In this document: piece by piece, positions 1 through 64,000 of the stretch
How the letters are laid out: each line of letters starts with the position of its first letter
Numbering within the stretch: the first letter of the stretch is position 1
Notes under the pieces: generated by a model
Seen by the model: the letters and a program-made list of their open reading frames with translations, nothing else
Databases searched by the model: none
What the model was told of the DNA's origin: nothing
Position numbers and translations under genes: made by a program
Source: a virus
Strand: one strand, 5' to 3'
IMG/VR virus record: IMGVR_UViG_3300042396_000723
Location: 32,001-96,000 of that record
Length of the DNA stretch: 64,000 nucleotides

Positions 1-213
1 GAGCAACTCGATTTTCCATTAGGTGAATGGACTCTCCATCAAGACACTGAGATCCTATCTCGCCCTTTCTAATTTTCAAACAGTGGCTTGTTTTATTTGT
101 CATTACCACCACAGGAATAGGGGGATAAGGTGGGGCTACTATGTATGCCGATAATTTCATAATTATTGATTTAGTCCTCTGCGCTAACTCCTATTATAGT
201 ACAAATCAAACCC

Positions 214-681
214 TCAATATCTCCGCCTTAAATATTCTGCCAATAATAACGCCTCTGCCCTCCCGTGATGTTTTTCGAGTTTAAGATTGTTAGTTTCACC
301 TGGAAACATCTGCAACGCCATCACCCTTGACGCTTTCTTATCTTTTCCTATTAGGCTGTAGTGCTTTTTCCATGCCTGGGGAGTAACAAACTCCATCGGG
401 ATTCCTAGCGTTGCAATAATCCCAAGCCAAATCCCAAAACCCATCCCAAAGTTAAAAGTAGAAGATACCCCTTGCTTGGGCATTGCATGAACATTCTCAA
501 TAATTAGGTGAGTATTGATGGTGATCATTTCCTTCAGTCCAGATGCCATTAATGTCGGGTTGGGGCGTATCTTTCCACTAATCTTAATCACTGGACAGTC
601 GAGAAATTTAACCTCACCATTAGAAATCCTACACACTGCCCCCGTCGCTCCGGGGTCAATTCCGATAAATGTTTTAGTCAT
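214..681 (-). CDS. RuvC-like Holliday junction resolvase (phage type)
   Basis: 155 aa; N-terminal FIGIDPGATGA motif typical of RuvC/YqgF-fold resolvases; last gene of the minus-strand block. Confidence 0.5.
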   Translation of the reverse strand: MTKTFIGIDPGATGAVCRISNGEVKFLDCPVIKISGKIRPNPTLMASGLKEMITINTHLIIENVHAMPKQGVSSTFNFGMGFGIWLGIIATLGIPMEFVTPQAWKKHYSLIGKDKKASRVMALQMFPGETNNLKLEKHHGRAEALLLAEYLRRRY

Positions 682-994
682 TATCCGTTGTTGTTTGTAA
701 ATAGTTGATAACAGATGGGCTATAGTCAGATATTAAAATTCTTTCAATTGCCCAAGAGAAGTTGTATTTATCAATTTTTTCACCAAGTCTTCTGCTTAGA
801 ATTTTAAATATTATTCTGATTTTATCGCCAATATAAGCAGATCCATAATTTAGATTTTTGGCAATCTCAGGATAAGTATTGTCGTTTAATATTCCCTCGA
901 GAATCTTTCTAGTCAAGCTATCAAGATGTTTTCCGGTCTCGGAAAATACCAAACTATCAACCAACCAGATATATTCTAACTGTTCCCTAGTCAC
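674..994 (-). CDS. small HTH protein (LuxR / sigma-70 region 4-like)
   Basis: 106 aa; segment EIAKNLNYGSAYIGDKIRIIFKIL resembles a LuxR-type HTH; 8-nt overlap with downstream gene. Confidence 0.3.
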   Translation of the reverse strand: MTREQLEYIWLVDSLVFSETGKHLDSLTRKILEGILNDNTYPEIAKNLNYGSAYIGDKIRIIFKILSRRLGEKIDKYNFSWAIERILISDYSPSVINYLQTTTDND

Positions 995-1319
995 CTATAA
1001 AATCTCCCTCCGCATGGTAGATCCCATTATGAATTTTAAAACCTTCAATATTCTCGGTTTCAATATCCGAAAAACTTACCCGTTCACTAACCATCCAGAT
1101 TAGTAATTTTTCTAAAGTGTCAAAAGCTGGAAGGTGTGGCAGTTCAAGCCTTAATCTATCGGGTGTTCCAAAAGCACCTTTAAAGTGAGTGCTGAATTTA
1201 AAGATAGAATAATGGCGATCGCTTACCCCTCTTGATATTTTTTCCACTTCATCGAGTAGGCATCCTAAGTTTTCCATCCTAAGTTTTCCATCCTTTCTTA
1301 GCACTGTTGGCATCCGCAA
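987..1319 (-). CDS. hypothetical protein
   Basis: 110 aa ORF in tight minus-strand array; 5' end overlaps a 14-bp tandem duplication. Confidence 0.3.
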   Translation of the reverse strand: MRMPTVLRKDGKLRMENLGCLLDEVEKISRGVSDRHYSIFKFSTHFKGAFGTPDRLRLELPHLPAFDTLEKLLIWMVSERVSFSDIETENIEGFKIHNGIYHAEGDFIGD

Positions 1320-1554
1320 AAGCTATATGATCTCGCGTTATTTGCCACTCGTAACGAGGTCTTAGTCCCTCTCCAATCCTAACACAATCCGAGTCTGTAT
1401 CAGTCAGAGGAGTCACACCATTCTGATATTTGAACAGGGTCTTAGTCACCCAATTGACATCGGTTAATAATTGATTCCCGCCGCGTTTTCTGGCAGTGGT
1501 AACAACTAACTCGGCAATCTCTGGATAATTTGATTTAACTTTTGACTTTTTCAT
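1279..1554 (-). CDS. hypothetical protein
   Basis: 91 aa ORF; stop codon lies inside the 14-bp tandem duplication at 1261-1288. Confidence 0.3.
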   Translation of the reverse strand: MKKSKVKSNYPEIAELVVTTARKRGGNQLLTDVNWVTKTLFKYQNGVTPLTDTDSDCVRIGEGLRPRYEWQITRDHIAFADANSAKKGWKT

Positions 1555-1884
1555 TTAAAATTCTTGATTGTTGTCTATGGTTTTCTTGAACTCTGAACCA
1601 ACGGGAGCTAAGTTTTCTCGCCAGCTTAACCATCGGGTTTGTTGGTTTAGTTTGGCGGCGTTATAGTCTTCTAGTGTGATGTTCCAATCCTCAACAGGAG
1701 CAAACTCTAAACCAAGATCAAGAATGGTTTTGACAGCCCCTTCACGGGGGTATTTGGCTTTAGGGTTTGTCGTCCGGTGATAGAGTGTCATCAAAATAAA
1801 GTCTTTGTTTTTGGGGATGGGATTGGGTTCTGGGATTAACAGGATTTGACTGTAGACTGATTCGACTACTTCTGGATATTGCAT
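1555..1884 (-). CDS. hypothetical protein
   Basis: 109 aa ORF abutting neighbours; no recognisable motif. Confidence 0.35.
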   Translation of the reverse strand: MQYPEVVESVYSQILLIPEPNPIPKNKDFILMTLYHRTTNPKAKYPREGAVKTILDLGLEFAPVEDWNITLEDYNAAKLNQQTRWLSWRENLAPVGSEFKKTIDNNQEF

Positions 1885-1891
1885 GAGGTTA

Positions 1892-2659
1892 TTAAGCTCT
1901 TGACGGTATCTTGTTAGTGTTGTCAGATGGAACTATTGAGGTAATACTTGAATCCCCATAATTATTCCACTGAACTATATTTGTCGCCTGCTTCCAGAGT
2001 TGTTGCACTCGGACTTTGTGAGGTAAAAATTCTTCGCTACAAAACTTTCCGAAGTAATCTATATCCCCATCATAACAATCAGTAATTAAATCCCTGGGAT
2101 ATTCAAAATCATAAATCCCGTAAATATTGTTAAAGTTTGCATCGGAATGTTTACCAGATCCCTCCCACAAACCAAATTGACCCCGAAACCACCCTCGACT
2201 TATATCTTCTCTCTTTTGGAATTGTTTACGTCTTTGTATCTCGTATTCGTAACCGTCAATCTCGCTACAGTCTTCCTGTTCATCAGGAGCGTAAAGCATC
2301 CCTATTGCTGTTTCCGAGTCAGGATCATAATGTGATGATATCCCGTTATCAAGCAAAGAAATCCCAACTAAAAGAATAAGCCCTTTGCAATTACAGTTTT
2401 CTATATTCTCCTTAATCTTCCGAACAGTTGCATCGTAATCATGGAACGGATAAACGGGTTTAACCTCAACAAATATCAATTCTTGTCTCCCTACTATCAC
2501 AAAGTCAGGTATCCATCCATCAAAATCGCAAGGTTCATATTCCCATTTCCAATTAAGTAAATCAAAGAAAGCCGCCCACTTAGCTTCTAATCTTGACCGG
2601 AATTGAATCCCATTATATCGAGTGGGTTTGTTTTTGATGGTGTAGTCAAATCCTTTCAT
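1892..2659 (-). CDS. PD-(D/E)xK nuclease-fold protein (putative)
   Basis: 255 aa; N-terminal RSRLEAKWAAFFD followed by IPDFVIV...LIFVEVKP, consistent with a D...(E)xK restriction-endonuclease-like core. Confidence 0.4.
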   Translation of the reverse strand: MKGFDYTIKNKPTRYNGIQFRSRLEAKWAAFFDLLNWKWEYEPCDFDGWIPDFVIVGRQELIFVEVKPVYPFHDYDATVRKIKENIENCNCKGLILLVGISLLDNGISSHYDPDSETAIGMLYAPDEQEDCSEIDGYEYEIQRRKQFQKREDISRGWFRGQFGLWEGSGKHSDANFNNIYGIYDFEYPRDLITDCYDGDIDYFGKFCSEEFLPHKVRVQQLWKQATNIVQWNNYGDSSITSIVPSDNTNKIPSRA

Positions 2660-2695
2660 GTTTTCCTCTTATTTGCTAATGTTTGCAATTCAAAA

Positions 2696-3316
2696 TTACC
2701 AACTCGGATTACCGCCATTAACGGCATCCGTCATGTATTTAGTTCTACGATGCCAACCCGACTTAAACACGGTTTGAGAAGGTCTACTGGTATAAATTGA
2801 GGTGTAATAACTATCTTGAGACTTGAGATAGTTTAACGCCTGTTCCTGCGGTGTTGACCCTGAGATATCCCACTTTTTACCACTATTAACATAACTATTC
2901 ATAATAGCTAAATTAAGCGGTTTCTGGGCTTTATCTGCACCTGAAGCTATCCAGTAGTCGGTGTGATATATCTTTATTGCTTGGGGTAAAGTTATTGAGG
3001 AAACGTTTAACCCGTGCCGTTTGGCTACACTTTCAATAATACCATACTTGGTTTTCCCACCGCCATCGGCAGGGTGATCCGACCAACCTCCTTCTACCTT
3101 CAAAATGTGACTTATAGCCCATGCAAAACCCTCGTCATTTATACCAGCTTGACTAACAGCTTTCTTAATCTCTTCAGGGGCTTGTGCTTTGGAAATATCA
3201 CCGGAAACATTACCCGATGGATTAGCACCCGTTACTGATTGAATTGCGGGGGATTGTAATAAATTGATAAGTGTAAACCCCGTTACCCCTAACATCATTA
3301 AGTTATTGAAAATCAT
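2696..3316 (-). CDS. GH108-type lysozyme with peptidoglycan-binding domain (endolysin candidate)
   Basis: 206 aa; EGGWSDHPADGGGKTKYGI matches the GH108 N-terminal signature; hydrophobic N-terminus. Confidence 0.75.
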   Translation of the reverse strand: MIFNNLMMLGVTGFTLINLLQSPAIQSVTGANPSGNVSGDISKAQAPEEIKKAVSQAGINDEGFAWAISHILKVEGGWSDHPADGGGKTKYGIIESVAKRHGLNVSSITLPQAIKIYHTDYWIASGADKAQKPLNLAIMNSYVNSGKKWDISGSTPQEQALNYLKSQDSYYTSIYTSRPSQTVFKSGWHRRTKYMTDAVNGGNPSW

Positions 3317-3909
3317 TTTTTCGGCTCCATTATTGGGATTACTTTTTTAGGGTCAATATATTTCCCGTTGAGTTTTATTCCTAAGTGCAGGTGATTTCCG
3401 GTTGATGTTCCCGTAGTACCAACTAGAGCTATGGGAGTACCTGCTTTGACCGACTGACCCTTTTGAGCTAAAACTTTCGAGGCGTGGCAGTATTTGGACA
3501 GGTAGCCACCTGAGTGATTGATCTCAACTGCATTGCCACAACCGCCCATGTCACCCGCAAAAGACACCTGACCATCGGCAACGGCTAAGATGTTTGCACC
3601 CCCCGGCGCTGCAAAATCAATCCCGTTGTGCATTTTTTGCCCTCCCGTTACAGGATGCTCTCTCATACCAAACCCAGAAGATATTGTGTAAGGGGTTGAA
3701 TGGGGATAGATAAACTTAGGGGCGTTTTTACCTAACGTAATTGTTTCTGATGTTGTTGTTGATTGGGATTGAGGAACTGAGGTAGAGGGTGATCCAAACT
3801 TAAAAATGCTAAAGCCCACAAGCAAAACAGAAACGAAACACCAGAACCAAACATCATCAAGCTGTTCCTCACAATCCCTTATCCTCTCCTCCAATTTCCG
3901 GTTCAACAT
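3313..3909 (-). CDS. M23 family metallopeptidase (LytM-like)
   Basis: 198 aa; HNGIDF and GNHLHLG zinc-ligand motifs; N-terminal membrane anchor. Confidence 0.8.
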   Translation of the reverse strand: MLNRKLEERIRDCEEQLDDVWFWCFVSVLLVGFSIFKFGSPSTSVPQSQSTTTSETITLGKNAPKFIYPHSTPYTISSGFGMREHPVTGGQKMHNGIDFAAPGGANILAVADGQVSFAGDMGGCGNAVEINHSGGYLSKYCHASKVLAQKGQSVKAGTPIALVGTTGTSTGNHLHLGIKLNGKYIDPKKVIPIMEPKK

Positions 3910-3913
3910 TGCC

Positions 3914-4264
3914 TTATTTTCCCCCCATATCTTGCTTGCCTATTTGTTCTGATTTATCGTTTTTGGGAACGTCAAGGTTGTAGCGCGATCGCAAGCCACC
4001 TAATTTAAACTCGCCACTAAATAGGTTTTTAGCTGTCTCTTTCTTTTCGGGTTTAGTGGAATCGGAAGATTTTTTATCATCGGTTTTGGGTTCTTCTTTA
4101 GGTTTTGCCCAGTCCTCCTTGGGTATCTGCCTAGTTATTTCTGGGATGGTTTTTACCGTTTCGGCTACACCCTTTTTAAACCACCAAGGGATTGACTGAT
4201 TCCAACAAAAGTAAATCAGAAATACCCAACCCAGAACAGATCCAAAATAGAATAAAACTCTCAT
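3914..4264 (-). CDS. small membrane protein
   Basis: 116 aa; N-terminal hydrophobic segment, lysine-rich C-terminus; start/stop overlap with neighbours. Confidence 0.35.
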   Translation of the reverse strand: MRVLFYFGSVLGWVFLIYFCWNQSIPWWFKKGVAETVKTIPEITRQIPKEDWAKPKEEPKTDDKKSSDSTKPEKKETAKNLFSGEFKLGGLRSRYNLDVPKNDKSEQIGKQDMGGK

Positions 4265-4500
4265 TATTTAACATCCTCCAGTGATTCAATTGGGGTAATG
4301 GTTGAATCGGAATCGTCACCTTGACCGGGGGGAAGTTGACGATTATTTGTGGCATTTATAGACCCGCCGAACCAATAGGTTAAAGTCCCTACACTTTTCT
4401 CGAATAATGTCTTGATAGCGGTTTCAACTGTCATCCCTCTGACTCCAAAAAAGACAAGTAAAGTTAGCGCAGAAACGAAAACAATTCTTGAGGGTTTCAT
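4264..4500 (-). CDS. small secreted/membrane protein
   Basis: 78 aa with signal-peptide-like N-terminus. Confidence 0.3.
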   Translation of the reverse strand: MKPSRIVFVSALTLLVFFGVRGMTVETAIKTLFEKSVGTLTYWFGGSINATNNRQLPPGQGDDSDSTITPIESLEDVK

Positions 4501-4512
4501 AAGTAAAGGCTC

Positions 4513-5985
4513 CTATTTATTAATTAAGACTTTGGACTGAGAGGACTGAGATAATTGAGACTCCCATGCGGGTTTGAGGTAATTCGTGTAACGCTTGTTA
4601 GTAGAACGCGGCTCTATTCCTAACTCGCTACAAATTTGTTTTAGGGGTGATGGAATCAAACCGTGGGAATATTTAAAAGCCCGAAGTTCAAGAGAAGATT
4701 TAAACAGGGCAGTATTAACCTGCTCCCACCAATCACTATCCGGGTCGGTTGATTTGGCACTGGCAAAGGTAACGTTAAATCCTGATAGGTCAGGAATTGA
4801 AACTACTCTTGATTGCCCTTTGATTGTGCAGATAGCGGGTCTTTTCCCTTCCTTGAGCAACCTTTCAGCTATCTCTATTAACCCCGTTTTCTCCCCTGCT
4901 AAATACCGTAACTGCGATTCAGGGATTGATGGGTAGCAGATTATTAATTGAGCTAAATTTTCCAGTGTTGCCAAAGTAAAACCACCCTCACCGACGGACG
5001 CGGATTGACCCACGGGGATTAACTTAATCTTGTAGCCTCTACCCTGCTTAATGATCTCAATTAGCTTATCGAGCCGGGAATTGGTTTTGTCTGACTTGTA
5101 TCGTTCCACGATACTGTCAAATTCTTCGCAGATTAGGCAAATCGGAGTCAGGTCAACTTGAATTTCTGATATCTTTTTGGCTCCGTTTTTGGCTCCGTCA
5201 ACACAAGCCTTAATCCGTTTATCTAATTGGGCGTGAACGTGATCAATTAGGCTATCAATCTCGTCATCGGGTTGCTTGATCCATTCGGTGTCCAACCCAA
5301 ACCAATTATTAAGATAACCGTCATTATCGGGCTTTCCATAGTTCGGGTCAGCAATAAACAGTTGACCATCGGGGTTATTCTCAAGCCATTGACTGATTAT
5401 CAATCCCAGGAGTTTAGATTTTCCCGACCCCGTGCCACCCGTTAGCCTTTGATGTGGCAACGATAGAAATTCGGATACCCAACCCGAATCATCTTTGATT
5501 GATTGAAACTTAGACTTGATTTCCGGTGGGATAGCGCGGATCAACAGTTGAGATGATTTGGCATAACCTTTTTCTCCAAAGTCCCCTAGACTATCCAAAG
5601 CCTGACCAACTCCCCAAACTGTCCAACTAACTGATTTAGCCAAGGTATCGGGGACGGTGCGGGGTAGATCCTCAAGTTTGACCATAGACTCATCCCCTAG
5701 TATCAACCCCGCTAAAGCACCAAGGCATCCCACGCCCGCTAAATATAGAAGGATTGAATTATTAACGGGTTTACGCTCAATTACCAAAACGCTACCCCAT
5801 TCTCCTTTCTGAGATTGGTGGGGTGAGATACCTTTTAAATCCTCAATCTGAACAGTCGCAGCGCTGAATAAACCAATGGCTGAAAATCCTAAACTTGCTG
5901 CAACGGCAACCCCCCAATTATCCTTAGTGAAGTTATTTGGTCTTGCCATCTTTAGCCTCCTTTTCTGCCAATTGTTTAGCCTCAA
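4513..5985 (-). CDS. FtsK/SpoIIIE-family P-loop ATPase with N-terminal membrane anchor
   Basis: 490 aa; two N-terminal TM segments; Walker A GGTGSGKS followed by LFIADPNYG (FtsK-like hhhhDPK), Walker B LICEEFD, then QGRGYKIKLIPVGQS. Confidence 0.55.
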   Translation of the reverse strand: MRLNNWQKRRLKMARPNNFTKDNWGVAVAASLGFSAIGLFSAATVQIEDLKGISPHQSQKGEWGSVLVIERKPVNNSILLYLAGVGCLGALAGLILGDESMVKLEDLPRTVPDTLAKSVSWTVWGVGQALDSLGDFGEKGYAKSSQLLIRAIPPEIKSKFQSIKDDSGWVSEFLSLPHQRLTGGTGSGKSKLLGLIISQWLENNPDGQLFIADPNYGKPDNDGYLNNWFGLDTEWIKQPDDEIDSLIDHVHAQLDKRIKACVDGAKNGAKKISEIQVDLTPICLICEEFDSIVERYKSDKTNSRLDKLIEIIKQGRGYKIKLIPVGQSASVGEGGFTLATLENLAQLIICYPSIPESQLRYLAGEKTGLIEIAERLLKEGKRPAICTIKGQSRVVSIPDLSGFNVTFASAKSTDPDSDWWEQVNTALFKSSLELRAFKYSHGLIPSPLKQICSELGIEPRSTNKRYTNYLKPAWESQLSQSSQSKVLINK

Positions 5986-6739
5986 GTTCTAATTGCTTTT
6001 GAAGGGCCTCAGTCCGCTTCTGCTGCTCGTAGGTTAAAGCTCTAAGTGTCATGGCAACCTCAGAGAACCGACGGACATCACTCGCCAAAACCGAGACATT
6101 AACAGAGGTAAACTTTAATTGAATTTGATCTGCCGATGTAGTTTCCCAATGGCGTTTTAGTGCCAAAAGATTTCCCCAAACCTCAAACAACAAATCAGCC
6201 GCTTGCTTCCGTTCTTTAGGTGAACCGTTAAATTCTCCCTCTAGCGTAGCTTTATCAAGTTTGTTAGCCAGAAAGTTGATTTTCTTAATCAGAAATAACT
6301 CAATAGAAATGGGTTTCTTTTCAATCTCAGAACGAGCTTGCAACAGGAATGTTTCTGCTACCGCTTCACTCAAGTTGTTAACTTGAAAACCTACCTCGTT
6401 TAATGACTTATCTAATAGCTCATTTCGTGCCATTTCTAAGTCAGGGGATGGTTGAAATTCTCCAGAATTATCATTAGCTTCGGTCGAGGTTTCCCCTGTT
6501 GGTTCTACCGTCATTTGCTGAACTTCGGCACTTTCAGCTACGGGAACGTTAGGAGCAAACTTCTTGATAATTCCTGATTTATTCCCGACTAAGGTAATAA
6601 AACTACAAACTGCAATAACTGTTAGTAAAACCGCTACTCGTTTTCGTGTTTTATTAGGCTTTCTAGGTTCCCTCTGAGTGGCTTCTGAATCCCCACTAAA
6701 AGCTGGTAAGTCATCACTAGGCTGTAAACTGTCTAACAT
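5933..6739 (-). CDS. membrane-anchored coiled-coil protein
   Basis: 268 aa; one TM segment (VAVLLTVIAVCSFITLVG) and coiled-coil-like C-terminus. Confidence 0.4.
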   Translation of the reverse strand: MLDSLQPSDDLPAFSGDSEATQREPRKPNKTRKRVAVLLTVIAVCSFITLVGNKSGIIKKFAPNVPVAESAEVQQMTVEPTGETSTEANDNSGEFQPSPDLEMARNELLDKSLNEVGFQVNNLSEAVAETFLLQARSEIEKKPISIELFLIKKINFLANKLDKATLEGEFNGSPKERKQAADLLFEVWGNLLALKRHWETTSADQIQLKFTSVNVSVLASDVRRFSEVAMTLRALTYEQQKRTEALQKQLELEAKQLAEKEAKDGKTK

Positions 6740-6744
6740 CTATA

Positions 6745-7170
6745 TCAATCTCCCTGTGCATGGTGTGAGGTTTTGATTTTCTGGGCGTTGGTGTTTGGAG
6801 TGGTGTTTTCGGGCGAAAGTACCTTTCCATAGAGTTCAAGGGCTTCAAAGTATTCAGGACTCCCAGGCTGAAGGCAATTCAGGTGATTCTCGGTTGCCCT
6901 TTGGATCAGTTCACCCAACACAAGGTTAAAGTCTGGTTTTGTGTCTGATCTGTTGGGGCTTGTTTCCTTGTTTGATTGGGTGTTATTGCGGGTTGTGATA
7001 GCCAAGAGTGCAGTAGTTGTGGAACTAGCTATTAATCCGATAAAACCCCCGTATTGACCCATTCTAACCTCTGATATTTCCGGTTCTAATGTTAGGGATA
7101 ACAGGACTGAACTAAGACCACCAATCACAGTTCCAACCATGATCGCCTTAACGGGTTCTGGGATTTTCAT
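6745..7170 (-). CDS. membrane protein
   Basis: 141 aa; two hydrophobic segments. Confidence 0.4.
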   Translation of the reverse strand: MKIPEPVKAIMVGTVIGGLSSVLLSLTLEPEISEVRMGQYGGFIGLIASSTTTALLAITTRNNTQSNKETSPNRSDTKPDFNLVLGELIQRATENHLNCLQPGSPEYFEALELYGKVLSPENTTPNTNAQKIKTSHHAQGD

Positions 7171-7460
7171 ATTGATAGTTTTGGGATTGTTCCCTGATTC
7201 GACTAAAAACTACTTGATTGCTAAATATTAAAAACCCAATAAAGAATGCTGTTAAATAATAAATAGTATTCATTAGAAACAACCTCCCATTAAAAAGGGC
7301 ATTACGTTATGTGAGCAGTAAACTCCAAATAGATTAACCAAGTCGATAACGATTCCCACTTAAAACCCTCCCATTAATAATTCTAATTGTTGACTGATTT
7401 CCTTGGGTTGAGGGATTTTTAGGATAACTTCTATTCTCTCAACCCGTGTTTCTAGTTCGT

Positions 7461-7970
7461 TTATTCTCCGAAAAAACTTCTCACAGCTAACTGGGATTTT
7501 TTTGACTTTCCCACCGCTTCGTTAAGTTGCTGTTCTAAAGCCTCAATTGAGATTTCTTGATCAAAGTCTAAGAGGTTTCCTAACTCATCCCCGGACGCTT
7601 GATCAATTGCATTCTTGTACTCAGGAATCCCAACTAATAAAGCCTTGGCGGATTCAATTTCATCGTCTGCAATTTCATTTAAGAAAGCCAATTGTTTTGC
7701 TTTTTTAAATAGTTTAGCATCTTCCCGCCCGGAGTTTTGACCCGCAACAACAACGGCTTTAGTGTTAACAATCGCGTTATCCTTAGCTTTCTTTTGGGTC
7801 TTAACAACTGCATCATTGAGTTGATCTGTTGTACTCCCTTTGGTGATAGCTGATTTAGTCTGCTGTTTCGGCTGTTCCGCCTGGGTTTGGGGTTTCCGTG
7901 AGTTCTGATACAACTCGGTAAGTTCCGGTTGAGTGTTGTTGTCGGTAGCTTGTGATTCTTGATAGGACAT
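7461..7970 (-). CDS. hypothetical protein
   Basis: 169 aa; 5' end overlaps ORF 7855-8328 by 116 nt, so one of the two starts is doubtful. Confidence 0.3.
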   Translation of the reverse strand: MSYQESQATDNNTQPELTELYQNSRKPQTQAEQPKQQTKSAITKGSTTDQLNDAVVKTQKKAKDNAIVNTKAVVVAGQNSGREDAKLFKKAKQLAFLNEIADDEIESAKALLVGIPEYKNAIDQASGDELGNLLDFDQEISIEALEQQLNEAVGKSKKSQLAVRSFFGE

Positions 7971-8328
7971 CGACTTTAAACTCCTTAAATAGTTGGGTTG
8001 TGTTTAGCATTAACATCTTCTGGAAAACTTCTATCTCGATAGATAAACCGTTGTTTAAACAGTGGTGATAGAGGCTTTGGAACTGATAGTAGGTATGGTG
8101 TGGGTATTTGGAACTAACAAAAATATGCAATAGGTACAAGATGTTTAATTCCGCCCAATCAACAGGTTTTCTTGTTATCCCCAAAACCCCTTTTCTGTCT
8201 GCGATTGTCTGGTGGGAAACCTTGAAAATCAACTGAATCTCTTTTGAGGAAAATGGTTCTAAAGCGTTTTCGTCTCTAAGATCTATTGTTTTCCTAATTC
8301 CCCCTTGCCTCGATCTAAAATCGCCCAT
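7855..8328 (-). CDS. hypothetical protein
   Basis: 157 aa; overlaps previous ORF. Confidence 0.25.
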   Translation of the reverse strand: MGDFRSRQGGIRKTIDLRDENALEPFSSKEIQLIFKVSHQTIADRKGVLGITRKPVDWAELNILYLLHIFVSSKYPHHTYYQFQSLYHHCLNNGLSIEIEVFQKMLMLNTTQLFKEFKVDVLSRITSYRQQHSTGTYRVVSELTETPNPGGTAETAD

Positions 8329-8451
8329 TCATGGCTTCCTATAGTCCTCCGTTCTGGGTTTACTCAGGCTTGATTTAACCTGATGTACCAATAGTAAACC
8401 CACCTCTAAGGGTGGGCATAGGGGAAAATACATCTGGGGTGGAATTTGCCA

Positions 8452-8655
8452 CTACTGATTATTCTTTTCCTGCCATTCCATAACATAAAGCGTGTGTTTG
8501 CAAAATCGTTTCAATACATCTCGGTCAACCCATAAGTCCACAAAGGTATTATCTTGATTAATCGTTGCAATACAGTATTGACCATTAAGGTTTTGCCCTA
8601 ATTTTATTTCCCCTTTTAGGTGATGGACTTCTTGAGAGTGTGAATAATTGTCCAT
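8452..8655 (-). CDS. hypothetical protein
   Basis: 67 aa; start overlaps upstream stop. Confidence 0.3.
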   Translation of the reverse strand: MDNYSHSQEVHHLKGEIKLGQNLNGQYCIATINQDNTFVDLWVDRDVLKRFCKHTLYVMEWQEKNNQ

Positions 8656-8852
8656 TATATTTTTCCCTCTGATTGTGCTAACAAACCTAAGTGGCGACGA
8701 AATTGAACGTATTGGGGTTTAGGGTCGTAGCCTTTGCGACGGTGATTTTTTACCGTGTCAGGGTCGGCTCCTGTTAACAATGAAATTTGGTTGATGGATT
8801 TTCCGGTAAGTAAACGAAATTCATCTACAGATAGTTCTTTTTGTGCAAACAT
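8655..8852 (-). CDS. hypothetical small protein
   Basis: 65 aa; first gene after a divergent intergenic region. Confidence 0.3.
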   Translation of the reverse strand: MFAQKELSVDEFRLLTGKSINQISLLTGADPDTVKNHRRKGYDPKPQYVQFRRHLGLLAQSEGKI

Positions 8853-8977
8853 TGTAATAGCCTCAACTGGGTTAAAGAATGGGTTGGGGTGGGGCTGATC
8901 GGCTGATATCCGGTCAGCCCCTTTCAGTATTTGTGTTAATGTTATGCTGATTATATGCTAAACGACATAAAAAAACA

Positions 8978-9229
8978 ATGGACAAAAGGTATAGAATTAC
9001 GATTAAGATCCCTGCGTGGCATAATAAGCGATTAAGGGAATGGGCAGCACTCAAGGGTGTAGCACCCACAACCTTGGCGGGTAACGTATTGCAAGCTCGA
9101 ATAGAAGCAAACGACGAACAAATTGTGGCGATGTTAAAGTCTCGGTCTGAGGATGAAGGATTAACTATTGAGGAATTTATTAAAAAGATTGTCAATGATT
9201 CAGATGATCAAGAAAAGCCCACTAGGTAG
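8978..9229 (+). CDS. ribbon-helix-helix-like small DNA-binding protein (putative)
   Basis: 83 aa; N-terminal RITIKIPAWHNKRLREWAALKGV resembles an RHH beta-strand plus helix; lone plus-strand gene inside minus block. Confidence 0.4.
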   Translation: MDKRYRITIKIPAWHNKRLREWAALKGVAPTTLAGNVLQARIEANDEQIVAMLKSRSEDEGLTIEEFIKKIVNDSDDQEKPTR

Positions 9230-9281
9230 AGTGAGCTTCTTTGGAGTTATCGGGAATAAGGGCAGGAGTTGTAAGATTGTT

Positions 9282-9716
9282 TTAAATAAGACTGTTCAAA
9301 CTATTTACAATTTCTTCCTTATTGATTTCATCATCTACAAATCTTTTTGCATTGATTGAATCAATTAAAAATTGAAAAGCTCTTGATTCAGTAAGATACA
9401 TTGGGATATTTAAAACGTTGTCAAGTTCACCGTTAAATATTTTATTTGCTATTATCACGGCATCCTCAACATTTAGAACGCCATCATGCACCAACAATTC
9501 CACAATGCCAATTAATCCCATGTAGAATCCAGCTTTTAATAAATCCGAATAATCGGGTTTTACTATTTTGGCTTTTTCGTTAATTTCAACCGTAGATTTA
9601 TGAGCTAAACTGTATTCTAAACAGTATTTGAAATTATCTGGGTTCAATTGTGAGAGTAAAATAACGCCTTTTTCACTCACAAACTTTGAGCCAGAATCTA
9701 ATTCTTTAATGTCCAT
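9282..9716 (-). CDS. hypothetical protein
   Basis: 144 aa; AT-rich ORF convergent with the RHH gene. Confidence 0.35.
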   Translation of the reverse strand: MDIKELDSGSKFVSEKGVILLSQLNPDNFKYCLEYSLAHKSTVEINEKAKIVKPDYSDLLKAGFYMGLIGIVELLVHDGVLNVEDAVIIANKIFNGELDNVLNIPMYLTESRAFQFLIDSINAKRFVDDEINKEEIVNSLNSLI

Positions 9717-9829
9717 TTTGTCTCCATAATGTTTCCTGTGGGATGCCCCTACTCTGACGGGAATCAGAAATAGGGGCTTTTAATTTATTTTATCGCCACC
9801 ATTGTCCGTCGCTGATGAAGTCTTGATCG

Positions 9830-10159
9830 TTAGATAAACAAACTTAACTGACCCTCACTAGCAACCGCTTTACGTTTTGGATTGTTCCACGATTCCCCCC
9901 GACTGTTGACACGGTTTCGCCAGTGGGGATAGGTTCTGAACGGTTGTTTCAGTGCCACAAATTTAGGAATCAGTTTCAATTCCTCAAGCCAGATTTTGTA
10001 AGGACTGTATTCCCTGGCTCCGAATGGGTAGCGGTCGTTGCAATACTTCCGGGCATCCTTAGAGTTGATCTCTTCGCTCAGACAAGCGCATTGTGCTTCG
10101 TACTCGATCAAAGAGTCTGCAATCTTTGAGATTGAACAATCGCGCCAAGACATTTGCAT
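9830..10159 (-). CDS. hypothetical protein
   Basis: 109 aa ORF. Confidence 0.35.
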   Translation of the reverse strand: MQMSWRDCSISKIADSLIEYEAQCACLSEEINSKDARKYCNDRYPFGAREYSPYKIWLEELKLIPKFVALKQPFRTYPHWRNRVNSRGESWNNPKRKAVASEGQLSLFI

Positions 10160-10290
10160 TTCAATTCCCTCCAGAATAATAATTCAACCAATACCAAAAC
10201 GTTGTCAGTTGCCACTCGTGGGGTTTTTTACGACTGACAATATTGCGCCATAGTCTGAAGTTGGCTCGAAAGTCACGCAGGCCAGTCCAA

Positions 10291-10572
10291 TCAATCATGT
10301 TTCCTCCTGTGTTTTTTGGGGTTTAGCGATCGCAAATAATCTGCAATCGCTCGGCAATGGTTTGGATCATTAACATCTTCATGACACTGAATCCAATGTT
10401 TAATCAGTGTCAAATTGTAGCCATACCCCGCCCGATTCCCCCCAGGGCGTTTGTAATAATGAATATTTTCGATCCATTTTTTGTGAGAGTGTTTAACGGA
10501 ATCGGGATTTTTTAATCCCAGGAGTTTGACCGCTTCATGTTTGGAGCCAAATTCGTAGGCTGTGGCAATCAT
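10291..10572 (-). CDS. small DNA-binding protein, excisionase/MerR-like HTH (tentative)
   Basis: 93 aa; pattern HYYKRPGGNRAGYGYNLTLIKHWI resembles excisionase-type HTH proteins; weak. Confidence 0.25.
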   Translation of the reverse strand: MIATAYEFGSKHEAVKLLGLKNPDSVKHSHKKWIENIHYYKRPGGNRAGYGYNLTLIKHWIQCHEDVNDPNHCRAIADYLRSLNPKKHRRKHD

Positions 10573-10958
10573 AAACCTTGAATCCTTAACTGAATAGGAA
10601 CCTCGTTAATCTCCAACAATCCTTTTTTAGAAAGTTTTGCCAATTCAACCTGAACATCTTGCACGTCGAATTTAATTTCTTTCTCCTTCCCCAATGGAGT
10701 TACGCCAGAACAGTCAAGTATTGTGATTAGATTTTCTGGTGTAACTTCTAAATCTTTATTGCAGCCATAAAGAAGACGAAGCATATAGAGAATGTAGACA
10801 GATTTGTTTATTCCCCCTGCTATTAAATCCGATTGCAAATTATAAACAGATTGGACTAATTTACCCTGTTTATTCATCACTGTCCCCATATTTTTCTCTG
10901 GGGCTTTTAATTGAATGACGTTATCAATTTCAGTGGTTTCAATTTGTTCAACTTGCAT
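10569..10958 (-). CDS. hypothetical protein
   Basis: 129 aa; start/stop overlap with neighbour. Confidence 0.35.
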   Translation of the reverse strand: MQVEQIETTEIDNVIQLKAPEKNMGTVMNKQGKLVQSVYNLQSDLIAGGINKSVYILYMLRLLYGCNKDLEVTPENLITILDCSGVTPLGKEKEIKFDVQDVQVELAKLSKKGLLEINEVPIQLRIQGL

Positions 10959-10967
10959 AATCTTCTC

Positions 10968-11261
10968 CTATCTAGTAAAACTGATTTGAGCATCCCAGAG
11001 GGTTTGAAGCCACTGGTTTTGCGTGGGCATTAAGTGTTGATTTTTTTCTCTTAACGGATGCGGGAACATCCTCCGAGCTAGTTTAGATGCTGCGATCGCA
11101 TCTTTTTTAGAATGAAAATACCCAGGGAAACGTCGCCCTGATGCCAAGTGAGTAACCCCCCAGTAATCGTCGTCAATCCGATGTACAGCGATCCACTTTC
11201 TGATAGTTGCCTTTACTTTCCATCGCCCATAAATAGTATGGGTTACAATCGTTTTTCTCAT
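10968..11261 (-). CDS. hypothetical protein
   Basis: 97 aa. Confidence 0.35.
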   Translation of the reverse strand: MRKTIVTHTIYGRWKVKATIRKWIAVHRIDDDYWGVTHLASGRRFPGYFHSKKDAIAASKLARRMFPHPLREKNQHLMPTQNQWLQTLWDAQISFTR

Positions 11262-11449
11262 GACTCAACCCTTGTTCTTGTGATAACTGAAACGGGAACC
11301 CCGTCCCAATCTTCCTGGATATAGTATCTGCCAGTGCCAGATTTATTCATTTCCTCGCACTTTTTCCGAGCTTGATTAAATCTCGGATAAGACGCGATAA
11401 TAACGCCTTTTCCTAGTTCCCAAATCGCGTAGCCTTTCTGTTTGCTCAT
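11258..11449 (-). CDS. hypothetical protein
   Basis: 63 aa; overlapping stop/start with downstream gene. Confidence 0.3.
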   Translation of the reverse strand: MSKQKGYAIWELGKGVIIASYPRFNQARKKCEEMNKSGTGRYYIQEDWDGVPVSVITRTRVES

Positions 11450-11541
11450 CTTTCTGTCTTAATGTTAATTTGGCATATTCAATAGCAAAAAATATGCCCC
11501 CTTTATACTGTTTTTCCCTGTATGGATTGGGGGCTTAAACT

Positions 11542-11697
11542 TTAAGCTCGTTTTAATCTCGAACCATATTGAACGTGATGGTATAGAGTCTCAACAGTTT
11601 TGAACCGATGCCCACAGTCTGGACATTTCCGCTCTCGGTACTCTTTCCTCGTGCCGACTACACAAGTCTTTTCAGCGTTGCATTTAGGACATTTCAT
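11542..11697 (-). CDS. zinc-ribbon small protein (not in ORF track)
   Basis: My own translation: MKCPKCNAEKTCVVGTRKEYRERKCPDCGHRFKTVETLYHHVQYGSRLKRA (51 aa), CxxC...CxxC; GGAGG upstream; start overlaps the TAA of a 32-aa upstream ORF (TAATG). Confidence 0.45.
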   Translation of the reverse strand: MKCPKCNAEKTCVVGTRKEYRERKCPDCGHRFKTVETLYHHVQYGSRLKRA

Positions 11698-11898
11698 TAC
11701 AACACCTCCTCCTTCTTGTTGTAAAAGTCTTTTAGTTCGCTAATGGCTTTAATGAGAAGATCAATTTCTGGAGAATAACGCTTCGTACTTGACATCTGGT
11801 TTCTGGTTAATGGGTTAAAAAAGGGGTGTAGCTAGAGGGCTTTCCACCCCAGGAGATTCTTACTTACACAAACGTTTAAATGATTAAACGATTTTTGT

Positions 11899-12054
11899 CT
11901 AAACATCACCTCCTTCATCTTCGGCTTCAATATCAATTGAAGCATCCGCTTTTTCTAGCAGCCATTCGATAAATTCTTGGTAGATTTCTTCTTTGGTCAA
12001 AGAAGGATAATCTATTTCTTCTGTGTCACCACAAGCTCTAAATATTGCTTTCAT
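11899..12054 (-). CDS. small acidic protein (not in ORF track)
   Basis: My own translation: MKAIFRACGDTEEIDYPSLTKEEIYQEFIEWLLEKADASIDIEAEDEGGDV (51 aa); ATG overlaps TGA of upstream gene (ATGA). Confidence 0.35.
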   Translation of the reverse strand: MKAIFRACGDTEEIDYPSLTKEEIYQEFIEWLLEKADASIDIEAEDEGGDV

Positions 12055-12347
12055 GATTCTCCTTTCTGCTTGATATAATCCCCAAGCGATAAAACATAAA
12101 CTTCTGTCCCTTGTTCAATTGTTCCTTCGCTCCATTCAGGCTTGGGGATTCCCTTAGAGATTCCTAACAAAGTAACTGTTACCGAGGGGACGCTGTTGCC
12201 GTATCCGTTGGTAAAGCGGATATGGGTTAGTGGCTTATGAAATCGGGATTGATAGTAAGGTTTAATCTCCCGATATTCCTCTAGCTTCACGCCGGAGGCT
12301 ATCATGTCAAACCACTTTTTCTTGATGGCTAGAGTTAAGGTTTTCAT
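12051..12347 (-). CDS. ASCH/DUF3850-like domain protein (tentative)
   Basis: 98 aa; N-terminus MKTLTLAIKKKWFDMIASGVKLEEYR resembles the ASCH beta-barrel N-terminal pattern. Confidence 0.35.
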   Translation of the reverse strand: MKTLTLAIKKKWFDMIASGVKLEEYREIKPYYQSRFHKPLTHIRFTNGYGNSVPSVTVTLLGISKGIPKPEWSEGTIEQGTEVYVLSLGDYIKQKGES

Positions 12348-12379
12348 AACCCTTTTCCTGCTCTCATAAGTTCATTGAT

Positions 12380-12589
12380 CTAGCGAGTGCGATCGCGCCC
12401 CGCTTGTTGACCATCTTCATAACACCCTTGATCAAGGTGTGCTATTACTTCATCCCCTTTCAGGAGCCACCATTTCCGGTGATAAGGGACAGAACCCGTA
12501 GCGGTTCCCCAGAGTTCAACGCCTTCGGGCATCGCGTAATAATCTTTGTCGTAATTTGAAGCCACCCGTCTAATTTCTGATGCGTTCAT
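12380..12589 (-). CDS. hypothetical protein
   Basis: 69 aa. Confidence 0.3.
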   Translation of the reverse strand: MNASEIRRVASNYDKDYYAMPEGVELWGTATGSVPYHRKWWLLKGDEVIAHLDQGCYEDGQQAGRDRTR

Positions 12590-12668
12590 AATTCTCTTAT
12601 TTATGCTGGGTTTTGAATTGGGGGAATTTCACCCCCGGAGTTAATCAGTCAAGAACCAAGGCAATTAT

Positions 12669-13352
12669 TTAGAAATCGAAATTACTTCCAGTGAGAACTT
12701 TTACTTCAACAGGTGGCAGCGCCGAGGGGAGTGTGGGAGTTTTGTTCCCAACTAAATAACTCAATTCATCTTGAGCAAGACCATCAATGCACTGCATCAT
12801 CCGAGTCCCTTCCATGTCGGTCATTCGAGACAGATTAGCCGGATCAGCTAAAACCGCCGACGCTTGATCTAACATCGCCCAGTCGGTGCGCTCCTGCCAA
12901 GACCACTTAAGGCTGTAATAATTAACAGGCTTGATAACGTTGTTGGCATCGGGTTTGGAGCTTGACTGTTTGACAAATTCGGGTACAAAAATGCCTGTCG
13001 CGGGTTCCACACCTCGCGCTTGAACTTCTGTGACGAGGCGGTTAAAATCCCCTAAAGATTGGGTTTTTAAGTACGTCACCATCACCACACCTTTAGGCAG
13101 TTCCCCCGATTCAGCGACGAACCAAATCTGTCCCCAGGTTGCGCCTTGAGTTTGTCCGAGGTCGCCCCAGAATTTGGAGAATTTCAGGATTGTCATGGAA
13201 CATTTAGAGCCATAATCGGTGTCGCCAATTGTCCATTGTCCGGCTTGGCAATTGTTACGAACGGCAATAGGGAAATTGGGAACTAAGATTGCATCTTTCG
13301 GCTTAGCTCCGAAGACGGAAATAGTGGATTTTTCGGCTGCTGTTTTTGTCAT
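12669..13352 (-). CDS. hypothetical protein
   Basis: 227 aa; long ORF, no motif recognised. Confidence 0.45.
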   Translation of the reverse strand: MTKTAAEKSTISVFGAKPKDAILVPNFPIAVRNNCQAGQWTIGDTDYGSKCSMTILKFSKFWGDLGQTQGATWGQIWFVAESGELPKGVVMVTYLKTQSLGDFNRLVTEVQARGVEPATGIFVPEFVKQSSSKPDANNVIKPVNYYSLKWSWQERTDWAMLDQASAVLADPANLSRMTDMEGTRMMQCIDGLAQDELSYLVGNKTPTLPSALPPVEVKVLTGSNFDF

Positions 13353-13445
13353 TTTGTTTTAGCTTGGTTTCTGTTAGTTTAATTAGGCTTAATCGCACCG
13401 CCCCAACGCCTCACAATCGCACTATGAAGCGTAAGGGAAAAACGA

Positions 13446-13682
13446 TTACTGATTACGCTCTTTGTACATATCAAAAGGATAAAAGTCGTCATCCGGCATT
13501 TCGGGAAAGAAGCCGTCGCTACCATCGGCAAATAGAATAATTCCCCCTGAGTTGTTGGGGTTCTTGATAAAAATGTCCCCTTCTGGATTTGAGAAATAAT
13601 CCAGACTTAAACTAGATCCACGATCAGATCCGATCTCATAGGCTCTATCTAAATTTTTTCTGTCCATGTTAGTTTTCTCCAA
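13446..13682 (-). CDS. hypothetical protein
   Basis: 78 aa acidic. Confidence 0.3.
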   Translation of the reverse strand: MEKTNMDRKNLDRAYEIGSDRGSSLSLDYFSNPEGDIFIKNPNNSGGIILFADGSDGFFPEMPDDDFYPFDMYKERNQ

Positions 13683-13866
13683 GAATTGAATTAATTAATT
13701 CGTTAAACTCATTCATTGTTCCCTGTGGAATCTGCTTAATAATTGCAGGGATCAAAACATCGTCAATCTCAATACATCGGTCGTTATAGGTTTCGTTGAA
13801 CTCGACAATGAAGTCGCGTTCTTCTATTAATTCGACGAATCTTTCAGCCAACTGCTTAACATCCAT
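13669..13866 (-). CDS. hypothetical protein
   Basis: 65 aa. Confidence 0.3.
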   Translation of the reverse strand: MDVKQLAERFVELIEERDFIVEFNETYNDRCIEIDDVLIPAIIKQIPQGTMNEFNELINSILGEN

Positions 13867-14096
13867 TACGCCACCTCCTCGTGGGATTTGTAATATTTCA
13901 CCGATCCGTTGTCGTAACGATATTCGATCCGATAGACTCGGTTAAATTTATCAGTTTCTTCTTTATTCGGAAATCCTATGATTCCTTCACATCTGAAGGT
14001 GGGATTTTCCCCATTCTCTCCCACCCATTCTTTAAATTCTTGGTAGGTGTCGAAGTTGATGGGTTCGATTCCCAGCGTGATGTAGTTACTGTTCAT
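13866..14096 (-). CDS. hypothetical protein
   Basis: 76 aa. Confidence 0.3.
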   Translation of the reverse strand: MNSNYITLGIEPINFDTYQEFKEWVGENGENPTFRCEGIIGFPNKEETDKFNRVYRIEYRYDNGSVKYYKSHEEVA

Positions 14097-14171
14097 TTTT
14101 TTTGCCTTAAATAATTAATGCTTTGTTGAACCTTTTAGGGACTTGTTCAGGTCTCGGTTGTTCTATGGGTA

Positions 14172-14696
14172 TTAATAGCGGTTTTCCTCCTCAGTCCAAC
14201 TTTGTTCAACTAAGCAATCAACAGCTAACTGAAACGAACTATGGCGGGACGTACTATACTGAAAACCTTTCCCATGCACCAGCATCTCACCGACCGCATA
14301 AAACCAGGATTTGTACTGGACTACGAAACCCAACTTACAACCCGTCTCATAAATAACCGTCCCCTGTTGTTTGGCTAAGGAAACAATCATTTCTTGAGTT
14401 GGTTGATTCGCGTCGATTAATTCCCGTTTTTGGGAACAGATTAGCTCCCAATAGAATGAGAACTGATCCGCACCAATTAGAATTGCGCCACCATCAGCTA
14501 ACACAAATTTCAAGATGTCGTGATTGGTAAAGATACCTGTTATCTGTTCGGGCGTGGGATTGATTTGTCCGAATGTGTCCCAAGCAATGACTTGGGCAGC
14601 GATGGTCTTGTCTAGTGCTAACGCCATGATTTCCCCTGAAATCAGAGGGGCGGGCGCTGTCTGAACTTGACTTGTTTGGACGGTTGTTGCTATCAT
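14172..14696 (-). CDS. hypothetical protein
   Basis: 174 aa. Confidence 0.4.
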   Translation of the reverse strand: MIATTVQTSQVQTAPAPLISGEIMALALDKTIAAQVIAWDTFGQINPTPEQITGIFTNHDILKFVLADGGAILIGADQFSFYWELICSQKRELIDANQPTQEMIVSLAKQQGTVIYETGCKLGFVVQYKSWFYAVGEMLVHGKGFQYSTSRHSSFQLAVDCLVEQSWTEEENRY

Positions 14697-14915
14697 GGTT
14701 TAGTTGGGTTTTGACCCGTAAGGCGGTTGGCACTGATGTTGTAGTCGGGTGCTGACCGCTTTTGGCTTTGTATCTACAATCTTATAGTAATCTGATTACT
14801 ATGTCAAGGGGTTTCGGAAAAATTCTTGTTACTACACAAAAAGAAGTTTAGGTATTGGCGGCAAGGCTTGTACAGAAAGGCATTTAGCTTATGCGGTTGC
14901 AATCGACAATCACTC

Positions 14916-15188
14916 TCATCGCTTCTGACTAAAGGACTTGATTGTCACGGTAGGGAACAGGTCTCGGATATCAGCACCGAGGGTCTTTAAAACAAAATCC
15001 AATCTTTCACGACTAACAGATGCAACTTTTCCCTGTTCCCATTTGAGGATTGTGTCAAAGGAAACCGTTGGCTCCGTAAGGGTTGCAAGTTTTTTTTGCG
15101 ATATGTTTTTGGCATTTCTTACATCTTGCAATCTAGTCCCAACGTCCTTATCCCAAGCAATTTGGACAATACAGTTATATGGAATCAT
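14916..15188 (-). CDS. XRE-family HTH transcriptional regulator (repressor candidate)
   Basis: HTH pattern GTRLQDVRNAKNISQKKLATLTEPTVSFDTILKWEQGK; I place the start at ATG 15188 (MIPYN..., GGAG upstream) rather than track start 15401; divergent from replication block. Confidence 0.55.
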   Translation of the reverse strand: MIPYNCIVQIAWDKDVGTRLQDVRNAKNISQKKLATLTEPTVSFDTILKWEQGKVASVSRERLDFVLKTLGADIRDLFPTVTIKSFSQKR

Positions 15189-15465
15189 AATCTCCTCTTC
15201 TTGATCTTTCGGTATAGTATTGACATTACTACCTTTTTGTTCTAACATAGCAATATTGTAGGAATCTGGCAAGACCAAATCACCAGATTCCTGCACCCCC
15301 TGAAACAACAAGCCTTGGATCGGCTTTGTAAATCGTAAGGGGAAAAACCCGAAAAGGAAAATGCCTATGGGATGAAACTGAACGGGCAGATTGTAGAACA
15401 CCTAAATACCAGAGGGAAGATTCAAGCATTCCCTTTGGTTTCCTAAATAATGAAATGAAAAAAAT

Positions 15466-15568
15466 AGCGATAGCGATTGCGATTGCGATTTTTGCAGTCA
15501 TAAATTGTTTATTAATTTTCTGTGATGATTCGCAGAAAATCGGGGAAAATTCCCCGTCGGAAGAGCAA
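15466..15568. promoter_or_regulatory. switch-region repeats and palindromes (operator candidates)
   Basis: Intergenic: 4x GCGAT(A/T) hexamers at 15466-15490; near-palindrome CGGGGAAAATTCCCCG at 15541-15556; inverted pair TCCCCGT...ACGGGGA. Confidence 0.3.
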
Positions 15569-15630
15569 CCCAAACGGGGAGATGGTCGAAGAAGCTGATC
15601 ATCATTTTCCCTAAAAATTTTGAGGAAAAT

Positions 15631-15909
15631 ATGAAGATTTCAATTTCAGAAGAATTGGATGACATTGGAATGTCCGCCGAAGCATTCCGAGTCTATTTTG
15701 CGATCGTTTGCCATATTGCAAATCACGAGACGTTTCCAACGGTTGATCAAATCACGTCAAAATGTTTTTCCAGACGACGCGCGTCTGGAAAAACGCAGAC
15801 AAGGCTTGCGTTGCGCGAGCTAATTAAGCTCGGTTTAATTAGCGGTGATATCGAAACGGAAAACTATACCTTAGTTCATCCCAGTAAGTGGGAAGTGGGG
15901 GCTGTATGA
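15631..15909 (+). CDS. winged-helix DNA-binding protein (replication-associated, putative)
   Basis: 92 aa; FRVYFAIV...FPTVDQITSKC...RLALRELIKLGLI resembles HTH domains at N-termini of replication initiators; ATGA overlap with next gene. Confidence 0.4.
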   Translation: MKISISEELDDIGMSAEAFRVYFAIVCHIANHETFPTVDQITSKCFSRRRASGKTQTRLALRELIKLGLISGDIETENYTLVHPSKWEVGAV

Positions 15910-17081
15910 AACCATCTATTCTAGCCGCCTTTGCAGAAGCCGTCCCCTATATCCCCGGACTCAGACAGCAAACAGGGAGCGTAGTAGCCACGATTCTTAT
16001 GATGCAACTTGAGTATCGTTTCGCAAAGTATCCAGACGGGTTTTATAAGTTTTTAGAACCCCCTCAAAACGGACATCAGGACTACAGGCTTGGGGATAGT
16101 TGGGTTGAGGAACTCGCTTTTTCTAAAGAAGAATTTAGGACTGGGTTTGACAAGATTGGAGTCCGTTACAACTCCAAAACCCAGTATGACGAAGCAAAAT
16201 CTAGCGGATCGGAATTTGGTTGTAATTACTACTGTTCTTACGTTGACCGGAGGTCGGGGTTAACTTTCTACTTTCGGAATCACAGCAAGGTAGATGAGCT
16301 AATTTCCGATATCGAACCCAGGCAAAAATCAGTGGGTTTTCGCCCACGGAAAACTAGACCCCAAATGGTAGATCCCAATCTACAGGAAATCGGGAATCCC
16401 AATTTACTGAATATGGTAAATCCCAATTTACCATCATCGGGAATCCCAATTTACCAGAGTGGTGAATCCCAATTTCCTATTCCTTATATAGATATTTCAG
16501 AAAAGACTTCAGAAAAGACTCCAGAAAATACCCCCCTTACCCCCCAAGGGGAATCGGAGGAGGGGGGGATTCAGAACGAAGCCGTTTTGATTTCAAACGA
16601 AGACCAGGGGAAAGAGCTTACCGAGGACTCTGCTACACAGCAAAGTCAAAAAGAGAATCACCGACCTGAACAAAATCTTAATCCGGTGATCAGACATTCC
16701 GCCGCCGTCGAGTCCGATCCTCGATTTCTACCAACGGACGCAACAGCAGACAATATGAAAACTTGGAACGCAATTGTGGCGACCGGAGCCATGAGAGGTG
16801 AGCGATCGCCCGACCCTGAGTTTTTGGAATATTACAGGGGGCTATTAAGCAAATGCACTCATTACAGGGGCAAAGACTGTAATTCAAACCATGCCAAATC
16901 TTCCCTTGCTCAGAAATGGAAATCCGAGCCACTAAAAATCCTTGCCGATGCCGAGTCGTGGTTGAAATCAAAAGCCAAGTTTAGCGGTGGCAAATCAACC
17001 CAGACCCGCAATATCAGCGAACTTTCTAGGGATGAACGCCTCGCCATCCTGAGAGCCAAACGCGAACAAAAAGGAGCCTAA
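15906..17081 (+). CDS. replication initiator / replisome organiser candidate
   Basis: Sits just upstream of DnaB; contains five direct repeats (iteron-like) plus an AT-rich stretch; C-terminal half low-complexity. Confidence 0.45.
   Translation: MKPSILAAFAEAVPYIPGLRQQTGSVVATILMMQLEYRFAKYPDGFYKFLEPPQNGHQDYRLGDSWVEELAFSKEEFRTGFDKIGVRYNSKTQYDEAKSSGSEFGCNYYCSYVDRRSGLTFYFRNHSKVDELISDIEPRQKSVGFRPRKTRPQMVDPNLQEIGNPNLLNMVNPNLPSSGIPIYQSGESQFPIPYIDISEKTSEKTPENTPLTPQGESEEGGIQNEAVLISNEDQGKELTEDSATQQSQKENHRPEQNLNPVIRHSAAVESDPRFLPTDATADNMKTWNAIVATGAMRGERSPDPEFLEYYRGLLSKCTHYRGKDCNSNHAKSSLAQKWKSEPLKILADAESWLKSKAKFSGGKSTQTRNISELSRDERLAILRAKREQKGA
16372..16473 (+). repeat. iteron-like direct repeats (putative origin)
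   Basis: Five copies of (G)AATCCCAAT(T)TAC with cores at 16372, 16396, 16420, 16443, 16466 (23-24 bp spacing), followed by AT-rich sequence to about 16530. Confidence 0.5.
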
Positions 17082-17083
17082 CC

Positions 17084-17671
17084 ATGACCGAGCTTAACGA
17101 TGAAATCTTTGATCAGGGAATTGAAAACCTGAAAGAAAATTTTTCCGACGCGATTTTCACCGAACTCAAATATGAAATTTGGTTCGACAAACTCTCTCAG
17201 GAGTTATCAGCTGAAGAATTTGAGACTGCAATCCGTGAGGCAATTTTCAACCTTAGCAAGTGTCCCACGGGAAAAGAGCTTGTAAGCCTCGTTAAAGAAT
17301 CCGAACGTGAGTTAGTAAGTAACTGTTGGTCAAGATGCCTAGAATCGCTTGCTAAACGCCTCCCGTTGAATAATTTAGACGATGCGAGTCAATATGCAAT
17401 CGTTCAACTCGGAGGGATGTCTCACCTTGGGTCGATTGAAAGTACCCAACTCAACTACCTGAGCAACGATTTCAAGACTCATTGGCAAGCCTACCGAAAA
17501 GCCCCGCGAGAATTTGAGCGTCCCACGCAGGTCATCCCCCGTGAGCAAATCGAGTTCAAGCCCAATGGACTCAAGCCACAGATTTCAGAGGAACAGAAGT
17601 TAAAAAATCAGGAATTTCTAAATAACCTGATCGCCACAAAAATGAATAAAAACTTAAATGGAGCGAAATAA
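17084..17671 (+). CDS. hypothetical protein (possible helicase loader by position)
   Basis: 195 aa between initiator candidate and DnaB; stop overlaps DnaB start; no motif recognised. Confidence 0.35.
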   Translation: MTELNDEIFDQGIENLKENFSDAIFTELKYEIWFDKLSQELSAEEFETAIREAIFNLSKCPTGKELVSLVKESERELVSNCWSRCLESLAKRLPLNNLDDASQYAIVQLGGMSHLGSIESTQLNYLSNDFKTHWQAYRKAPREFERPTQVIPREQIEFKPNGLKPQISEEQKLKNQEFLNNLIATKMNKNLNGAK

Positions 17672-18987
17672 TGGAAACAATAATCATGCAAAACGTTGAG
17701 GCAGAACAAGCCGTTTTGGGAGCGATTCTCTTAGACCCCGAAGCTATGGGGCGAGTTGCGGAAACGCTAACTGCTAAATCTTTTTCCCTGCGATCGCATC
17801 AAACAATCTACAAAGCAGCTTTAGCATTACATTCCGAGGGAATAACCACGGATTTAATGACCGTCACTACCTGGTTATCCGATCAGAAATTACTTGAAAA
17901 AGCCGGGGGACAATTAGGATTAACCCAATTATTAGACCGCACAGTTTCAGCAGTTAACATTGATCAATACGGGCTGTTAATTGCCGATAAGCAAACTCGA
18001 AGAAACCTAATTGAATCTGCCCATAAAATTATTGAATTGGCAGAAGATACCAGTCAACCTTTAGAGACAATTCTCCAAAAGTCAGAGGAACAAATTGCTA
18101 ATATTTCCCAATCAAAATCACAACAGGATTTAGTTTCGATTGGTGAAACTTTAATTGATACCTTTCAAGAAATTGAAGACCGGAGCGAAAGCAAGATTCC
18201 CCCCGGTGTCCCCTCTGGATTTTATGACCTCGATGCTATGACTGGAGGATTCCAACACACCGACTTAATTATTGTGGCAGGAAGACCTGCAATGGGCAAA
18301 TCGAGTTTGGCTTTAAATTTTGGATATAACATTGCCAAAAAAGGGCTACCCGTCGCGGTCTTCAGTTTAGAAATGTCTAAAGGTCAATTAGTCCAAAGAC
18401 TATTATCGAGCGAAACCAAAATTGAAAGTACCCGCATTCGTTCAGGAAACATTCAGCAAGAGGAATGGGAACCTTTGACAACCGCAATTAGTTCCTTAGC
18501 AGAATTACCGATTTATATTGACGACACCTCGAATATTACCATCACCGAAATGCGTTCTGAAGCTCGAAGATTGCAAGCCGATAACGATGGAAAGTTAGGC
18601 TTAATTCTAATAGATTATCTGCAATTAATGGACGGAGGAAGTGATAATCGGGTGCAAGAATTGTCAAGAATTACACGGGGATTAAAGGGAATGGCAAAAG
18701 ATTTAAACGTTCCTGTAGTTGTCCTGTCTCAGTTGAGTCGTAGCGTCGAACAGCGCACCAATAAACGCCCAATGCTTTCAGACTTGAGAGAATCGGGCTC
18801 AATTGAACAAGACGCGGACTTAGTAATGATGATCTATCGAGATGATTATTATAATCCCAACACTTCGGACGCGGGAATAGCTGAATTAATTTTAGCTAAA
18901 CATCGCAACGGCCCCACCGGAACAGTAAAGCTATTGTTCGATTCTCAATTTACCCAATTTAAAAATTTAGTACGGGGGATGAACTAA
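17671..18987 (+). CDS. dnaB: replicative DNA helicase DnaB
   Basis: 438 aa; Walker A AGRPAMGKSSLALN, Walker B LILIDYLQLM, and SQLSR/ESGSIEQDAD motifs. Confidence 0.9.
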   Translation: METIIMQNVEAEQAVLGAILLDPEAMGRVAETLTAKSFSLRSHQTIYKAALALHSEGITTDLMTVTTWLSDQKLLEKAGGQLGLTQLLDRTVSAVNIDQYGLLIADKQTRRNLIESAHKIIELAEDTSQPLETILQKSEEQIANISQSKSQQDLVSIGETLIDTFQEIEDRSESKIPPGVPSGFYDLDAMTGGFQHTDLIIVAGRPAMGKSSLALNFGYNIAKKGLPVAVFSLEMSKGQLVQRLLSSETKIESTRIRSGNIQQEEWEPLTTAISSLAELPIYIDDTSNITITEMRSEARRLQADNDGKLGLILIDYLQLMDGGSDNRVQELSRITRGLKGMAKDLNVPVVVLSQLSRSVEQRTNKRPMLSDLRESGSIEQDADLVMMIYRDDYYNPNTSDAGIAELILAKHRNGPTGTVKLLFDSQFTQFKNLVRGMN

Positions 18988-19416
18988 ATGGACATACTTG
19001 GTTGGGAAGACTTAGGAAGTATTATCAATTGGTTTTACGAACAGCAGAGACAAGGCAAAACTTCCTTTAAAGTTCAAGAAATGCGCGATAAGTTTAATTT
19101 GAATATTCCAAATTCAAACACCCGAATAAAACGGTTTCTTAAGTTTGGAATCATTAAACCACTAACTTATGGCAGATACGAAATCGAACCACTGTCAGAA
19201 GAAAGAATCCAGGAGATTAAAGACAAAATCATCCCCCCTAATCCCATTTTTAAAACCTATTATTTCAGGGGAAGACAACATACCGTCGAATGGATTTACC
19301 AAAACCAAAACCCCCCGATGACCCTCCAATATTTTGCTCAAAGACTTCAACGGGGTTGGTCACTAAAGAAAGCATTAGAAACACCGACCCGAAAATACAA
19401 AAAAGAGGTTAATTAA
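18988..19416 (+). CDS. hypothetical protein
   Basis: 142 aa. Confidence 0.4.
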   Translation: MDILGWEDLGSIINWFYEQQRQGKTSFKVQEMRDKFNLNIPNSNTRIKRFLKFGIIKPLTYGRYEIEPLSEERIQEIKDKIIPPNPIFKTYYFRGRQHTVEWIYQNQNPPMTLQYFAQRLQRGWSLKKALETPTRKYKKEVN

Positions 19417-19420
19417 CGCC

Positions 19421-19984
19421 ATGACCGCAGCAACCAAGAAGATAATTGAAAGAATCTTAAAAATTGGTGAGTGGGTAGAGATTGACCCACATAAACACCG
19501 CCCATCTTATCTAATAAGAGGTACAGCATGGCGAGTTGAAAGTTTCAATGTATTAAAACAAACCTGTCAAGTAACTAACGAAAAAACCAGATCGGAAACC
19601 CTAGACTTTGAGGAGGTTTCCGACTCATCCCCATTCAAAAAAACAGATATTGTGCAATTAAAAAAGGATAGCCGTTACATCGGACGGGTGATTATGTGCC
19701 GGGGGAATAAAATCAAAATTCAGTGGGCGAAAGGATTGGCAGAATCCTTAGACTCGGACAAGATAAAACTATTTATTCAGATGGTCAAAGGGGAACAAAT
19801 CCCCCTCGGAAATTACGCTTTCCAGAAAGGCGATCATGTCAAAACTACAGACAAGAATTTTGGCAATGTAATCCTCACTGTAAAAGAATGCTTACCCTCT
19901 GGAATGGTGGTGTTGAGTTCATCAAACGATCCTAATTTATTGCTCCCCGGCTGTGGCTTAACAATTGTTGAGGAGGGTTTCTAA
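19421..19984 (+). CDS. hypothetical protein
   Basis: 187 aa; stop overlaps methyltransferase start. Confidence 0.4.
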   Translation: MTAATKKIIERILKIGEWVEIDPHKHRPSYLIRGTAWRVESFNVLKQTCQVTNEKTRSETLDFEEVSDSSPFKKTDIVQLKKDSRYIGRVIMCRGNKIKIQWAKGLAESLDSDKIKLFIQMVKGEQIPLGNYAFQKGDHVKTTDKNFGNVILTVKECLPSGMVVLSSSNDPNLLLPGCGLTIVEEGF

Positions 19985-21015
19985 TGCCAACATTCGCAAC
20001 ATTATTCATGGGCGGAGGCGGTGCAGATTTGGGGTTAGAGGCCGCAGGGTTTAAGTCTTTATGGGGAATTGAAAGAGATCCTAAAATTGCAGAAGTAGCA
20101 CGATTAAATTTCCCAAATACCAAAGTATTTAATTCTTGCGCAGGAGACATAAACCCCCGCAGTCTTCCCTATGTTGACCTGCTTTGGATGAGTCCCCCGT
20201 GCCAACAGTATTCAAACGCTAGACGGGGTAATTTAGGCGATCACAAAGACAAGGACGCGGGGCTGTACTGTAGCAGTTATATCGCAGCGATTGATCCTCG
20301 ATGGGTAGTTTTAGAAAACGTCCCTGGCTACTCAAAATCACCTGTATTCGAGAAAATCCTACAATCCTTAATTCGCCACGGATATCGCTATCATTGGTTA
20401 ATACTTGACGCGGCGGATCACGGGGTTCCCCAAAACCGGAAACGGTTGATTATGTGGGCAGTTAAAAATGATCAACCTCTCCCCTATTTCCCCGAATCAA
20501 AACCCAAAAAGGGATGGTATCAAGCCATTGCTGACTTAATCCCAGAAATGCAGGACTGTGAGCTTGCAGACTGGCAGATTAAGCGACTAAATGAATTGGG
20601 TTATTTACCAGAAAAAGCCTGGATTGATATTGGGAAACAACTCATTAGACAGGCTACAGTTCGGGAGTCAAACGATCCAAGTTTTACTATTGTGAGTGGT
20701 CATGTTAACTCGCATTCTCCTATCCTGTTAATCCCCCGAGCGGGAGCTTGCATCAAGAATATTCTCCCGACTCCACAGAACAAACCCTGCCCAACAATTC
20801 GAGCTATGAAGGATGTTTCAACCCATTGGGCGGACATCGTGCAGGGAAGCCAAATTAAACGAATTAGTCAGAAAGCGACGGCACGGCTCCAGACTTTCCC
20901 CGACTCCTATCAATTCCCAGAATCCAAAACTTTAAGCCAACAAATAATAGGAAACGCCGTGCCTCCGTTATTGGCTAAAGAATTAGGTCTGGCAATCTTA
21001 AAATCAATTAACTAA
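19984..21015 (+). CDS. DNA (cytosine-5)-methyltransferase
   Basis: 343 aa; motif I FMGGGG, PC motif SPPCQQYS, ENV motif LENVPG. Confidence 0.9.
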   Translation: MPTFATLFMGGGGADLGLEAAGFKSLWGIERDPKIAEVARLNFPNTKVFNSCAGDINPRSLPYVDLLWMSPPCQQYSNARRGNLGDHKDKDAGLYCSSYIAAIDPRWVVLENVPGYSKSPVFEKILQSLIRHGYRYHWLILDAADHGVPQNRKRLIMWAVKNDQPLPYFPESKPKKGWYQAIADLIPEMQDCELADWQIKRLNELGYLPEKAWIDIGKQLIRQATVRESNDPSFTIVSGHVNSHSPILLIPRAGACIKNILPTPQNKPCPTIRAMKDVSTHWADIVQGSQIKRISQKATARLQTFPDSYQFPESKTLSQQIIGNAVPPLLAKELGLAILKSIN

Positions 21016-21017
21016 CC

Positions 21018-21461
21018 ATGAAAACATCAACTAAAGCCAAAACCAAACCCGCTAAAAAAGGATTTCAACCCGCCCCTAAAATTCATGACAATGACTTACA
21101 TATATTTTCTTGTGAGTGCCTTTGGTATGACTCAGAAACCGACGAGGAACTATTGACCGAATTGTGGACAGTCAAACTCGATAAACGACGGTTTCGGACT
21201 GATGTCAGGCAAGCCATTATTACGGGGTTGATCTATTGCTTTCTTGAAACACCGGAAGCAACGGAACGGCATATTAACAGGGTGTTTTTTTGGAATAATA
21301 AATCCCGTGCCTATGAGCCATTAGGGGCGGTGTCTGACGCGCCGATGGACGGATCTAGTCCGGTTGATTTTGAAGCCGATCCGGTGGTGGCTTATGAGCG
21401 ATTAAAAGCCCTTTGTGTCGAGATCGAAGTTATCAAGGTTGACGATTGCTTTTGCTCTTGA
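21018..21461 (+). CDS. hypothetical protein
   Basis: 147 aa. Confidence 0.4.
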   Translation: MKTSTKAKTKPAKKGFQPAPKIHDNDLHIFSCECLWYDSETDEELLTELWTVKLDKRRFRTDVRQAIITGLIYCFLETPEATERHINRVFFWNNKSRAYEPLGAVSDAPMDGSSPVDFEADPVVAYERLKALCVEIEVIKVDDCFCS

Positions 21462-21485
21462 CCTTTTAAAAATACACAAATAAAC

Positions 21486-21514
21486 TTGTTTTTTTTGCGT
21501 TATTTGTGTATAAT
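21486..21514 (+). promoter_or_regulatory. sigma-70-like promoter candidate
   Basis: TTGTTT (21486-21491), 17-bp spacer, TATAAT (21509-21514), preceded by TGTG; followed by about 260 nt of non-coding sequence. Confidence 0.4.
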
Positions 21515-21781
21515 GAAAACAGTCAAGAATCAAGGTTTACCAATGTAGTTTGTTGGTAAATAGTTAACCAGTCTAAGCTCTTTACTGAGCTACGTTATTG
21601 GGAAGTGTTTAAGTTCATACCTTGGGATGCGTTGCCAGTTCCAAGCTCTATAACTAAGTGATTAAACAGATGTACAGCAATTAAGTCAGCAATACTGCTG
21701 ATACCCTCTTAATAAGCAGCGATTTCCCACAAATCCCCATAATCTGTTATAACTGGTGAGTAGTTATATGAGGTTGTTTTT

Positions 21782-21982
21782 ATGGTAAGACCCCACGAAC
21801 ACAGGCAAGAAATCAAAGCCAGACTCAAACCAGAAGATAGGGAGAAGTTGAAAGCCCTCGTCGTTGGCATGGGTTATCGTTATTGGAGGCAGGAGTCACC
21901 GGAACCCGCATGGACTGAGTTTTTGGAGGCGATCGCAACGGGCGATATAATTCTTTACAAAAAAGTCGGGGGAGGGGGTTGA
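21782..21982 (+). CDS. hypothetical protein
   Basis: 66 aa. Confidence 0.3.
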   Translation: MVRPHEHRQEIKARLKPEDREKLKALVVGMGYRYWRQESPEPAWTEFLEAIATGDIILYKKVGGGG

Positions 21983-22043
21983 CCTTTTGGGATAAGTGGG
22001 GTACAGTTATAAATGTAGAAGGTTGAAATAAAGGAACAAGACG

Positions 22044-22274
22044 ATGACCACTCAAACCGAGCCAACTAAAATTTACTGCGACCGGAAATTTTCACTTTAC
22101 GACGTAACACCCTGGACAGCCGCAAGGCTGACGAATTTCTTTAACTTGGTTGACGATGGTGAAGACGTGAAACGTGCCGTCAATGGGTTGAAAACCTGGA
22201 AAGGTAGTCAGTCCTACCGCTTGACAATGAGTGACAAAGCTTCGATTGATTACGTTATTGAATGCTACGGTTAA
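22044..22274 (+). CDS. hypothetical protein
   Basis: 76 aa. Confidence 0.35.
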   Translation: MTTQTEPTKIYCDRKFSLYDVTPWTAARLTNFFNLVDDGEDVKRAVNGLKTWKGSQSYRLTMSDKASIDYVIECYG

Positions 22275-22342
22275 AGATTAATTAACCGAGTAAGGTGGCT
22301 GCCCTACTCGGTTCGAAGTCAATCATTTAAGAGGAGTATACC

Positions 22343-22852
22343 ATGTCAAGCAAAAAACAGGTCAAGCAATCTTTAGAACTGACACTAAGTTTAGCCGAAT
22401 CACTAGGGCCATTAACACGGTCAGAAGCTAAAGAGTTTTTTGGATTATTGGGAGAACTCAATAAAGTTTTCAGTAAAGTAGTTGACCCCGATGCTCACGG
22501 CCTAAAACCCGAACCCAGTCCCGAAGTAGTTAAACACCCCATTGATGCCCTACTCAAAAAAGGAAAGGTCGAACTACCAGAGGGACGCTACAAACAACTG
22601 ATTCAGATTCATGACGAGCTTTTAGTCCTCAAGATTAAATTCTTGAGTGCGAAGCAAAATCAGAATGTCACCTGGTTCCCCCTTGAGTGGAACGGGGATA
22701 AGTCAGCCGCGTTGTACTTGTCATCGTCGGAATGGTCTATAGCTCCCATCAAGTACCGAGATGACAACGATTTGACGGGCGAGTGGGAAGGATTTGATCT
22801 TACTGAGTTCATGAGTATGAACTGCCCAGAGTTTGATCAAGACGAATATTGA
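22343..22852 (+). CDS. hypothetical protein
   Basis: 169 aa; AGGAG upstream. Confidence 0.4.
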   Translation: MSSKKQVKQSLELTLSLAESLGPLTRSEAKEFFGLLGELNKVFSKVVDPDAHGLKPEPSPEVVKHPIDALLKKGKVELPEGRYKQLIQIHDELLVLKIKFLSAKQNQNVTWFPLEWNGDKSAALYLSSSEWSIAPIKYRDDNDLTGEWEGFDLTEFMSMNCPEFDQDEY

Positions 22853-22904
22853 TTTCATGGGAGGTCTTACCCTCCCTCCAAGAAGTAAAGCAGGAGAACA
22901 AATT

Positions 22905-23063
22905 ATGCTATATCGCATCACCCGAATCAAAACCGCACCCGACAGAAAAGACCGTCAAGGGTATTATTTAGAAGCCTTGAATGAGTTAGAGGCTTTGACA
23001 AGATTTCATAACCAATTCCCTGAATTTGTAGGGGAAGAATTAGAGTTAGAGGAATGGAATTAA
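22905..23063 (+). CDS. hypothetical small protein
   Basis: Start moved to ATG 22905 (MLYRIT..., AGGAG upstream) from track start 22833. Confidence 0.3.
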   Translation: MLYRITRIKTAPDRKDRQGYYLEALNELEALTRFHNQFPEFVGEELELEEWN

Positions 23064-23088
23064 AAGACCTCTAATTCAACTTAAAACT

Positions 23089-23118
23089 AACCAGGGGTTT
23101 ATATTCCCTGGTTTTTTG
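23089..23118. terminator. intrinsic terminator between convergent genes
   Basis: Stem ACCAGGG / CCCTGGT with 9-nt loop, followed by TTTTTTG. Confidence 0.6.
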
Positions 23119-23122
23119 CTGT

Positions 23123-23719
23123 TTATCTAATCACAGGGACAGGAATAATCCCCATCAGAATGCCAGATATTTCCTGAAACATTCGCGTAGTTGTTTGCGT
23201 TGCGTCAATTATAATCCAGTTATTTTGCCTAGCCAATTCCAGATATCCGAAGCGAACCCGATCTAAAAAAAGCAAGTCTCGTTCAACCTTGTCCAGAGGT
23301 TTGTCGAGATCGCGGCGCACCGCCACCTCAACAGGACAATCGAACAAAATCACCATATCGGGATCAATTCCCCCCGTCGCCTCGTGATTTAGCTTCCTTA
23401 AATTATCTAAATTAAGCCCGTGCCCATATCCCTGATAGGCAAGTGTTGAATCCGTGTATCGATCACACAATACCAAATCAGAATCTTCTAACAAATATCT
23501 AATCGTGGGATTGTGTTTAATCCTATCCTTCAGGATTAATTTAAGCTGCTGCTCCGGCGTTAAACACCCATTCTTTAATTCAAAACGAACGTCATAATCG
23601 CAGGGTTCTCTTGTGATGTAGAACTTTAACTTTAACGCCGTGAAATGGTCGCAAAGTTTTCTAATTTGGGTTGTTTTCCCACTGCGGTCAATACCTTCAA
23701 AAGCAATCAATTTACTCAT
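23123..23719 (-). CDS. tmk: thymidylate kinase
   Basis: P-loop FEGIDRSGKTTQ and DRY motif CDRYTDSTLAYQG; start placed at ATG 23719 (MSKLIAFEG), overlapping the stop of the upstream small ORF (ATGA). Confidence 0.85.
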   Translation of the reverse strand: MSKLIAFEGIDRSGKTTQIRKLCDHFTALKLKFYITREPCDYDVRFELKNGCLTPEQQLKLILKDRIKHNPTIRYLLEDSDLVLCDRYTDSTLAYQGYGHGLNLDNLRKLNHEATGGIDPDMVILFDCPVEVAVRRDLDKPLDKVERDLLFLDRVRFGYLELARQNNWIIIDATQTTTRMFQEISGILMGIIPVPVIR

Positions 23720-23880
23720 TTCATCCTCATCCAATTTTTAATCAAATCATCTTTAATCATACCTTGCCTTATTAATTCAATTATATATTCTCTAGCTTCC
23801 TCCAGTGTCAATATATCCACATTACGTTTAATTATCGCAAGTTTAAATTCTTGCTCCATTGTTAGCTGTGTTGGTTCCAT
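23716..23880 (-). CDS. nblA: NblA-like phycobilisome degradation protein (not in ORF track)
   Basis: My own translation: MEPTQLTMEQEFKLAIIKRNVDILTLEEAREYIIELIRQGMIKDDLIKNWMRMK (54 aa); matches the NblA pattern L-[ST]-x-EQ-x-F ... RQ-x-M and NblA length. Confidence 0.5.
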   Translation of the reverse strand: MEPTQLTMEQEFKLAIIKRNVDILTLEEAREYIIELIRQGMIKDDLIKNWMRMK

Positions 23881-23915
23881 TTCCGTTGTTATAAGAATAT
23901 CAACACATAGATTAT

Positions 23916-23974
23916 ATCAAAAAATATTTTGATTTTTATACCTCTTTAATACAGAATCAAAATATTTTTTTGAT
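23916..23974. promoter_or_regulatory. paired AT-rich dyad elements (operator candidates)
   Basis: ATCAAAAAATATTTTGAT (23916-23933) and its near reverse complement ATCAAAATATTTTTTTGAT (23956-23974), centres about 40 bp apart. Confidence 0.4.
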
Positions 23975-24062
23975 TTACCTGTTGCCAATTGCTCCTGATG
24001 ATGGATTTAATTTGCCAATGCGTATAGTATAGAAATATATAAATACAGCAGGAGATGGCACA

Positions 24063-24272
24063 ATGCGCGACTATATAAACAGAGTCCCCGACTATGGGGA
24101 AAAGAAAAAGCCTCACAATCTGAGTTTGACCGACACGGCGTGGCAACGGCTTGATAAATTAGCTGCGCTCTTGGGAGTGTCCAGGAGTGAGTTCGTCGAA
24201 CGCCTATCCCGTGGAGCGATTGCCCCACAAGACTTACAAGCCTTTTATAAAATTTTTTTAAAAAAAGGTTGA
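24063..24272 (+). CDS. ribbon-helix-helix-like regulator (putative)
   Basis: 69 aa; HNLSLTDTAWQRLDKLAALLGVSRSEFVERLSRG resembles RHH strand-helix-helix; AGGAG upstream. Confidence 0.45.
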   Translation: MRDYINRVPDYGEKKKPHNLSLTDTAWQRLDKLAALLGVSRSEFVERLSRGAIAPQDLQAFYKIFLKKG

Positions 24273-24296
24273 CAATTTCTAAAGTATGCGTATATT
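24269..24296 (+). promoter_or_regulatory. sigma-70-like promoter candidate
   Basis: TTGACA (24269-24274), 16-bp spacer, TATATT (24291-24296), about 30 nt upstream of ATG 24328. Confidence 0.45.
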
Positions 24297-24327
24297 ATAG
24301 AATTTGTAAACGCACAGAGGTAACGCC

Positions 24328-25131
24328 ATGACAACCGCAACCACAGCAAAAACCAAAACCGCAGCAAAAACTAAAACCCCTGAGTGGAAATGGAATAATA
24401 ATCTGGGGTGTGATGCCCTAAAACTCCCTACAAAGGGATGTCACGTTGACAACAGAGGAAACGTCTGGAAAGACGGCGACTCCATTGGTAACGTCACCCC
24501 GTTGCCAAATTCAGTTAAGGTGACACCCCTAGAATGGGTTGTCACCCACGAACAAAAACAGGAAGCCGTTTCCTGCGAAAAGCTACACGGGAGCTACAAA
24601 AAAAACGCGACTCCTGCCCGTCGTAAAGAATCCCCCGATGGGATGCGGGGAGGCAATTCTCAGTGGGGAGAAGTCTCTGGCCCTAAAGCCCATTTTGTGG
24701 CTGATGAGTACGAGGTGATTGTCACCTACACGGCAACTAAAGCCGTCAATCAATTCAGGGAAATTATTGAGGGAAAACCCAAGTTTCCTTCCCCCACTAC
24801 CATTGCCTATGAAACGGGCTATGGGAAAGAAACGGAATATACCGTGACCGAGTTGGCCGTCTTAGACTTGCCTACCGAAAAAGTGGAGAAGGTCTACACA
24901 GACCAACGAAAACACCTCTATGGAGAGGCAATCAAGGTTGTCAAAGAATACCTTGACAATTTAGATAAACCCGTTGAAGGGCTGTTAAAGGTCGGTGACA
25001 GCGTGATTCACCCTGTATATGGACAGGGAACTGTCACAAAGGCTTTCGGGACTAAAAACCCCACCTACCAGTCCGTTTGCGCGGATTTCCCCTGCGGGAA
25101 CAAGATGGTAGGAAAATGTGACCTGATATGA
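24328..25131 (+). CDS. hypothetical protein
   Basis: 267 aa; Thr/Ala/Lys-rich N-terminus. Confidence 0.4.
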   Translation: MTTATTAKTKTAAKTKTPEWKWNNNLGCDALKLPTKGCHVDNRGNVWKDGDSIGNVTPLPNSVKVTPLEWVVTHEQKQEAVSCEKLHGSYKKNATPARRKESPDGMRGGNSQWGEVSGPKAHFVADEYEVIVTYTATKAVNQFREIIEGKPKFPSPTTIAYETGYGKETEYTVTELAVLDLPTEKVEKVYTDQRKHLYGEAIKVVKEYLDNLDKPVEGLLKVGDSVIHPVYGQGTVTKAFGTKNPTYQSVCADFPCGNKMVGKCDLI

Positions 25132-25187
25132 CCTTTTCACTATGATTACCCCACGGAAGCCACAGCTAAAAACAGAGAGGAAAAACA

Positions 25188-25685
25188 ATGACAACTTTCA
25201 CAAAACCAGAAAACCTTTTTGATTCAGTTGATTTTCAAGGATTTGTCGTCGGAGAAGACGACGCGGTAACAACAGTATTGTATCGGGGTCAAGTCCCCGA
25301 TTTTAAGCGGAATAAAAAACAGGTCGTAAAGTTTGACTTCGACCTTCACTGCCTAACGGCAAAACACTGGTTTCTAGCTATAGAGCTATCTACTTCTGAC
25401 CTTTTGTTTAAGGAGGTAGAAAGTTGTCCTGTTGAACTTCCCAATGAGTTCAAGGATTCAGTTGTCCTGCACCCTGTAAACGGGAAAGTGGGCGTTTGGG
25501 TTGCGCCGATGTCACCCACTGATGTTTCGGGTTGGCAAAAAGCTATGGAAACTACAGCGACAGAGGTAAAAGCCTCTGGTAGTGTGAAGTTTCGAGGGCT
25601 TCACAACCTGTTCAACAGGCTATCCCGCGTTACCCCCAAAACAGGGGTTGTTGGGGGTGCTAAATTCCCGACATGGAGAGACTAA
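25188..25685 (+). CDS. hypothetical protein
   Basis: 165 aa. Confidence 0.4.
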   Translation: MTTFTKPENLFDSVDFQGFVVGEDDAVTTVLYRGQVPDFKRNKKQVVKFDFDLHCLTAKHWFLAIELSTSDLLFKEVESCPVELPNEFKDSVVLHPVNGKVGVWVAPMSPTDVSGWQKAMETTATEVKASGSVKFRGLHNLFNRLSRVTPKTGVVGGAKFPTWRD

Positions 25686-25712
25686 AAGTAGCGATCTCAG
25701 GTTAGCTCCTAG

Positions 25713-25737
25713 CACGGTTCGATTCCGTGCGGTCGCA
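25713..25737 (+). other. tRNA 3'-end-like fragment (T-arm plus acceptor strand)
   Basis: CACGG-TTCGATT-CCGTG stem-loop with canonical T-loop, then CGGTCGC-A; I could not find a matching 5' acceptor strand, D-arm or anticodon arm upstream. Confidence 0.35.
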
Positions 25738-25774
25738 TTCCCGAAAGGGATTATTAACTACATAGGCTAAAGCA

Positions 25775-26056
25775 ATGAAGAAACATCAAATCAATGAGCA
25801 ACTTAGTAAGTTATTGAAACTTACTAACTGCTCTAACCTAGAGGTAACGGTTGACAACAACACCAGGGATTGTATGACCGTCTGGAAGCTATGGGGTAAA
25901 GGTGGGCAAATTGCCCAAGCCGAAGCACGGTTTGGATCGGAATATTCTGATCAACCCGATGGTTTTGCCTTCTATTTAGAAGGCTACAACTGGACAGATT
26001 ACTGTCCTACAGTTCAAGATTGTGCCAGCCAACACAAGGAGCGCGCTCTTGTCTAA
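25775..26056 (+). CDS. hypothetical protein
   Basis: 93 aa. Confidence 0.35.
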   Translation: MKKHQINEQLSKLLKLTNCSNLEVTVDNNTRDCMTVWKLWGKGGQIAQAEARFGSEYSDQPDGFAFYLEGYNWTDYCPTVQDCASQHKERALV

Positions 26057-26222
26057 TATGACCCATTATTTCGGCTACGAAGTCGAGATTAAAGATAAAT
26101 CAGGGAAGTACGCCTGGTTTATCTACCAAGACGGGGTAATCATCTTTTCAAGTGGCTACGATTACCCCACAGAAGCCACAGCCTATGACTGCGCTTGCAG
26201 TCGCATTGACACATTATTCTAA
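26022..26222 (+). CDS. hypothetical protein
   Basis: 66 aa; likely starts at an internal ATG (MTHYFGYEV); contains a 23-nt repeat also found at 25144. Confidence 0.3.
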   Translation: MPANTRSALLSNMTHYFGYEVEIKDKSGKYAWFIYQDGVIIFSSGYDYPTEATAYDCACSRIDTLF

Positions 26223-26233
26223 GGAAAAATCAA

Positions 26234-26614
26234 ATGGAAATCATTAACGCTACACCCCATCAAATCGTTATCTGTAGCAACCAAGGGGTTGTCCAAGATG
26301 CAAAGACTAAGCAATTCACAGCTTCGGCTGTTGAGATCCTCCACACCCTGCCACCATCGGGAATCATCCCCCGCGTGGCGATGGGGAATACCGAATCCGA
26401 ACCCATTTTAGGTATTCCAGTCCAAAGCGTTCAATATGGCGAGATTGAGGGACTCCCCCCTGCGTCTCCCGATGTTTATTATGTAGTGTCGGGACTGGTA
26501 GCAGCAGCCGCCGTTAAAGTGAACAGGGCTGATTGCCTGGCTCCGGGTGCGCTAGTCCGCAATTCTGCCAACCCATCAGAGGTGTTAGGCTGTCTTTTTT
26601 TGCAAAAGCCCTGA
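26234..26614 (+). CDS. hypothetical protein
   Basis: 126 aa. Confidence 0.4.
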   Translation: MEIINATPHQIVICSNQGVVQDAKTKQFTASAVEILHTLPPSGIIPRVAMGNTESEPILGIPVQSVQYGEIEGLPPASPDVYYVVSGLVAAAAVKVNRADCLAPGALVRNSANPSEVLGCLFLQKP

Positions 26615-26721
26615 TTGGCGACGGTTGCCCCCGGTGTGGTAGTCATAGGCTGGTTAGATATGGTTACACCGAACACGGTCGCCGCCGAATGAAATGCAAG
26701 GATTGTAATAAATTATTTTAA
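26533..26721 (+). CDS. zinc-ribbon peptide resembling a transposase N-terminal Zn finger (possible relic)
   Basis: C-terminal 31 aa CPRCGSHRLVRYGYTEHGRRRMKCKDCNKLF fits the CPxCG...CKxC ribbon seen at N-termini of some IS transposases; N-terminal part overlaps previous ORF and may not be coding. Confidence 0.3.
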   Translation: MPGSGCASPQFCQPIRGVRLSFFAKALIGDGCPRCGSHRLVRYGYTEHGRRRMKCKDCNKLF

Positions 26722-26725
26722 AATC

Positions 26726-26758
26726 AACCCTCTAAATATTTAGAGGGTTCTTTTTTTG
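26726..26758. terminator. strong intrinsic terminator (bidirectional candidate)
   Basis: Perfect 24-nt palindrome AACCCTCTAAATATTTAGAGGGTT followed by CTTTTTTTG; between convergent genes. Confidence 0.7.
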
Positions 26759-26759
26759 A

Positions 26760-27449
26760 TTATCTGATAATCGTTAACGTCGTAGTCTCTGGCAACTTCA
26801 CCCACGGATAAACGATCCGCCAAACATCGTGACTATAAATATTTTTCGTCATGTACCGGGCGTCGGGAACTTGTTTAATCTCTATCCCCATCTTAATACT
26901 CATCGCTTTGAGAGGTCGCCAACTGAAGTTAGACTCATGAACTTTATTGAACTTGGCAACCCTGATGATTGACGAATAATCAAAAAGTTCATCCAAAGCC
27001 TCGGACAGTTGATTGTTTTCTTCCTCAAGCAGTGCTTTCTCGGCCTCTAACTTTTCTACCTCTAACGCCAATCGTCCAGCCTCTAGCAAAGCCTGAGCAT
27101 AGGTTTGTGGTAACGCAAGCGGGGTCTGAACGTGGTTATTCTTAGCAAGGGAGAAAGCCTCAACTAACCGTTCTTTGCAATCCAAAACCTGATCACTGTT
27201 TCGGGAAAACGTCATCAAAAGTGTTGCTTGTGCTTCATTCAAGAAACAGTAAGAGACTTCGTAAGCCCCACCCTGCGGGCGTCTCACCACGTCCGTTTTA
27301 AACGCGACTGGTGTTTTTCGTTCTAATCGGTCTAAATACTTTGTGATTGTTTGCAGTAAGTTCTTATGTTGAATCCCCAGTTCATCAGCAATCAATCGGG
27401 AATCGACAACTAAGGTGTCATTCTGTGTGGTAATGTCAAGAATAGCCAT
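26760..27449 (-). CDS. phage antirepressor-like protein (Rha-like N-terminus, KilAC-like C-terminus)
   Basis: 229 aa; N-terminus ITTQNDTLVVDSRLIADELGIQHKNLLQTI resembles Rha regulators; C-terminal half is a paralogue of the C-terminus of ORF 49642-50370. Confidence 0.6.
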   Translation of the reverse strand: MAILDITTQNDTLVVDSRLIADELGIQHKNLLQTITKYLDRLERKTPVAFKTDVVRRPQGGAYEVSYCFLNEAQATLLMTFSRNSDQVLDCKERLVEAFSLAKNNHVQTPLALPQTYAQALLEAGRLALEVEKLEAEKALLEEENNQLSEALDELFDYSSIIRVAKFNKVHESNFSWRPLKAMSIKMGIEIKQVPDARYMTKNIYSHDVWRIVYPWVKLPETTTLTIIR

Positions 27450-27604
27450 TGTTTACTCCGTATAAGTAAGTTGTGGTTAGACCCGTTCAAAAGCCAAAAA
27501 CTTTTGGCGGGTTGCCTATTTATATTATAATACAAACCCAATATCTTCACCAATAAAAATAACCCAACAATTAATAAATCATCGGGTGTGTTGTCCAATT
27601 TTAA

Positions 27605-28036
27605 TCAGTGTGCATTATTATTATAGCACCCTATTTCATCATCAACCATTGCTGAAACCAAAGGTTTTCTTTCTGGAAATAAATCTTTAATTGACCTGAC
27701 AGCATCAATATAAGACTTACCGAGGTATGTTCCATTCTCTCCAAAACTAACAGGGATATCAGAAACCGCCCACCACCCAGACCGACCTCTGAACTCAATA
27801 TACCAATAACCATAGTTGGTATTTTCTCCCGTTGTTTGGGATATTAAATTATTTAATTGTTCTGTTTTTGTTTGCATTCGCAACATCATTTCCTCTCTAA
27901 TTTTCCCTTGAAGTTCCCAGATATCTTTTTTTATAATGTCGTTCATCTGATTAGCTAATCTCATCTTGTACCCTGAATCCGTAGTAGCATTCTCGTACTC
28001 GGTTATTAAATTTTTTAATGCTTCCGTATCCATCAT
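27605..28036 (-). CDS. hypothetical protein
   Basis: 143 aa; AT-rich. Confidence 0.35.
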   Translation of the reverse strand: MMDTEALKNLITEYENATTDSGYKMRLANQMNDIIKKDIWELQGKIREEMMLRMQTKTEQLNNLISQTTGENTNYGYWYIEFRGRSGWWAVSDIPVSFGENGTYLGKSYIDAVRSIKDLFPERKPLVSAMVDDEIGCYNNNAH

Positions 28037-28272
28037 CCCACCTCAAAAGTAACAACATTCCACTTCAATTCTACCTGTAATTCTACCTGTAATTTTACCT
28101 GTTCTGATATCCATTTATCCATACACGAATTAATAAAAACAGGATAATCATTACGAGATTGTAGCCATTGTTTAGGATACTTAACTTTCAATTCCTTAAT
28201 CGTGAAAGTTTCCTCGGATACGGTAACTTCACGATCCAATGCAATCAGTTTAATTTTAGTTGAATTATTCAT
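28033..28272 (-). CDS. hypothetical protein
   Basis: 79 aa; contains 12-bp tandem repeats. Confidence 0.3.
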   Translation of the reverse strand: MNNSTKIKLIALDREVTVSEETFTIKELKVKYPKQWLQSRNDYPVFINSCMDKWISEQVKLQVELQVELKWNVVTFEVG

Positions 28273-28344
28273 GATAAAAAGGGACTGGGTTGTGTTGGTG
28301 TTGCATTAAATACAATCTAATGCCCTCCCGTGCAAGAGATTGTC

Positions 28345-28791
28345 TCAGGTTTGATTGCCGTCGTTAGTGTTTGAATTACTTGCATTGGTAGATACCCCTT
28401 TTAGCTTCTTTATTATTGCAATAGCTTTTTGATGTTCTGAAGCTAAGTGTTGATATTTTTCTTGAATGTTTACTAATTGTTCAGAAAAATTAGAGTTAGT
28501 TTTCTCCTGTAGCGCGGCTATCTTTTCCCTGAGTTCGTTGTTTTCAACCTCAAGCCTGTTTAAATCATTCTCCCTATAATTAGCCTCCCTCTGAAGGCTT
28601 TTAATTTCACTTTGTAATTCAACTATAACCTTGATGTTTTTGGTATCAAAAATTCTATTGATAGCAATACCAATTACACTACTACCACCCAACAGAACGG
28701 TAATCAAACCAAATACTGATTGAATCGTTTGGTCTGTAGTAGCTGTTGTTGTATTTGATTGGAGAATAACATGAAAAAAAGACATCAACAT
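28345..28791 (-). CDS. membrane-anchored coiled-coil protein
   Basis: 148 aa; one TM segment then a heptad-like coiled coil. Confidence 0.4.
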   Translation of the reverse strand: MLMSFFHVILQSNTTTATTDQTIQSVFGLITVLLGGSSVIGIAINRIFDTKNIKVIVELQSEIKSLQREANYRENDLNRLEVENNELREKIAALQEKTNSNFSEQLVNIQEKYQHLASEHQKAIAIIKKLKGVSTNASNSNTNDGNQT

Positions 28792-28808
28792 TTTGATTAC
28801 GAGGGTAA

Positions 28809-29240
28809 TTAACTTTTGTAGGCATATTTAATTGATAACATAATCTCTGCAAGCATTGAAGAAAACACCCCGCAAGCTAAGGAAGATATACTGCCATTTT
28901 GCTTGATTCCTACAGACAAAAAGAAAACTACTATAAACAATACTGAAAGGATGTGGCAGATATTTAAAAGAATATAGCAAGCAGTCCAAACAGAGGAGCT
29001 AATTTCACTACTAAACTCTTTCTTGAACTTGTAGACGAAACACCAACAAATTATCCCGCCAATCCCCACCCCAAGGGTGATAGCGTTTAAAAAATCAATA
29101 CTCTCATTTATCCATCTAATAGATGTTTCTAATGGGGTAAAAATCATTCCAAACAATCCGACCAGAATCATCACCAGGAAATGATGATTAAAAAATAATG
29201 CCTGAACTATATATTTAATTCTAAAAACAGGGCGTGGCAT
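28809..29240 (-). CDS. multi-pass membrane protein
   Basis: About four hydrophobic segments; start moved to ATG 29240 (MPRPVF) to avoid overlap, track start 29339. Confidence 0.4.
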   Translation of the reverse strand: MPRPVFRIKYIVQALFFNHHFLVMILVGLFGMIFTPLETSIRWINESIDFLNAITLGVGIGGIICWCFVYKFKKEFSSEISSSVWTACYILLNICHILSVLFIVVFFLSVGIKQNGSISSLACGVFSSMLAEIMLSIKYAYKS

Positions 29241-29250
29241 ATTGCAATAT

Positions 29251-29610
29251 TTACCCCCTCTTTCTAAAATCGTAAGACTCACCCTCTTTTTTTCGCTCTT
29301 TGAGTTTTTTGCTACGTTCATAGTGATGCCCCAATACAAGGAAAAGCGATAAAAAACTTATAATAATTTGAATTATTAAAGTTGATATTTTCATATTATC
29401 AAACTTGTCATAACCTATCTTGTTAAAGCTGTCAAACAATAACATCAATCCGTTATTTATCAACAGAGTAGATGACAAGTATTGATTCAACTTTCGGTTA
29501 TCAAATATCAAGGAAAATCCATTAATAATAGAAATCAGTCCGGCAAAGAAAAGCAAGAAGGCATAACCGGACTGGTTGAAAGGGAGCGAAAAAATTGATA
29601 TTGATATCAT
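29251..29610 (-). CDS. multi-pass membrane protein
   Basis: 119 aa; three hydrophobic segments, basic C-terminus. Confidence 0.4.
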   Translation of the reverse strand: MISISIFSLPFNQSGYAFLLFFAGLISIINGFSLIFDNRKLNQYLSSTLLINNGLMLLFDSFNKIGYDKFDNMKISTLIIQIIISFLSLFLVLGHHYERSKKLKERKKEGESYDFRKRG

Positions 29611-29930
29611 TCTATTGGTGTTAATGGGTTGTTTTTTGACGCTTCAATTGCTGCTTTTCTGGTGGCTATTATTCCCATTGCCTCTGTAACCAGTGCAATT
29701 TTTATCCACTCCATCTTTTCGGAAAATCCTGGATATTTAGTCTCTAATTCATTGGGTGTTCCCAAATTCAAAATACCTTCACCTGGACTTGTCCCCAAAA
29801 CTTCTCCAGTCTCAAGATTGACAATCGAATATTGGTGGCACAGTTCAATTACAACATCCAATAAAATCCCACTCACAGGAATCTGTTGGCTTTGTAATAC
29901 AAAAAAATGGTCTTTTTTCTCAATAGTCAT
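29607..29930 (-). CDS. hypothetical protein
   Basis: 107 aa; starts immediately after the tail-fibre gene. Confidence 0.35.
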   Translation of the reverse strand: MTIEKKDHFFVLQSQQIPVSGILLDVVIELCHQYSIVNLETGEVLGTSPGEGILNLGTPNELETKYPGFSEKMEWIKIALVTEAMGIIATRKAAIEASKNNPLTPIE

Positions 29931-29934
29931 GATT

Positions 29935-32058
29935 TTATGCCGTGTAAATTATTGTTATTTTAACTGGTTTTGATAAAATATTTTCGCTATTTGTTGGATG
30001 ATTTATTATTTGTATGTCCGCCACTGACACGGACACGGAAAAATGAAGACCAACAAACTGTGTATCATATCCAGACAATACAAACGCGTTTGCGCTGAAT
30101 TCCACTAATACTGTGACGGATACAATTTTTGAAACCGTAACTCCATGAGCTATTAATGCAACCCCCCCTTCAGTTGCAGCCGTAGTCCCCGTCAAAACTT
30201 TAATCTTAATCCCTGGATGATTAGCGTCCCCACCTAAAGAACTGAAACCACCAACATATTGATTTCCTCCAATCCCCTGTCCCCCAGGAATTACACTAGC
30301 TCCCGTGGTGGGAGATGTTGAAGGTGTTGTGGAATTAGTTGATATCACACCTCTTAGGTAGGTATTGGTGATACTTGAATCACCAATTGTTACGGTGTTT
30401 GAGCCGTTACCGGTGGCGTTAAAACAAAATACGTTTTCGTTGGTTGCGTTCTGGGTTCCTTTTGTATTTGCGCCAAAAAAACAAGAGTTATTTGAGATAG
30501 TTAGACCTGTAACGCCGTCAGAAGTGAAGCGTCCTGCACCAACTCCAAAACCTGCCAAATTACTCCCTGTTATATTGCTGAAAAGCGCACCAACTCCAGA
30601 GGCAGTTAAATTATTCCCTGTAGTGTTATTTTCTAAAGCCCCAACGCCAAAAGCAGACGAATTATTCCCTGTAGTATTAGAACGAAGCGCATTAAGTCCA
30701 GCGGCAGTTAAACTACTCCCTGTAATATTGGACAAAAGCGCACTAACTCCAACTGCCGTTGAATAATTCCCTGTGGTGTTATTTTGTAAAGCCCCAGTTC
30801 CAAAACCTGCCAGGCCAATACCTGTGGTATTGGCCTGGAGCACACTAACTCCTGTTATTGTATTTGTGTCTAAACTCCCCCCTCCTCTCCCAATAGGAAT
30901 CAAATTATAAGAATTGGCACTAACAGTACCAGCAAAAATAGCACCCGTAACCCCTAAACTAGCGACCCTTAAAGCCCCTGTAGTTGTTGATGTTGATTGG
31001 GTTGATAGGGGAATATGAAATCTCGAACTATCAACAGAGAAATAAGTAGTCGCACCATCTCCCCAGGATTGAATCCCTGTCGATATATCTCTCTCCCACC
31101 ACGTTCTAGTGGTACTCAGGGGAATGTTAAAGGAAGCATCAACAGCTATCCCGTTATGAAAACTGGTTGTATTCCAGTCTACACCATTAGCTTTCCGACA
31201 AAGCCAAGTTCTTTCTGTTATTATGTTTCCTGATGCCCCTGTTTTTGAAGATAAAACTTGAAAATCTCCAGATGTACTACCGAGAGGAGACCCTTGATAT
31301 AGACTAACTCCTGCACCTAAAGAACCTATTATGTTTCCGTTTACTGCTAGATTCCCCGTGATAGTCCCACCCGCCAATGAAAGATAGGAATTAATATCAA
31401 TTGAATAAGTCCCATCCCCTGTTTTCTTTAGGAATCCTGGGGTGTCGGATAGCGATTGAATAGCAATTAATTCGTTGCCGATACTGTTAGTTGAAACCGC
31501 AGTTACTTGACCCTTAGCATTGACAGTAATAGCAGGAATTGAACTAGCACTACCGAAAGAACCAGCATTACTATTGACCGTTGCCAGTGTTATCGCACTT
31601 GTAACATTGGCTGAACCATCAAAAGATACTGAATAACTAGCATCCCCCGTTGTTGTAATTGTCCGTGGCGTGGTTAGTTTTAAAGCCTCTCCCGCAGTAG
31701 CAGAACTCGATATCTCAACATAAACAGAACCCGACCATCGGTAAACTTTATTAGTCGTTTCATCAACGTAAATCTTTCCAGTTTCACCCGTACCTGGGAA
31801 CCCGGCAAGGTTTGTATAACTCAGGACATCATCAACATAAGACGGTAAAAGCCCAGATGAAATTGTGCCAGACGCGGCGTTTAAACTTGTTAAAACTTCG
31901 TTACCAGTAGACGCGATCGCACCAACATCAGACGCGGTTAAACTAATCTGAGCTTTAGGAACCTTGGTATTTGAATCCAAGGTAGCCACACCATTAGCCA
32001 TTGCTTTCTCTAATTGCAAAACAATCAAAGAATAATCAATATCCGAAAACATTCCCAT
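29935..32058 (-). CDS. tail fibre protein
   Basis: 707 aa; GKIYVDETTNKVYRWSGSVYV and SIPAITVNAKGQVTAVS phage-fibre repeat motifs; many NTTG/NITG Gly-rich repeats. Confidence 0.8.
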   Translation of the reverse strand: MGMFSDIDYSLIVLQLEKAMANGVATLDSNTKVPKAQISLTASDVGAIASTGNEVLTSLNAASGTISSGLLPSYVDDVLSYTNLAGFPGTGETGKIYVDETTNKVYRWSGSVYVEISSSATAGEALKLTTPRTITTTGDASYSVSFDGSANVTSAITLATVNSNAGSFGSASSIPAITVNAKGQVTAVSTNSIGNELIAIQSLSDTPGFLKKTGDGTYSIDINSYLSLAGGTITGNLAVNGNIIGSLGAGVSLYQGSPLGSTSGDFQVLSSKTGASGNIITERTWLCRKANGVDWNTTSFHNGIAVDASFNIPLSTTRTWWERDISTGIQSWGDGATTYFSVDSSRFHIPLSTQSTSTTTGALRVASLGVTGAIFAGTVSANSYNLIPIGRGGGSLDTNTITGVSVLQANTTGIGLAGFGTGALQNNTTGNYSTAVGVSALLSNITGSSLTAAGLNALRSNTTGNNSSAFGVGALENNTTGNNLTASGVGALFSNITGSNLAGFGVGAGRFTSDGVTGLTISNNSCFFGANTKGTQNATNENVFCFNATGNGSNTVTIGDSSITNTYLRGVISTNSTTPSTSPTTGASVIPGGQGIGGNQYVGGFSSLGGDANHPGIKIKVLTGTTAATEGGVALIAHGVTVSKIVSVTVLVEFSANAFVLSGYDTQFVGLHFSVSVSVADIQIINHPTNSENILSKPVKITIIYTA

Positions 32059-32059
32059 G

Positions 32060-32494
32060 TTAATATCCTCTTACTAATCGAACTGATTTACCACTAGGAA
32101 TTACCAACTCAATAGCGGGGTATAGAACATTATTAATGGCCTCAAAGTTTAGATTTTCACCGGATGAAAATGTTAATCCATTAATAGTTACATCCCCTAC
32201 GAGTACCTTTAAATAAATGAAATAACTACCAGTTGCAATTGTTGTATTTGTTGTTAGCAATCTACAATCTAACTCGGCGGTTATTGTTGGTAAAGAGACT
32301 GGGACTCTACCACTTGATAAAGATGGAAGTTTGGCGTTGATCGCACCAAGTGTTGCTTCCGCAGATCCCCCGTCGTTTGAGATAGCACGATAAATCTCCC
32401 AGTAGGGAAGTGTCTGTGCCGGGTTCTCCAGGGCTTCTATTTGCTCTTTAATTAAAGCAGCCGCCTCCGTTTGCTGTGTACTAATATCAGGCAT
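32060..32494 (-). CDS. tail-associated protein (putative)
   Basis: 144 aa immediately upstream of tail fibre. Confidence 0.35.
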   Translation of the reverse strand: MPDISTQQTEAAALIKEQIEALENPAQTLPYWEIYRAISNDGGSAEATLGAINAKLPSLSSGRVPVSLPTITAELDCRLLTTNTTIATGSYFIYLKVLVGDVTINGLTFSSGENLNFEAINNVLYPAIELVIPSGKSVRLVRGY

Positions 32495-32599
32495 CTTTCA
32501 AAAATAGAAGGATTTATAATTAATTTTAACCCCTCTTTTATTGATTGCATTTTTAATTTAAGAAAATTCACCCTAGGACTAAAAGCATAATTTTTAAAA

Positions 32600-34327
32600 T
32601 TATCCCAAGACTAAGGCATATTTTTTAGCCGAGTTTTCAATAAAACTCAAAATATCAGAATCCATCTCTAAAATCCCTTGGTGAGAAATGGCTGTCACAG
32701 TGTTTGTGTAGTAATATGCGACTGTGATCAAATAATTCCCACTAGCGAAGCCTGAAGCCCCATTGACGGCAGCTACAGAGTTAATTACAGGGCTGTACAA
32801 TCCCAGTTCCGAATCAGGAACAGTAGTTGCCTCTCCTCCTGATCCAGTTAAGACAATAGTTTGAGTTGCTTCGCCTAGCTGCACTGGAGTGCTAAACTTA
32901 TTTCCCCCTATCCAGATCCATATATCTGTTGCATTGAAATTCCCTTTTGAATTTCCTGCAATAACATCAAGATAGTCGGATCTGATATTTGTGGGATGCG
33001 TTAGTTTAATCTCTAATTGTTTTGAAGGGCTTAACGTTACACTCCCTGCCACAATTGCTTTTCCACAACCATTTAATGTCCCGACTTTAGCCCTCAATAC
33101 TTGACCTGTTCCTAACCCCGAAACTGCTAAACAAGTCCCATTCCCGTTAATGGCAACGATCTGATTGGCAGTGTTGGCAACTAAACCAAATACCCCACGC
33201 TCTCCTGCTCCAATAAATGATCGCCCATTGACAATTCCCGATCCCGATAAGGCGATCGCGCTTAAACCCGTATCAGGGACAATTCGACGTAGATCCAACC
33301 CCGCACTAATTAAATTGCCAATGATTGCAGCCACACCCGAATAATAGCCAACACGCTCCCCGATTGATAGACTGACTTCTATCTGAGCATTCTCGGCTAC
33401 CCTCCCCCCTAAACTTGCCACGTCAACCTGAATCTCCACAGCAACTAGATAGGCATATCCCGATAGCAAATCTTTTTCTAAAATTAATCCCGAATTGTTG
33501 TTGGTATAAGTAATTCTTTGATTAATTCCCGTCATCTCCCCACCTCCAGAGGCGGAGGTATCCAGAGATCCATCGGTCAAGTTGACGTATCCTAAAAATG
33601 TCAAATTGACCGCACCCGCACCAAAAAACAGATCAGTTAAGTCTGTATCCCCCCACGATATCCCTACTGATATGGATCTCCCCGCAAAATAGGGAGATGT
33701 CGTTTCGTTTCTTAGCCAAAATTTGACGGGCTCGGAATAACTTCTGTCAACTGCATAATCGGGACGGATAATAATTTCTTTTTGCTCATCTGTGAACTCA
33801 GAAAGCAACCTATCACAGCCGTTTACCGAACGAGTTGATGTAACTAAGGTTTGGAATTCTTGGGGATAAACCCTCAGCCACTGACTGTCTTGCCATTCTC
33901 TGATTTCTCCCCATTCGTCAACGTAAACCCGCATCCCGTCGATTTTATTAACAGGGATTTGAGAGGTATTCGCTACGCTTTTTTGGGTAACGAAGTATTC
34001 ATTTTTGTTAAGTGTTAGCGTCCCAGGTAAAGTATCTGAAGCTGAGTAAGTGGCTATAACATAAGCAGCTAAATAGGTATTTGTCGGGGAGAATGACAGC
34101 ACATAGGAGACTGGATCATACCCCTCACAGTTACAGTTAGGCACAATTACAGTCACACCTTGACCCGTTGTTAAATTGATGGCGGTTGGAGGGGAATACA
34201 GGTTAAATCCTTGGCGGTTCCGCATCTGCCAATACAACGAACCCGAAACCGGAGTTGTTAAACTTCCCGAAATTACTGAGACAACCGGAGCAGGAATTTG
34301 AGAGGGAATACCAGCGTAAGTCAGCAT
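32600..34327 (-). CDS. tail/baseplate structural protein (putative)
   Basis: 575 aa, Gly/Ser/Thr-rich, within structural block. Confidence 0.45.
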   Translation of the reverse strand: MLTYAGIPSQIPAPVVSVISGSLTTPVSGSLYWQMRNRQGFNLYSPPTAINLTTGQGVTVIVPNCNCEGYDPVSYVLSFSPTNTYLAAYVIATYSASDTLPGTLTLNKNEYFVTQKSVANTSQIPVNKIDGMRVYVDEWGEIREWQDSQWLRVYPQEFQTLVTSTRSVNGCDRLLSEFTDEQKEIIIRPDYAVDRSYSEPVKFWLRNETTSPYFAGRSISVGISWGDTDLTDLFFGAGAVNLTFLGYVNLTDGSLDTSASGGGEMTGINQRITYTNNNSGLILEKDLLSGYAYLVAVEIQVDVASLGGRVAENAQIEVSLSIGERVGYYSGVAAIIGNLISAGLDLRRIVPDTGLSAIALSGSGIVNGRSFIGAGERGVFGLVANTANQIVAINGNGTCLAVSGLGTGQVLRAKVGTLNGCGKAIVAGSVTLSPSKQLEIKLTHPTNIRSDYLDVIAGNSKGNFNATDIWIWIGGNKFSTPVQLGEATQTIVLTGSGGEATTVPDSELGLYSPVINSVAAVNGASGFASGNYLITVAYYYTNTVTAISHQGILEMDSDILSFIENSAKKYALVLG

Positions 34328-34353
34328 ATTTTATTGTTTACCCTTGTACTCAT

Positions 34354-34560
34354 TTATCCTTGAATTACTTGCCATTTACCATTGTGTTTAAAGGCGATCG
34401 CATTCCCTGTAACCACACCTTTAGCTACAAAACTTTTACCCATCCCAGAGAATACAGATCCACTATTCCCCAGAGGGTAAGCCTTGCCAATTAACACTGA
34501 TTTGTTAAGAGCGTTTAATCGACTTAAAGCCTGAGATGCGATTTGATTTACCGTCGCCAT
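34354..34560 (-). CDS. hypothetical small protein
   Basis: 68 aa. Confidence 0.3.
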   Translation of the reverse strand: MATVNQIASQALSRLNALNKSVLIGKAYPLGNSGSVFSGMGKSFVAKGVVTGNAIAFKHNGKWQVIQG

Positions 34561-34721
34561 GCTACTGATTCCCTTAACGTTCTGGTTCGGTTTGTTGCTC
34601 TTACAGTTTTCCCTCCATATCTGCCCGTGATGGAACTTCCTGAAATATTCCAGGTTGGCTGTCCACTGCTTAATATTCTTAAAAGTTTGGCTGCTAATTC
34701 TCTTTCTTTTGGGGACGACAT

Positions 34722-37088
34722 TTAATTCCTCCGACCGGGGACAGTTGAGGGTAAAACCCCTCCTAAAGTAATTATAGTGGCATTATTGTCTACCTTTGGA
34801 TCTTCCCCTTGGTTATTGTCCGAACCTTCGTTAGATGGAACGATATCTTCTATTGTTTCAATACGAATAGATCGACTGTCCGACAATCCTAGTGTTAGCT
34901 TTGTGCCGTCCGTTTTACAGATTGGATCTAATCCGTAGGCATTCTGACTTCCATCATATTCAAGGGTATAAGAAGCCGACAAGACTCTAAATCTTCCCTG
35001 AAACCTGTTTCCACTAAAAGTGCAAAAATCCCCGCCTTCAATATTTGGGAAGTGCCAGCTAACCGTTCGGGTTTCTTGGGTGCTTTGAAGGGTGTTAATT
35101 GTAAGTTGAGTTTCGGCTGCTTTTTTTGCTTGCTCAAGGGTAGAAGCAGCCCCAAAACTTAGACTCTCTCCCCCCTCTGTTGCCCATTCAGGGATTGAAT
35201 CAGAGTAGACAAAGTAGCGTTTTCCGACACCTTCTTTTGTCGTTACAACACTTTTTGTATAGGTTTTTTTGGGTTGCTGTTGCTCCCATGTTGTTTTCCT
35301 GTATTGAGCTTCTGGGGGTCTACCCTGAATCTCCCGATATCGAACATTCTCAACCCCATCAACAAACCCTGCTCCCGATGCGGTTAACTCCACTATTTTC
35401 TCGGTTGAATATTCGTCGTTCTTTTTAGTCCAAATTGATTGATAGTAACTTTCCTCTCCTGTAACAAGTGCTGGCAGAGGATCTTCGCTGGTTGAGTCGG
35501 GGTGAGCCATTGTTGCGATAGACGAGGCTTGGCGAGATTCTGTCCAAACCAGCATCGGCTCCACAAAATCCATGTCAGCAGTAAGCAAGCCCACTTTCAA
35601 CCTTCGATTAAAGCCCTCTTTTGGGGGTGTAACCTTTGTGAACATCTTTCGCTGCATTTCCTCATCCATTTCATCCCAAAAAACCCACTCAATGCTGTAA
35701 GGGACTGTATCCTGTCCATAGTCTGCGCGCATTGATTTGATGTAAAAGCTGGTTACATCTTGCCTGTTTATCTTTTTAAAGGTAACCACTGGAGCCCAAG
35801 GCCCTATGAGATTCCCGTTGTTATCTACCTCCATCTGACTTGTATCAGTATCCCCTCCTGGTTCTTCCTGTTGAAATCGGCTTAATTTCCATCCAGACGT
35901 GACAATACTTGTCAAGTATTTAGCATTTGAAACCTTAGATTGAAGCCCCTTCAATGAATCACCACGTCCTAAATATTCTTCATAATCTGGATGCACAGTT
36001 AACTGATATTCTATTTCTTTTGTGTTCTTAGGTGTAGTAAGTGTGTAAGTCGGTGGTTCTACTGCCTGATAATAATAGCGAGTTTCTTGAAATTCGATTA
36101 ATTTCCAGAAGTTTACTGGATCGAGAATCATTAATCCATCGGGCGTTTCAATAAAGTCTTTTAAATAATAAGCAAATCCCCAGGTTTCAATAACCTCTCT
36201 GTCTGTTTGCCCGTCAATTGAGTAGGTTGTTCTCCTGACTTTCTTTGGGCCGGATTGGTCTAAGTTGCTATCTAAACTCCTTAAAATAGCTGTTCCTTTT
36301 GGTGGGTTTGTTACATCTTGGTCGTATTCATATTCGGTTTTAAGTTCAGGTTCTTTTTCCTCGAATTCGGGAGGTGAATTTGGGTCAACTTGCTCTTTAT
36401 TACTTTCCCTTGGAGTCCATGTCAACGCGGCTCCATTGTAATAGGGTGCGACACCTAACTGGTTAGATCCGTCCGCTATTTGTTCTCCCCAACTAAAACT
36501 ATAAGAAGAGCCAGAATTGATATTCTTCAATGCGACAAACTGCCCATAATGGACGTAACAGCCCTCTACTAAGGCATATTCCTCCAATACATCATCCAGG
36601 GAAATCATAGAGTCTTCGCCAACTTCATCAATGAAGATGTCAAACCCACCAGACAAATTGACACCCGCCTTGGATGCCAACCGACTCGCCGATAATGTCC
36701 CCGTGGCAATATTAACCAAAGGCTTGATTTTCACCGACCGTGAACAATAAACCTTCCACCATCCTTCTAGGTTGATTGAGACAGTATAAACATTTATTTT
36801 TTTGGTTCCTTTATATAAATATCCAGTTCTTTCGTAGCTATAACCGCCATCGGGAGCAACTCTAAATGGAATCCCGTCTATGGTGATTCTTGTATTCCTT
36901 GAAGGATTATAAACCTGCTCGTAACTGCTAATATCTTCTTCTGTAATCCCTTCATAGGTAATTGAGGCACTGGGATGATCTTGGAAGTTCTTTGTAACAG
37001 TTAATGATCCCAGTTTTATCGGAACTGGAAGGCTAGGGGGATTTTTGACAATATTACTTTTAAATAATGGACGGGAAACAATAGGCAT
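34722..37088 (-). CDS. large structural protein (tail/baseplate candidate)
   Basis: 788 aa; position in structural block; no motif recognised. Confidence 0.45.
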   Translation of the reverse strand: MPIVSRPLFKSNIVKNPPSLPVPIKLGSLTVTKNFQDHPSASITYEGITEEDISSYEQVYNPSRNTRITIDGIPFRVAPDGGYSYERTGYLYKGTKKINVYTVSINLEGWWKVYCSRSVKIKPLVNIATGTLSASRLASKAGVNLSGGFDIFIDEVGEDSMISLDDVLEEYALVEGCYVHYGQFVALKNINSGSSYSFSWGEQIADGSNQLGVAPYYNGAALTWTPRESNKEQVDPNSPPEFEEKEPELKTEYEYDQDVTNPPKGTAILRSLDSNLDQSGPKKVRRTTYSIDGQTDREVIETWGFAYYLKDFIETPDGLMILDPVNFWKLIEFQETRYYYQAVEPPTYTLTTPKNTKEIEYQLTVHPDYEEYLGRGDSLKGLQSKVSNAKYLTSIVTSGWKLSRFQQEEPGGDTDTSQMEVDNNGNLIGPWAPVVTFKKINRQDVTSFYIKSMRADYGQDTVPYSIEWVFWDEMDEEMQRKMFTKVTPPKEGFNRRLKVGLLTADMDFVEPMLVWTESRQASSIATMAHPDSTSEDPLPALVTGEESYYQSIWTKKNDEYSTEKIVELTASGAGFVDGVENVRYREIQGRPPEAQYRKTTWEQQQPKKTYTKSVVTTKEGVGKRYFVYSDSIPEWATEGGESLSFGAASTLEQAKKAAETQLTINTLQSTQETRTVSWHFPNIEGGDFCTFSGNRFQGRFRVLSASYTLEYDGSQNAYGLDPICKTDGTKLTLGLSDSRSIRIETIEDIVPSNEGSDNNQGEDPKVDNNATIITLGGVLPSTVPGRRN

Positions 37089-37092
37089 AATA

Positions 37093-37812
37093 TCAAGTGA
37101 TTAATTTTAAAGATTGAATGGCATCATCCCAGAAAAACTGACCAGGTGTAAATTCTCCCTGTTGCTCAACAAACCGTCTACCCCTCCATTCTACATAATC
37201 AATAAATCCCAAGTTCTCCCCAATATTAAAGACATTGAGTTTACCAATTAGCTCCTGATGTGCGGTATATTGCCCTGTCATCTCCAAAGTTTCCCCTCCT
37301 CTAATCCGACAGCAGGAATTAGAGCAATCAATCACAACTCGCTCCCCTACTTGCCCAAAATTAAGAGGGACACCTCTATTTAAAACTTGAGATACAATCA
37401 TTCCCAACGGAACAGATACTATCAACTCACACATTACCCTGGGGATAGGGGCGTTAAATTCTATGGTTAAATTAATACTATCAGGAACGGTATTAGTCGC
37501 AAAATAGACAGTAGTATTTTGTAAATAGAATCTTTGCCCAGTCAATCTATCTGGGTTTGTGGCTTGAATAAAATTGTTTATCCCGACCCGTAGAACAGCT
37601 AAAAAAGGCAGATTTATTTTATAAAGGGTAAAGACGGCATCAGGGGTTGTTAGCTCTGTTGGGGAAGGGTTAACGCCAGGGTATTTGTGAAATGTTTTAG
37701 TTTGAAATAAAGGAGCTAATGTCTGATTTCCTTGTGCAGACAAAATAGGAGCCGATAAATTAAATGGACTCAGGATTGTTGCGGGTAAGTTAGAATTAGA
37801 GAGCGTGAACAT
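37093..37812 (-). CDS. structural protein (putative)
   Basis: 239 aa upstream of the 788-aa protein. Confidence 0.4.
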   Translation of the reverse strand: MFTLSNSNLPATILSPFNLSAPILSAQGNQTLAPLFQTKTFHKYPGVNPSPTELTTPDAVFTLYKINLPFLAVLRVGINNFIQATNPDRLTGQRFYLQNTTVYFATNTVPDSINLTIEFNAPIPRVMCELIVSVPLGMIVSQVLNRGVPLNFGQVGERVVIDCSNSCCRIRGGETLEMTGQYTAHQELIGKLNVFNIGENLGFIDYVEWRGRRFVEQQGEFTPGQFFWDDAIQSLKLIT

Positions 37813-37843
37813 AAAAAATTAATTTAACTACTAATATTATCCC

Positions 37844-38260
37844 GTGAATTATCGCCAAGAATTAAAACAGACCATAGAATTGTTTGTCCCTCAAGTTGAA
37901 CAAGCATTTCTCAAAGCATTCTTTCTAAAAGACCTCGATTTTGGGCGGGATTTAATGGTGGGGGAGCGGACGGGTGCGATAGATTGGTATACCTCTGACC
38001 TGGGATCTCTTGTAGGAAACGTGATGATTTCGATGGGTTGTAGCTCCCGATTAAATGCCGAGATAGAAAAAGCAACCGAGGCGATTTATGCCAGACACGG
38101 GATATTTTCCATCAACGAGGAGGTTGTTAGAGCCATAGAGCTTTCAACCGCCAAGGTACAGCTAAAAGGGGAAGTGAATGCTACAACAGTGCAACAAACT
38201 TCTTCTCGGCTCTGGGTAGCAATTTCCACGTTTCAAATTGACTGTTTTATTGGGTTGTGA
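37844..38260 (+). CDS. hypothetical protein
   Basis: 138 aa; lone plus-strand ORF between minus-strand structural genes and terminase. Confidence 0.35.
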   Translation: MNYRQELKQTIELFVPQVEQAFLKAFFLKDLDFGRDLMVGERTGAIDWYTSDLGSLVGNVMISMGCSSRLNAEIEKATEAIYARHGIFSINEEVVRAIELSTAKVQLKGEVNATTVQQTSSRLWVAISTFQIDCFIGL

Positions 38261-38261
38261 T

Positions 38262-39866
38262 CTATTTTTTCATCCAATCAGCCAGTCCTTCTCGGTAAGT
38301 TTTAGCAAACGCATAGCATACCGCATCGGCTAAGTTAGGCGATCGCCCGATAATACGCTTAATATCATCTTTTTTGGTAATCATTATTGTTTTCCCAGAC
38401 TCCCACCACCGGAATGCACAGAGTTCTTCTTTTAATTGATCGTCGGGAGGTAAACAGATCGGGATTTGATTCTTGGGGTCTAATAAGTCTCGCAGATTCC
38501 AGTACCAATAAGTCCGCATATTAGCAAAAGTCAAGAGTCCGCTTTTGTCTTTCAAATACTCGCCGTTTCCATCCTTCGCGGCTTCACTTCCTTTCAAGGG
38601 AATAACGTGCATTTTCATCCCTCGACAGGTATCGTGAACCGCAGCGCCCACCCCAATTACGTCAATTTGTACCTTTACCCCAATGTTCGCCATACAGGAG
38701 GCAATCTGCTGCGCGACAATATTGCTGTCTGGGGTCTGGCTTCCATCAAATTCCCTGAGTCTATCAAGCCAGTTGTCCCATCGCAGAGCCAACACTGTCT
38801 TATCTATCCCACCCCGCGCCACATCCACACCAATATGGGACATTTTTAAGGTTTGAGGATAGTCAACCCATCGTTGCATCGCCAAAGTGACCCAATCCCC
38901 AGGAATAACTTGATAGGGGTCTGATTCTGGCTCGATGGTCATGTCGCCATAGAGAAGCTGCGATCGCAAAGGTTCAGGGAGAGATTGCAGCACCCCTCTA
39001 TATCCTGAATCTTTCAGGAAAGGATTGTCGTCTAGTGTCGCTCGAATAAATGTGCGGGATCGGGGTTCTAAGTCTTCGTCTCCAATTCTGATCTTTTTAG
39101 GCTTGGGATAATAGAGTTTTCCCTCAACCTTTACAGGATCAAGAGAAGAAACCTCGTGGATTTCCTTGCCAATCGTGAGATAAAAGCTATCAACATCTAC
39201 TTCTTGGTCTTTCCCGTTCACCCCCACAAACCAACGCAACTCACCTGGTTCGGCAAGGTGTCTTCCTGTCTGAGATTCATATTTTGGATCAAGCCAGGGA
39301 GCCAGGTAGCCGATAATCCATCGCCCACTTACTTGACTGGGAGGATTAAACGTAAAGATTACTCGGCATTTTTGATGGGGATCGGGACTTCTGCACCAAC
39401 CTGTTAAAAAGAGGAATTGCTCAAGGGAGAACTCTGTCACCTCGTCTACTGCCTTGAGATCGTGTTCAATCCCTCGCCAGTTTTCAATATCACTTTCATG
39501 TTGCGCCGCACCAAACTTTAGAGTTCTCCCTCCGGGTATTTTCCTCCATAGCTTTTCGTTACTATTGTAAGTCGCCCCACTCCCCCGTAATAATAGCCGC
39601 GATTTTTCAATAATATCTAGCAGCCGAGGATACTCTCGCCGGAAAACAATTGATTTCCGGTGTTGTGTCACCGCCATAATCTGAATGATTGCGGTTTTCC
39701 CCCCTCCAGCACTCCCCCCAAACCCAATAATGTCAGCATGGGAAGACAAAGCCATTCTTTGTGGTTCACTTTTGGGTTCCCAAGGGTTCCAGTTTGCAAT
39801 ACTCTGTCCAGTAAATCCTAATTTGTCTAATACAGAAGGGTAGCCACTATGTCTTTGTTTTGTCAC
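38262..39866 (-). CDS. terL: terminase large subunit
   Basis: 534 aa; Walker A GFGGSAGGGKT, Walker B LKAVDEVTEF, coupling motif FTFNPP, C-terminal nuclease-like region. Confidence 0.8.
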   Translation of the reverse strand: MTKQRHSGYPSVLDKLGFTGQSIANWNPWEPKSEPQRMALSSHADIIGFGGSAGGGKTAIIQIMAVTQHRKSIVFRREYPRLLDIIEKSRLLLRGSGATYNSNEKLWRKIPGGRTLKFGAAQHESDIENWRGIEHDLKAVDEVTEFSLEQFLFLTGWCRSPDPHQKCRVIFTFNPPSQVSGRWIIGYLAPWLDPKYESQTGRHLAEPGELRWFVGVNGKDQEVDVDSFYLTIGKEIHEVSSLDPVKVEGKLYYPKPKKIRIGDEDLEPRSRTFIRATLDDNPFLKDSGYRGVLQSLPEPLRSQLLYGDMTIEPESDPYQVIPGDWVTLAMQRWVDYPQTLKMSHIGVDVARGGIDKTVLALRWDNWLDRLREFDGSQTPDSNIVAQQIASCMANIGVKVQIDVIGVGAAVHDTCRGMKMHVIPLKGSEAAKDGNGEYLKDKSGLLTFANMRTYWYWNLRDLLDPKNQIPICLPPDDQLKEELCAFRWWESGKTIMITKKDDIKRIIGRSPNLADAVCYAFAKTYREGLADWMKK

Positions 39867-39958
39867 CTATCTTCCCCGTATAACCAATTGTGATTTTAAT
39901 TTTTATCCTTCCCTTTGAAGATGGTCTAGTTGCTCTATTTAGAACAATTCTTTCCATA

Positions 39959-40618
39959 TTAAAACTCCGTAGGAACACTTACCCCAAAATTAATTAACCA
40001 GTTATATAACCTAGACCTATCCTTAACAAAATCATCGTCCAATGGTTCGTTTTCTAAGTTTTCATCCCCACCTGTTGTTTCCCCTTTGGCTAACTCCTCC
40101 GCCTGTTTTAGTCTATCATTTGCTTGTTTACATAGCTTTGCCAAATCATCTAAAGAGTAATGATTTTCAAGTCCTCCCACCTTAAATATTAAGATAGCAT
40201 CCGCTATAATATCAAGGGCTAAATCTCCCGTTGTAATAAGCTCCTGGGGAAGTAATTTAGAGTCTGTCCCATCTTCGGGATACTTGTAACCCAATAATTG
40301 TTCTAGTAAACTCAATCCTGGGATTAGCTGCTCTCGATAGGTGATCGGCTCCGTTGCTATAAAAAAATGATGGCGTGATTCTTGAGTTAATTGGTCAGGA
40401 TCAAACTCAAAAAAATGAGCTATTTTTAAATAATGACAACGAAACCGAGGGAAAAGGTAATCATCCATTTTCTCTGGGTAAATGTGAAGCCCTGCAATGG
40501 ACTTCTTTAAATCCAAAAGATATGCAGATAGTTTCCTAGACTCTCTAATAGCCACAGGGAAAACCAAGATAAAATTCCCAGTCTGATAATTTAATCGGAA
40601 GTGCAACATTAAAGCCAC
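39959..40618 (-). CDS. hypothetical protein (terminase small subunit by position only)
   Basis: 219 aa immediately upstream of terL; no motif. Confidence 0.3.
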   Translation of the reverse strand: MALMLHFRLNYQTGNFILVFPVAIRESRKLSAYLLDLKKSIAGLHIYPEKMDDYLFPRFRCHYLKIAHFFEFDPDQLTQESRHHFFIATEPITYREQLIPGLSLLEQLLGYKYPEDGTDSKLLPQELITTGDLALDIIADAILIFKVGGLENHYSLDDLAKLCKQANDRLKQAEELAKGETTGGDENLENEPLDDDFVKDRSRLYNWLINFGVSVPTEF

Positions 40619-41382
40619 TCCTCCTGACTATCTTGCCAATTAACTAACTTGATTCTATTGCCAAATAATGGCTCGAATTCGCATTGTTTTAATTCCAAAT
40701 ATCGCCACCTTCGATTTAGGGATTCCCCTTCCTTGAAGACAAGATGGGCATCTAGTTTTTCTATGGGTTCCTGTAGCTCTTGGGTCGCTTCACGGTAAAT
40801 CACCTGCGTCCTAATTTTTACCGTTTGCCCAGAAAGATTGGGAGAAGCATAGATTTTCCCGCCTTCTTCAACCACGATTTGAGATTGACCTGTAATCCTA
40901 TCTACTAATTCTACTGTTAGAGGCGATTTATTATCGGCATTTGGGAAGTAATAAGCGATCGCCTCGCTATCTGGTTTAGGGATTTTAATATCATATTTTG
41001 AAGCATTGCCAGAGAGGGATAATTGCCCACCATTCCCCGATAACCTCGCCTCTAAGAGCGTAAAGTCCAGAAATTCAGGGGTAACAGCCCATCGTTTTTT
41101 CCTGCGCAATGCTGCGACTAATGGATGACCAGCTAACTTTAACTCGATTTTATCTTCGTCAACCTTGACAGAAGAAGGCAACACCAAATCAGGAGGGGTG
41201 TACAACTCGCCTCCTGACTCCTTTACCCAAGCTCGGCAAACTTTACGCATTAACAGAAGCGGAGATCGCCTCCATGCTTGTAGGGTGATTTGCGAGGGTT
41301 TCAGTGCCTGTCCGTGAAACAGTAGGAGGGTTTCCCCCGTCATAAAAAACGGCTTGTGAAACCCCTGCAATATTCCGCCCAC
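40609..41382 (-). CDS. hypothetical protein
   Basis: 257 aa; first 140 nt overlap the upstream ORF in another frame, true start probably downstream. Confidence 0.35.
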   Translation of the reverse strand: MGGILQGFHKPFFMTGETLLLFHGQALKPSQITLQAWRRSPLLLMRKVCRAWVKESGGELYTPPDLVLPSSVKVDEDKIELKLAGHPLVAALRRKKRWAVTPEFLDFTLLEARLSGNGGQLSLSGNASKYDIKIPKPDSEAIAYYFPNADNKSPLTVELVDRITGQSQIVVEEGGKIYASPNLSGQTVKIRTQVIYREATQELQEPIEKLDAHLVFKEGESLNRRWRYLELKQCEFEPLFGNRIKLVNWQDSQEEWL

Positions 41383-41926
41383 CAGAGGGGAGAATGAAGT
41401 ACGTTTTTATCTCTCCTATTTTTCGCATTTTTGCGGTTCCCGATGCAGCAGTGGTTTGGGCGACAACAATATTACTAGGCGTGGTAGACCCACCTACATC
41501 GTAAGTAATTGTTACCCCAGGCAAGTCAGAAGTAAGGGTTAAAACATTGGTCGCTGCCGTTCCTGAAACCAAAGCAGATGCAGAAGGAACTCCATTAATC
41601 TCCTCTAAAAGTCTTGTTGCAATTGTGGTCGCAGTATCACCTGACCTTTGGGTGTGGGAGACAATAGCCGAGTTACCCCCGGCAGTGATTCCTATTAGGT
41701 AGTCATCCCCTGTACTCCCTGCTGTGATGGTCATGGTATTCACTTGAGACACCGCGCCACCAAAATCTGCCCAGGCTTCTAACACATCCTTTACCACCCC
41801 CCCTTCAGTAATTTGTGTCCGTACCCTTTTAAAAGGGATTGTTACCGTCAGGTCGGGTTGGGATGCAGGATAACTAATTGAGCCAATTGAAGAAGTCATT
41901 TGTTTTGAGTAATAACTTATTAACAA
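41243..41926 (-). CDS. structural-like Gly/Thr/Ser-rich protein
   Basis: 227 aa; first gene of the minus structural block. Confidence 0.4.
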   Translation of the reverse strand: MLISYYSKQMTSSIGSISYPASQPDLTVTIPFKRVRTQITEGGVVKDVLEAWADFGGAVSQVNTMTITAGSTGDDYLIGITAGGNSAIVSHTQRSGDTATTIATRLLEEINGVPSASALVSGTAATNVLTLTSDLPGVTITYDVGGSTTPSNIVVAQTTAASGTAKMRKIGEIKTYFILPSGGRNIAGVSQAVFYDGGNPPTVSRTGTETLANHPTSMEAISASVNA

Positions 41927-41997
41927 TATTATAATTATAATTATGCCTTAAACTCAAAGATAATTCCGCAAAAAAATACCAATAACTTTATATAAAA

Positions 41998-43986
41998 ATG
42001 ACCGCCCAATCATCCGAGACAACAAAAAAAGAAACCACCACAGAGATTGTGAATCGTTATAGAGAAGACTCTCGCGTCATGATGCAAGCGTTAGCGGAGA
42101 GTGCCGACGCAAGTTCGATGCGAAATCCTCTCCCTGTAACGGGAAGAATCCAGCCTTTCTCTCAACAGCAAGTAGAAAACTGTTTAGCAGACGCGATCTT
42201 AAAACGAATTGCATGGAGCCTTCCATCTTCGTCAACCCAAAAGATGTGGCAGTTATCCTTGGGGGATGACTTCTCTAGTAAGACGGGTTCTAAATTAGTC
42301 CGAGATTATTATGCCTATCACGAAAGATTGAAAACCATATCACAATTTAGAAAAGCATTGCAGTTCTCTCGCTCTCATGGTGGGACAGTTATTATTCTCA
42401 AGATTAACGATGGAAGACATTATTCCGAACCTGTTGATGAAGGCAAGATTAAATCAATCTCTGGGTTAATCGTTCGTCACCGATGGCAAGTTGCTCCTTC
42501 GGTGAGAACGGCTGCTAGTATATTTGACCTTGATGACATTGAACATTATGAAATCCTAACAATTGACCAACAAATAAAACAAAAATTACTATTTAACGGA
42601 ACAAATTCCAAGCAGGATGATCGCCTGATTCATCGGTCAAGAATCCTCCGGTTTAATGGGGCATTAATGCCTGATGATTGGATGATTTCCTATAACAATG
42701 GATGGGGATTGAGTGTCTTTGACGAGGTTTGGAAATATTATAAAAACTATACGAATGGACTCAATGCAGTAGGCGAATTAATTAAAACCCAATCAGTTCT
42801 ACAGCATTCTTTTGAAGGACTGCGGGAACTGATGATGGCATCTGATGAAGAAAGTATCGCAGCTATTAAGCAAACCATGAAATCAATCCGACTAATGTTT
42901 GATCTATATGGCATGGTTCTCCACGACTCCCGTGAACAATTCAACTGGAATGCCCGCCCCGTCGTCGGGATGGATTCACTCGTGCAAGTACAGAAGGATG
43001 GGGTAACAGGAGCCTCTGGGATGCCTCACACGATAGTTTGGGGAGAAAGCCCTGGGGGTTTGGGGCGTGATGGCAAGGAGACCCAAATCAACTATGCTAA
43101 CTCGGTGGCAGAGTACCAAGGAGAGAGCTTAGATCCTAGCGCAGCTATTCTTGATCGTTATATCTTCTTGGCTAAAGACGGCCCCACAAAAGGCAAAATC
43201 CCCGACAACTACCAGAGGCAGTACCCTTCTATCTTGAGGATGACCATCGAGGATCTCCGCTCTGGACGCTCATCTGATATTCAGGCATTGGCTTCAGGTA
43301 TTCAAGCCGGATTCATCACGACAGATGAAGCTCGGACAGTGCCTTCTAACTCCGGTTGGTGGCCAGAGCTTAATCTTGATCAAAAAGCATGGGAAGAAGC
43401 CAGGAAAAAAGCAGAAGAACAAGCAAACTCCCTTGGTGGTTTTGATATGGGAGCATTAGGAGGAGAGGAAGTTGCCCCACCCACTGAAGAACCCGTCGAA
43501 GAAGAATCTATAACTCAAATGGACAGTGCTGTTTACACCCCAATAAAGCGGGTTCTTAATTGGCACGGGCTATCAATTGGGGTCACTCACGATAAAGGGG
43601 ATCTTCGCTATAACAAAACGATGAAGGTAGGGTATGGGCATATTAGACGCAGCTATGGACACGCGGAGGACGCAAAAGCAATCGACGTTTATATCAAAAA
43701 TCCAAACTCACCTAGTCTCTGGAAGGTTCGGCAACTCAACACAACAACAGGGGAGATTGACGAAACAAAGTATTTCTTGGGTTTTGATTCCCCCAAAGAA
43801 GTGCGCGATTGCTATTACTATCATGCCGGATTAGATCGTTTTGGAGGAGTGGAGAAGTGCGATCCTACGGAATTAAACCAATATCGCCAAGATGCAGAAG
43901 AATTGGAGGGAGTTAATGAAGTTTATCAAAATAAGATATTAACAGATGTAGCAAATAGAATCAATCAACAAACTCAATTAGATTAA
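41998..43986 (+). CDS. portal protein candidate
   Basis: 662 aa; first gene of head block, divergent from terminase block; assignment by size and position. Confidence 0.45.
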   Translation: MTAQSSETTKKETTTEIVNRYREDSRVMMQALAESADASSMRNPLPVTGRIQPFSQQQVENCLADAILKRIAWSLPSSSTQKMWQLSLGDDFSSKTGSKLVRDYYAYHERLKTISQFRKALQFSRSHGGTVIILKINDGRHYSEPVDEGKIKSISGLIVRHRWQVAPSVRTAASIFDLDDIEHYEILTIDQQIKQKLLFNGTNSKQDDRLIHRSRILRFNGALMPDDWMISYNNGWGLSVFDEVWKYYKNYTNGLNAVGELIKTQSVLQHSFEGLRELMMASDEESIAAIKQTMKSIRLMFDLYGMVLHDSREQFNWNARPVVGMDSLVQVQKDGVTGASGMPHTIVWGESPGGLGRDGKETQINYANSVAEYQGESLDPSAAILDRYIFLAKDGPTKGKIPDNYQRQYPSILRMTIEDLRSGRSSDIQALASGIQAGFITTDEARTVPSNSGWWPELNLDQKAWEEARKKAEEQANSLGGFDMGALGGEEVAPPTEEPVEEESITQMDSAVYTPIKRVLNWHGLSIGVTHDKGDLRYNKTMKVGYGHIRRSYGHAEDAKAIDVYIKNPNSPSLWKVRQLNTTTGEIDETKYFLGFDSPKEVRDCYYYHAGLDRFGGVEKCDPTELNQYRQDAEELEGVNEVYQNKILTDVANRINQQTQLD

Positions 43987-44232
43987 TTTTAAATTAATTG
44001 GTTTTTGAATGCAACTTAGTCAGCCCATTTTATTTCACTAGGGTTGGCTAAGTTGTCTAAACTGTTACATCAAATCTTTGTCAGTTCCTGATTTACGGGC
44101 TACGTAAATCTATGTATAGGTTAAGGTAGTTTGGCAACAATTGGCACTTCGGACAGTAAGGACACCCCAGACCCACTGCAACGGTCTGTCTCCCGCCTAT
44201 TCACCAAGAAATCAATACAATAAAAAAGGTGT

Positions 44233-44257
44233 GATTTTCTTATATAGAAATTATTTT
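44233..44257 (+). promoter_or_regulatory. conserved 25-mer (late promoter candidate), copy 1
   Basis: GATTTTCTTATATAGAAATTATTTT, identical to 51250-51274; 74 nt upstream of ATG 44331. Confidence 0.4.
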
Positions 44258-44330
44258 ATAAAGTCCCGTTGATCTATAAGAATTTAACCTTAAAATTATA
44301 GTAATAACTTCTGATCAGAAGGGTTTTATC

Positions 44331-44723
44331 ATGCCAATTCCTGTTAGTTTTTTCAAGATTACAAGAGCCGGAAAGGATTACGCCTTCAAGCCCGAAGACA
44401 TCTCGTTTGGGGACGACGACACTCTTGAGGTTAAATTAAATCAAGGGGGAGATATAGCGGTCATCCCTCTTGTAAAAAAATCCGTGACATTAACAATTCA
44501 GGGTGCTGTTGACACTGATCTTGATACGTTTGAAACCGAGAGAACCCAAAATGTCCAAAACTTAATTGACAATCAGCCGGTTGGCGCAAACATGGCTTTT
44601 GCAAACTATATTATTTACAGTGCTTACTTGCGAAAAGTAACCCCCACTGCCCCAATTACCGTGTCAGGGAAGACCTTGTTTGACACAATTGAGTTAGAGT
44701 TTGCCTCTCGCGTTTACGTTTAA
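44331..44723 (+). CDS. hypothetical protein
   Basis: 130 aa. Confidence 0.4.
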   Translation: MPIPVSFFKITRAGKDYAFKPEDISFGDDDTLEVKLNQGGDIAVIPLVKKSVTLTIQGAVDTDLDTFETERTQNVQNLIDNQPVGANMAFANYIIYSAYLRKVTPTAPITVSGKTLFDTIELEFASRVYV

Positions 44724-44773
44724 ATTTATACTGCCTAAGCCAATCAAGGTTTAGGTAGTAGCCCCTAAAATCT

Positions 44774-45739
44774 ATGTATAAAAAGATGACACCAACAGAA
44801 ACTTCAGTAAAATTAGCGATTGCACAAGTCTTGTCAATGCCTTCTGTTTTTAACGCACCTCTTTACGTCTTGGATTTTAACATTGACGAAAAAGGGACGG
44901 TATCAGGAAGGTTTAGAGATGCTGCTAGACCCCGTGTATTTAGCTATGAGATTGCAGACGATGGAATAACCTTTAGTCCCTTTGTCCCTGGAAGAATGGA
45001 TAGCAGTGACTGGAAAGTAGAAGACTGGGAGAAGTTTTCAGATGGCTATTCGTTTAGGATTGACGCAGGGATGCAAAAACGAACCGACAAGCCAAAATGT
45101 AATCCGGCTGTTTCTTTTTCTTGTGGAAAGGCTTGTGTTAGTTTAAAAAAGAAATGCAAAACAGATCCTCAAGATCCGACTTCTGTAGCCAAGAAAGAAA
45201 AATTAAAAGCTGTTATTAAAGAGGTTACAGTTACCGACAAGACGAGCAAAATTAAAGTCAGTAAGGATAAATCTAGTAAGCCCAAAGCCAATAAATTGAT
45301 CAATGACCTAGAACCCTTAGAGCCATTAAACACCTCTCGGACACCCACTGAAACCGTGTTACCTGAGCTAAGTTCTAACAATGTTGTTAAGGGTCTTGGT
45401 GGTAAAGTGGGCAGAGGAAAATATTCAGGCGATGCGGGTAGGGATTTTGAAGATACTGGCAAGATGATGAACTACCCACTAAAAAGCGTTGTAGCCACAA
45501 AGGACATGAAAGGGAAGGAAAAAGAAGTGGCAGACGTAGCAAAAATGTTGAAAGAATCCGAGAGAAATTGGCTCCCTGTTTATGTCAAAGAAGTTAGACC
45601 TTACGAGTATGAAGTTGTCGGAAATCATTTGACCCATGCAGCAGCAATAAAAGCAGGGTTTGAGAGGATTTGGACTATTCCGGTTGATTCAGATCCGGCT
45701 ACTCTCAAACAGATTCAAATGTTAACAAACGGTAATTAA
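44774..45739 (+). CDS. polymorphic effector family member A (shared N-domain, Cys knuckle, ParB-like C-terminus)
   Basis: 321 aa; N-terminal VKLAIAQVLSMPSVFNAPLYVLDF...GRFRDAARPRVFSY; KPKCNPAVSFSCGKACVSLKKKCKTDP; C-terminal YEYEVVGNHLTHAAAIKAGFERIWTIPV resembles the ParB fold. Confidence 0.5.
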   Translation: MYKKMTPTETSVKLAIAQVLSMPSVFNAPLYVLDFNIDEKGTVSGRFRDAARPRVFSYEIADDGITFSPFVPGRMDSSDWKVEDWEKFSDGYSFRIDAGMQKRTDKPKCNPAVSFSCGKACVSLKKKCKTDPQDPTSVAKKEKLKAVIKEVTVTDKTSKIKVSKDKSSKPKANKLINDLEPLEPLNTSRTPTETVLPELSSNNVVKGLGGKVGRGKYSGDAGRDFEDTGKMMNYPLKSVVATKDMKGKEKEVADVAKMLKESERNWLPVYVKEVRPYEYEVVGNHLTHAAAIKAGFERIWTIPVDSDPATLKQIQMLTNGN

Positions 45740-45780
45740 TTCCTGTGTTTATTTTACAATCTTATAAATTAAGATTTGAT

Positions 45781-45858
45781 GCTCCGCCAACAGAAATCCA
45801 GGCGAAATTAGCGATCGCCAAAGTACATCTCAATATTGGTAGAAGTGAACTTAATTAA
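45781..45858 (+). pseudogene. remnant of family N-terminal domain
   Basis: Translates APPTEIQAKLAIAKV... then stop; resembles N-termini of family members (PTEAQMKLxIAQ) but no in-frame start. Confidence 0.3.
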
Positions 45859-45907
45859 GCAAAAACAAAGTACAATAGACTCATCGCATTAAAAAGGAAA
45901 ATCAATC

Positions 45908-46132
45908 ATGAAAGCTAAAAAAACTGCTGTTGAAGGACAGAAGAAAATTAAAACCGTTCCCCCTGCTGTTGTAGATGAAGATGAGGATGTTTTAGGGGAA
46001 GGGGAGACATTGCAGGAATTTGACAAGAGAATGGAGAAAAAATATCCGAAAAGAAGTTATGACGATTTGACAGAAGAAGAAAAACGCGAACGTGCCAAAC
46101 GTTTTGTAGCTCAAGGGCCGGAAGACTGGTAA
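45908..46132 (+). CDS. small acidic protein
   Basis: 74 aa between family members A and B. Confidence 0.35.
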   Translation: MKAKKTAVEGQKKIKTVPPAVVDEDEDVLGEGETLQEFDKRMEKKYPKRSYDDLTEEEKRERAKRFVAQGPEDW

Positions 46133-46181
46133 ACTCCCCAGCCCGCACCCGTACAAAAAAATTTAGTTTATCTCAAAAACA

Positions 46182-49100
46182 ATGGTCACAACCTTAAACC
46201 GTCAAAATCCCCGTCGCCTTGATGCTGCTCCTACGGAAGTGCAGATGAAACTTGGTATTTCTCAAGTTTTGTCGATGCCATTTGCCTACAACTCTCCGGT
46301 TATCGTTCTGGATTTTGAAGTAGGCAATAAAAACATCATCAAGGGACGGTTTAAGGATGCCATTAGATCCCGTGTTTTTGAGTTTGAGATTGGGGATTCT
46401 ATCACGTTCAAGCCGTTCACCTGGAGGCGAACGGATAGCGACGTTGACCCGATGGCATGGGAAGACTTCTCTAAAGGGTATTGCTACCGATTCGATGCAG
46501 TCAAGACCGTCAGAAAGGAAAAACCTAAGTGTGGCAATACTTCTTATAACTGCGGTAAAGCCTGCATTGGCTTAAACAAGAATTGCAAATCAGATCCCCC
46601 CGATAAACCGTCCCAGGAGAAAGTTGATAAACTCAGAGCCGCGGCAGGGGAGTTTAAAGCTGTTCAGGGCGATCCAACCAAGAAGCAAGAGGATAATAAG
46701 TTAACGCCAAAACCACAGGAAGTTAAGGAAGTCGCGCCCACCCCCTCTCCCGATAAAGCAGAAGTCCCTGTCACCGACCTTGCTAAACAGCCACCTGTTG
46801 CCTTAAAAATTGGTAAAAAATCAGTCAACCTAAAAGACGACCTTGATTCCTACAAAGATTTAAGAATAACCGCCGATCCCGTTTTAGGTTGGCAAGTTAT
46901 CAATAAGAATGGGAACGTACTGAGAGAACCGCCCAAGGGCAACACGGCTCCAAGTCATAGATTCAAGAAAAGAGAGCAGGCTGAAAAGTTTGCTAACGAT
47001 GTGATGACACGGGTTGAGAAGTTGCAGAAGGCTCAACCAAAACCGGATGCTGATGTAAGTGACTCTGATAAAAGGTCATTTGAAAGTCTTTACACCACAA
47101 AATTATCATCCGCCCAACAGTTGCTTAACTTAGAAAAAAACGCAAAAATAGCGCGAATATCTCCCAGTGAAGATCAAAAAAATTATGACAAAAAACAACC
47201 CGACCTCAATATTGATTCGGGGCCAGGAATAATGGAAGGTTGGAGGACTGCGAAACCAGACGGATCTGTCCAGGGAATCCCTTGGTCTGTCAAGGCGGAG
47301 GGTCAAGAAAAGTCACGGGCTATCGTGGGTGCTAGATTAACGGATCATCCAGCCAGCCCTAATTTAAAAAGACTCAGGTTATACGACGCAGACGGACGTA
47401 ATGAGACAATTGACTTCAAAAAGGGTGATAGAAACGCATCTCTTAGGGCTAGAAGACTTGTTAGAGAAATCGCACAAGGAAAGTCTCAAGAGATGGAATC
47501 TGGCGACATAAAAGCGTTGATTGAGGGAGGTAAAGAGGGTTTAGCTAAAAGAAAAGTGGAAAAGGCAAGATTAGCTGCTGAAGACAAGCAATTTAAAGCA
47601 GCCTTAGATGATTATTTAAAATCAAAAAACCTAACAAGAGAAAGCATTAAAGGTTTGACCGATATCGGAATGGACGATCTTATCGAAAAAGTTGAGAAAT
47701 ACCAGAAATCACGATCTCAAACCCCCAATTCAGCAGGGGATAAGGGTGCGGGGGGTAAAACGTTTGACCTAAATGATTTATGGCGACAAACCGCCGACGC
47801 TGCTTATTCTAAAAACAAAGATGGTGTCTCAAAAAATCTTGAGCAATGGAAGGAAGTTGTAAAAAAATTAGAGTCAGGAGAAGGGATCTCTAAAGACGTT
47901 AACTTAAACGAATACGAAAAGTTAATGGATAATTTAGAAAAAAAATTAGTCCTCGATCCCAAAGATCCGTCTAATGTTGAATTTAAAAAGATTACGGGAT
48001 CTATTTCTAAGATTCTTAGTAAAGCAGGCAGTCTCAACCCGTTAACACAAGAAGACCTAGAAAAAGCTCACCCTAACTTTAGACCAATCATGCAACGAAT
48101 TAATAAAACCGTTGCTAAGGATTATGAATTATTTGACAAAAAAGAGCGAGTTCAAAAAGAGTTAAATAGCCTAAAACAAGAAAAATCTTATAACGAGGCT
48201 GTGATATTAAATAATTCAAAACGATTCCGAGAAATAGGTATTAATAATAACGAGGTAGAAATTCAAAGACTTTCCAAGAAAAAACCGAGCGATTCAGTTG
48301 AGGTTAGAAATCCTGTCTCAAATTTACCAGAAAGGACTATTTCGGCATCCAAACGGATTAAGGAACTTCAAGATGAAATTGGGGAATTGAATAATAGTGA
48401 AAAAGCTAAAATAGAAGAAGACAGGGCTAGAAAAGAAATAGCCCGATTGCAAAGCCCAATGAAGGATGCAGAGAGTAGAATAAACGCCATTTTAGACGAG
48501 AAGAAAAAATTAAGGGAATCTCGCGGCGGATCTAGTTCACAATCAGAACCCAAGCAAACCCCAAATTCAGTAGGGGTTGATGGTGCGGGGGGTAAATCAG
48601 TTGATCAACAATATAAGGATATAATTGCTAAGTCGAAAGATCCAAAGGGAACAGAGGAAGTTTTATCGTCAGCATTAAGAGGTGGGTTTGGTGACTTTGA
48701 AAGAAAAAATTATAACGAATATTCAACCGCTATAAAATCTGGGACTGTTCCAAAAGGAATGGGGAACTATTATCAAAAACAAGTCGACAAATATAAACCC
48801 ATTATTGAGGCGGAAGATTTTATTAACGAAAGGAAGAAAAAAGCAATTAGTGGAGACTATGAAACAGAACAAGAAGCTGGGGTTTATGTTCTTAATAAAT
48901 TAAAGCAAAAAGGCTACAAAGAACACGAATATTATGACAGTCCAGACTATGAAAAAGATTATGGAAAATTGGTGGGGGTAATGAAATCTGTTAAACTTCC
49001 TCCGCCGTTGTCTGGTATCGTCCCCGGTAAAGAATTAAAACAGACATTAACTCCGGGTGACAAACTACTTGTTAAAGAGGATACTTATTCGTTAATGAGT

Positions 49101-49466
49101 AGTGGAAATACCCCTACTGGCTATCGAATAGTTGATGGTGGCGAAGTTTTAAAGGTTAATGTCAAGAATGTTAAAACCCGCGTTAGAGGCGAATACATGG
49201 GGAAACCCTACGAGAACGAGCCGTCTCTCGCTCTTGATAAAGTTACCCACGTCATCCGAGATGGTAAACGTTACAAGGTAGATGATTCTGATAGATCCCC
49301 CAATGACTTAAAGTCGGAATCCTCCAAATCCCAGAAAGCAGTAAAACAAAAGGCAGTAAAACAGAAAGCAATAAAAGTTCAAGGGGAGCGATCGCAAAAA
49401 CAAGAATCCCCTCTAATTCCGAAAGAGGAAATAGTTAAAGATGCTCCAATACTGATGTTAAGGTAA
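46182..49466 (+). CDS. polymorphic effector family member B (long repeat-containing C-terminus)
   Basis: 1094 aa; shared N-domain and KPKCGNTSYNCGKACIGLNKNCKSDP; internal repeats NSAGDKGAGGKTFD / NSVGVDGAGGKSVD; lysine-rich. Confidence 0.5.
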   Translation: MVTTLNRQNPRRLDAAPTEVQMKLGISQVLSMPFAYNSPVIVLDFEVGNKNIIKGRFKDAIRSRVFEFEIGDSITFKPFTWRRTDSDVDPMAWEDFSKGYCYRFDAVKTVRKEKPKCGNTSYNCGKACIGLNKNCKSDPPDKPSQEKVDKLRAAAGEFKAVQGDPTKKQEDNKLTPKPQEVKEVAPTPSPDKAEVPVTDLAKQPPVALKIGKKSVNLKDDLDSYKDLRITADPVLGWQVINKNGNVLREPPKGNTAPSHRFKKREQAEKFANDVMTRVEKLQKAQPKPDADVSDSDKRSFESLYTTKLSSAQQLLNLEKNAKIARISPSEDQKNYDKKQPDLNIDSGPGIMEGWRTAKPDGSVQGIPWSVKAEGQEKSRAIVGARLTDHPASPNLKRLRLYDADGRNETIDFKKGDRNASLRARRLVREIAQGKSQEMESGDIKALIEGGKEGLAKRKVEKARLAAEDKQFKAALDDYLKSKNLTRESIKGLTDIGMDDLIEKVEKYQKSRSQTPNSAGDKGAGGKTFDLNDLWRQTADAAYSKNKDGVSKNLEQWKEVVKKLESGEGISKDVNLNEYEKLMDNLEKKLVLDPKDPSNVEFKKITGSISKILSKAGSLNPLTQEDLEKAHPNFRPIMQRINKTVAKDYELFDKKERVQKELNSLKQEKSYNEAVILNNSKRFREIGINNNEVEIQRLSKKKPSDSVEVRNPVSNLPERTISASKRIKELQDEIGELNNSEKAKIEEDRARKEIARLQSPMKDAESRINAILDEKKKLRESRGGSSSQSEPKQTPNSVGVDGAGGKSVDQQYKDIIAKSKDPKGTEEVLSSALRGGFGDFERKNYNEYSTAIKSGTVPKGMGNYYQKQVDKYKPIIEAEDFINERKKKAISGDYETEQEAGVYVLNKLKQKGYKEHEYYDSPDYEKDYGKLVGVMKSVKLPPPLSGIVPGKELKQTLTPGDKLLVKEDTYSLMSSGNTPTGYRIVDGGEVLKVNVKNVKTRVRGEYMGKPYENEPSLALDKVTHVIRDGKRYKVDDSDRSPNDLKSESSKSQKAVKQKAVKQKAIKVQGERSQKQESPLIPKEEIVKDAPILMLR

Positions 49467-49641
49467 CAGATAGAGATGGAATTATTCTTGTGGAAGCCGA
49501 AGAAGTATAGAAAATTAACAATAAATTAGTGGTTTTGCTTCTGTTTTGCCCAAAATAAAACTGTTATAATTAATAATAACAAACGCCTCTCGCGGTGCGC
49601 TAACACCCAGAGGCAGTAGATCCTATCCAAGAGGAACCACA

Positions 49642-50370
49642 ATGACTAATTTATCATTATTACCTGACGATATTCGTTCTGAATTTTCCGTTAACGATCA
49701 AGGTCAGGCTTTTGCGAGTAGACGGGCGATCGCACGGTTGGCAGGCGTTTCTCATGTGTCCATCGGGAATCTATTGGATAAAATCGCTGTTAACCTAGAC
49801 CTCCCCGAAAGCATTGAAATCCTTGGAGGGCAGGACTTTGAGGGTGTTAACCTGATCCCTGATACCGTTGCCTCCCGGATTATTGAGTATTACGCTTTTG
49901 ATGCTAAACGTTATTGCACAGAACAAGCCAAGCGAGTTTATAAAGCATTCGGGGCTATCGGGTTTCGGTCGTGGGTACAAACTGAATTAGGTTGGCAATA
50001 TTCACAACCTAAGTTACCTCAGACTTATGCTGAGGCATTACTGGAGGCGGGACGGTTAGCGTTAGAAGTGGAGAAGTTGGAAGCCGAGAAAACATTGCTT
50101 GAGCAAGAGAATGGCGAACTCTCCAAAAATTTAGATGAGTTATTTGATTATTCCTCTATTGTTCGGATTGCCAAGTTTAACCAAATCTCAGAGAAAATCT
50201 TTAACTGGCGGTTACTCAAGGCATTGAGTCTTAAAATGGGGTTAGAAATTAAAAAAGTCCCGTGTCCCAGGTTTGAGACAAAAAGCCTATATTCTCACGA
50301 TGTCTGGCGTGTTGCTTATCCTGAAATGAAGCTACCAGAAACGACAACGCTAGTTATTAACAGAGGATAA
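49642..50370 (+). CDS. antirepressor-like protein with KilAC-like C-terminal domain
   Basis: 242 aa; C-terminus QTYAEALLEAGRLALEVEKLEAEK...YSHDVWRVAYP paralogous to 26760-27449. Confidence 0.55.
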   Translation: MTNLSLLPDDIRSEFSVNDQGQAFASRRAIARLAGVSHVSIGNLLDKIAVNLDLPESIEILGGQDFEGVNLIPDTVASRIIEYYAFDAKRYCTEQAKRVYKAFGAIGFRSWVQTELGWQYSQPKLPQTYAEALLEAGRLALEVEKLEAEKTLLEQENGELSKNLDELFDYSSIVRIAKFNQISEKIFNWRLLKALSLKMGLEIKKVPCPRFETKSLYSHDVWRVAYPEMKLPETTTLVINRG

Positions 50371-50446
50371 CCAAAACAGTAGGAGGGATGCGTTAAAACA
50401 TCCTTTCTCTGTACTAAGATCGGGGTATATCCTACTTTTTAACCCC

Positions 50447-50866
50447 ATGCTATCCCTAAGATTTAACGCCAATCAAGTCCGAAATTATCTAAATAAATTA
50501 ATTAAAAAGTTTCAGAATCTTAACCCCGAACTGCATAAAGTTGGGCAGTTTATGGTGGCATCAACCGATGAGAACTTCCAAAAGGAACAGAGTCCTTATG
50601 GGGAGAAATGGGAACACTTAGCACCATCAACCCTCAAATACAAGGCAAGTCGGGGTTTTATTATGCAAATATTACAACGCCAAGGATTGTTGCGATCTTC
50701 TATTCGGTATCGGATTGAAAAAGGAAGGGTTGAGGTAGGGAGTCCATTGCCCTATGCCTCCTATTTACAAGAAGGCACTAAGAAAATGCCTAAACGTCAA
50801 TTTTTAGGAGTAAGTCAACGCGATCGCAGGGAGATTATCGCTATTCTAAAGGATTCTCTTCGTTGA
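50447..50866 (+). CDS. phage virion morphogenesis protein (Mu gpG-like, putative)
   Basis: 139 aa; motif pattern and position in head module. Confidence 0.45.
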   Translation: MLSLRFNANQVRNYLNKLIKKFQNLNPELHKVGQFMVASTDENFQKEQSPYGEKWEHLAPSTLKYKASRGFIMQILQRQGLLRSSIRYRIEKGRVEVGSPLPYASYLQEGTKKMPKRQFLGVSQRDRREIIAILKDSLR

Positions 50867-51215
50867 TCTCGACGAGTTTATCAATAAGACCTGGGTTGAT
50901 TTCTTGAGGGATTTCTTGCTCAATAATCTTTAAAGTTTCCTTAGTCCAAGCAAGGATCAATCGTTCTGCCTCCGATTGATCCTCAGAAATTAACGAAGCG
51001 ATAATCAATAGTTCTACGAAATCCGTCCGTCGCTCCCCCATTAAAATCCGTCGAATTGTCTGCCAATCCCATCCACTTTTTTCACTAAATTCCATCATCC
51101 CAAAATTTGCATTTATAAGATCCCGTCGAATTGACCGACCAAGAGCGCGATAGGGAGCCAACGCACCAGATCCTAGTGTCTTCTTAGAAGGATACTCTCT
51201 TTTGATAGTAGTCAT
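50841..51215 (-). CDS. hypothetical protein
   Basis: 124 aa; lone minus-strand ORF in head block. Confidence 0.3.
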   Translation of the reverse strand: MTTIKREYPSKKTLGSGALAPYRALGRSIRRDLINANFGMMEFSEKSGWDWQTIRRILMGERRTDFVELLIIASLISEDQSEAERLILAWTKETLKIIEQEIPQEINPGLIDKLVEINEENPLE

Positions 51216-51249
51216 TATTTATATCTAAATCATTGGTTTAATTTTAGTC

Positions 51250-51274
51250 GATTTTCTTATATAGAAATTATTTT
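51250..51274 (+). promoter_or_regulatory. conserved 25-mer (late promoter candidate), copy 2
   Basis: GATTTTCTTATATAGAAATTATTTT identical to 44233-44257; 71 nt upstream of ATG 51345. Confidence 0.4.
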
Positions 51275-51344
51275 TTTACACCATCTTTAAATGACTGATA
51301 AGGTGCGTTATTCTTTAACAAGAATTATTTTTTTGTATTGAGAA

Positions 51345-52859
51345 ATGGTTGAAATCAGGCTTGATGCTCCAGCTAAATTTAGGGTAATCAGAACTGATGA
51401 TGGTCGCCTCCATTGTGAGGGGTCTTTTTGTCGTGATGGGGTGTTGGAATATCGTCAGCCTGATGGCTCCATAGTCCACGAACTCAGGAGACCGGAAACC
51501 AATGCAGAACTAGCCACAGTGGAGAGTTTTAAGCTCCTCCCCCTGGTAATTGAACATCCCCATGTTGGGCTTCTTAATAGCGAAAGTTATAAGGATTACG
51601 CAGTCGGGATGACTGATTCTTCTGCTTATTACAACAAGGCTGAAGGGGTGATCGAAGGCTTGGTGTCGTTTTTTGATGCTAAAGCGATCGCCCTAATTGA
51701 TTCAAGGGAAAAGGAACAGTTGTCTGCGGGATATACCTGCGATATCAAACAAGGGGCAGGGGTATGGAATGGTCAACACTACGACAGAGAACAGATTAAT
51801 GTTCGTGCTAACCATTTGGCTTTAACGAGCCGAGGAAGGGCAGGAGAAGATGCCCGTCTCCGATTAGATAGTGCTGCGGGGATTGGGCAAGCTGTTGCAG
51901 GGCAAGCTGTTGAAAACCCTAGTAACCCCAACAAAACCAAAGATAATGGAGATAATGAACAGCGCATGGCAATAATTAGATGCGATGGAGTCGAATATTC
52001 AGGAATCCCTGAAGTTTTCGCTTCTATTAGTGGTACTCGATTCCGTGAATTAAAAGAATTAAAGGAACGCCACGATTCGCTTGTTACACGGTTTGACGCT
52101 ACGATTCGGGAGAATCGGAAGCTAGAAGCCGCACAAGAGAACTACCAGTTTCGGTTGGATAACCTGGAAATCATTGTGGACAATGCTGACAATGTCCTTG
52201 GTGAATTAGGTTATTACCGGAACGACATGGGGCAATACGTCCGTGTTGATGGGGGCAAAAAGAAAATGATGTCTCTTGTTCCCGAAGATGAAGAAATGAT
52301 GGAAGATGAGGACAATGAAGATGAAGAAATGATGGAAGATGAGGTTATGGAAGAAAAAGAAACCATGACTTCCAGAAAGAAAAAAAAGTCCAAACCTCGT
52401 GCTGATGGCGACGATGAAGGCGAGAGTGATTACCGGGGTGATTCAATCGGGGATCTGTTGGCGATTTGGAAGGAAGCCGACAGTTTGTTACCAGGGTTCT
52501 CTGACACTCGGTTTGATAGTGGCTTCTCCACTAGCGATATCAAGCGCACTTTGTTGGCTGAAATCGAACCCAATATGGATTTGACGTTCCGATCCGATTC
52601 TTATGTAGACGGGGTTTTTGCCTACATTCAGGAGAATTATGATTCCTCCCCCACCGATCCAGGTGACGAAGAAGAAGGGGATGACGAGGAGGAAGACGAT
52701 GGAGACTCGGAGGAGTTTTCCCATCGCCTTGATTCGGTACTCAAAAGACCTGCTCAATCTACCTACGGAGATGAACTCACCGAATGGGAAAGACGACGGG
52801 TAGATGCCTATAAGCAGCCTTTAACGATAGGAAAAACACGCACGGGGTTTACTAGATAA
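51345..52859 (+). CDS. head morphogenesis protein (protease/scaffold-like)
   Basis: 504 aa; acidic C-terminal region with 33-bp tandem repeat (EDEEMMEDE x2); position before capsid candidates. Confidence 0.4.
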   Translation: MVEIRLDAPAKFRVIRTDDGRLHCEGSFCRDGVLEYRQPDGSIVHELRRPETNAELATVESFKLLPLVIEHPHVGLLNSESYKDYAVGMTDSSAYYNKAEGVIEGLVSFFDAKAIALIDSREKEQLSAGYTCDIKQGAGVWNGQHYDREQINVRANHLALTSRGRAGEDARLRLDSAAGIGQAVAGQAVENPSNPNKTKDNGDNEQRMAIIRCDGVEYSGIPEVFASISGTRFRELKELKERHDSLVTRFDATIRENRKLEAAQENYQFRLDNLEIIVDNADNVLGELGYYRNDMGQYVRVDGGKKKMMSLVPEDEEMMEDEDNEDEEMMEDEVMEEKETMTSRKKKKSKPRADGDDEGESDYRGDSIGDLLAIWKEADSLLPGFSDTRFDSGFSTSDIKRTLLAEIEPNMDLTFRSDSYVDGVFAYIQENYDSSPTDPGDEEEGDDEEEDDGDSEEFSHRLDSVLKRPAQSTYGDELTEWERRRVDAYKQPLTIGKTRTGFTR

Positions 52860-53689
52860 TGCGGTACAATTACAATCTTCAATTTGATCGGGCGACTCCT
52901 GGCATGGGCGAGGGATCTATTAATTTTCCGAGGGTCAAAGCCCTTGTTTCTGTCAAGAATGCTGTTAAAGAGGTCTGGACTCTGGCGGTTCCTGCCTCCC
53001 CCACTTCTAGCACTACATATACCGTCAAATTAAACAACGGACTAGGTACGGCACGTTTTACAACCGACGCTAGTGCCACTCAAGCGGAACTGCAAGCTGG
53101 TTTATTGAATGCAATCCGAATAAACCCTGCTTTTGGGCGACGAGGGATTGCTGCTGTTAGTGGGAATAATGTGTTGTTTACAGCACTGGAATATGGTATC
53201 GAAAATATCCTAACAGTTACTGGTGCTAGTTTAACAGCAACTAAAACTACGGCGATGACCATACCTCTTCCTGTCCCCTTCGGTCGGTTTGTCGCCAGAG
53301 CAAACACTGAAACCGATCCCAAAGTTGCAGGGCTTCCTACTGCTATTACTGACGTAATCCTGGGCATTACTCGAATCGTCAAAGATATCGAAATGCAGCC
53401 TTTGATAAATCAAGGTGCAAGCTATGGTGGAACGACTTACCCATATCAAGATGTGATGGACGTGGTTGACCGGACAGGAGAATCGTCAGGGATCTGGGTT
53501 GAATGTGTCGAGACGGATATCACAATTAATGATGCCGTCTATGTCTCTATTGCTGCGGGACACGAGGGGAAAGCAACAAAGGTGACAAGTGGCACGATTA
53601 ATATCTCCACGAAGGCTGAGTTCAAGTGTTCCCCCGTAGTCACTAGCACTGGTGCGGTGTGCGTTTTGATCGGCTTCAATGTTCCCTAA
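52859..53689 (+). CDS. head structural protein (decoration or capsid-related, putative)
   Basis: 276 aa between scaffold-like and capsid candidate. Confidence 0.35.
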   Translation: MRYNYNLQFDRATPGMGEGSINFPRVKALVSVKNAVKEVWTLAVPASPTSSTTYTVKLNNGLGTARFTTDASATQAELQAGLLNAIRINPAFGRRGIAAVSGNNVLFTALEYGIENILTVTGASLTATKTTAMTIPLPVPFGRFVARANTETDPKVAGLPTAITDVILGITRIVKDIEMQPLINQGASYGGTTYPYQDVMDVVDRTGESSGIWVECVETDITINDAVYVSIAAGHEGKATKVTSGTINISTKAEFKCSPVVTSTGAVCVLIGFNVP

Positions 53690-53714
53690 TTTGTATAGAA
53701 AGAATTTATAAACT

Positions 53715-54668
53715 ATGATGAACTTTTCTGGGACTACAAGGTTAGATGCTGATGAAATCGGCACGTTCTTTGGCTCTCTGATGGATTTAGAGGCTCAGAT
53801 AGATAAGGAATTTGACCTTGCGGACTATCCTTTCGCTGCTGGAGTCATTTGCCCTCTGAATATCCAAAACAAGCCCTGGGCAAAAACCTGGGGGTATCGG
53901 TGGCTCCGCCACGTTGGGCAGTTCAAGTTAATCCGAAACTACACCACAGACCTTCCCGAAGTGGAACTGGTCTATGGCGAGATGAAGATGCCGATTCATA
54001 AATGGGGACAAGGCTATAGCGTCTCTGAGGATGATATCGCGGCTGTTAGTCGGATGGGCGAGAGTATTGAAGAAGACAAAATCTGGACAATTCAAGAAGC
54101 CGCACAACAAAAAATCAATCAGTTGGTGGCAAACGGGGATTTAGAAACAGGAATGCCCGGTTTCTTGAATCATCCCCAAGCACTGCGGTCTTATGCTCCC
54201 TTCCCTTTGAACGGGTCAGCAACATCACAGCAAAAACTGAGTGTATTGAATGATTGTGTTAATGCTCCGACTCGGCTGACCAATAACCGAGAGAAGCCGG
54301 ACACATTGTTGATGGATTCGGAAACTTACGAACACCTCTCCTCGGATATTATTCAAATCGGCACATCCGCATTGGATCGTACGGTGTTAGAGCATTTCTT
54401 AAAAGTCAACCCTAATATCAAAGAAGTCGGCGTTGTGTCCGAGATGGCTCCTGACTATTTAGAGTCGATTGGTTTAGCTCCCACCCGCTTTATTCAGGCT
54501 TTCCGTCGAGATCCCAAAAAAGTCTCTGCTAAGATTTATCAACCGTTAAAGTGGACTGATACTCGCCCCATTGGTGTTGATTCTTTCTGGCGTGGTGCCA
54601 AGTTTAAGTTTGGGGGAATTGATCTCAAACGCCCATTCTCCATGCACGTTGTAGTATTACCTGAATAA
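53715..54668 (+). CDS. major capsid protein candidate
   Basis: 317 aa; position after scaffold and before connectors; preceded by a TATAGAAA motif. Confidence 0.45.
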   Translation: MMNFSGTTRLDADEIGTFFGSLMDLEAQIDKEFDLADYPFAAGVICPLNIQNKPWAKTWGYRWLRHVGQFKLIRNYTTDLPEVELVYGEMKMPIHKWGQGYSVSEDDIAAVSRMGESIEEDKIWTIQEAAQQKINQLVANGDLETGMPGFLNHPQALRSYAPFPLNGSATSQQKLSVLNDCVNAPTRLTNNREKPDTLLMDSETYEHLSSDIIQIGTSALDRTVLEHFLKVNPNIKEVGVVSEMAPDYLESIGLAPTRFIQAFRRDPKKVSAKIYQPLKWTDTRPIGVDSFWRGAKFKFGGIDLKRPFSMHVVVLPE

Positions 54669-54670
54669 AA

Positions 54671-55150
54671 ATGTCTAAAACTATCATCTTTGACCCCAAA
54701 CTAAATCCTCACAATCCACGCATTCCCTATGGAATATCAGTGGAGGCTATCACTTCGCCGATTCGTTTTTCCCGTCCCATTAATCGTGGGGGAACCAAGA
54801 AAACTTCCTTAGATGCGGTAGAAACACGGGGGAGTTGGATTCTTCCTGGGACTAATTTAGAACTTCCCGACGAGGACTATGAGTATATTACTCGGCATCC
54901 TCTCGGATTACAACTTATTAATTGCGGAGCATTCAGAATCATCTCTCCCACACTAGAGGAAGGGAAGTTTCCCACTGAAACAACCCTTGATTATATTGAA
55001 AAAGATGCCCTCGATCTGATTCGCAATTCTAGCGATATTGATTGGTTAGAACGATCCGAGAAAAGAGAAGGTCGTCCCGCTATTTCTAGGGCAATAGCAG
55101 AGCAAATCAAGAATATCAAGTCAGTCAATACTATGAACATCCGGGGGTAG
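54671..55150 (+). CDS. head-tail connector / head completion protein (putative)
   Basis: 159 aa; position. Confidence 0.35.
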   Translation: MSKTIIFDPKLNPHNPRIPYGISVEAITSPIRFSRPINRGGTKKTSLDAVETRGSWILPGTNLELPDEDYEYITRHPLGLQLINCGAFRIISPTLEEGKFPTETTLDYIEKDALDLIRNSSDIDWLERSEKREGRPAISRAIAEQIKNIKSVNTMNIRG

Positions 55151-55153
55151 TAA

Positions 55154-55489
55154 ATGGTTCTCCCTTCCGAATTTTTAGCGGTTTATCCTCAGTTCGCTGT
55201 GGTCGAATCTTCTGTGATTCAATACAGTTTAAACTTTGCCGAGAATAATTACTGCGCTGGTTGGGCAGATCCCAAGAGAACGGATGGAATTATGTTGATT
55301 GCTGCCCATCGAATCAGCGTTGATTGGTTCCAACAGGCGGATATTGCCTCTAGTGTTACGGGAATCGCATCGGGGTCAGGGAGTTCCACCCCTTCTGGCT
55401 CCGAGAATGATTGGTCTTTAACGACTTACGGGAGGCAATATATCCACCTCCGCAATACTATCTTCACTCCCCCTATTTTGGTCTTATGA
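55154..55489 (+). CDS. head-tail connector protein (putative)
   Basis: 111 aa; position. Confidence 0.35.
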   Translation: MVLPSEFLAVYPQFAVVESSVIQYSLNFAENNYCAGWADPKRTDGIMLIAAHRISVDWFQQADIASSVTGIASGSGSSTPSGSENDWSLTTYGRQYIHLRNTIFTPPILVL

Positions 55490-55671
55490 AAGTACAGTTC
55501 CCTGATTTCTCAGTTGATAATGGTCGAGTTACTTCTGCCGGGATGGTAACTCCTGCTTCCCCAGAATTGCAAGCTATGGCAGCGATTTATGTGGTGTTAC
55601 AAGAAATTAACGAGAAGTTAGACAAATCAGACCACGCCCCGGTTTCTCATACTCCTAAAGAGAAGAAATGA
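55486..55671 (+). CDS. hypothetical small protein
   Basis: Start moved to ATG 55486 (MKVQF), overlapping upstream stop (ATGA); track start 55411. Confidence 0.3.
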   Translation: MKVQFPDFSVDNGRVTSAGMVTPASPELQAMAAIYVVLQEINEKLDKSDHAPVSHTPKEKK

Positions 55672-56087
55672 GTCAATCTTTCGTTGAGCAAATGATAGCC
55701 CTAAGAGACCGAATCTCTCCCCTTGCGGGGGGATTTGGCAATCCCAACATTCAAAACCTCGTCGTTCGCACAAGAGTGGGCGATGGGTACGAATATTTGG
55801 AGATTTCCCCAACTCCGGTTATCCAAAAACAATTCCCAAACAAGGAGGGGATTGAAAACCTAAGCTCAGTGGAGGGGATAACTAGATCCTATTCAGTTAA
55901 AGGGATTTCACGGCGTTATTTAGAGGTGCAATTGAAAGGGGAGGGGGTTGACTATCTAGTCGGAGCCGATACTACTTATTACCCTCCTGATGGCGTTGTT
56001 TGTAACTTAGTCTCACTAACAGAAAATGTTGTGACGTGGGACATGGAGTTAGTTGAGAAGATTAGCTCACAAGGTTTTTATTTGTGA
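55668..56087 (+). CDS. hypothetical protein (connector region)
   Basis: 139 aa; start overlaps upstream stop. Confidence 0.35.
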   Translation: MSQSFVEQMIALRDRISPLAGGFGNPNIQNLVVRTRVGDGYEYLEISPTPVIQKQFPNKEGIENLSSVEGITRSYSVKGISRRYLEVQLKGEGVDYLVGADTTYYPPDGVVCNLVSLTENVVTWDMELVEKISSQGFYL

Positions 56088-56124
56088 TTAACTCACAAGG
56101 TTTCTATTTATAAAAGGTAAAATC

Positions 56125-64000: not shown

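Follow-up and report, generated by a model that had tools for sequence, protein, structure and literature searches.

Two AT-rich dyads, here called D1 and D2, lie between a leftward nblA-tmk unit and a rightward gene for an RHH (CopG-type) protein in a relative of Planktothrix phage PaV-LD, and we propose that they form a non-transcribed two-site operator controlling nblA-tmk, a candidate reading to which we give a probability of roughly 0.45. The dyads far exceed what chance would produce, D1 sits where a repressor site is expected on a promoter that very probably serves nblA-tmk, and comparison of sequences across related phages ties the pair to nblA and not to the adjacent RHH gene. The preliminary description of this DNA had read the two elements as the operator pair of a dimeric repressor beside the RHH gene. 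The two-site geometry in a divergent promoter region stands, with D1 now placed on a conserved extended -10 promoter, and the link to the adjacent RHH gene has weakened, the gene and the dyads not being inherited together. The promoter, the placement of D1 and D2, their restriction to the PaV-LD clade and the argument about RHH as the binder are all new relative to that description.

The window (the whole 64,000-nt stretch of DNA analysed here) is related to Planktothrix phage PaV-LD (NC_016564), with 88% identity across 44% of the length of positions 20000-28000 and 94.5% identity over the 701 nt surrounding the dyads. The annotated PaV-LD equivalents at this locus are ORF021L (thymidylate kinase), ORF022L (NblA), ORF023R and ORF024R, the last two corresponding to the RHH gene and the gene for a 267-aa protein, and Pfam matches to NblA, thymidylate kinase and RHH_1 bear out the flanking genes first proposed for the dyads (Table 1). 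Within the leftward unit, the stop codon of nblA and the start codon of tmk (ATG at 23719) share bases in an ATGA. A tblastn search of the window for the PaV-LD integrase gave no hit. Between the methyltransferase and tmk, window positions ~21000-23100 and PaV-LD 7436-12731 hold different small ORFs, and a PAPS reductase adjoins tmk in PaV-LD and several relatives. One contig of a 'Terrimicrobiaceae' MAG (L097, JBIPMC010000376.1) agrees with the PaV-LD-like contig 3300035190_001584 of IMG/VR in length, in coordinates and in its nblA-dyad-RHH sequence; it is probably DNA of a phage that was binned with the MAG by mistake.

Table 1. Genes, dyads and predicted promoter elements at the nblA-RHH locus (window coordinates)
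Feature	Position	Strand	Details
Thymidylate kinase gene (tmk)	23123-23719	-	Pfam E 8e-35; equivalent to PaV-LD ORF021L
nblA, first gene of the leftward unit	23716-23880	-	54 aa; Pfam NblA E 6.6e-13; equivalent to PaV-LD ORF022L
Extended -10 promoter, very probably of nblA-tmk, TGATATAAT	23919->23911	-	Perfect match to TGnTATAAT
Dyad D1, ATCAAAAAATATTTTGAT	23916-23933		ATCAAAA-AATA-TTTTGAT; about -12 to -29 of the predicted nblA-tmk promoter
Spacer between D1 and D2	23934-23955		22 nt; the element's three polymorphic positions (23937, 23941, 23946) all fall here
Dyad D2, ATCAAAATATTTTTTTGAT	23956-23974		ATCAAAA-TATTT-TTTTGAT; about -52 to -70 of the predicted nblA-tmk promoter
Weaker candidate leftward promoter	23959-23988	-	TTGGCA (23988->23983)-N16-18-AATATT/TATTTT; consensus scan only, 9/12
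-10 region of the likely RHH promoter, ATGCGTATAGTATAGAA	24018-24034	+	With ATAGAA box
RHH (CopG-type) gene, neighbour of the dyads	24063-24272	+	69 aa; RHH_1; equivalent to PaV-LD ORF023R (hypothetical, 69 aa)
Predicted promoter of the next gene, with ATGCGTATATTATAGAA	24269-24302	+	TTGACA-N16/18-TATATT/TATTAT; -35 box overlaps the RHH stop codon
Gene for a 267-aa protein	24328-25131	+	

Reading the sequence confirmed both dyads and the near reverse complementarity already reported for them: D2 is the reverse complement of D1 with one additional T. Both have the form ATCAAAA-N4/5-TTTTGAT with two ATCAAAA half-sites each, the half-site centres being 11 bp apart in D1 and 12 bp in D2, and the centres of the two dyads are 40.5 bp apart, which amounts to four helical turns and places them on the same face of the helix. 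A repeat search returned the pair as an inverted repeat of 16 nt with 100% complementarity (23919-23934 and 23955-23970, 20 nt between the arms), and because of this repeat the region would fold, as single-stranded DNA, into one long hairpin (-11.3 kcal/mol, z = -5.2). No perfect inverted-repeat arm of at least 16 nt arose in 2000 dinucleotide-preserving shuffles of the intergenic region (182 nt, 27% GC), the largest reaching 14, and four or more matches to D1 with at most three mismatches were seen in 0 of 100 shuffles of the whole window (expectation 0.39). The strict motif has no further copy in either the window (64 kb) or the complete genome of PaV-LD (95 kb), as fits a local operator and not a dispersed repeat; one looser match in the window, at 28645, falls inside a coding region. 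Scanning IMG/VR for exact D1 gave 78 loci, with the D1/D2 pair present only in PaV-LD-like loci and the remainder being single chance matches on unrelated AT-rich viral contigs. A half-site-like fifth copy, ATATCAACACATA, is found at 23897-23909 (compare ATATCAAAAAATA at 23914-23926), a short way past the point where nblA transcription is predicted to begin.

The left end of D1 supplies the TG and the first T-A of TGATATAAT, an extended -10 element that reads toward nblA from 30 nt upstream of its ATG and consists of TATAAT (23916->23911) and TG (23919->23918). From it we predict a transcription start for nblA-tmk near 23904, which corresponds to ~13572 in PaV-LD, and a 5' UTR of ~24 nt. The 14-mer TTTTTTGATATAAT is identical in at least 11 diverged loci (L098, L100-L103, L107, L108, L153, L157, L214 and L221), where the nblA-tmk modules sharing it encode an NblA just 74-79% identical to that of the window and have strongly diverged upstream flanks. 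In PaV-LD, moreover, 9 of the 13 TGnTATAAT motifs are followed within 100 nt by a start codon on the same strand, compared with a background of 7.4% (binomial P ~4e-8). Given the conservation of TTTTTTGATATAAT across diverged modules and the tie between TGnTATAAT and gene starts, TGATATAAT is very probably the nblA-tmk promoter, and the pattern suggests that -35-independent host-type promoters are common in the PaV-LD phage group. TGnTATAAT motifs occur in the window at 23911, 27620 and 49562. The -10 box of the weaker TTGGCA leftward candidate falls within D2. In the literature, we found no promoter or transcript mapping for PaV-LD ORF022L or ORF023R.

These positions suggest how an operator could work here. 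A dimeric protein, or a dimer of dimers, would bind D1 and D2 cooperatively, and occupancy of D1 would keep the host SigA RNA polymerase off the TG/-10 and the spacer DNA, setting the timing or strength of production of NblA, with its role in phycobilisome degradation, and of thymidylate kinase. Both predicted transcripts begin outside the dyads, and no Rfam RNA element matched positions 23500-24500 at E values up to 1, so that a function as double-stranded DNA is the natural reading. The adjacent RHH protein would be one candidate for the binder, and a different regulator of the phage, or a factor from the host, is no less likely. Against an operator stand the 1-bp difference in half-site spacing between D1 and D2, the lack of any candidate regulator that co-varies with the dyads, and the fact that the promoter-side half of D1 (TTTTTTGAT) is conserved as the promoter itself, meaning that the palindrome could stem from copied promoter sequence.

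Judged by its sequence, the product of 24063-24272 is a genuine CopG-type RHH protein. It scores 21.6 bits with Pfam RHH_1 (cut-off 20.5) and belongs to a family with 90 representative homologues at E<1e-3, many of them from filamentous cyanobacteria and annotated as CopG family. RHH_1 matches 26 of 50 family members, and the family profile matches the CopG structures 1b01 and 2cpg with E 1.4e-3. The AlphaFold (AF2) monomer has low confidence (pLDDT 65), with the two core helices present and no strand, and a Foldseek search with this low-confidence model returned no significant match.

Most dyad-bearing loci also have an adjacent RHH gene, and exceptions occur in both directions. In five loci (L031, L043, L064, L073 and L089) tmk, nblA, D1 and D2 are co-linear with the window to 24025 and the sequence is identical up to ATGCGTAT, after which, from 24026, the RHH gene is replaced by ~230 nt of unrelated sequence; the order there is a possible 27-aa ORF (MRRVLLVRMRIHPLLVNSFFINVYSWD), a terminator hairpin, a GC hairpin and a PcfJ-like gene. 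No RHH relative was found on the contigs of these five loci (6-60 kb; 43-60 kb for L043, L064, L073 and L089) by tblastn of contig parts or by an RHH scan of the viral collection, a scan that, like those of metagenomes and genomes, reached near-identical copies only, the more diverged homologues having come from protein searches. In the other direction, RHH homologues with nearly the same beta-strand in L091 (84% identity), L226 (70%) and L227 (66%) have no ATCAAAA..TTTTGAT dyads upstream. On these comparisons the RHH gene behaves as a replaceable cassette, and the RHH-less variants are recent recombinants, whose dyads are possibly orphaned operators. In L107 and L108 the 267-aa gene lies directly beside nblA, with no RHH gene.

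A separate motif accompanies the RHH gene. The rightward RHH promoter is most likely TAGTAT within ATGCGTATAGTATAGAA, because the same 17-mer sits in a near-perfect promoter at 24269-24298. In all four RHH lineages (66-100% amino acid identity), a TTGAC(A/G) -35 box contains the TGA that ends the RHH gene, and ~11 nt past this box comes a palindromic -10 region of the form (A/T)(G/A)CGTATA..ATAGAA. The imperfect palindrome spans ~30 bp, is centred between (A/T)GC and GTAT, has TTCTA..TAGAA arms (11/15), and is located at 1028-1070 in L091, 735-780 in L226 and 459-500 in L227; a half copy also precedes the RHH gene in PaV-LD-type phages. ATAGAA is the most widely shared hexamer in eight RHH flanks, and ATAG[AG]A occurs nine times in them, with 1.25 expected (0 of 5000 shuffles), an enrichment to be read in the light of the partial homology of these flanks. 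The same motif is absent from 23881-24010. The arrangement is a likely operator/promoter for RHH and resembles the 'TAGA' boxes of Arc. The dyads lie ~60-120 nt upstream of the likely RHH -10, which makes self-repression of RHH through them unlikely, and the motif distribution suggests that 24018-24034 and 24269-24302 are better candidates for RHH operators. The recombination breakpoint of the RHH-less variants (24025/24026) falls within the former.

Two further features were noted around the RHH genes. An AT-rich near-palindrome, CCTTTTATAAAATTTTTTTAAAAAAAGG, at 24243-24268 spans the final codons of the RHH gene, directly before the TTGACA box of the next promoter, and may be an UP-like element. 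In L091, positions 1-818, upstream of the 84% RHH homologue, contain A(A/G)TTGAAA(C) nine times, chiefly in the form GAGAATTGAAAC, together with a perfect 24-bp palindrome, TTTTCAATTATTAATAATTGAAAA; because a primase-helicase gene lies downstream, these repeats may be iterons or an origin. The GAGAATTGAAAC repeat is not enriched in the window.

The sequences of D1 and D2 do not change from the window to PaV-LD or to any related IMG/VR, JGI or ENA locus with a dyad-type region. Among 13 haplotypes, 0 of 37 dyad positions are polymorphic, compared with 8 of 109 other intergenic positions, a difference short of significance (one-sided Fisher test, p=0.09); three of these eight lie in the 22-nt spacer. 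The dyad-bearing sequences are at least 94% identical in the region, so similar that the invariance of the dyads is weak evidence of selection. Beyond the PaV-LD clade, to which the dyads are confined, none occurs in any of the more distant nblA-tmk modules compared, meaning that nblA expression does not depend on them.

At the homologous position, sister lineages instead carry a different palindrome, a GC hairpin of the form TTTTGTATC-N5/6-GATACAAAA. It is located between divergent promoters at ~2880-2905 in L098 and L100-L103 and at ~2885-2910 in L107 and L108. Its stem is conserved and its loop reads CCCCCT in some lineages and the reverse complement, AGGGGG, in others. In L031, on the reverse strand, a GC hairpin lies ~420 nt to the right of D1, and other distant nblA-tmk modules have a co-directional upstream gene with a terminator in place of the hairpin. 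The comparison suggests that a palindrome upstream of the nblA promoter is a recurring feature. The same NblA (P0007, 77% identical to that of the window) is found with dyads and RHH upstream in L009, L071 and L099 and with GC hairpin and PcfJ in L098 and L100, which points to a recombination junction within nblA, in its 5' part. The NblA homologues retrieved were all from phage-type nblA-tmk modules, with no host nblA promoter among them.

It is conceivable that palindromic operator cassettes upstream of the conserved extended -10 are interchangeable and control NblA timing in PaV-LD-type phages, AT-rich D1/D2 serving in one clade and the TTTTGTATC-N5-GATACAAAA hairpin in sister clades, each read by a different phage or host regulator. 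We hold this broader proposal to be quite unlikely; if true, it would amount to lineage-specific rewiring of an auxiliary metabolic gene.

Several readings compete with a two-site operator served by some other phage or host regulator. The neighbouring RHH protein might itself bind D1 and D2, each dyad taking up a dimer of dimers, and so repress nblA-tmk, its own promoter or both. The protein is of the right type according to Pfam and the family profile, its gene adjoins the dyads at most loci that bear them, and, on geometry only, the 11-12 bp between half-site centres and the overlap with the promoter fit an arrangement of subsites; Arc-type RHH operators have a similar subsite spacing. The five loci that keep the dyads without RHH and the homologues of 84, 70 and 66% identity that lack dyads weigh against this reading, as do the distance to the likely RHH -10 and the ATAGAA palindromic promoter, which, unlike the dyads, goes with RHH in all four lineages. 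On balance, we regard the RHH protein as an improbable binder of the dyads.

A stronger and serious rival, which we still consider on the unlikely side, is that the dyads have no dedicated binder and are a neutral quasi-palindrome inherited from an ancestor of the PaV-LD clade, formed for instance by template switching that copied T-rich promoter-proximal sequence, and persisting because the clade is young; any effect would then be intrinsic, through A/T-tract curvature or UP-element-like action. In sister lineages, the sequence aligned with the D2 region is AT-rich and forms no palindrome (AAAGCAAACTATTTTAGATT against AAATCAAAAAAATATTTTGATT), lineages lacking dyads still conserve the -10-side half of D1 as promoter sequence, and the conservation test did not reach significance. 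The flipped loop of the sister hairpin also suggests structure-mediated rearrangement of palindromes at this site, and the region can itself fold into a hairpin as a single strand. However, a perfect 16-nt repeat of two units, each with internal twofold symmetry, is more than a single hairpin-forming event would require, a phasing of 40.5 bp and an exact overlap with the -10 and promoter spacer are as expected of an operator, and all three substitutions in the element fall in the spacer between the dyads. A site for DNA transactions (a replication origin, an attP-like recombinase site, a packaging site or the ends of a miniature mobile element) seems highly improbable. An AT-rich palindromic structure with cruciform potential at a strand-switch point would suit such a role, and mosaic junctions are found nearby, inside nblA and at 24025/24026. 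These junctions, however, lie outside the dyads, the replication genes are ~10 kb away in PaV-LD, the window has dyads and still no homologue of the PaV-LD integrase, and a motif that is single-copy in both the window and PaV-LD is no MITE.

Other identities were considered for the dyads and set aside. No intrinsic terminator is predicted in 23881-24062, where the stem consists almost wholly of A-T pairs and the genes on either side point away from the dyads. For an attP site or the ends of a mobile element, the same two observations apply, namely no integrase homologue in the window and a single-copy motif. NtcA-activated promoters have GTA-N8-TAC ~41.5 nt upstream of the start and 22 nt upstream of a TAN3T -10; here, GTA-N8-GTA (23952->23939) lies at the right distance with the TAC half missing, and position 23941 is polymorphic among relatives. 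In a by-eye comparison, the IHF consensus (WATCAANNNNTTR), Fur/Zur 7-1-7 boxes and HLR1 did not fit the dyads.

Viral NblA strips the host light-harvesting antenna, and its timing and amount affect the photosynthesis of an infected bloom-forming cyanobacterium. For nblA, our analysis supplies a concrete predicted promoter (TGATATAAT, 23911-23919) and a candidate operator pair, and it redirects the search for a binder away from the RHH neighbour, whose more probable target is a separate promoter of the ATAGAA type. Should the dyads prove neutral, the locus would simply be an annotated promoter.

Among known systems, the two-site operator proposed here most resembles lambda OR/OL and the P22 Arc/Mnt sites at Pant/Pmnt, which likewise have in-phase palindromic sites whose half-sites are spaced by roughly one turn of the helix, one site on the -10/spacer, a divergent region and a gene for a small DNA-binding protein beside it. 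Unlike those operators, the dyads are almost pure A/T, are restricted to one narrow phage clade and are not co-inherited with the neighbouring regulator gene, and they are candidate sites known from sequence. CopG/Arc RHH repressor-operator pairs offer a second likeness, in that the neighbour is an RHH_1/CopG protein and the 11-12 bp spacing would suit a dimer of dimers; here, however, the conserved motif of the RHH flanks (ATAGAA inverted boxes in a TTGACA promoter) is at 24018-24034 and 24269-24302 and not at the dyads. Cellular nblA regulation through NtcA, NblR and RpaB/HLR1 concerns the same gene with control upstream of the promoter, whereas the phage dyad region has no NtcA box or HLR1-like direct repeats and the dyad motif is not known to match any of these regulatory sites. 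Regulation of cellular nblA also includes antisense interference (PMC13283749). Finally, TGATATAAT matches extended -10 (TGnTATAAT) sigma-70/SigA promoters in its exact consensus, the lack of a recognisable -35, the T-rich tract upstream and its conservation in diverged relatives, and it differs from typical members of that class in that the predicted promoter lies within one arm of a palindromic structure of 62 bp.

Follow-up and report, generated by a model that had tools for sequence, protein, structure and literature searches.

A tRNA-like element between the small genes of PaV-LD-like cyanophages, a candidate RNase P/RNase Z processing signal

Background

The t-elements of plant mitochondria are tRNA-like structures that do not form a cloverleaf, and they were found through the motif GGTTCRANYCC (PMC1920247). 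Their ends are the ends of mRNAs, and cleavage by RNase P and RNase Z has been documented (PMC1920247; PMC3790967); the RNA that is released gains a non-templated C or CA. RNase Z is turned towards the acceptor and T-domain helices, which are stacked, and it can largely do without the remainder of the tRNA (PMC3790967). Small modules of acceptor stem and T-arm with no decoding part are also found at the 3’ ends of the vertebrate nuclear RNAs MALAT1 and MEN-beta; there, RNase P and RNase Z excise mascRNA and so set where the upstream RNA ends. In the tRNA punctuation of animal mitochondria, and where ORFs are co-transcribed with the tRNA clusters of T4-like phages, the tRNA-shaped units at which RNase P and RNase Z separate the coding regions from each other are functional decoding tRNAs. 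The tRNA-like domain of tmRNA is likewise made of an acceptor stem, a stem-less analogue of the D-loop that contains GG, and a T-arm. Two further systems involve DNA modules. PeSL cassettes of T4-type phages, each made up of an early promoter and a terminator stem-loop, are short conserved modules that recur among the small ORFs of a hyperplastic region (PMC2839356; PMC4122927), and in the halovirus HF2 a low-scoring, non-canonical tRNA-like gene serves as attP; it corresponds to the last 57 nt of host tRNA genes, adjoins the integrase gene and is single-copy (PMC8707807).

The element described here lies in a window of 64,000 nt (the whole stretch of viral DNA that was analysed) from a relative of the Planktothrix phage PaV-LD. 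Like the t-elements, it is not a cloverleaf, has a conserved T-arm and acceptor stem, lies by coding regions in what would be mRNA precursors, and has no encoded CCA. The t-elements differ in being organellar, usually of ca. 70 nt, and not the boundaries of repeated cassettes; they have no sequence homology to the phage element, and their cleavage is experimentally established, while that of the phage element is predicted. The triple helix of the RNA upstream of mascRNA has no counterpart at the phage element. Unlike the mitochondrial and phage-cluster tRNAs, the element lacks an anticodon arm and escapes ARAGORN. The tag ORF and the pseudoknots of tmRNA are missing from it, as is a conserved G3·U70. 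It shares insertion, deletion and replacement junctions with the PeSL cassettes, but its core is a tRNA mimic with no promoter consensus. PaV-LD, like HF2, encodes an integrase, but the phage element has none of the three features listed above for the HF2 attP.

Results and discussion

Structure of the element

Positions 25691–25737 of the window (+ strand) form a 47-base tRNA look-alike that consists of an acceptor stem and a T-arm only. The initial annotation, made from the sequence alone, had described a T-arm and 3’ acceptor sequence, and these are present as claimed: CACGG-TTCGATT-CCGTG at 25713–25729, CGGTCGC at 25730–25736, and an A at 25737. The 17-mer CACGG-TTCGATT-CCGTG has a single occurrence in the window, where shuffles predict 0.02. 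The annotation was also correct that there is no D-arm or anticodon arm, as only 15 nt separate the acceptor and T stems. It had found no matching 5’ acceptor strand, but GCGATC at 25691–25696 pairs with GGTCGC at 25731–25736 in the minimum free energy (MFE) fold, giving a 6-bp acceptor stem. The acceptor arms are HIP1-like palindromes (GCGATCGC).

The 15-nt linker TCAGGTTAGCTCCTA (25697–25711) contains a conserved GG at 25700–25701, which may act as a D-loop-like partner of the T-loop. It can also form a mini-hairpin of 3 bp with a 6-nt loop (AGG at 25699–25701 with CCT at 25708–25710). The T stem pairs GCACGG (25712–25717) with CCGTGC (25725–25730); RNAalifold prefers this 6-bp stem, in which G25712 is added to CACGG. 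Its loop, TTCGATT (25718–25724), follows the canonical T54-Psi55-C56-R57-A58 pattern. The A at 25737 occupies the discriminator position, and no CCA is encoded after it. The MFE fold – acceptor stem, mini-hairpin and T-arm – has a free energy of −25.7 kcal/mol (z = −2.6 to −3.0). One nucleotide past the discriminator, the folds show a trailer hairpin, UCCC-GAAA-GGGA (25739–25750), with a stem of only 4 bp and no T-run, and a short leader (25751–25774) then fills the space before the start codon, ATG, of the gene that follows. Other copies have here a leader rich in A and C with a Shine-Dalgarno sequence at its end (AACAACACAAAGGAG..ATG), and this leader is repeated along with the element.

Genomic context

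The placement directly after a coding sequence given in the initial annotation holds: the TAA stop (25683–25685) of a 165-aa ORF (25188–25685, + strand) lies 5 nt before the element. A 93-aa ORF follows on the same strand (25775–26056). Neither of these proteins has a family match in Pfam or PHROG. The element belongs to a run of + strand genes. Upstream of this run is a promoter-like site, TTGACA-16-TATATT at 24269–24296 (+ strand; 11 of 12 consensus positions in a scan, a pattern match only), and the run ends at an intrinsic-terminator-like hairpin with a T-run at 26726–26749 (+ strand). The scans found no promoter-like or terminator-like site inside 25686–25774. Since the element lies between the two sites, which come from sequence scans only, it appears to be in the middle of an operon.

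Pfam and PHROG searches of the neighbouring genes found a RHH regulator, a Rha-like anti-repressor and an IS1595/InsA-type zinc ribbon, and nothing else informative; none of the neighbours was a tRNA-related gene. HIP1 occurs 23 times in the window, with 0.32 occurrences expected. Because HIP1 is over-represented across the window and the acceptor arms are HIP1-like, part of the complementarity of the arms could come free.

Copies in related phages

The element is present in ca. 45 PaV-LD-like viral and metagenomic contigs, and a diverged form is found in a single further phage contig, also rich in HIP1. Genomes have one to three copies, each directly after a small ORF whose stop codon is 0–13 nt before the element or overlaps it; in L061, the stop codon is inside the element. 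The end of the upstream ORF is the same as in the window in L012, L016, L025, L031, L039, L041, L043, L045 and others. A covariance model of the element, R1, has one match in the window (89.2 bits; the next best scores 12.1 bits) and three in PaV-LD, only after ORF024R, 025R and 026R; there, the equivalent of G1 is at ca. 14805 and the discriminator at ca. 14851. A T-arm-like site at 14060–14074 of the window (UGGGUUCGAUUCCCA; 12.1 bits, E = 0.42) is a bare stem-loop that appears to fall within a short minus-strand ORF, and it was treated as a chance match. Two pattern scans were also run. Matches to CGCAGGTTAGCNCCT were mostly due to chance, yet they exposed the second copies, while the 13 extra loci found with GGTCGCATTCCCNNNNGGGA were all chance matches in coding sequence. 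The element is unannotated in the GenBank and RefSeq records of PaV-LD, and it is not mentioned in the accessible text of the PaV-LD papers or in the main text of a survey of viral structured RNAs.

The repeated module is ca. 60–90 bp long, and its copies are found at junctions where cassettes of small genes reassort. As a by-product of being repeated, the copies probably act as homologous-recombination joints for these cassettes. Several secondary copies are decaying: the second in PaV-LD (e2) has an inverted T-loop and has lost the hairpin, the third (e3) is reduced to one HIP1 and the hairpin, and L035 e2 is truncated. Individual copies are thus dispensable.

Conservation and covariation

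Among 13 distinct sequences, 96.7% of alignment cells at paired positions can pair, compared to 30–48% in slid controls. Among 25 distinct copies the figure is 97.2%, with double changes at 14 of 19 pairs, a result matched by none of 500 shuffles; the phylogeny is narrow, so that the cells represent a handful of independent events, and the 25-sequence alignment (A3) was fitted to the model. RNAalifold independently recovers the same architecture, which is also shared by the MFE folds of six divergent variants (ca. −25 kcal/mol, z = −2.5 to −3.5).

The lengths of the parts are strictly kept. In 16 of the 16 variants examined, the acceptor and T stems stack to 12 bp, split 7/5, 6/6 or 5/7, and the T-loop is 12 nt from the discriminator. 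The split is 6/6 in the PaV-LD types and also in L061 c2, where the stems are wholly different (AGCGGA/TCCGTT and GCAGGG/CCCTGC), and it is 5/7 in L061 c3; the copies in L061 share the architecture with almost no identity of stem sequence. The T-loop of intact copies is invariant or TTCGACT. Among the variants examined, only L079 (also L189) departs from a discriminator A, with C instead. A GG is found 3–4 nt past the acceptor strand in every variant, even those that have no mini-hairpin (L020 e1 and L061 c3); in type C copies, the linker is deleted.

Substitutions in the stems are frequent. The outer T-stem pair covaries between G-C and A-U (6 and 8 of 14 sequences; 16 and 9 of 25), and the inner pairs between A-U and U-A and between C-G and G-C. 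Pair 5:68 is U-A, C-G or U·G, and pair 3:70 is G-C, G·U or A-U, though G3·U70 together with A73 is found in a single variant (L045 e1). Across the copies there are nine G·U pairs and one A·C pair, which indicates that the folded strand is the mRNA-sense (+) strand. At the level of sequence, these patterns show a structure maintained by compensatory changes on that strand. The initial annotation had offered a tRNA relic as one reading. A tRNA origin is indeed probable, given the T-loop, the 12-bp stack, the discriminator A and a trailer hairpin shared with real cyanophage tRNA genes (see below). An inert relic, in turn, is unlikely for the intact copies, as their helices are kept by compensatory changes; it does fit some of the secondary copies, which are clearly decaying.

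The trailer hairpin

The hairpin after the discriminator is variable in sequence, with CCC-GCAA-GGG and CCCC-TCGT-GGGG in L061. Together with the leader, it travels with the downstream gene, and it is missing from copies that are the last before a terminator; in L205, the same terminator as in the window lies directly 3’ of the last copy. The sequence TT-CCC-GNAA-GGG-A is also found at the same spacing after genuine genes for tRNA-Ala, tRNA-Arg, tRNA-Ile and tRNA-Gly in T4-like marine cyanomyovirus contigs, and in S-RSM4 other hairpins abut the discriminators of tRNA-Ala and tRNA-Leu. One marine T4-like cyanomyovirus (L219, 5154–5200) has a unit of the same architecture and unrelated sequence. 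It has no homolog in GenBank, and its IMG/VR copies are all identical. This unit hints that the class extends past the PaV-LD-like phages.

Comparison with known RNA families

A complete tRNA, which the initial annotation had left as a possible outcome, was not detected: ARAGORN found no tRNA or tmRNA genes in the window or in PaV-LD, L020, L032, L045, L061 or L192, and Rfam covariance models had no hits at gathering thresholds in the window. The element has the 12-bp helix of acceptor and T stems, the 7-nt T-loop (TTCRANY) and the discriminator base of a tRNA. A canonical tRNA gene (RF00005) was rejected, however, as there is no D-arm or anticodon arm with a 7-nt loop, and no match to the tRNA clan is above 11.6 bits. 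A role in decoding or aminoacylation was also rejected, as the mini-hairpin has only 3 bp and is deleted in some copies, and no identity pair is conserved.

Scores were far below threshold for mascRNA-menRNA (RF01684; 15.8 bits, threshold 42.5), for tmRNA including cyano_tmRNA (RF01851; 11.6 bits, threshold 70), and for RAGATH-36 (RF03104; 18.6 bits, threshold 70), a model of 128 positions of which only the first, T-arm-like hairpin aligns. An integron attC site would be an imperfect palindrome with a GTTRRRY core next to an IntI integrase and attI. The sequence GTTAGCT at 25701–25707 departs from this core at RRR, and a search with the PaV-LD integrase found no integrase in the window, so that attC was not recognised here. 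The element behaves like a PeSL cassette in being a repeated module that flanks small ORFs and has indel and replacement junctions, but it has no promoter and no terminator stem-loop. Its fold without a decoding arm and its position between ORFs match those of the t-elements and mascRNA, a functional class to which it may belong and not a homology family.

Proposed function and alternatives

The reading that we prefer, and to which we give an even chance, is that the element is a t-element-like processing signal for RNase P and RNase Z within a phage operon. It would be a tRNA reduced to what the enzymes of tRNA end processing read, namely a 12-bp coaxial helix, the T-loop, the GG linker and the discriminator A. 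Transcription would pass through it within the + strand operon of small phage genes. Just as at a pre-tRNA that lacks CCA, the enzymes of the host would then cut the RNA twice, RNase P on the 5’ side of G25691 and RNase Z behind A25737. The two cuts would split the polycistronic RNA and release a mini-tRNA-like RNA of ca. 47 nt. The downstream mRNA would begin 1 nt before the tight GNRA hairpin at 25739–25750, followed by the short leader and the start codon, and the hairpin may protect this new 5’ end. Several points go against the proposal. Secondary copies decay, PaV-LD e1 has an A·C at pair 1:72, the covariation comes from a narrow family, and HIP1 could account for part of the complementarity of the arms. 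Cleavage by RNase P would leave the 3’ end of the upstream mRNA unprotected, a few nucleotides past its stop codon, and in L061, where the stop codon is within the element, translation and folding would compete.

The evidence from folding and covariation would be the same if the excised RNA were itself the product. A mini-tRNA-like RNA, processed by RNase P and RNase Z and then CCA-tailed, would act in trans; it could be a decoy or a sponge for enzymes or defence toxins with affinity for the acceptor and T domain of tRNA, and the operon position would be merely the way in which it is expressed. The T-loop and the linker GG are conserved beyond the possible needs of a bare cleavage signal, and one variant (L045 e1) combines G3·U70 with A73. 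We nonetheless regard such an RNA as unlikely, as there are no conserved identity elements (pair 3:70 varies among three forms and the discriminator between two), the neighbourhood has no tRNA-related gene, and type C copies do without the linker. Slightly more doubtful is a function at the level of DNA only, with the element a HIP1 palindrome-rich fragment of a tRNA pseudogene kept by cassette recombination. The copies are joined to 15 classes of upstream flank and 23 of downstream flank in 27 combinations; PaV-LD e3 is the exact product of a deletion between two HIP1 arms; the T-loop flip of PaV-LD e2 is a DNA inversion at the stem; the junction of L035 e2 is inside the element; and the abundance of HIP1 in the window fits as well. 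Recombination requires identity and not pairing, though, while the stems show compensatory double substitutions, the G·U intermediates occur on one strand only, and the copies in L061 keep their architecture with almost no stem identity.

The position in mid-operon adjoining stop codons and the stable folds of around −25 kcal/mol would also suit a structured intercistronic block to exonucleases, or a modulator of translation, that is not cut by tRNA enzymes and owes its likeness to an ancestral phage tRNA gene; the trailer in common with real tRNA genes does suggest descent from one. We consider this rather improbable. A generic barrier needs neither a 7-nt T-loop nor an invariant 12-bp stack with a shifting split, and the stack and the canonical T-loop are features that tRNA enzymes measure. 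The initial annotation had suggested a possible attP core. Such a site would be the copy of a host tRNA 3’ half used by a tyrosine integrase. PaV-LD, L059 and L020 do encode a tyrosine integrase ca. 3.3 kb upstream, and HF2 is a precedent. One genome from each of 185,579 species was scanned for the 25-mer of T-arm and 3’ acceptor (CWSGGTTCGATTCCSWGYGGTCGCA), in a pattern covering both sequence types of the first copy, with the second-copy type CACGGTTCGACTCCGTGCGATCGCA (GACTCC...GATCGC) outside it. The single match was a tRNA-Lys of the Planctomycetota, and there was no cyanobacterial match, so that no host tRNA with this 3’ end was found for the first-copy types. A tblastn search with the PaV-LD integrase found no homolog in the 64 kb, in agreement with the annotation that no integrase is recognisable, and the window keeps the element all the same. 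There are up to three copies per genome, phage genes lie on both sides of the element in all contigs, and a covarying 5’ acceptor strand, which attP does not need, is present. We reject attP, given the lack of a cyanobacterial tRNA with the 25-mer in the genomes scanned, the window without the PaV-LD integrase and the multiple copies; the remaining probability is very small.

A broader version of the processing reading would combine several of these roles in a cyanophage ‘punctuation’ system like that of mitochondria, in which minimal tRNA mimics with a standard trailer hairpin, copied between small accessory genes, act as cut sites for host RNase P and RNase Z, as recombination joints and as CCA-tailed trans-acting RNAs such as decoys for host defences directed at the acceptor stem. 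This is a speculative extension, and we think it improbable as a whole.

Conclusions

ARAGORN and Rfam both miss the element, and the covariance model from this analysis finds it cleanly, which should be of use in annotation. The hairpins that abut the discriminators of real cyanophage tRNA genes suggest a shared, undescribed 3’-processing signal. If the processing model is true, the element would be the first phage counterpart of t-elements and mascRNA in the literature that we could find – a tRNA pared down to the features read by RNase P and RNase Z and used to punctuate mRNA. It would provide a testable handle on the maturation of polycistronic RNA in cyanophages associated with freshwater blooms, phages in which small accessory genes would be swapped at a defined joint.

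A tRNA-like element in a phage gene run

The window is a relative of the Planktothrix phage PaV-LD – PaV-LD 83587–94284 and window 214–12354 match at 81%, and PaV-LD 13669–14865 matches two pieces inside window 24001–25752 at 87%. A 47-nt tRNA-like element (25691–25737, + strand) starts 5 nt past the TAA (25683–25685) of a 165-aa ORF. The initial annotation had correctly placed it directly after a CDS and described its T-arm (CACGG-TTCGATT-CCGTG, 25713–25729), the 3' acceptor-like CGGTCGC (25730–25736) with the following A (25737), and the lack of a D-arm and an anticodon arm. Its statement that no matching 5' acceptor strand could be folded was wrong, as GCGATC (25691–25696) pairs with GGTCGC (25731–25736). 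The window contains a single copy of the 17-mer T-arm, where shuffles predict 0.02.

The minimum free energy fold of 25680–25760 (-25.7 kcal/mol, z = -2.6; z = -3.0 for the trimmed unit alone) consists of the acceptor stem, a 3-bp mini-hairpin, the T-arm and a separate trailer hairpin, UCCC-GAAA-GGGA (25739–25750). Across the window ARAGORN made no calls and Rfam gave no matches at gathering thresholds; the best scores in a permissive Rfam search (RAGATH-36, 18.6 bits; mascRNA, 15.8 bits; cyano_tmRNA, 11.6 bits) were all far under the cut-offs.

The element lies in the middle of an operon, since a sequence scan found its + strand gene run to be flanked by a promoter-like site (24269–24296) and a terminator-like hairpin (26726–26749). 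No informative family was found for the proteins neighbouring it. Just upstream of the terminator, overlapping the 3' end of a 126-aa ORF, is a 62-aa ORF (26533–26721, + strand) with an IS1595/InsA-type transposase zinc-ribbon, at sub-threshold Pfam scores (23.4 and 19.6 bits). At 23123–23880 (- strand) and 21018–23100 the window encodes a homolog of the phycobilisome degradation protein NblA and a thymidylate kinase, syntenic with PaV-LD ORF021L and ORF022L. In PaV-LD these are preceded by an integrase and PAPS-reductase block (ORF018R–020R); in the window three small ORFs stand in that place, and an integrase homolog is absent.

Structure and covariation

With a hand-specified structure, 96.7% of cells in 13 distinct sequences were paired, compared to 30–48% with slid partners. 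An alignment of 25 distinct sequences had 97.2% of cells paired (33–48% slid), though it was fitted to the model and so is biased toward the structure. None of 500 shuffles of this alignment equalled any observed measure, and 14 of the 19 pairs had changes on both sides. RNAalifold recovered the fold independently, favouring 6 bp in both the acceptor and the T stem on account of covariation between G-C and A-U at the junction pair (6 and 8 of 14 sequences). Each of six divergent variants, folded singly, adopted the acceptor and T architecture. The pairs included nine G·U and one A·C, and therefore the mRNA-sense strand is the selected strand.

The strongest single result is the spacing. The T-loop is 12 nt from the discriminator in all 16 variants examined, and an unbroken 12-bp acceptor and T stack is possible in each except the first PaV-LD copy, which has A·C at pair 1:72. 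The division between the stems varies – it is 6/6 in the window, while 6/6, 7/5 and 8/4 are interchangeable in most PaV-LD types. In L061, a diverged HIP1-rich phage contig, the second copy is 6/6 with unrelated stems (AGCGGA/TCCGTT and GCAGGG/CCCTGC), and the third is 5/7 (GCCTA/TAGGC and TGCCCCG/CGGGGCA). Every variant, including those with no mini-hairpin, has GG 3–4 nt past the acceptor strand; by analogy with G18G19 of tRNA, this linker GG could dock on the T-loop.

Copies in related phages

A pattern scan found the unit in roughly 28 IMG/VR contigs, and a scan of metagenomes added 17, all of them PaV-LD-like except L061. Among 50,697 GenBank phage records it was found in PaV-LD only, where it is unannotated. 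The PaV-LD ortholog lies directly after ORF024R, and its T stem (CTGGG/CCCAG) has two compensatory changes relative to the window. A covariance model trained on 14 variants had one match in the window (25688–25753, 89.2 bits; next best 12.1 bits) and three within 770 nt in the whole PaV-LD genome, after ORF024R, 025R and 026R. Nine contigs have two copies (L045, L048, L020, L032, L037, L188, L204, L205 and L207) and two have three (L061 and L197).

Two partial likenesses were also seen. A perfect T-arm-like 15-mer at window 14060–14074, TGGGTTCGATTCCCA, has the same sequence as the T-arm of the PaV-LD type and appears to be located in a short minus-strand ORF, with no acceptor-like flanks; it is probably due to chance (12.1 bits in the covariance model, E = 0.42). 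The IMG/VR contigs L004 and L052, from an AT-rich phage, contain a 25-nt tRNA 3' end, CTGGGTTCGATTCCCAGTGGTCGCA (ca. 1263–1284 of L004), that exactly matches the T-arm and acceptor strand of the PaV-LD type. No matching 5' strand for the acceptor can be seen over 70 nt, and ARAGORN is negative there; a split tRNA, one with an intron, or an att-type fragment are possible explanations.

All copies adjoin the end of a small ORF. In the PaV-LD types the stop codon is 0–13 nt upstream of the element. In two L061 copies (118–197 and 1239–1306, - strand) the TAA of the upstream ORF is in the 7-nt loop of a central hairpin in the linker (CAUAAAG and CUAAAGA), the place where an anticodon loop would be, and in the third (1589–1648) the ORF continues through the T-arm to a stop inside the 3' acceptor strand. 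Folding of the element and termination of translation must compete in this contig.

The flanks of the copies fall into 15 upstream and 23 downstream classes, which are combined in 27 ways; the end of ORF024, for instance, is joined to five different downstream genes, and the window resembles L045 minus the gene between the two copies of L045. Some copies are themselves rearranged: the second in L035 is cut within the element; the second PaV-LD copy (15093–15172) has an exactly inverted T-loop (AGTCGAA for TTCGACT), as though the DNA of the hairpin had been turned around; and the third (15541–15568) is the exact product of a deletion between the two arms resembling the cyanobacterial palindrome HIP1, with AGCGATCGC directly before the trailer hairpin. 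In many copies both acceptor arms are HIP1 or one mismatch away. HIP1 (GCGATCGC) has 23 sites in the window (e.g. 1215, 3985, 10326 and 62182) compared to 0.32 expected, and is also over-represented in PaV-LD and L061, at 0.36–0.56 per kb across the three; it is absent from the three loci checked in marine cyanomyoviruses.

A similar unit in a marine cyanomyovirus

An architecture scan of 2.1 Mb gave 64 matches, compared to a single one when the sequence was reversed. At loci other than the known ones, two matches checked with ARAGORN were within real tRNAs and the others looked like tRNA 3' halves by eye, with the sole exception of 5154–5200 (- strand) in L219, a contig from a marine T4-like cyanomyovirus. 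This unit is unrelated in sequence to the element and begins 5 nt downstream of the stop codon of a small ORF. Its parts are 6-bp acceptor and T stems (GGGGGT/ACCCTC and GGTGAG/CTCACC), a TTCGATC loop and a 15-nt linker with GG that resembles the D-loop region of tmRNA, followed by A, by TT and by a directly adjoining hairpin of 7 bp. It had no ARAGORN call and no GenBank homolog, and its only other copies (L242 and L243) are identical, leaving no variation in which to score covariation.

Proposed function and alternatives

The conserved features – a 12-bp stacked helix, a T-loop and a discriminator with no CCA – are those read by tRNA end-processing enzymes. An encoded CCA is missing from most tRNA genes of cyanobacteria, whose RNase P is not known to depend on it. 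It is the stacked acceptor and T-domain helices that RNase Z faces, with the rest of the tRNA largely dispensable (PMC3790967). The closest functional precedent is the t-elements of plant mitochondria, non-cloverleaf tRNA-like structures located via a GGTTCRANYCC motif, whose ends match those of mRNAs and which RNase P and RNase Z cut (PMC1920247; PMC3790967). Given these features and this precedent, the element is proposed to be a processing signal. RNase P would cleave 5' of G25691 and RNase Z 3' of A25737, releasing an RNA of ca. 47 nt and leaving the downstream mRNA with a 5' end 1 nt ahead of the GNRA trailer hairpin, which could shield it. Bacterial mRNAs are stabilised by 5'-terminal hairpins. 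Such punctuation by RNase P and RNase Z has about an even chance of being the mechanism.

The attP core suggested by the initial annotation was rejected. Its 25-mer, scanned in the sequence type of the first copy, is in none of the cyanobacterial genomes among 185,579 species; the element has multiple copies and a covarying 5' strand; and the PaV-LD integrase has no homolog in the window, where, as the annotation had said, no integrase is recognised. A repeat acting only in DNA recombination would account for the mosaicism and the decayed copies, but fails to explain the strand-specific compensatory changes and the L061 copies, which share an architecture without sharing stem sequences; it is quite unlikely. 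It is unlikely that the element acts in trans as a mini-tRNA decoy, and a passive intercistronic stabiliser is more doubtful still. A conserved, structured RNA element that mimics tRNA, and is not attP, is very probable.

Plant mitochondria and vertebrate lncRNAs already provide examples of processing signals resembling tRNA, and phages provide examples of tRNAs co-transcribed with ORFs. A minimal acceptor and T-arm mimic repeated at the cassette boundaries of a phage operon appears undescribed in the literature searched, is absent from Rfam and is not detected by tRNA finders.

The trailer hairpin and genuine tRNA genes

IMG/VR was scanned for any T-loop followed 13 nt on by TTCCCGNAAGGGA. 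Besides the element, ca. 30 contigs had full-length tRNA genes – tRNA-Ala(UGC), tRNA-Arg(UCU), tRNA-Ile(GAU) and tRNA-Gly(UCC), in the marine cyanomyovirus contigs L211–L240 – with a hairpin at the same spacing (CCC-GNAA-GGG, 2 nt past the discriminator, as in the mini element). The two contigs checked by BLAST proved to be T4-like marine Synechococcus myoviruses, with cultured relatives in which annotation already covers the matched tRNAs. In the cyanophage S-RSM4 (L241, 1880–1975 and 818–940), different hairpins begin right at the 3' side of the discriminator in tRNA-Ala and tRNA-Leu. A 3'-trailer hairpin at the discriminator seems to be a general feature of tRNA genes in cyanophages, and an undescribed one.

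Where a copy of the element is the final one ahead of a terminator (the second copies in L205, L204 and L197), the hairpin is missing, as is the A/C-rich leader containing a Shine-Dalgarno sequence; this part therefore belongs to the downstream gene. That the element's trailer is the one found after genuine cyanophage tRNA genes argues that the element descended from such a gene and is treated like one.

Follow-up and report, generated by a model that had tools for sequence, protein, structure and literature searches.

Anciently diverged paralogs in a relative of Planktothrix phage PaV-LD share a C-terminal module and differ in their DNA-binding heads

The window analysed here, a 64,000-nucleotide stretch of viral DNA, carries two genes on opposite strands, ORF A and ORF B, which had been read from the sequence as paralogous KilAC-type antirepressors with unlike N-termini, one of them embedded in the head module. 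By genome comparison, the window is closely related to Planktothrix phage PaV-LD and collinear with it. The two reading frames were recovered exactly at the positions and on the strands proposed, and are organised as follows.

26760..27449, minus strand: ORF A, 229 aa, with a Rha N-domain, a leucine-zipper linker and a conserved small C-terminal domain (ORF list, Pfam, PHROG)
27150..27407, minus strand: Rha (PF09669) DNA-binding domain of ORF A, aa 15-100 (Pfam)
26763..27113, minus strand: C-module of ORF A, aa 113-229 (BLASTP against ORF B, AF2 model, heptad analysis)
49642..50370, plus strand: ORF B, 242 aa, with an HTH-type N-domain, then a zipper and a small C-terminal domain as in ORF A (ORF list, PADLOC, AF2)
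49642..49995, plus strand: ORF B N-domain, aa 1-118, a predicted beta-hairpin, HTH and helical bundle (comparison, AF2, PADLOC)
50014..50367, plus strand: C-module of ORF B, aa 125-242, orthologous to that of PaV-LD ORF064R (sequence comparison)

Pairwise BLASTP aligns residues 91-229 of ORF A with residues 92-241 of ORF B at 63% identity (E 2e-62), bearing out the collinear C-terminal domain of the sequence-only reading, and the motifs quoted for it (QTYAQALLEAGRLALEVEKLEAEK, YSHDVWR and KLPETTTL) are all present. The C-terminal ~117 residues of the two proteins are clearly homologous, with a similarity far beyond chance. Over the 117 shared codons counted from LPQTY, identity is 70% for nucleotides and 73% for amino acids; the earlier estimate of ~75% nucleotide identity was slightly high, but the similarity itself stands. 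At synonymous sites the two genes are saturated (pS 0.79, pN 0.16), and the split is therefore ancient, in agreement with the old duplication that had been supposed. Even the zipper cores, which are 96% identical in amino acids over the first 26 residues, are saturated synonymously. That the two genes duplicated recently or exchanged sequence by gene conversion was rejected, as pS lies between 0.76 and 0.81 in linker and globular part alike and the longest exact nucleotide match is 11. These values also led to rejection of the idea that the inverted copies serve to flip the 23 kb lying between them; PaV-LD, with its one copy, is moreover collinear. The C-module is under purifying selection (dN/dS 0.05 between ORF B and PaV-LD), and among the family representatives ORF A and ORF B fall into one clade with a single B-like protein.

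The N-terminal parts of the two proteins, by contrast, have no significant similarity in BLASTP, as had been noticed. ORF A contains a Rha domain in Pfam (48.4 bits against a gathering cut-off of 29.9, E 1.4e-12; NCBIfam gives a sub-threshold Rha match only), and ORF B does not match this model. Its N-domain matches two PADLOC models, a CRISPR-linked HTH (PDLC01151, aa 15-147, E 1.6e-14) and the N-terminal part of BstA (aa 69-129, E 5e-10, profile positions 94-152 of 292), as well as PHROG 6287 BstA (E 6e-5). No Pfam model for this type of N-domain was found in ORF B or in nine relatives, and KilA-N (PF04383) matches neither ORF A nor ORF B. The exact ORF A protein is present in 148 blocks of the public assembly collection and the exact ORF B protein in 45, so that both recur across many environmental assemblies.

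The ORF B locus is the locus of PaV-LD ORF064R, which lies in the head region after a large ORF061R-type gene and is annotated as "KilA-like protein" or "transcriptional regulator" (YP_004957337); ORF064R is not discussed in the PaV-LD papers found. The C-modules of ORF064R and ORF B are 97.5% identical in amino acids and 94% in nucleotides, whereas the head of ORF064R is KilA-N (PF04383, E 8e-19, 68 bits) and that of ORF B is of the HTH type. DNA homology between the two genes restarts six codons before LPQTY, which is the domain boundary. The head has therefore been swapped exactly at this boundary. KilA-N-type heads joined to the C-module also occupy the ORF B locus in other contigs, and contigs L060-L063 and L079 have at this locus N-termini closely resembling the KilA-N of ORF064R (sequence resemblance); across the locus, C-modules that follow KilA-N or BstA-N-like HTH heads are 91-97% identical. 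An antirepressor between a polymorphic effector and head genes had been taken as an unusual arrangement. As the ortholog ORF064R holds the same place in PaV-LD and is already annotated there, the head-module position of ORF B is conserved and not exceptional, and for the supposed effector adjoining ORF B the one match in PHROGs is to a minor-head-protein family.

In the shared module, a heptad leucine zipper is predicted to precede a small domain of winged-helix-like fold. In the AF2 model of the ORF A C-module (pLDDT 87), a helix spanning residues 5-43 precedes a beta-alpha-alpha-beta-beta-alpha unit; the zipper corresponds to ~aa 117-156 and the globular part to ~aa 157-229 of the protein. 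The zipper is a single long helix in the models of both proteins (pLDDT 87 for ORF B), with Leu at module positions 15, 22, 29, 36 and 43 and V, K, N and L at 19, 26, 33 and 40. Length differences across the family amount to exactly 7 residues in the zipper, which also gives weak Pfam matches to bZIP and DivIC. The globular part is modelled with pLDDT 88-97 over most of residues 41-110 and ~50 at the C-terminal tail. Structurally it has weak neighbours, for the most part winged-helix or MerR-type HTH proteins, and a Foldseek search against the PDB returned nothing below E 0.9, with weak winged-helix proteins only. The fold assignment rests on AF2 and these weak matches because neither Pfam ANT nor a solved structure matches significantly.

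The label "KilAC-type" was not upheld in the sense of the Pfam model, and of the profiles named for a domain search, Rha was found in ORF A and KilAC in neither protein. Pfam ANT (PF03374; gathering threshold 25.3 bits) has no match in ORF A or ORF B at E <= 1 and none among 121 family representatives at E <= 0.01, whereas the Rha+KilAC proteins used as positive controls, Budski gp63 and Saal gp49, match with 53.9 and 44.3 bits, respectively. A profile of the 121 C-modules aligned by hhalign with 25 actinophage ANT domains gives a probability of 78% (P 1.8e-5, 100 collinear columns), which is below the usual 90-95% level; 31 control comparisons (one reversed and 30 column-shuffled) score <= 14.8 with P >= 0.086. 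Compositional bias of the helical linker may supply part of the hhalign score. These profile comparisons suggest that the C-module is a remote relative of KilAC (ANT) that has no Pfam model of its own.

The wider family comprises 538 representatives at E <= 1e-3, largely from cyanophages or metagenomes, and a genome scan found only four loci, in Crocosphaera, Kamptonema (two loci) and a fragment binned to a Bacteroidota MAG. Six known phage heads occur among the 121 members scanned: Rha (36), AntA (19), Bro-N (19), KilA-N (13), P22_AR_N (2) and ORF6N (2). The C-module thus follows Bro-N, KilA-N, Rha, AntA or P22_AR_N heads in these members, as KilAC/ANT does, and is conserved much more strongly than the heads. 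The labels "KilAC" and "antirepressor" should be applied to the C-module with caution, as this concerns ~540 clusters without a Pfam model.

The two paralogs, which diverged long ago, are probably modular phage regulators of the Bro/Rha/KilA/Ant class, built in three parts and acting as a dimer. The first part is an interchangeable N-terminal head predicted to bind DNA, namely Rha in ORF A, a BstA-N-like HTH in ORF B and KilA-N in the PaV-LD ortholog. The second is a modelled helix of ~40 residues with a canonical leucine-zipper heptad and Asn at a core 'a' position, most likely forming a parallel dimer; the coiled coil could instead give hetero-oligomers or higher-order oligomers. The third is the highly conserved, predicted winged-helix-like C-terminal domain of ~70 residues. 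In the dimer, site choice on DNA would fall to the N-heads, while the constant C-module would engage a conserved partner, which may be DNA or a protein (a repressor or another host or phage factor), so that phage or host transcription might be modulated during infection. The sequence comparisons establish the paralogy, the domain architecture, the orthology with ORF064R and the head swap, whereas dimerisation, DNA binding and any regulatory or antirepressor activity are putative.

Candidate signals around the genes may bear on their expression.

26726..26749, no strand assigned: terminator-like palindrome between convergent plus-strand genes and ORF A (consensus scan and sequence)
27524..27587, minus strand: hairpin, promoter-like motif and ribosome-binding site 5' of ORF A (consensus matches)

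The palindrome is likely a bidirectional terminator. Upstream of ORF A, consensus matches place a terminator-like hairpin at 27562-27587, followed by TTGGTG-18 nt-TATAAT at 27524-27553 and a ribosome-binding site, GGAG, and these predicted signals suggest that ORF A is its own transcription unit. Around ORF B, the counts of promoter and terminator sites are not above shuffled expectation; statements on transcription units therefore remain inference.

A narrower reading, which appears rather unlikely, is that ORF A, ORF B or both are true antirepressors that bind and inactivate a CI/XRE-type repressor, forcing or securing lytic growth in the manner of P22 Ant and P1 Ant1. Proposed targets are two genes in the window or the repressors of resident prophages.

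14916..15401, minus strand: candidate repressor of the CI-like XRE type, oriented divergently to the replication module (phrog_3 transcriptional repressor, E 1.4e-6)
50841..51215, minus strand: XRE-like HTH gene, PaV-LD ORF070L (weak phrog_4583 and phrog_1728 matches, E ~9e-4)

The presence of these repressor candidates is consistent with the reading, although the first of them is a purely conjectural target of ORF A or ORF B. The second lies on the opposite strand within the head/tail operon, 470 bp downstream of ORF B, in a neighbourhood that is conserved in metagenome contigs, and is a possible partner regulator. PHROG 63 "anti-repressor Ant" matches both ORF A and ORF B (E 3e-16 and 8e-7; ORF A also matches PHROGs 518 and 4936), the architecture resembles that of annotated Rha+KilAC antirepressors of actinophages, and there is a precedent in CL131, as several antirepressor homologs are documented in apparently virulent cyanophages (PMC6293099). 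However, the name has been passed on because the DNA-binding heads are homologous, and not because a repressor-binding surface is, and the KilAC model itself is unmatched; calling proteins of this class "antirepressor" is a habit of annotation. Neither gene has an identified small neighbour of the Arc/Mnt type. The window carries no integrase at the syntenic site, which is empty, and a classical lysogeny switch on which an antirepressor would act is therefore not evident. A tRNA scan of the window found none.

Improbable, too, is a host-toxic 'kil'-type takeover, in which the conserved C-module would block division, transcription or another process of the host. The stronger conservation of the C-module than of the heads would fit a conserved host target, and the remote KilAC similarity recalls the staphylococcal phage Phi11 protein Gp07, whose C-terminal KilA domain inhibits the growth of E. 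coli and makes its cells filamentous (PMC5944126). That effect was obtained by heterologous over-expression, however, the KilAC relationship is distant, and the window itself bears in no way on toxicity. P1 KilA is a likewise cited precedent.

A bolder extension of the regulator model, equally doubtful, is that the C-module represents an unrecognised KilAC sister family centred on cyanophages, serving as a constant dimeric effector whose heads are exchanged in situ in a living phage population. As ORF A and ORF B hardly differ in their zipper cores, the paralogs could heterodimerise, thereby coupling two DNA specificities and co-regulating divergent morphogenesis operons; if so, the heterodimers would link the leftward (terminase side) and rightward (portal/head side) operons adjoining the two genes. 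Viewed more soberly, the case is routine phage domain shuffling that is already annotated in PaV-LD, and the pair by itself opens no new biological question; its value lies mostly in annotation.

Very improbable is a defence or exclusion function of BstA type, in which ORF B would bind the replicating DNA of competing phages and abort their infection: the match of ORF B falls within the region equivalent to the KilA-N-like domain of BstA from Salmonella prophage BTP1 (residues 32-147; PMC8585504), but only ~60 residues are covered, ORF A has no PADLOC match, BstA is a prophage gene of proteobacteria, and overall architecture and host range differ, ORF B having the zipper and C-module in place of the BstA C-terminal domain (the C-terminal half of the model is unmatched), which argues against membership of the BstA family.

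Among known systems, the preferred reading of a modular regulator finds its parallels in several phage lineages. P22 ant of the immI region lies inside the late (structural) region of the phage genome, so that an Ant/Bro-class regulator is placed there as ORF B is here; P22_AR_N heads of the P22 Ant type occur in the family as noted above, whereas the P22_AR_N and P22_AR_C models match neither ORF A nor ORF B in Pfam, and adjacent small repressors of the P22 kind were not identified by either gene. Gordonia phage Budski gp63 and Mycobacterium phage Saal gp49, the Rha+ANT "antirepressors", have a two-part layout like that of ORF A, with a Rha head, a helical linker starting with (L/V)PxT/S..EAL and an HTH-like C-domain. 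The Rha heads of ORF A and the actinophage proteins are 37-43% identical, but the actinophage C-domains pass the Pfam ANT threshold where those of ORF A and ORF B fail, and the two sets are related only at the profile-profile level. A hypothetical protein of Anabaena phage A-4L (A0A059PY39), uncharacterised and from another phage lineage (a podovirus of Anabaena), is homologous to ORF B along its full length (38% identity over 92% of the protein), shares its type of N-domain and its C-module, and is its best Foldseek match. PaV-LD carries KilA-N in place of the ORF B N-domain, has the additional ORF062R, ORF063L and ORF065R-068R around ORF064R, and, although collinear with the window, possesses a single copy of the gene pair, ORF A residing in a variable accessory island that is absent from PaV-LD. 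The comparison of these near-identical phages represents a clean natural replacement of an N-terminal DNA-binding domain at a domain boundary, which could be used for studying how the regulators of bloom-associated Planktothrix phages acquire new target specificity.

The sequence-only reading had proposed two paralogous KilAC-type antirepressor genes on opposite strands, one of them oddly placed in the head module. Its observation is confirmed and its interpretation partly supported. Both genes lie exactly at the coordinates and on the strands it gave:

26760-27449, minus strand, ORF A (229 aa)
49642-50370, plus strand, ORF B (242 aa)

In pairwise BLASTP, ORF A residues 91-229 align collinearly with ORF B residues 92-241 at 63% identity (E 2e-62), and the N-terminal ~100 residues lack significant similarity. 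From the LPQTY motif to the protein end, 117 codons are common to both genes (70% nucleotide and 73% amino acid identity); the by-eye figure of ~75% nucleotide identity was of the right order and slightly high. Synonymous differences are saturated in linker and globular part alike (pS 0.76-0.81) and pN is 0.16, which points to an ancient split, in line with the proposed old duplication, and to purifying selection on both copies. In a neighbor-joining tree of the common C-terminal part (the C-module), ORF A groups with ORF B and a single B-like protein (P0024) in one clade, which fits an old duplication inside this phage gene pool. The longest exact nucleotide match between the two genes is 11; with the synonymous saturation, this rules out recent gene conversion and also the inverted copies as a recombination substrate.

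The KilAC label finds no support in a direct test. In the domain search, Pfam ANT (PF03374) leaves ORF A and ORF B unmatched even at E <= 1 and matches none of 121 C-module family representatives at E <= 0.01, while two Rha-bearing actinophage 'antirepressors', as positive controls, are matched at 53.9 and 44.3 bits. Set against the profile of 25 actinophage ANT domains, the 121-sequence C-module profile nevertheless reaches a probability of 78% (P 1.8e-5, score 34.7, 100 collinear columns), and the controls (one reversed, 30 column-shuffled) never score above 14.8. This suggests treating the C-module as a separate, un-modelled family, a distant relative of KilAC that fills the same architectural slot. 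Recognition of a family without a Pfam model is a modest addition.

In the AF2 model of the C-module (pLDDT 87), a single helix of ~40 residues leads into a compact beta-alpha-alpha-beta-beta-alpha unit. This helix is a classic leucine zipper: heptad 'd' is Leu (positions 15, 22, 29, 36 and 43), heptad 'a' is V/K/N/L (positions 19, 26, 33 and 40; Asn33 is present in 54 of 119 family members), and lengths within the family differ by blocks of exactly seven residues. In the globular part, S48, I49, W65, L68, K69, Y93, Y102 and P103 are near-invariant; its weak structural neighbors come chiefly from the winged-helix or MerR-type HTH proteins, and nothing among PDB structures matches below E 0.9.

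An exhaustive HMM search recovers 538 representative clusters with the C-module (E <= 1e-3). Heads, i.e., the N-terminal DNA-binding-type domains, among the 121 members include Rha (36), AntA (19), Bro-N (19), KilA-N (13), P22_AR_N (2) and ORF6N (2), and a few partners are odd, e.g., the SF2 helicase (ResIII + Helicase_C) of P0144 (597 aa), which has the C-module at its end. The majority of members stem from viral or metagenomic contigs; full-length genome matches are few and all cyanobacterial (Crocosphaera, Kamptonema), and one Bacteroidota-binned MAG contig bears a short fragment.

ORF A carries the Rha head that had been suspected on one copy (PF09669, 48.4 bits, cut-off 29.9). The ORF B N-domain matches no family in Pfam or NCBIfam, and neither do nine relatives with this B-type domain. 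It is confidently modelled by AF2 (pLDDT 87) as a beta-hairpin, an HTH and a helical bundle, and residues 15-147 match PADLOC PDLC01151, a CRISPR-linked HTH protein (E 1.6e-14). In P0019 (210 aa), a B-type N-domain is followed by an unrelated C-terminal part that may hold a PD-(D/E)xK-like motif. At 3671-5379 of contig L073 (IMG/VR 3300044949_002089), a KilA-N + C-module gene is directly followed by a B-type-headed gene whose C-terminus is sub-threshold KilAC/ANT (Pfam ANT E 0.013), so that the B-type head pairs with both C-domain kinds; L069, L071, L072, L074, L076 and L103 have the same two-gene pair.

The window is closely related to Planktothrix phage PaV-LD (NC_016564) and, apart from a circular permutation, collinear with it; blocks of 92-99% nucleotide identity are broken up by replaced cassettes. 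ORF B occupies the position of PaV-LD ORF064R, annotated 'KilA-like protein' or 'transcriptional regulator'. Their C-modules are 97.5% identical in amino acids and 94% in nucleotides (dS 0.28, dN/dS 0.05); homology starts six codons ahead of LPQTY, the exact domain boundary, and the upstream parts are unrelated. The ORF064R head is KilA-N (E 8e-19), whereas that of ORF B is the HTH-type domain without a Pfam family. Since other PaV-LD-like contigs also have KilA-N at this locus, with C-modules 84-91% identical to that of ORF B, the window lineage has swapped its head in situ; catching an N-domain exchange at one locus is likewise a modest addition.

ORF B lies within the rightward portal-to-tail operon, between a large ORF061R-type gene and a Phage_tail_S gene, and its exact protein occurs in 45 blocks of the environmental assembly collection. 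The upstream gene (46182-49466, plus strand, 1094 aa) has a sole family match, PHROG 'minor head protein' (aa 41-209), and is a mosaic, mostly 93-97% identical in nucleotides to ORF061R, with a middle piece (47754-48250) closest to the paralog ORF065R (72%). PaV-LD ORF062R, ORF063L and ORF065R-068R are absent from this region of the window. The same operon contains a second regulator-like gene:

50841-51215, minus strand, XRE-like gene (124 aa), 470 bp from ORF B

It shares 26 nt with the 3' end of the Phage_tail_S gene (50447-50866) and is conserved in PaV-LD (ORF070L) and metagenome contigs. The position of ORF B, which had been called unusual, is conserved in PaV-LD, and a regulator in the late region is not exceptional; P22 ant is also located there.

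ORF A belongs to a variable island of 2.4 kb (25124-27512), where PaV-LD has 7.2 kb with toxin-antitoxin, GNAT, ABC, PIN and kinase/phosphatase genes, and has no ortholog in PaV-LD. The exact protein occurs in 148 blocks of the environmental collection, and an identical ORF A is present at the corresponding place in 11 IMG/VR contigs; more distant contigs have a Rha domain (55% identity) and C-module (70-78%) there. ORF A appears, from sequence, to be monocistronic, with these surroundings:

27562-27587, terminator-like hairpin upstream of ORF A (consensus match only)
27524-27553, TTGGTG-18-TATAAT promoter-like match ahead of ORF A (consensus only)
between that match and ORF A, GGAG site (consensus match only)
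26726-26749, palindromic terminator candidate past the ORF A end (consensus only)

Just before the last of these, a 62-aa ORF (26533-26721, plus strand) runs, in a different frame, across the end of gene 26234-26614. Its last ~33 residues resemble the zinc ribbon of IS1595/InsA-type transposases (sub-threshold Pfam matches, E 6e-5 and 8e-4), and the ORF could be what remains of an IS at the island edge.

ORF A and ORF B are probably dimeric, modular DNA-binding regulators, in which exchangeable heads would pick DNA sites and the constant zipper and C-domain would contact a conserved partner. Action as true antirepressors is considerably less likely. A candidate repressor exists:

14916-15401, minus strand, CI-like XRE repressor candidate (phrog_3, E 1.4e-6)

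It is divergent from the replication module, which starts at 15631, and the flanking region 12636-15218 is unmatched in PaV-LD. A tblastn search with the PaV-LD integrase (ORF018R) finds nothing in the window, where the syntenic site (21447-21737, versus 7865-11542 in PaV-LD) is empty and the neighbors of the integrase gene are missing too; the window phage may lack an integration function. Several antirepressor-like genes are reported from the apparently virulent cyanophage CL131 (PMC6293099). A kil-type host-toxic role is improbable; what suggests it is analogy with the KilA-C domain of Phi11 Gp07 (PMC5944126). ORF B residues 69-129 match the N-terminal part of the PADLOC BstA model (E 5e-10, profile 94-152 of 292), inside the KilA-N-like domain of BstA (PMC8585504), but the BstA C-domain is missing from ORF B, which makes a BstA-type defence role very unlikely. 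As modular regulators, ORF A and ORF B are an ordinary case of the well-known domain shuffling in phage Bro/Rha/KilA/Ant regulators.

Follow-up and report, generated by a model that had tools for sequence, protein, structure and literature searches.

Classical CI/Cro switches lie in the early or immunity region of phage genomes, and phages that rely on a single-subunit RNA polymerase carry the polymerase gene together with a directional, conserved promoter of about 20 nt. In T4-type phages, short and near-identical regulatory repeats known as PeSLs stand before genes that border a region of variable content; they are early promoters present in many copies, contain a stable stem-loop, and mark recombination junctions. 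In restriction-modification (R-M) systems, the gene for the controller (C) protein is co-transcribed with or adjacent to the endonuclease gene, and the C-boxes lie directly upstream of the C gene. Controller proteins serve as timing switches that activate when their concentration is low and repress when it is high (PMC2504287), and C.Esp1396I governs two separate promoters through related operators (PMC3488213). The late promoters of phage Mu (Plys, PI, PP, and Pmom) depend on C, a small phage-encoded helix-turn-helix dimer that binds an upstream dyad and activates morphogenetic operons (PMC2582627; PMC4461284). The target of this Mor/C-family protein is a 16-bp dyad with its centre at -43.5, in place of a -35 element (PMC2582627).

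The locus compared here with these systems is a pair of identical 25-nt sequences in a window of 64,000 nucleotides (positions 32,001 to 96,000 of IMG/VR virus record IMGVR_UViG_3300042396_000723) from a relative of the Planktothrix phage PaV-LD. As reported in a first-pass annotation, the sequence GATTTTCTTATATAGAAATTATTTT occurs exactly twice on the plus strand (Table 1). Counted from its last base, the A of the next ATG follows 74 nt later for the gene at 44331 and 71 nt later for that at 51345 (73 and 70 intervening nucleotides, respectively). PaV-LD has the same two copies and none besides in 95 kb. Neither chance nor a larger duplication accounts for the pair, as had also been proposed: there is no third match at up to three mismatches, the next-nearest sequence in the window differs at no fewer than seven positions (at least 7 mismatches), and none of 100 shuffles matched, while the similarity between the copies stops at 29 nt (90%; repeat family D15) and their flanks are unrelated, so that the 25-mer is not a piece of something longer. 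Fuzzy searches of the window and of PaV-LD with the 25-mer, its 16-mer core, and the dyad (up to two mismatches) brought up no additional intergenic site. The sole other perfect dyad in the window is inside a coding region at 6281. One exact 21-mer match in a contig of 20% GC (L011) was taken as chance, and the extra matches returned by a scan with the lineage C pattern (L071-L073), which fall within unrelated coding DNA, were rejected on the same ground.

Table 1. Features of the two 25-mer loci and the surrounding head module, in window coordinates.
Feature	Position	Strand	Description
Strong 14-bp hairpin	44013-44054	+	Directly after the portal stop codon
Copy 1 of the 25-mer	44233-44257	+	In the 344-nt spacer from the portal gene (41998-43986) to the 130-aa gene at 44331
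Dyad of copy 1	44236-44250, centre 44243		TTTCT-TATAT-AGAAA; conserved in lineages B and C
Predicted sigma-70-type promoter, operon 1	44269-44296	+	TTGATC (44269-44274), 16-nt spacer, TAAAAT (44291-44296)
Target operon 1 (putative)	44331-50866	+	130-aa gene, minor-head-protein paralogues, Ant/KilAC-like gene, virion morphogenesis gene (Mu G-like, Phage_tail_S)
XRE-type helix-turn-helix protein, 124 aa	50841-51215	-	Homologue of PaV-LD ORF070L, annotated as hypothetical
Predicted -10 of the regulator's own promoter	51241-51246	-	TAAAAT, 6 nt from the dyad edge, read from the sequence
Copy 2 of the 25-mer	51250-51274	+	In the 129-nt divergent spacer from the regulator start at 51215 (-) to the protease start at 51345 (+)
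Dyad of copy 2	51253-51267, centre 51260		Conserved in lineages B, C, and D
Predicted sigma-70-type promoter, operon 2	51286-51314	+	TTTAAA (51286-51291), 17-nt spacer, TATTCT (51309-51314)
Target operon 2 (putative), start	51345-56087	+	Prohead protease, minor capsid protein, major head protein, then structural genes

The genes downstream of the two copies do belong to the head module to which they were first assigned. The gene at 51345-52859 encodes a prohead protease (DUF2213, PHROG 530), and that at 44331-44723 is a conserved gene of 130 aa, with no function assigned, between the portal and minor-head genes. The PaV-LD homologue of the latter is annotated with a GTG start 30 nt upstream; this codon is GTA in the window, which indicates that the ATG at 44331 is the shared start. 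The gene content of operon 1 varies among relatives, and operon 2 may extend further to the right than the genes listed. The module is Mu-like (Phage_portal_3, a Mu G-like Phage_tail_S gene, protease and then major head protein), and copy 2, between the G-like gene and the protease, occupies what we take to be the place of PI on the Mu map. In contrast to Mu, however, the regulator has an XRE fold and is encoded within the head module on the opposite strand, the predicted dyad position is about -60, and -35-like hexamers are present. A Mor/C-type geometry (-43.5) was rejected because the -10 that it needs at +32 occurs at copy 1 alone, in lineages A and B, and lacks conservation, and membership of the Mor/C activator family was rejected because the regulator folds as XRE.

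The core of the 25-mer is a dyad, TTTCT-N5-AGAAA, whose half-site centres are 10 bp apart, which turns both half-sites to the same side of the helix. In relatives of the window, which were collected via protein similarity without use of the motif, the half-sites TTTCT and AGAAA show no change (lineages A, B, and C, and the more distant locus L075) and the central 5 nt are variable, and the distance from the dyad centre to the ATG is 85-90 nt in eight of nine loci. The motifs of lineages A and C are identical at 19-20 of 25 positions, in flanking spacers that share 31-56% identity and that blastn does not align. Change in the two copies is concerted. In lineage B, the same A-to-G change is found in both copies on the same contigs (TTTCTTGTATAGAAA), and in lineage C three identical changes in both copies, giving TTTCTCTnAGAGAAA, lengthen the palindrome to 7-N1-7 (copy 1, GATTTTCTCTTAGAGAAAC; copy 2, cATTTTCTCTCAGAGAAAT). 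As the two copies of lineage C were read from different short contigs, concerted change within the same genome is proven for lineage B only. Gene conversion between the copies could be a partial cause. The idea that spacer 1 is an exceptionally conserved non-coding island was rejected, since the neighbouring 3' end of the portal gene is equally conserved (98%, same relatives) and the spacer is part of a mosaic block.

Beyond these lineages, homologues of the regulator at 33-48% identity keep the gene order of G-like gene, regulator (opposite strand), and protease, and each has a palindrome in the same regulator-protease spacer. The sequences are TTTCTCTCAGAGCAA in L074, two tandem TTTCTCTnAGAGAAA in L075, and CTTATATTGAT-A-ATCAATATAAG in L076 and L077, a clade in which the recognition helix also differs (WDIQT/WGYET vs WDWQT). 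The palindrome thus co-varies with the regulator clade, as read from contigs under 2.1 kb around this spacer. Searches of IMG/VR, metagenome, and genome collections for long contigs of these distant clades gave lineages A-C only. Distant relatives of the protease (35% identity, 58% GC) have neither the divergent regulator nor the palindrome.

The trans-acting factor, which the first-pass annotation proposed to look for outside the window, has its best candidate inside it, in the 124-aa helix-turn-helix gene adjoining copy 2. The ORF has no Pfam match even at E = 1 and fails the HTH_3 threshold; its homologues P0004 and P0007 give sub-threshold HTH_3 matches (E 0.006 and 0.055), and the ORF itself matches PHROG repressor/regulator families (E about 9e-4), reaches bona fide HTH_3 proteins by phmmer (E about 5e-4 in 1.8 billion sequences), and has an hhalign probability of 93%. 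The AF2 model, whose pLDDT exceeds 90 over residues 20-100, is a five-helix bundle (16-35, 40-47, 51-58, 66-76, and 80-101) in which helices 2-3 form the helix-turn-helix. The top 25 PDB matches found by Foldseek are all XRE regulators, including C.BclI, C.AhdI, and ClgR (target-normalised TM up to 0.82, rmsd 2.1 A, E-values about 1e-2). Judged by this model, the ORF is a diverged XRE-type helix-turn-helix protein. A separate HTH_3 protein at 14916-15401 is a candidate for the early or immunity switch role in the window.

Predicted sigma-70-type promoters lie downstream of both copies. That of operon 1 passes the consensus scan and has a predicted start near 44303, which would place the dyad centre at about -60; lineage C keeps the TTG of its -35 and the TAAAnT of its -10 in surroundings that have diverged. 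That of operon 2 was read from the sequence (8 of 12 consensus positions, below the consensus-scan threshold), with a predicted start near 51321 and the dyad centre at about -61. Both -35/-10 assignments are weak, agreeing with the consensus at 8-9 of 12 positions. Both copies in lineages A and C, and L074, have a TAnnnT hexamer at +48/49 from the dyad centre; any shared hexamer offset arose in only 88 of 20,000 shuffles. A second such hexamer lies inside the 25-mer at +9, through which a promoter may overlap the repeat. The -10-like hexamer assigned to the regulator's own promoter, 6 nt past the palindrome, is found also in lineage B and L074 (TAAAAT) and in L077 (TACAAT), and since the dyad overlaps the -35/spacer of this predicted promoter, autorepression is suggested. 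A literature search found no mapping of promoters or transcript starts in PaV-LD.

On balance, and judged from the sequence, the 25-mer is probably an operator in two copies through which the phage's own XRE-type regulator of 124 aa co-ordinates two head operons. It looks like a dyad-symmetric protein-binding site some 60 bp upstream of ordinary sigma-70-type promoters. The earlier proposal of a late promoter or activator site accordingly survives as a cis-regulatory site shared at a fixed distance by two late (head) operons, given its conservation, its concerted change, the 85-90 nt from dyad to ATG, and the -35/-10-like hexamers downstream, but not as a core late promoter. From the repeat, its conservation and concerted evolution, the helix-turn-helix character of the gene beside copy 2, and the way the palindrome varies with the regulator clade, we infer binding, transcription starts, and the sign of regulation as follows. 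A dimer of the regulator would bind TTTCT-N5-AGAAA. About 60 bp downstream of each copy, transcription would start from an ordinary sigma-70-type promoter, for which the A/T-rich 3' portion of the 25-mer may serve as an upstream promoter element. Promoter 1 would drive the genes from 44331 to the Mu G-like gene, and promoter 2 the operon of prohead protease and major head protein; because both carry the same operator, one regulator would co-ordinate both head-morphogenesis operons. Transcription of the regulator gene would run away from that of the protease operon, and copy 2, lying in the spacer common to both, would also cover the -35/spacer of the leftward promoter and bring about autorepression. 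For the rightward promoters, our best guess is activation from a class-I-like position. A repressor would be unusual at a dyad centred on -60, which counts against the operator-pair reading.

This arrangement combines features of several known systems. Like the Cro/CI-type repressors, the regulator has the XRE fold and is divergent from a target operon, with a proposed palindromic operator in the common spacer that probably also autoregulates; unlike the CI/Cro pairs, it is found among the late structural genes and would have another operator at a distance. Structurally, the 124-aa protein is matched best by the R-M C proteins (C.AhdI, C.BclI, C.Esp1396I, and C.PvuII), which are also its best, though non-significant, PDB sequence matches and which are, as the regulator is proposed to be, small XRE-type dimers on short palindromes by their own gene. 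The regulator differs from them by an added C-terminal helix and tail (residues 80-124) and by having virion genes as its putative targets. An actual R-M controller system was rejected, as the neighbours are a virion morphogenesis gene and a prohead protease, with no restriction or modification genes, and only the fold is shared; an identity with C-boxes was likewise rejected, the operator sequence being unrelated to them. It is conceivable, though we hold it unlikely, that the analogy goes further and that the pair forms a self-timed switch within the head module, like a relocated R-M C-protein circuit, with negative autoregulation at copy 2 and a regulator that activates at low concentration and represses at high. 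If so, the timing and stoichiometry of the two capsid operons would be independent of the early immunity switch, and the 25-bp identity would let the hypervariable cargo operon between the copies swap as a unit.

Other explanations have to be weighed against the operator pair. The 25-mer might be the core of a phage-specific late promoter, used by a phage polymerase or sigma-like factor or as a -10-only promoter through the TAnnnT of its 3' flank (TATTTT), with starts about 65-70 nt before each ATG and the dyad either incidental or an operator between -35 and -10. The exact 25-nt identity recalls the long conserved promoters of phages with their own polymerase, the hexamer at +9 is kept in lineages A, B, and C (TATTTT/TATCTT/TACTTT), and large ORFs without Pfam match (707, 575, and 788 aa) leave room for a novel polymerase. 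We nevertheless regard such a promoter as improbable, since neither an RNA polymerase nor a sigma domain emerged from a Pfam scan of 40 ORFs (about 30 kb of the genome lie beyond the window), no -35-like element is present upstream of the motif, and the distant relatives conserve symmetric half-sites rather than a directional sequence: L074 is without the +9 hexamer, and the different palindrome of L076/L077 is perfectly symmetric. A dyad-symmetric, promoter-proximal site would suit any dimeric factor, including one of the Planktothrix host that ties the head genes to host physiology, in which case the neighbouring helix-turn-helix gene would be unrelated. This is quite unlikely, as the palindrome shifts along with the clade of the adjoining phage regulator, and gene and site stay adjacent across 33-48% protein identity; moreover, we know of no cyanobacterial regulator with a TTTCT-N5-AGAAA site.

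Two further possibilities concern recombination and RNA. Modelled on the promoter-stem-loop cassettes of T4-type phages, the 25-mers could serve as recombination substrates or mark the ends of a cassette that moves or is exchanged, which would account for the variable segment between them; the distance between copies ranges from 3.6 to 9.75 kb among relatives, the copies evolve in concert as under gene conversion, and here too near-identical short repeats lie ahead of genes bordering a variable region. Compared with PeSLs, however, there are two copies only, the hairpin is weak, and the junctions are elsewhere: the breaks in gene content fall inside the operon, near 44791 and 50000-50448, away from the repeats. 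No integrase or transposase was found between the copies, and the palindrome of the regulator-protease spacer is kept in distant relatives whether repeated or not, all of which makes a cassette very unlikely. An RNA-level role, in which a hairpin and U-run end the portal transcript and antisense read-through before the protease operon, or serve as a processing site, appears extremely improbable, even though TTTCT-TATAT-AGAAA with TTATTTT(TTT) behind it resembles an intrinsic terminator in outline (on the plus strand only). Six variants folded at -1.8 to -4.2 kcal/mol (z -0.9 to +0.15), no better than shuffles, a terminator scan was silent on the 25-mers, and the palindrome of L077 has no T-run behind it. 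An intrinsic (Rho-independent) terminator was rejected, the stem being 5 bp with one G-C pair (-1.8 to -2.6 kcal/mol, z about -0.2 to -0.4). Straight after the portal stop lies a much stronger hairpin (region MFE -63.8 kcal/mol, z = -2.5), whose stem changes in relatives preserve pairing via wobble pairs; as a candidate element for ending the portal transcript or making it more stable, it is preferable to the 25-mer. No known RNA families or tRNAs were found in the window.

Read as an operator pair with its regulator, the locus is most likely a switch of an ordinary phage kind, previously unannotated in the PaV-LD phage group. PaV-LD-type cyanophages infect Planktothrix agardhii, a bloom-forming and toxin-producing species, and the reading provides a concrete, testable circuit for late-gene timing in these phages, consisting of PaV-LD ORF070L, reassigned as a DNA-binding regulator, a probable 15-bp operator, and two target operons. 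The natural operator variants (those of lineages A, B, and C and the CTTATATTGAT type) are paired with regulator variants and thus form a specificity series, and the regulator-operator pair could be an orthogonal part for cyanobacterial genetics. Transcripts of the circuit could also flag late infection in metatranscriptomes.

The 25-mer occurs exactly twice on the plus strand of the window (table), and its copies end 74 and 71 nt ahead of the ATGs at 44331 and 51345, as the first-pass annotation had stated. Its view that the repeat is not due to chance is borne out, since the window holds no further site at three or fewer mismatches (the next-best sites have seven) and shuffles gave none; it was also right that no larger duplication is involved, the likeness stopping at 29 nt (90%, repeat family D15) between unrelated flanks. 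The element is composed of an inverted repeat, TTTCT-TATAT-AGAAA, followed by TTATTTT. Judged from its sequence, the pair is real and functional, and we consider it reasonably probable that it forms a two-copy operator through which a phage-encoded XRE-type regulator co-ordinates two head operons. A third perfect dyad (TTTCT-N5-AGAAA) lies at 6281-6295 (context 6278-6302, GATTTTCTTAATCAGAAAT) within a minus-strand 268-aa ORF (5933-6739) and is kept in PaV-LD as AATTTTCTTAATCAGAAAT; as chance alone predicts about 0.2 perfect dyads per window, it may be a chance occurrence or a weak internal site.

Features of the head module and palindromes beside distant regulator homologues (window positions)
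Feature	Position	Strand	Sequence or annotation
25-mer, copy 1	44233-44257	+	GATTTTCTTATATAGAAATTATTTT, exact match
25-mer, copy 2	51250-51274	+	GATTTTCTTATATAGAAATTATTTT, exact match
Portal gene	41998-43986		Phage_portal_3 and C-terminal pyrophosphatase-like domain
Mu G-like Phage_tail_S gene	50447-50866		head module
124-aa ORF (putative regulator)	50841-51215	-	homologue of PaV-LD ORF070L, annotated hypothetical
Prohead protease gene	51345-52859		next genes: minor capsid protein, major head protein
Predicted promoter after copy 1	44269-44296		TTGATC-16-TAAAAT (promoter scan)
Predicted promoter after copy 2	51286-51314		TTTAAA-17-TATTCT (same offsets as copy 1 elements)
Paralogue family members	44774-45739, 46182-49466, 56125-57549, 57651-59516, 59598-60716, 60713-61852, 62134-63585, 63696-end		
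L074 spacer palindrome			TTTCTCTCAGAGCAA
L075 spacer palindromes			two tandem TTTCTCTnAGAGAAA sites, 29 bp apart
L076 spacer palindrome			CTTATCTTGATAGTCAATATAAG
L077 spacer palindrome			CTTATATTGAT-A-ATCAATATAAG, perfect

The window is closely related to Planktothrix phage PaV-LD, with 95.6% identity across 75% of 43900-52900 and about 81% identity in other parts, and PaV-LD carries the same 25-mer, exact, at 37503-37527 and 47256-47280, with no copy beyond these two in the 95 kb searched. The 344-nt spacer that holds copy 1 separates the portal gene from a conserved 130-aa gene (44331) whose function is unknown, and copy 2 lies in a 129-nt spacer between the 124-aa ORF and the prohead protease gene, in a head module of Mu-like order (portal, Mu G-like Phage_tail_S gene, protease, major head protein). 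The portal C-terminal domain matches Pfam InPase (inorganic pyrophosphatase; E 5e-26), an unusual fusion. Directly 3' of the portal stop codon stands a strong 14-bp hairpin (44013-44054), its pairing kept by G-U pairs despite substitutions in relatives, which is a candidate terminator or stabiliser of the portal transcript. At 44157/44158, in the spacer between the portal gene and 44331, a segment of about 245 nt is missing from both the window and PaV-LD but present in three related loci (L004, L006, L014) and in those of lineage B; it has GACAG microhomology at its edges and holds a HIP1-like palindrome, GCGATCGC, and a motif-like stretch, ATTTTCTTAAAA...TATATAGAGAAAT, and the difference would stem from deletion or from a small mobile insert. 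The operon between the 25-mers varies chiefly in minor-head-type paralogues. At least eight such genes share an N-terminal region that includes a Cys-rich stretch (D2-D10 repeat families) and differ in their C-terminal parts; the family matches PHROG 16619 'minor head protein' and may comprise diversified head-internal or ejected proteins. There are also two paralogous Ant/Rha/KilAC-like regulator genes (49642-50370 and 26760-27449; DNA about 70% identical over 340 nt), one of them in the head operon that the 25-mers flank, where the variable region of PaV-LD has a KilA-like gene instead.

A search of IMG/VR for exact 21-mer matches brought up 16 PaV-LD-like contigs, which were chosen by the motif itself; more informative are relatives found independently of it, by protein similarity to the protease and to the 130-aa gene product. 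In protein sequence, the protease is 82-87% identical in lineage B and 56% in lineage C; lineage A is that of the window and PaV-LD. Lineage B sites read GATTTTCTTGTATAGAAATTATTTT (copy 1) and TATTTTCTTGTATAGAAATTATTTT (copy 2), with an identical A-to-G change at both copies within single contigs (L089, L091, L093). In lineage C, copy 1 is GATTTTCTCTTAGAGAAACTATCTTTT (contigs L062/L070) and copy 2 cATTTTCTCTCAGAGAAATTACTTTT (L039/L069/L081), taken from separate short contigs; both differ from the window by the same three changes, T9C, A10T and T13G, which make the dyad a perfect 7-N1-7 palindrome, and a simple count puts at about 0.003 the probability that copies with 5 and 6 substitutions over 25 positions would have three identical ones in common. 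The motif of lineage C matches that of lineage A at 19-20 of 25 positions and the rest of the spacer at 31-56%, blastn detecting nothing of the spacer outside the motif. The concerted changes and this footprint together argue that selection acts on the half-sites TTTCT/AGAAA, whose centres are 10 bp apart, and that the copies evolve in concert. Lineage B includes a 49-kb PaV-LD-like contig (L103, JBIPLY010000606.1) binned in a MAG labelled Acetobacteraceae, probably a binning artefact.

The dyad centre lies 88, 88 and 86 nt from the start codon at copy 1 in lineages A, B and C, and 85, 88, 89, 89 and 90 nt from the protease start in lineages A, B and C and two distant loci (L074, L077), with a third such locus, L076, as an outlier at 117 nt. 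Promoters are predicted after both copies, and in lineage C the TTG and TAAAnT of the copy 1 promoter are kept amid diverged surroundings. In lineages A and C, a TAnnnT hexamer begins 48-49 nt past the dyad centre at both copies, as it does in L074; this is the sole TAnnnT offset outside the 25-mer common to both copies in A and C, and a shared offset of any kind arose in only 88 of 20000 shuffles. If these hexamers are -10 elements, transcripts would start near 44303 and 51321 on the plus strand, and the dyad centres would fall near -60/-61 and the 25-mer at about -70 to -46, the zone that serves class I activators as well as upstream promoter elements. The literature search yielded no transcript mapping for PaV-LD, and the start sites here are predictions. 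A second palindrome lies near each start codon, at 44311-44324 (CTTCTGATCAGAAG, mostly kept in lineage C) and 51310-51325 (ATTCTTTAACAAGAAT; ATTCTTTAAAAAGAAT in lineage B); both have TTCT...AGAA at other spacings and may be 5'-UTR elements or secondary sites.

Several lines of evidence point to an XRE-type fold for the 124-aa ORF. The protein has no Pfam match and matches PHROG transcriptional repressors/regulators weakly (E ~9e-4); phmmer over 1.8 billion representatives found five family members (33-48% identity), ranked just above bona fide multi-HTH_3 proteins, and the family profile, aligned by hhalign with one of the latter, gave 93% probability. Its AlphaFold model is confident over residues 20-100, and the best PDB matches, C.BclI, C.AhdI, C.EcoT38IS, C.Esp1396I and ClgR, are all XRE-type. 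The probable recognition helix, WDWQT(I/V)RRI, is the same in lineages A and C, in agreement with their unchanged half-sites. Distant homologues keep the gene order (G-like gene, opposite-strand regulator, protease), and every regulator-protease spacer among them contains a palindrome; in L076 and L077 the recognition helices are altered, to WDIQT and WGYET. With its place by the regulator gene constant and its sequence tracking the regulator clade, the palindrome looks like the cognate operator of the adjacent regulator. On the regulator strand, a -10-like hexamer (TAAAAT/TACAAT) follows the palindrome by 6 nt in lineages A and B, L074 and L077, so that the operator would share sequence with the -35/spacer region of the regulator's own promoter (predicted start near 51234, minus strand), an arrangement suggestive of autorepression.

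A separate HTH_3 (CI-like) gene (14916-15401, minus strand) diverges from replication genes (15631-15909, plus strand) across a 229-nt spacer, probably an early/immunity switch distinct from the head-module regulator. Within the replication-initiator gene (15888-17081), four direct repeats, each about 19 nt long (ATCGGGAATCCCAATTTAC; 23-24 nt spacing, 16389-16477) look like origin iterons, as in lambda O. Tandem 51-nt repeats at 30536-30841 (about six units, 66-72% identical) lie inside a minus-strand 707-aa ORF (29935-32058) and thus correspond to a 17-residue protein repeat.

As an operator pair, the 25-mers would both be recognised by the regulator, coupling the protease/major-head operon to the one that runs from 44331 to the G-like gene, and the regulator would probably control its own expression at copy 2. 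The -60 geometry favours activation of the rightward promoters, the alternatives being repression or a promoter overlapping the motif. The first-pass proposal of a late promoter or activator site was broadly right as to an activator site; that the 25-mer is a phage-specific core promoter is rather unlikely, for although a TAnnnT falls inside it, at +9 from the dyad centre, its conserved portion is symmetric and the 40 ORFs scanned include no polymerase or sigma factor. The trans factor, which that annotation would have sought outside the window, is probably the gene adjoining copy 2, given the XRE-type evidence and the co-variation. The same co-variation of palindrome and phage regulator makes a site for a host factor quite improbable.

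Inter-copy distances of 3.6 to 9.75 kb in relatives might suit a cassette boundary or recombination site, but the breakpoints, near 44791 and 50000-50448, lie away from the repeats, and we hold this to be very unlikely. Action as a terminator is exceedingly improbable, the hairpin being too weak: its RNA folding is negligible in the window (-1.8 to -2.6 kcal/mol, z near zero), the strongest among the variants reaches -4.2 kcal/mol, and the terminator scan of the window did not call it. Given also the far stronger hairpin at 44013-44054, it is much more probable that the 25-mer is recognised as double-stranded DNA than as RNA.

The closest functional analogue is Mu late transcription, in which the activator C binds a dyad at four promoters of late genes, namely Plys, PI, PP and Pmom (PMC2582627, PMC4461284). 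Unlike Mu C, the regulator here has a putative XRE fold, and the dyad is predicted at about -60, against -43.5 in Mu. PI sits between Mu genes G and I, the position matching copy 2. The controller proteins of R-M systems, which the regulator resembles in structure, work as timing switches: they are XRE dimers of small size that recognise palindromes next to their own gene (PMC2504287, PMC3488213); here, however, R-M genes play no part and the operator is unrelated in sequence. The regulator/operator pair belongs to neither family and is a previously unannotated phage regulatory device of a familiar kind, unsurprising in principle and of use in studying the biology of PaV-LD-type cyanophages and in engineering them.

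Follow-up and report, generated by a model that had tools for sequence, protein, structure and literature searches.

The N-terminal domains of ParB proteins are known self-association surfaces. In the ParB CTPases, three motifs, QPR, GERRxRA and ENLQR (P-motifs 1, 2 and 3, respectively), touch the triphosphate and Mg2+ (PMC8367383), and motif variation in ParB-fold proteins can shift nucleotide specificity rather than abolish binding (bioRxiv 10.1101/2025.10.10.680097).

Phages and injected polyvalent proteins are already known to contain ParB/sulfiredoxin (Srx) domains, and the assignment of this fold is, by itself, an ordinary result. The polyvalent proteins carry 2-15 effector domains per polypeptide, commonly with an MPTase domain (Iyer et al. 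2017, PMC5512222). A conserved active-site arginine defines the DdrB-like family of ParB domains, which also bears an additional helix with a Tyr, and fusions to MuF and portal proteins are a published marker of packaged effectors (PMC5512222). Here, we compare with these systems a phage gene, designated family member A, for which an initial annotation had proposed a ParB/Srx-like module at the C-terminus.

Results

Organization of the gene

The source phage, closely related to Planktothrix phage PaV-LD, has a genome of approximately 95 kb, and the stretch of DNA that was analyzed (the window) comprises 64 kb of it. The ORF of family member A lies on the plus strand at 44774..45739, stop codon included (45737-45739), and encodes 321 amino acids in three parts. 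These are an N-terminal module (N-module) of ~150 aa (44774..45223, plus strand), a lysine-rich, low-complexity basic linker (aa 151-224; 45224..45445, plus strand) and a ParB/Srx-like C-terminal module (C-module; aa 225-321; 45446..45736, plus strand). The sequence WLPVYVKEVRPYEYEVVGNHLTHAAAIKAGFERIWTIPVD was found exactly, and in frame, within this ORF. One orthologue of the protein, P0001, is 98% identical, and another, P0002, is syntenic, lies beside the portal gene and is 58-61% identical. Relative to this syntenic orthologue, the C-module has a dN/dS of 0.27 and the N-module one of 0.16, indicating that the ORF is under purifying selection. The linker is fast-evolving, with 34% identity to the orthologue and saturated dS. 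The pI was 9.8 for aa 101-180 of the protein and approximately 8, near neutral, for the C-module, such that direct DNA binding by this module is not obviously favored.

Two minus-strand ORFs that overlap the C-module (45479-45637 and 45387-45542) were rejected, because openness was their sole support. Promoter and terminator scans around the gene gave nothing above shuffled expectation, and an Rfam scan of the whole window returned zero RNA families.

Fold and homology of the C-module

The AlphaFold2 model of the C-module (pLDDT 95.2, pTM 0.86) contains four strands (8-11, 45-51, 54-59 and 74-80, in module numbering) and three helices (25-38, 61-70 and 84-94), and its elements place the beginning of the folded domain at approximately residue 225-232 of the protein, window positions 45446-45467. 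The best Foldseek match of the model in the PDB was the ParB-CTPgammaS structure 7bm8 (E 4e-6, TMq 0.78, probability 1.00). A TMq of 0.78 was also obtained to Myxococcus xanthus (M. xanthus) ParB, 7bnk, and 0.62-0.66 to Srx, and the further top matches were Noc, KorB, PadC, sulfiredoxin, SerK and SbnI. In a BFVD structure search, nearly all of the named matches were viral ParB/Srx proteins. The model indicates that aa ~225-321 form a genuine ParB/Srx fold module, which bears out the fold that the initial annotation had proposed. The span that it gave for the module, 45566-45739, starts at the first base of the N265 codon, in the RNW loop (described below), and covers no more than the latter half of the module, through to its end, whereas its suggestion of residues ~230-321 fits the domain start that we observed. 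As separate observations, the BFVD matches of the module included a tail protein of Anabaena phage A-4L, and a weak profile match in the PDB was to a cyanophage 'tail protein' (9k3a_B, E 0.13).

Relatives of the C-module came from an exhaustive HMMER search; the 97-aa module by itself, used as the query of a word-index protein search, gave no match. With the same 97 residues, phmmer detected P0006 (E 1e-17), P0013 (3e-14) and P0033 (2e-11), the E-values being scaled to 1.84 billion proteins (Z = 1.8e9), and this similarity is therefore far beyond chance. P0033 and P0006 score 29.8 and 48.5 bits, respectively, with Pfam ParB_N (PF02195; gathering cut-off, 26.3 bits), and ParB_N was present in 94 of the 128 profile hits. 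The sole Pfam match of P0002 was also ParB_N, at 16 bits (E 0.012), which is below the cut-off. When a clade profile, built from the 40 domains that the query detects unaided, was compared with the PDB, the top seven matches were the N-domains of ParB, Spo0J and Noc, all in register, with E-values of 1.3e-3 to 7e-3. The profile similarity expected from the initial annotation was thus found for the clade and for P0006 and P0033, but the query itself remained under the Pfam thresholds.

This last result is the starting point for the view that the ParB resemblance is a chance pattern match in a region with another fold. Nothing in Pfam, ParB_N included, matched the query protein above threshold, its PHROG ParB-like match was at E 0.098, and phmmer of the module directly against PDB sequences returned spurious LRR matches only; searches of NCBIfam and PADLOC with the query also gave no match. 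Nevertheless, a chance match is refuted by the transitive and profile homology and by a model of pLDDT 95 whose best structural neighbors are all ParB/Srx proteins, and we consider it extremely improbable.

The module belongs to a distinct cyanophage/cyanobacterial clade that lies under Pfam's score threshold and has the signature G-R-N-W-x-P-V ... Y-E-V-V-G-N ... A-A-K-x-A-G ... R-x-W. Automated annotation labels the members of this clade 'hypothetical' or 'Rho termination factor', and two tandem copies of the module are present in many relatives. Identity between the phage module and the cellular clade domains is only ~37%, so the module was not captured recently from a host.

Nucleotide-pocket motifs

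In an HMM alignment to 7bnk, G283-N284-H285-L286-T287 (45620..45634, plus strand) stands in place of A-G-E-R-R (P-motif 2) of ParB, with N284 corresponding to Gly, H285 to Glu, and L286 and T287 to the two Arg of GERR. The initial annotation had GERR replaced by GNHLTH; its reading that the arginine is gone agrees with this alignment, and indeed extends to all three phosphate motifs, but its G-to-G register was one residue off. Across clade 1, the columns at this site hold N (93%), followed by H/S/A/G, F/H/L and I/V/A, and an R or K at one or other GERR Arg position is seen in only 5 of 75 clade 1 domains and is missing from the other 70. The QPR region varies and contains gaps across the clade, and the 321-aa protein terminates at M-L-T-N-G-N, where ENLQR would fall. 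As judged by alignment, QPR, GERR and ENLQR have all been lost in the clade of the phage module.

The clade signature R264-N265-W266-L267-P268 (45563..45577, plus strand) lies in the loop from helix 1 to strand 2 and corresponds, with a one-residue insertion, to the cytosine-contacting 'G-V-L-Q-P' loop of ParB, the position of this C-motif being taken from PMC8367383. In this loop, N is conserved in >90% of the sequences and P is invariant (alignment A4), while the clade 1 columns show R at 61%, K at 16% and W at 65%. Both an HTH and a C-terminal dimerization domain are absent from the phage protein, in which only the N-module and the low-complexity linker lie upstream of the C-module. Residues 225-321 contain no cysteine, so the F-x-G-C-H-R motif of sulfiredoxin is absent. 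We rejected a canonical ParB CTPase clamp because of the missing motifs and the architecture. Because the phosphate motifs are lost and there is no HTH or dimerization domain, the C-module is most likely a binding module, rather than a CTPase clamp or an Arg-dependent DNase.

The conserved polar residues R264, N265 and N284 sit in loops that line the nucleotide pocket of ParB, and may form a relocated-arginine active site. The module could then still be an enzyme, either NTP-binding/hydrolyzing or an NTP-regulated DNase, in which R264/N265 and N284 replace the GERR arginines. Such an enzyme would draw on the most conserved polar positions of the clade, namely the R/K, the N and the helix N-cap Asn (93%) in the two nucleotide-pocket loops of ParB, although both GERR Arg positions are hydrophobic across the clade (F/L, I/V) and the catalytic Glu position is without conservation. 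ParB-fold proteins in which box I/II/III are changed bind ATP/GTP, not CTP (bioRxiv 10.1101/2025.10.10.680097), but in the present clade the three phosphate motifs are missing together, and the phage protein stops before the ENLQR/Mg2+ helix motif. Similarly, while NTP-regulated DNase roles have been predicted for virion ParB domains (Iyer et al., PMC5512222), and P0006 shows a weak match to the ParB-fold serine kinase SerK (E 1.5e-4), the clade is without a conserved acidic metal-binding pair. We regard retention of enzymatic activity as unlikely.

The N-module and its genomic context

Within the window, tblastn identified at least 5 full and 3 partial paralogues of the N-module, at 46182, 56125, 57651, 62134 and other positions. 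The N-module matches PHROG 16619, 'minor head protein' (E 1.5e-27), and its role is presumed to be head association or packaging; Foldseek with the N-module model (pLDDT 67) gave no match at E <= 1e-3. The paralogue alignment revealed a four-cysteine motif, C109-x7-C117-G-x2-C121-x6-C128 (KPKCNPAVSFSCGKACVSLKKKCK; 45098..45157, plus strand), of which C109, C117, G118, C121 and C128 are invariant columns (alignment A6). The same motif occurs upstream of ParB-like domains in the portal-/MuF-fused relatives P0026 and P0042. Other N-module paralogues end in ADP-ribosyltransferase (ART) or HExxH modules, in P0003 and P0004 this N-module is joined to a ParB_N domain of another clade or to ART, and the C-terminal module is swapped as a cassette among the relatives P0002, P0003 and P0004. 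The ParB-like module is the variable, exchangeable 'cargo' end of a four-cysteine N-module protein family.

Within the structural cluster, the gene lies two genes after the portal gene, and the terminase large subunit is encoded upstream. An InPase domain is present on the portal protein in the window, and the fusion partners seen among relatives are a lambda-type portal, MuF together with a kinase, and ART. This context fits the view that family member A would be a virion-delivered effector. The injected, polyvalent setting suggested in the initial annotation is plausible in light of the ART/HExxH paralogues, the portal InPase and the portal/MuF/ART fusions, but the protein falls outside the DdrB-like clade. 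Membership in that clade was rejected, as neither the query nor its relatives matched PF18763, with which the positive control, P1 DdrB, scores 134.8 bits, and as the clade profile, aligned to P1 DdrB with hhalign, gave a probability of 0.14.

The same location near the portal gene and the PHROG 'minor head protein' match would also be expected if the protein were purely structural, that is, an internal head, scaffold-like or DNA-organizing protein whose ParB-like end self-associates or packs on DNA, with no host role. The basic, lysine-rich linker and the known self-association of ParB N-domains are in keeping with such a role, and the tandem copies in many relatives could make an intramolecular pseudo-dimer. 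However, the gene body is missing from the PaV-LD reference genome, a natural deletion of the segment 44792-45765, the flanks of which are otherwise 92-97% identical, and the gene is therefore dispensable for virion assembly. Exchange of the module as a cassette, and the fact that the same N-module can end in typical host-directed effectors (ART and HExxH), also argue against a purely structural protein, and we consider this role quite unlikely.

Cellular relatives and ParA

The loci of cellular relatives were searched with a single protein, P0044. In 44 of 44 cyanobacterial loci, a gene encoding HSDR_N_2 and AAA_31/ParA ends at, or overlaps, the start of the clade-1 gene. The adjacency of ParA and clade-1 genes was also seen in Synechococcus and Phormidium, and with a helicase-ParA fusion. 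The cellular clade members bear separate nucleic-acid-binding modules, Rho_N, HHH and SAP. No gene for a ParA-like protein (deviant Walker-A) was found in the 64-kb window of the ~95-kb phage genome.

PADLOC gave a weak match of the cellular ParA partners to the candidate PDC-M28B, centered on the Walker-A/ParA region, and the helicase-ParA fusion strongly matched a Mokosh-type helicase. These matches are insufficient to call the ParA/ParB-like pair a defense system. A limited literature search found no specific description of the cyanobacterial pair.

Discussion

We think it probable that the C-module is a motif-stripped, non-catalytic ParB N-domain, carried as the cargo of the N-module and delivered by the virion, which engages a ParA-family ATPase or self-associates. 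In the mechanism that we propose, the N-module would carry the protein into the capsid, and the 321-aa protein would enter the host along with the DNA. In the host, the ParB-like module may then engage a ParA-family ATPase, or may self-associate in the manner of ParB N-domains. In this way it would mimic the N-domain of the conserved ParB-like protein of cyanobacteria, whose translation is coupled to that of the HSDR_N-ParA ATPase.

A more specific version of this mechanism is that the module would be a packaged, catalytically stripped mimic of this N-domain, injected to hijack or jam a cyanobacterial HSDR_N(PD-(D/E)xK-like)-ParA or helicase-ParA machine, which could be a DNA-positioning or a defense system. 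We offer this version as a speculative and rather doubtful one. If true, it would provide the first ParB-mimic effector, together with a new ParA/ParB-like pair in cyanobacteria.

What is new at this locus is, first, a coherent clade below the Pfam threshold in which the ParB fold is kept and every nucleotide-contacting motif is lost; retention of the fold without these motifs makes the clade a natural test case for the function of ParB N-domains without CTP. Second, single effector modules (ParB-like, ADP-ribosyltransferase and HExxH) are swapped on a shared four-cysteine N-module, and are not concatenated in the polyvalent manner. Third, across cyanobacteria, members of the cellular branch invariably accompany an unusual ParA ATPase that is nuclease-like or fused to a helicase, and this ParA-linked pair is a concrete, testable candidate for the target of the phage module.

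Comparison with known systems

The phage module has the fold and topology of the ParB N-domain (PF02195; ParB, Noc, KorB, PadC; TMq 0.73-0.78) and, as with ParB, the genes of the cellular members of its clade directly follow that of a ParA-family ATPase. In contrast to ParB, it is without the QPR, GERR and ENLQR motifs, the HTH and the dimerization domain, has its own RNW and G-N signature, is fused to a head-cluster N-module and scores below the PF02195 gathering threshold. Sulfiredoxin and the ATP-using SerK and SbnI have in common with it a ParB/Srx fold of single-domain size (structural matches, E 4e-4 to 3e-3). However, these matches are weaker than those to the ParB CTPases, and the phage module has neither the F-x-G-C-H-R motif nor the conserved phosphate-binding arginine.

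A second arginine-less ParB_N clade, with the pattern 'G-[HD]-L-E-[YF]-x-A-A' (P0003, P0011, P0014, P0026 and P0042), is likewise without the GERR arginines. It occupies the same C-terminal place on the same N-module (P0003 versus P0002), occurs as tandem copies in portal-, MuF- and kinase-fused phage proteins, and is found together with the clade of the query in one protein (in P0008 and in the L062 ORF 3584-5035). Unlike the query, members of this second clade pass Pfam ParB_N (30-59 bits); they have G-G-L-L-x-P instead of RNW and are without the G-N cap, and existing annotations already name the cellular ones as ParB N-terminal domain proteins or ParB-like nucleases.

The DdrB-like ParB domain (PF18763) of phage P1 DdrB and the phage module both belong to the ParB/Srx superfamily, and both are part of proteins whose genes lie among late or structural genes and for which packaging and injection are presumed, whereas the conserved active-site arginine of the DdrB-like family is missing from the phage module. 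As with polyvalent proteins, the gene family or neighborhood of the phage module includes ART, MPTase-like and InPase modules (PMC5512222). In contrast to those proteins, family member A carries one recognizable effector-type domain, and the ART and HExxH modules reside on separate paralogues.

Gene and genomic setting

The window comes from a close relative of the Planktothrix phage PaV-LD: when a 7.5-kb stretch of it was compared with that phage, 76% of the stretch aligned at 96.5% nucleotide identity. The initial annotation had proposed a ParB/Srx-like C-terminal module at 45566-45739, and the peptide it quoted was found exactly in an ORF of 321 aa (44774..45739, + strand), located in the structural cluster two genes downstream of the portal gene; codon N265 begins at 45566, and the stop codon is 45737-45739. 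Proteins 98% (P0001) and 58-61% (P0002) identical to this query occupy the same syntenic slot in Planktothrix-associated metagenome contigs. In comparison with the P0002 gene, dN/dS was 0.16 for the N-terminal module (N-module, the first ~150 aa) and 0.27 for the C-terminal module (aa ~225-321), and the linker between them was saturated. By these measures, the ORF is a real coding sequence under selection.

Sequence and structural evidence for a ParB-like fold

The query matched a PHROG 'ParB-like partition protein' only marginally (E 0.098). Its orthologue P0002 had ParB_N as its sole Pfam match (E 0.012), and P0003, a protein with a near-identical N-module and a different C-terminal end, exceeded the ParB_N gathering score with that end (30.1 vs 26.3 bits). 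When 1.84 billion representative proteins were searched exhaustively by HMMER with a small C-module profile, 282 scored E <= 1e-3, and Pfam ParB_N was present in 94 of the 128 matches scanned. To exclude pull from P0003, the profile matches were re-scored with the query module alone at full library size, which found P0006 (1e-17), P0008 (1.5e-16), P0013 (3e-14), P0033 (2e-11) and others. Pfam recognized the proposed module in relatives, with P0006 (48.5 bits) and P0033 (29.8 bits) passing ParB_N, but a scan of the query itself gave no ParB_N match. When an alignment of 40 domains, all found by the query module alone (A4), was compared with PDB sequences, the top seven matches were N-domains of ParB, Spo0J or Noc, in register (E 1.3e-3 to 7e-3).

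The AlphaFold2 model built on A4 (pLDDT 95.2, pTM 0.86) has the element order strand-helix-strand-strand-helix-strand-helix. Foldseek matched it in the PDB exclusively to the ParB/Srx superfamily, with Caulobacter ParB-CTPgammaS as the best match (7bm8, E 4e-6, TMq 0.78), followed in order by Noc, M. xanthus ParB, KorB, sulfiredoxin, PadC, SerK and SbnI, and nearly all named matches in BFVD were viral ParB/Srx proteins. The proposed fold is therefore upheld by both profile and structural similarity, and we consider the fold and family statements very probably correct.

A clear structural match was also observed to the 'tail protein' of Anabaena phage A-4L (BFVD A0A059PY24_2, E 7e-5, TMq 0.73), and a weak sequence match to a large cyanophage 'tail protein' (PDB 9k3a_B, E 0.13). 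Solved cyanophage virion proteins may also carry ParB-like domains.

Nucleotide motifs and clade signature

The GERR replacement claimed initially was borne out by the HMM register against M. xanthus ParB, in which G283-N284-H285-L286-T287 is the counterpart of A-G-E-R-R and L286-T287 stand at the Arg positions. Across the query's clade of cyanophage and cyanobacterial domains, a conserved Asn replaces Gly at the helix 2 N-cap, the catalytic Glu position is variable (H/S/A/G), and hydrophobic residues occupy both Arg positions (F/H/L and I/V/A), with R or K at either one in only 5 of 75 domains. The region of QPR (P-motif 1) is a variable, gapped stretch, and the query stops at M-L-T-N-G-N, the expected place of ENLQR (P-motif 3; motif definitions from Jalal et al. 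2021, PMC8367383). It has neither an HTH nor a C-terminal dimerisation domain. The clade carries G-R-N-W-x-P-V, a one-residue insertion in the cytosine-contacting loop of ParB, with Pro invariant and Asn more than 90% conserved; its further signatures are Y-E-V-V-G-N, A-A-K-x-A-G and R-x-W.

The main rival to a non-catalytic module is an active site rebuilt from R264, N265 and N284. Recent work shows that motif variation in the ParB fold can alter nucleotide specificity (bioRxiv 10.1101/2025.10.10.680097), which counts in favour of this rival; overall, we regard it as unlikely.

The N-module and its exchangeable ends

The N-module (44774-45223) contains an invariant four-cysteine motif (C109, C117, C121, C128), suggestive of a small, putative zinc knuckle, and matches PHROG 16619 'minor head protein' (E 1.5e-27). 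Its AlphaFold2 model (pLDDT 67) consists of one helix, a meander of four strands and a hairpin rich in Cys, for which Foldseek returned no PDB neighbour at E <= 1e-3. The window contains at least five full and three partial N-module paralogues. Members of this family (46182-63880, all + strand) share the whole N-module or just its Cys motif, and comprise a 1094-aa protein with no Pfam match (46182-49466), one with two repeats of an unassigned domain (56125-57549), one with two ADP-ribosyltransferase repeats (57651-59516; Pfam ART, 25.2 bits), three with HE[MLS]xHWLE metallopeptidase-like ends (59598-60716, 60713-61852 and 62134-63585), and a further member at 63707-63880.

That cassettes are exchanged at the linker is seen directly in P0002, P0003 and P0004, in which the same N-module (near-identical in the first two, clearly homologous in P0004) precedes, respectively, an RNW-type ParB-like module, a ParB_N domain of the G-D-L-E-Y-H clade and an ADP-ribosyltransferase. 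On an unrelated 110-kb IMG/VR contig (IMGVR_UViG_3300018984_000003, regions 138-5035 and 7267-8557), three adjacent N-module proteins lie by the terminase. One ends in a RadC/JAB-like domain (HNHPRG motif, by eye), one in HExxH, and one in a hetero-tandem that joins both arginine-less ParB clades. Elsewhere the contig encodes a ParB-like nuclease of the conventional kind (GNGR motif), and the ORF after it resembles a cytosine methyltransferase.

Fusions of arginine-less ParB-like domains, which are often in tandem, also occur with a portal of the lambda family (P0026), with MuF and a protein kinase (P0042), and with ART (P0017). MuF or portal fusion is a published hallmark of capsid-packaged, injected effectors, and the portal protein of the window (41998-43986, +; Phage_portal_3, E 2e-44) has a C-terminal InPase (PF18823, E 5e-26), a fusion of the type noted for packaged effectors (PMC5512222). 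From these fusions, the portal InPase and the paralogue ends, it is reasonable to infer that the query protein is delivered with the virion.

A natural deletion in PaV-LD

The gene body (44792-45765, 974 bp) is replaced by 18 bp (8794-8811) in the reference genome of PaV-LD, which keeps the first 18 nt of the gene and both flanks (92-97% identical). The module-bearing gene is evidently dispensable. A purely structural role for the query protein, in keeping with its place in the structural cluster, is weakened by this replacement and by the effector-type paralogues, and seems to us quite improbable. Just downstream of the gene, at 45787-45825, another N-module is left as a dead 5' fragment (PPTEIQAKLAIAK), which has 10-11-nt exact repeats in common with the gene start, and the site resembles a hot spot for recombination between copies of the N-module.

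Cellular relatives and ParA pairing

The query's clade also supplies the N-terminal domain of a cyanobacterial protein that is widely conserved (606 relatives of one such protein, P0044, at E <= 1e-5). It occurs in Microcoleus, Tychonema, Nostoc, Scytonema, Anabaena, Phormidium and Synechococcus and is annotated mostly as 'hypothetical' or 'Rho termination factor'. The C-terminal halves carry Rho_N, HHH or SAP-type nucleic-acid-binding modules. At every one of the 44 genome loci whose upstream sequence was long enough, a 455-aa gene lies directly upstream on the same strand, its end meeting or overlapping the start of the clade gene, usually by 4-8 nt (for example, at locus L004, 5637-7004 then 7001-7801). 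This gene encodes an N-terminal HSDR_N_2 domain (PD-(D/E)xK-like) joined to a ParA/MinD-type ATPase (AAA_31, E 1e-31 to 7e-34). The pairing extends to thermophilic Synechococcus and Phormidium, and to one variant with a fusion of ParA to a Mokosh-like SF1 helicase, which has an SNF2 helicase and AbiEii as neighbours. Because a ParA-type gene adjoins the clade gene in all these loci, the clade is predicted to provide the 'ParB' partner in a ParA/ParB-like pair. A limited literature search found no description of such a cyanobacterial pair, and no ParA-like Walker-A protein is encoded within the 64-kb window.

Proposed function and comparison with known ParB-like families

Our analysis shows a ParB fold stripped of its nucleotide motifs and carried by a head-cluster scaffold with exchangeable ends; relatives of this module in cells are partnered with ParA ATPases. 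The query protein would be packaged and enter the cell together with the DNA; its ParB-like end might then bind a ParA-type ATPase, by mimicry or hijack, or bind itself or other ParB-fold proteins, acting without CTP hydrolysis or DNA cutting. We offer this delivered, non-catalytic, ParA-engaging model tentatively, as one possibility, while the overall explanation, taken together, appears reasonably likely.

Since ParB/Srx domains in phages and injected proteins are already established, the core claim, though correct as an annotation, brings no surprise. The novelty lies in the motif-stripped clade invisible to Pfam, the architecture with one scaffold and many cargoes, and the strict ParA linkage of the clade's cellular branch. 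The link to polyvalent proteins drawn initially is plausible for ParB/Srx domains in general but does not extend to their DdrB type, whose defining feature is a conserved active-site arginine (PMC5512222): P1 DdrB scores 134.8 bits on PF18763, whereas neither the query nor its relatives match that model, and hhalign of A4 against DdrB gave a probability of 0.14, which rules out this family for the module. A second arginine-less clade, G-[HD]-L-E-[YF]-x-A-A, passes Pfam, unlike the query, and has architectures in common with the query's clade, one protein sometimes carrying both.
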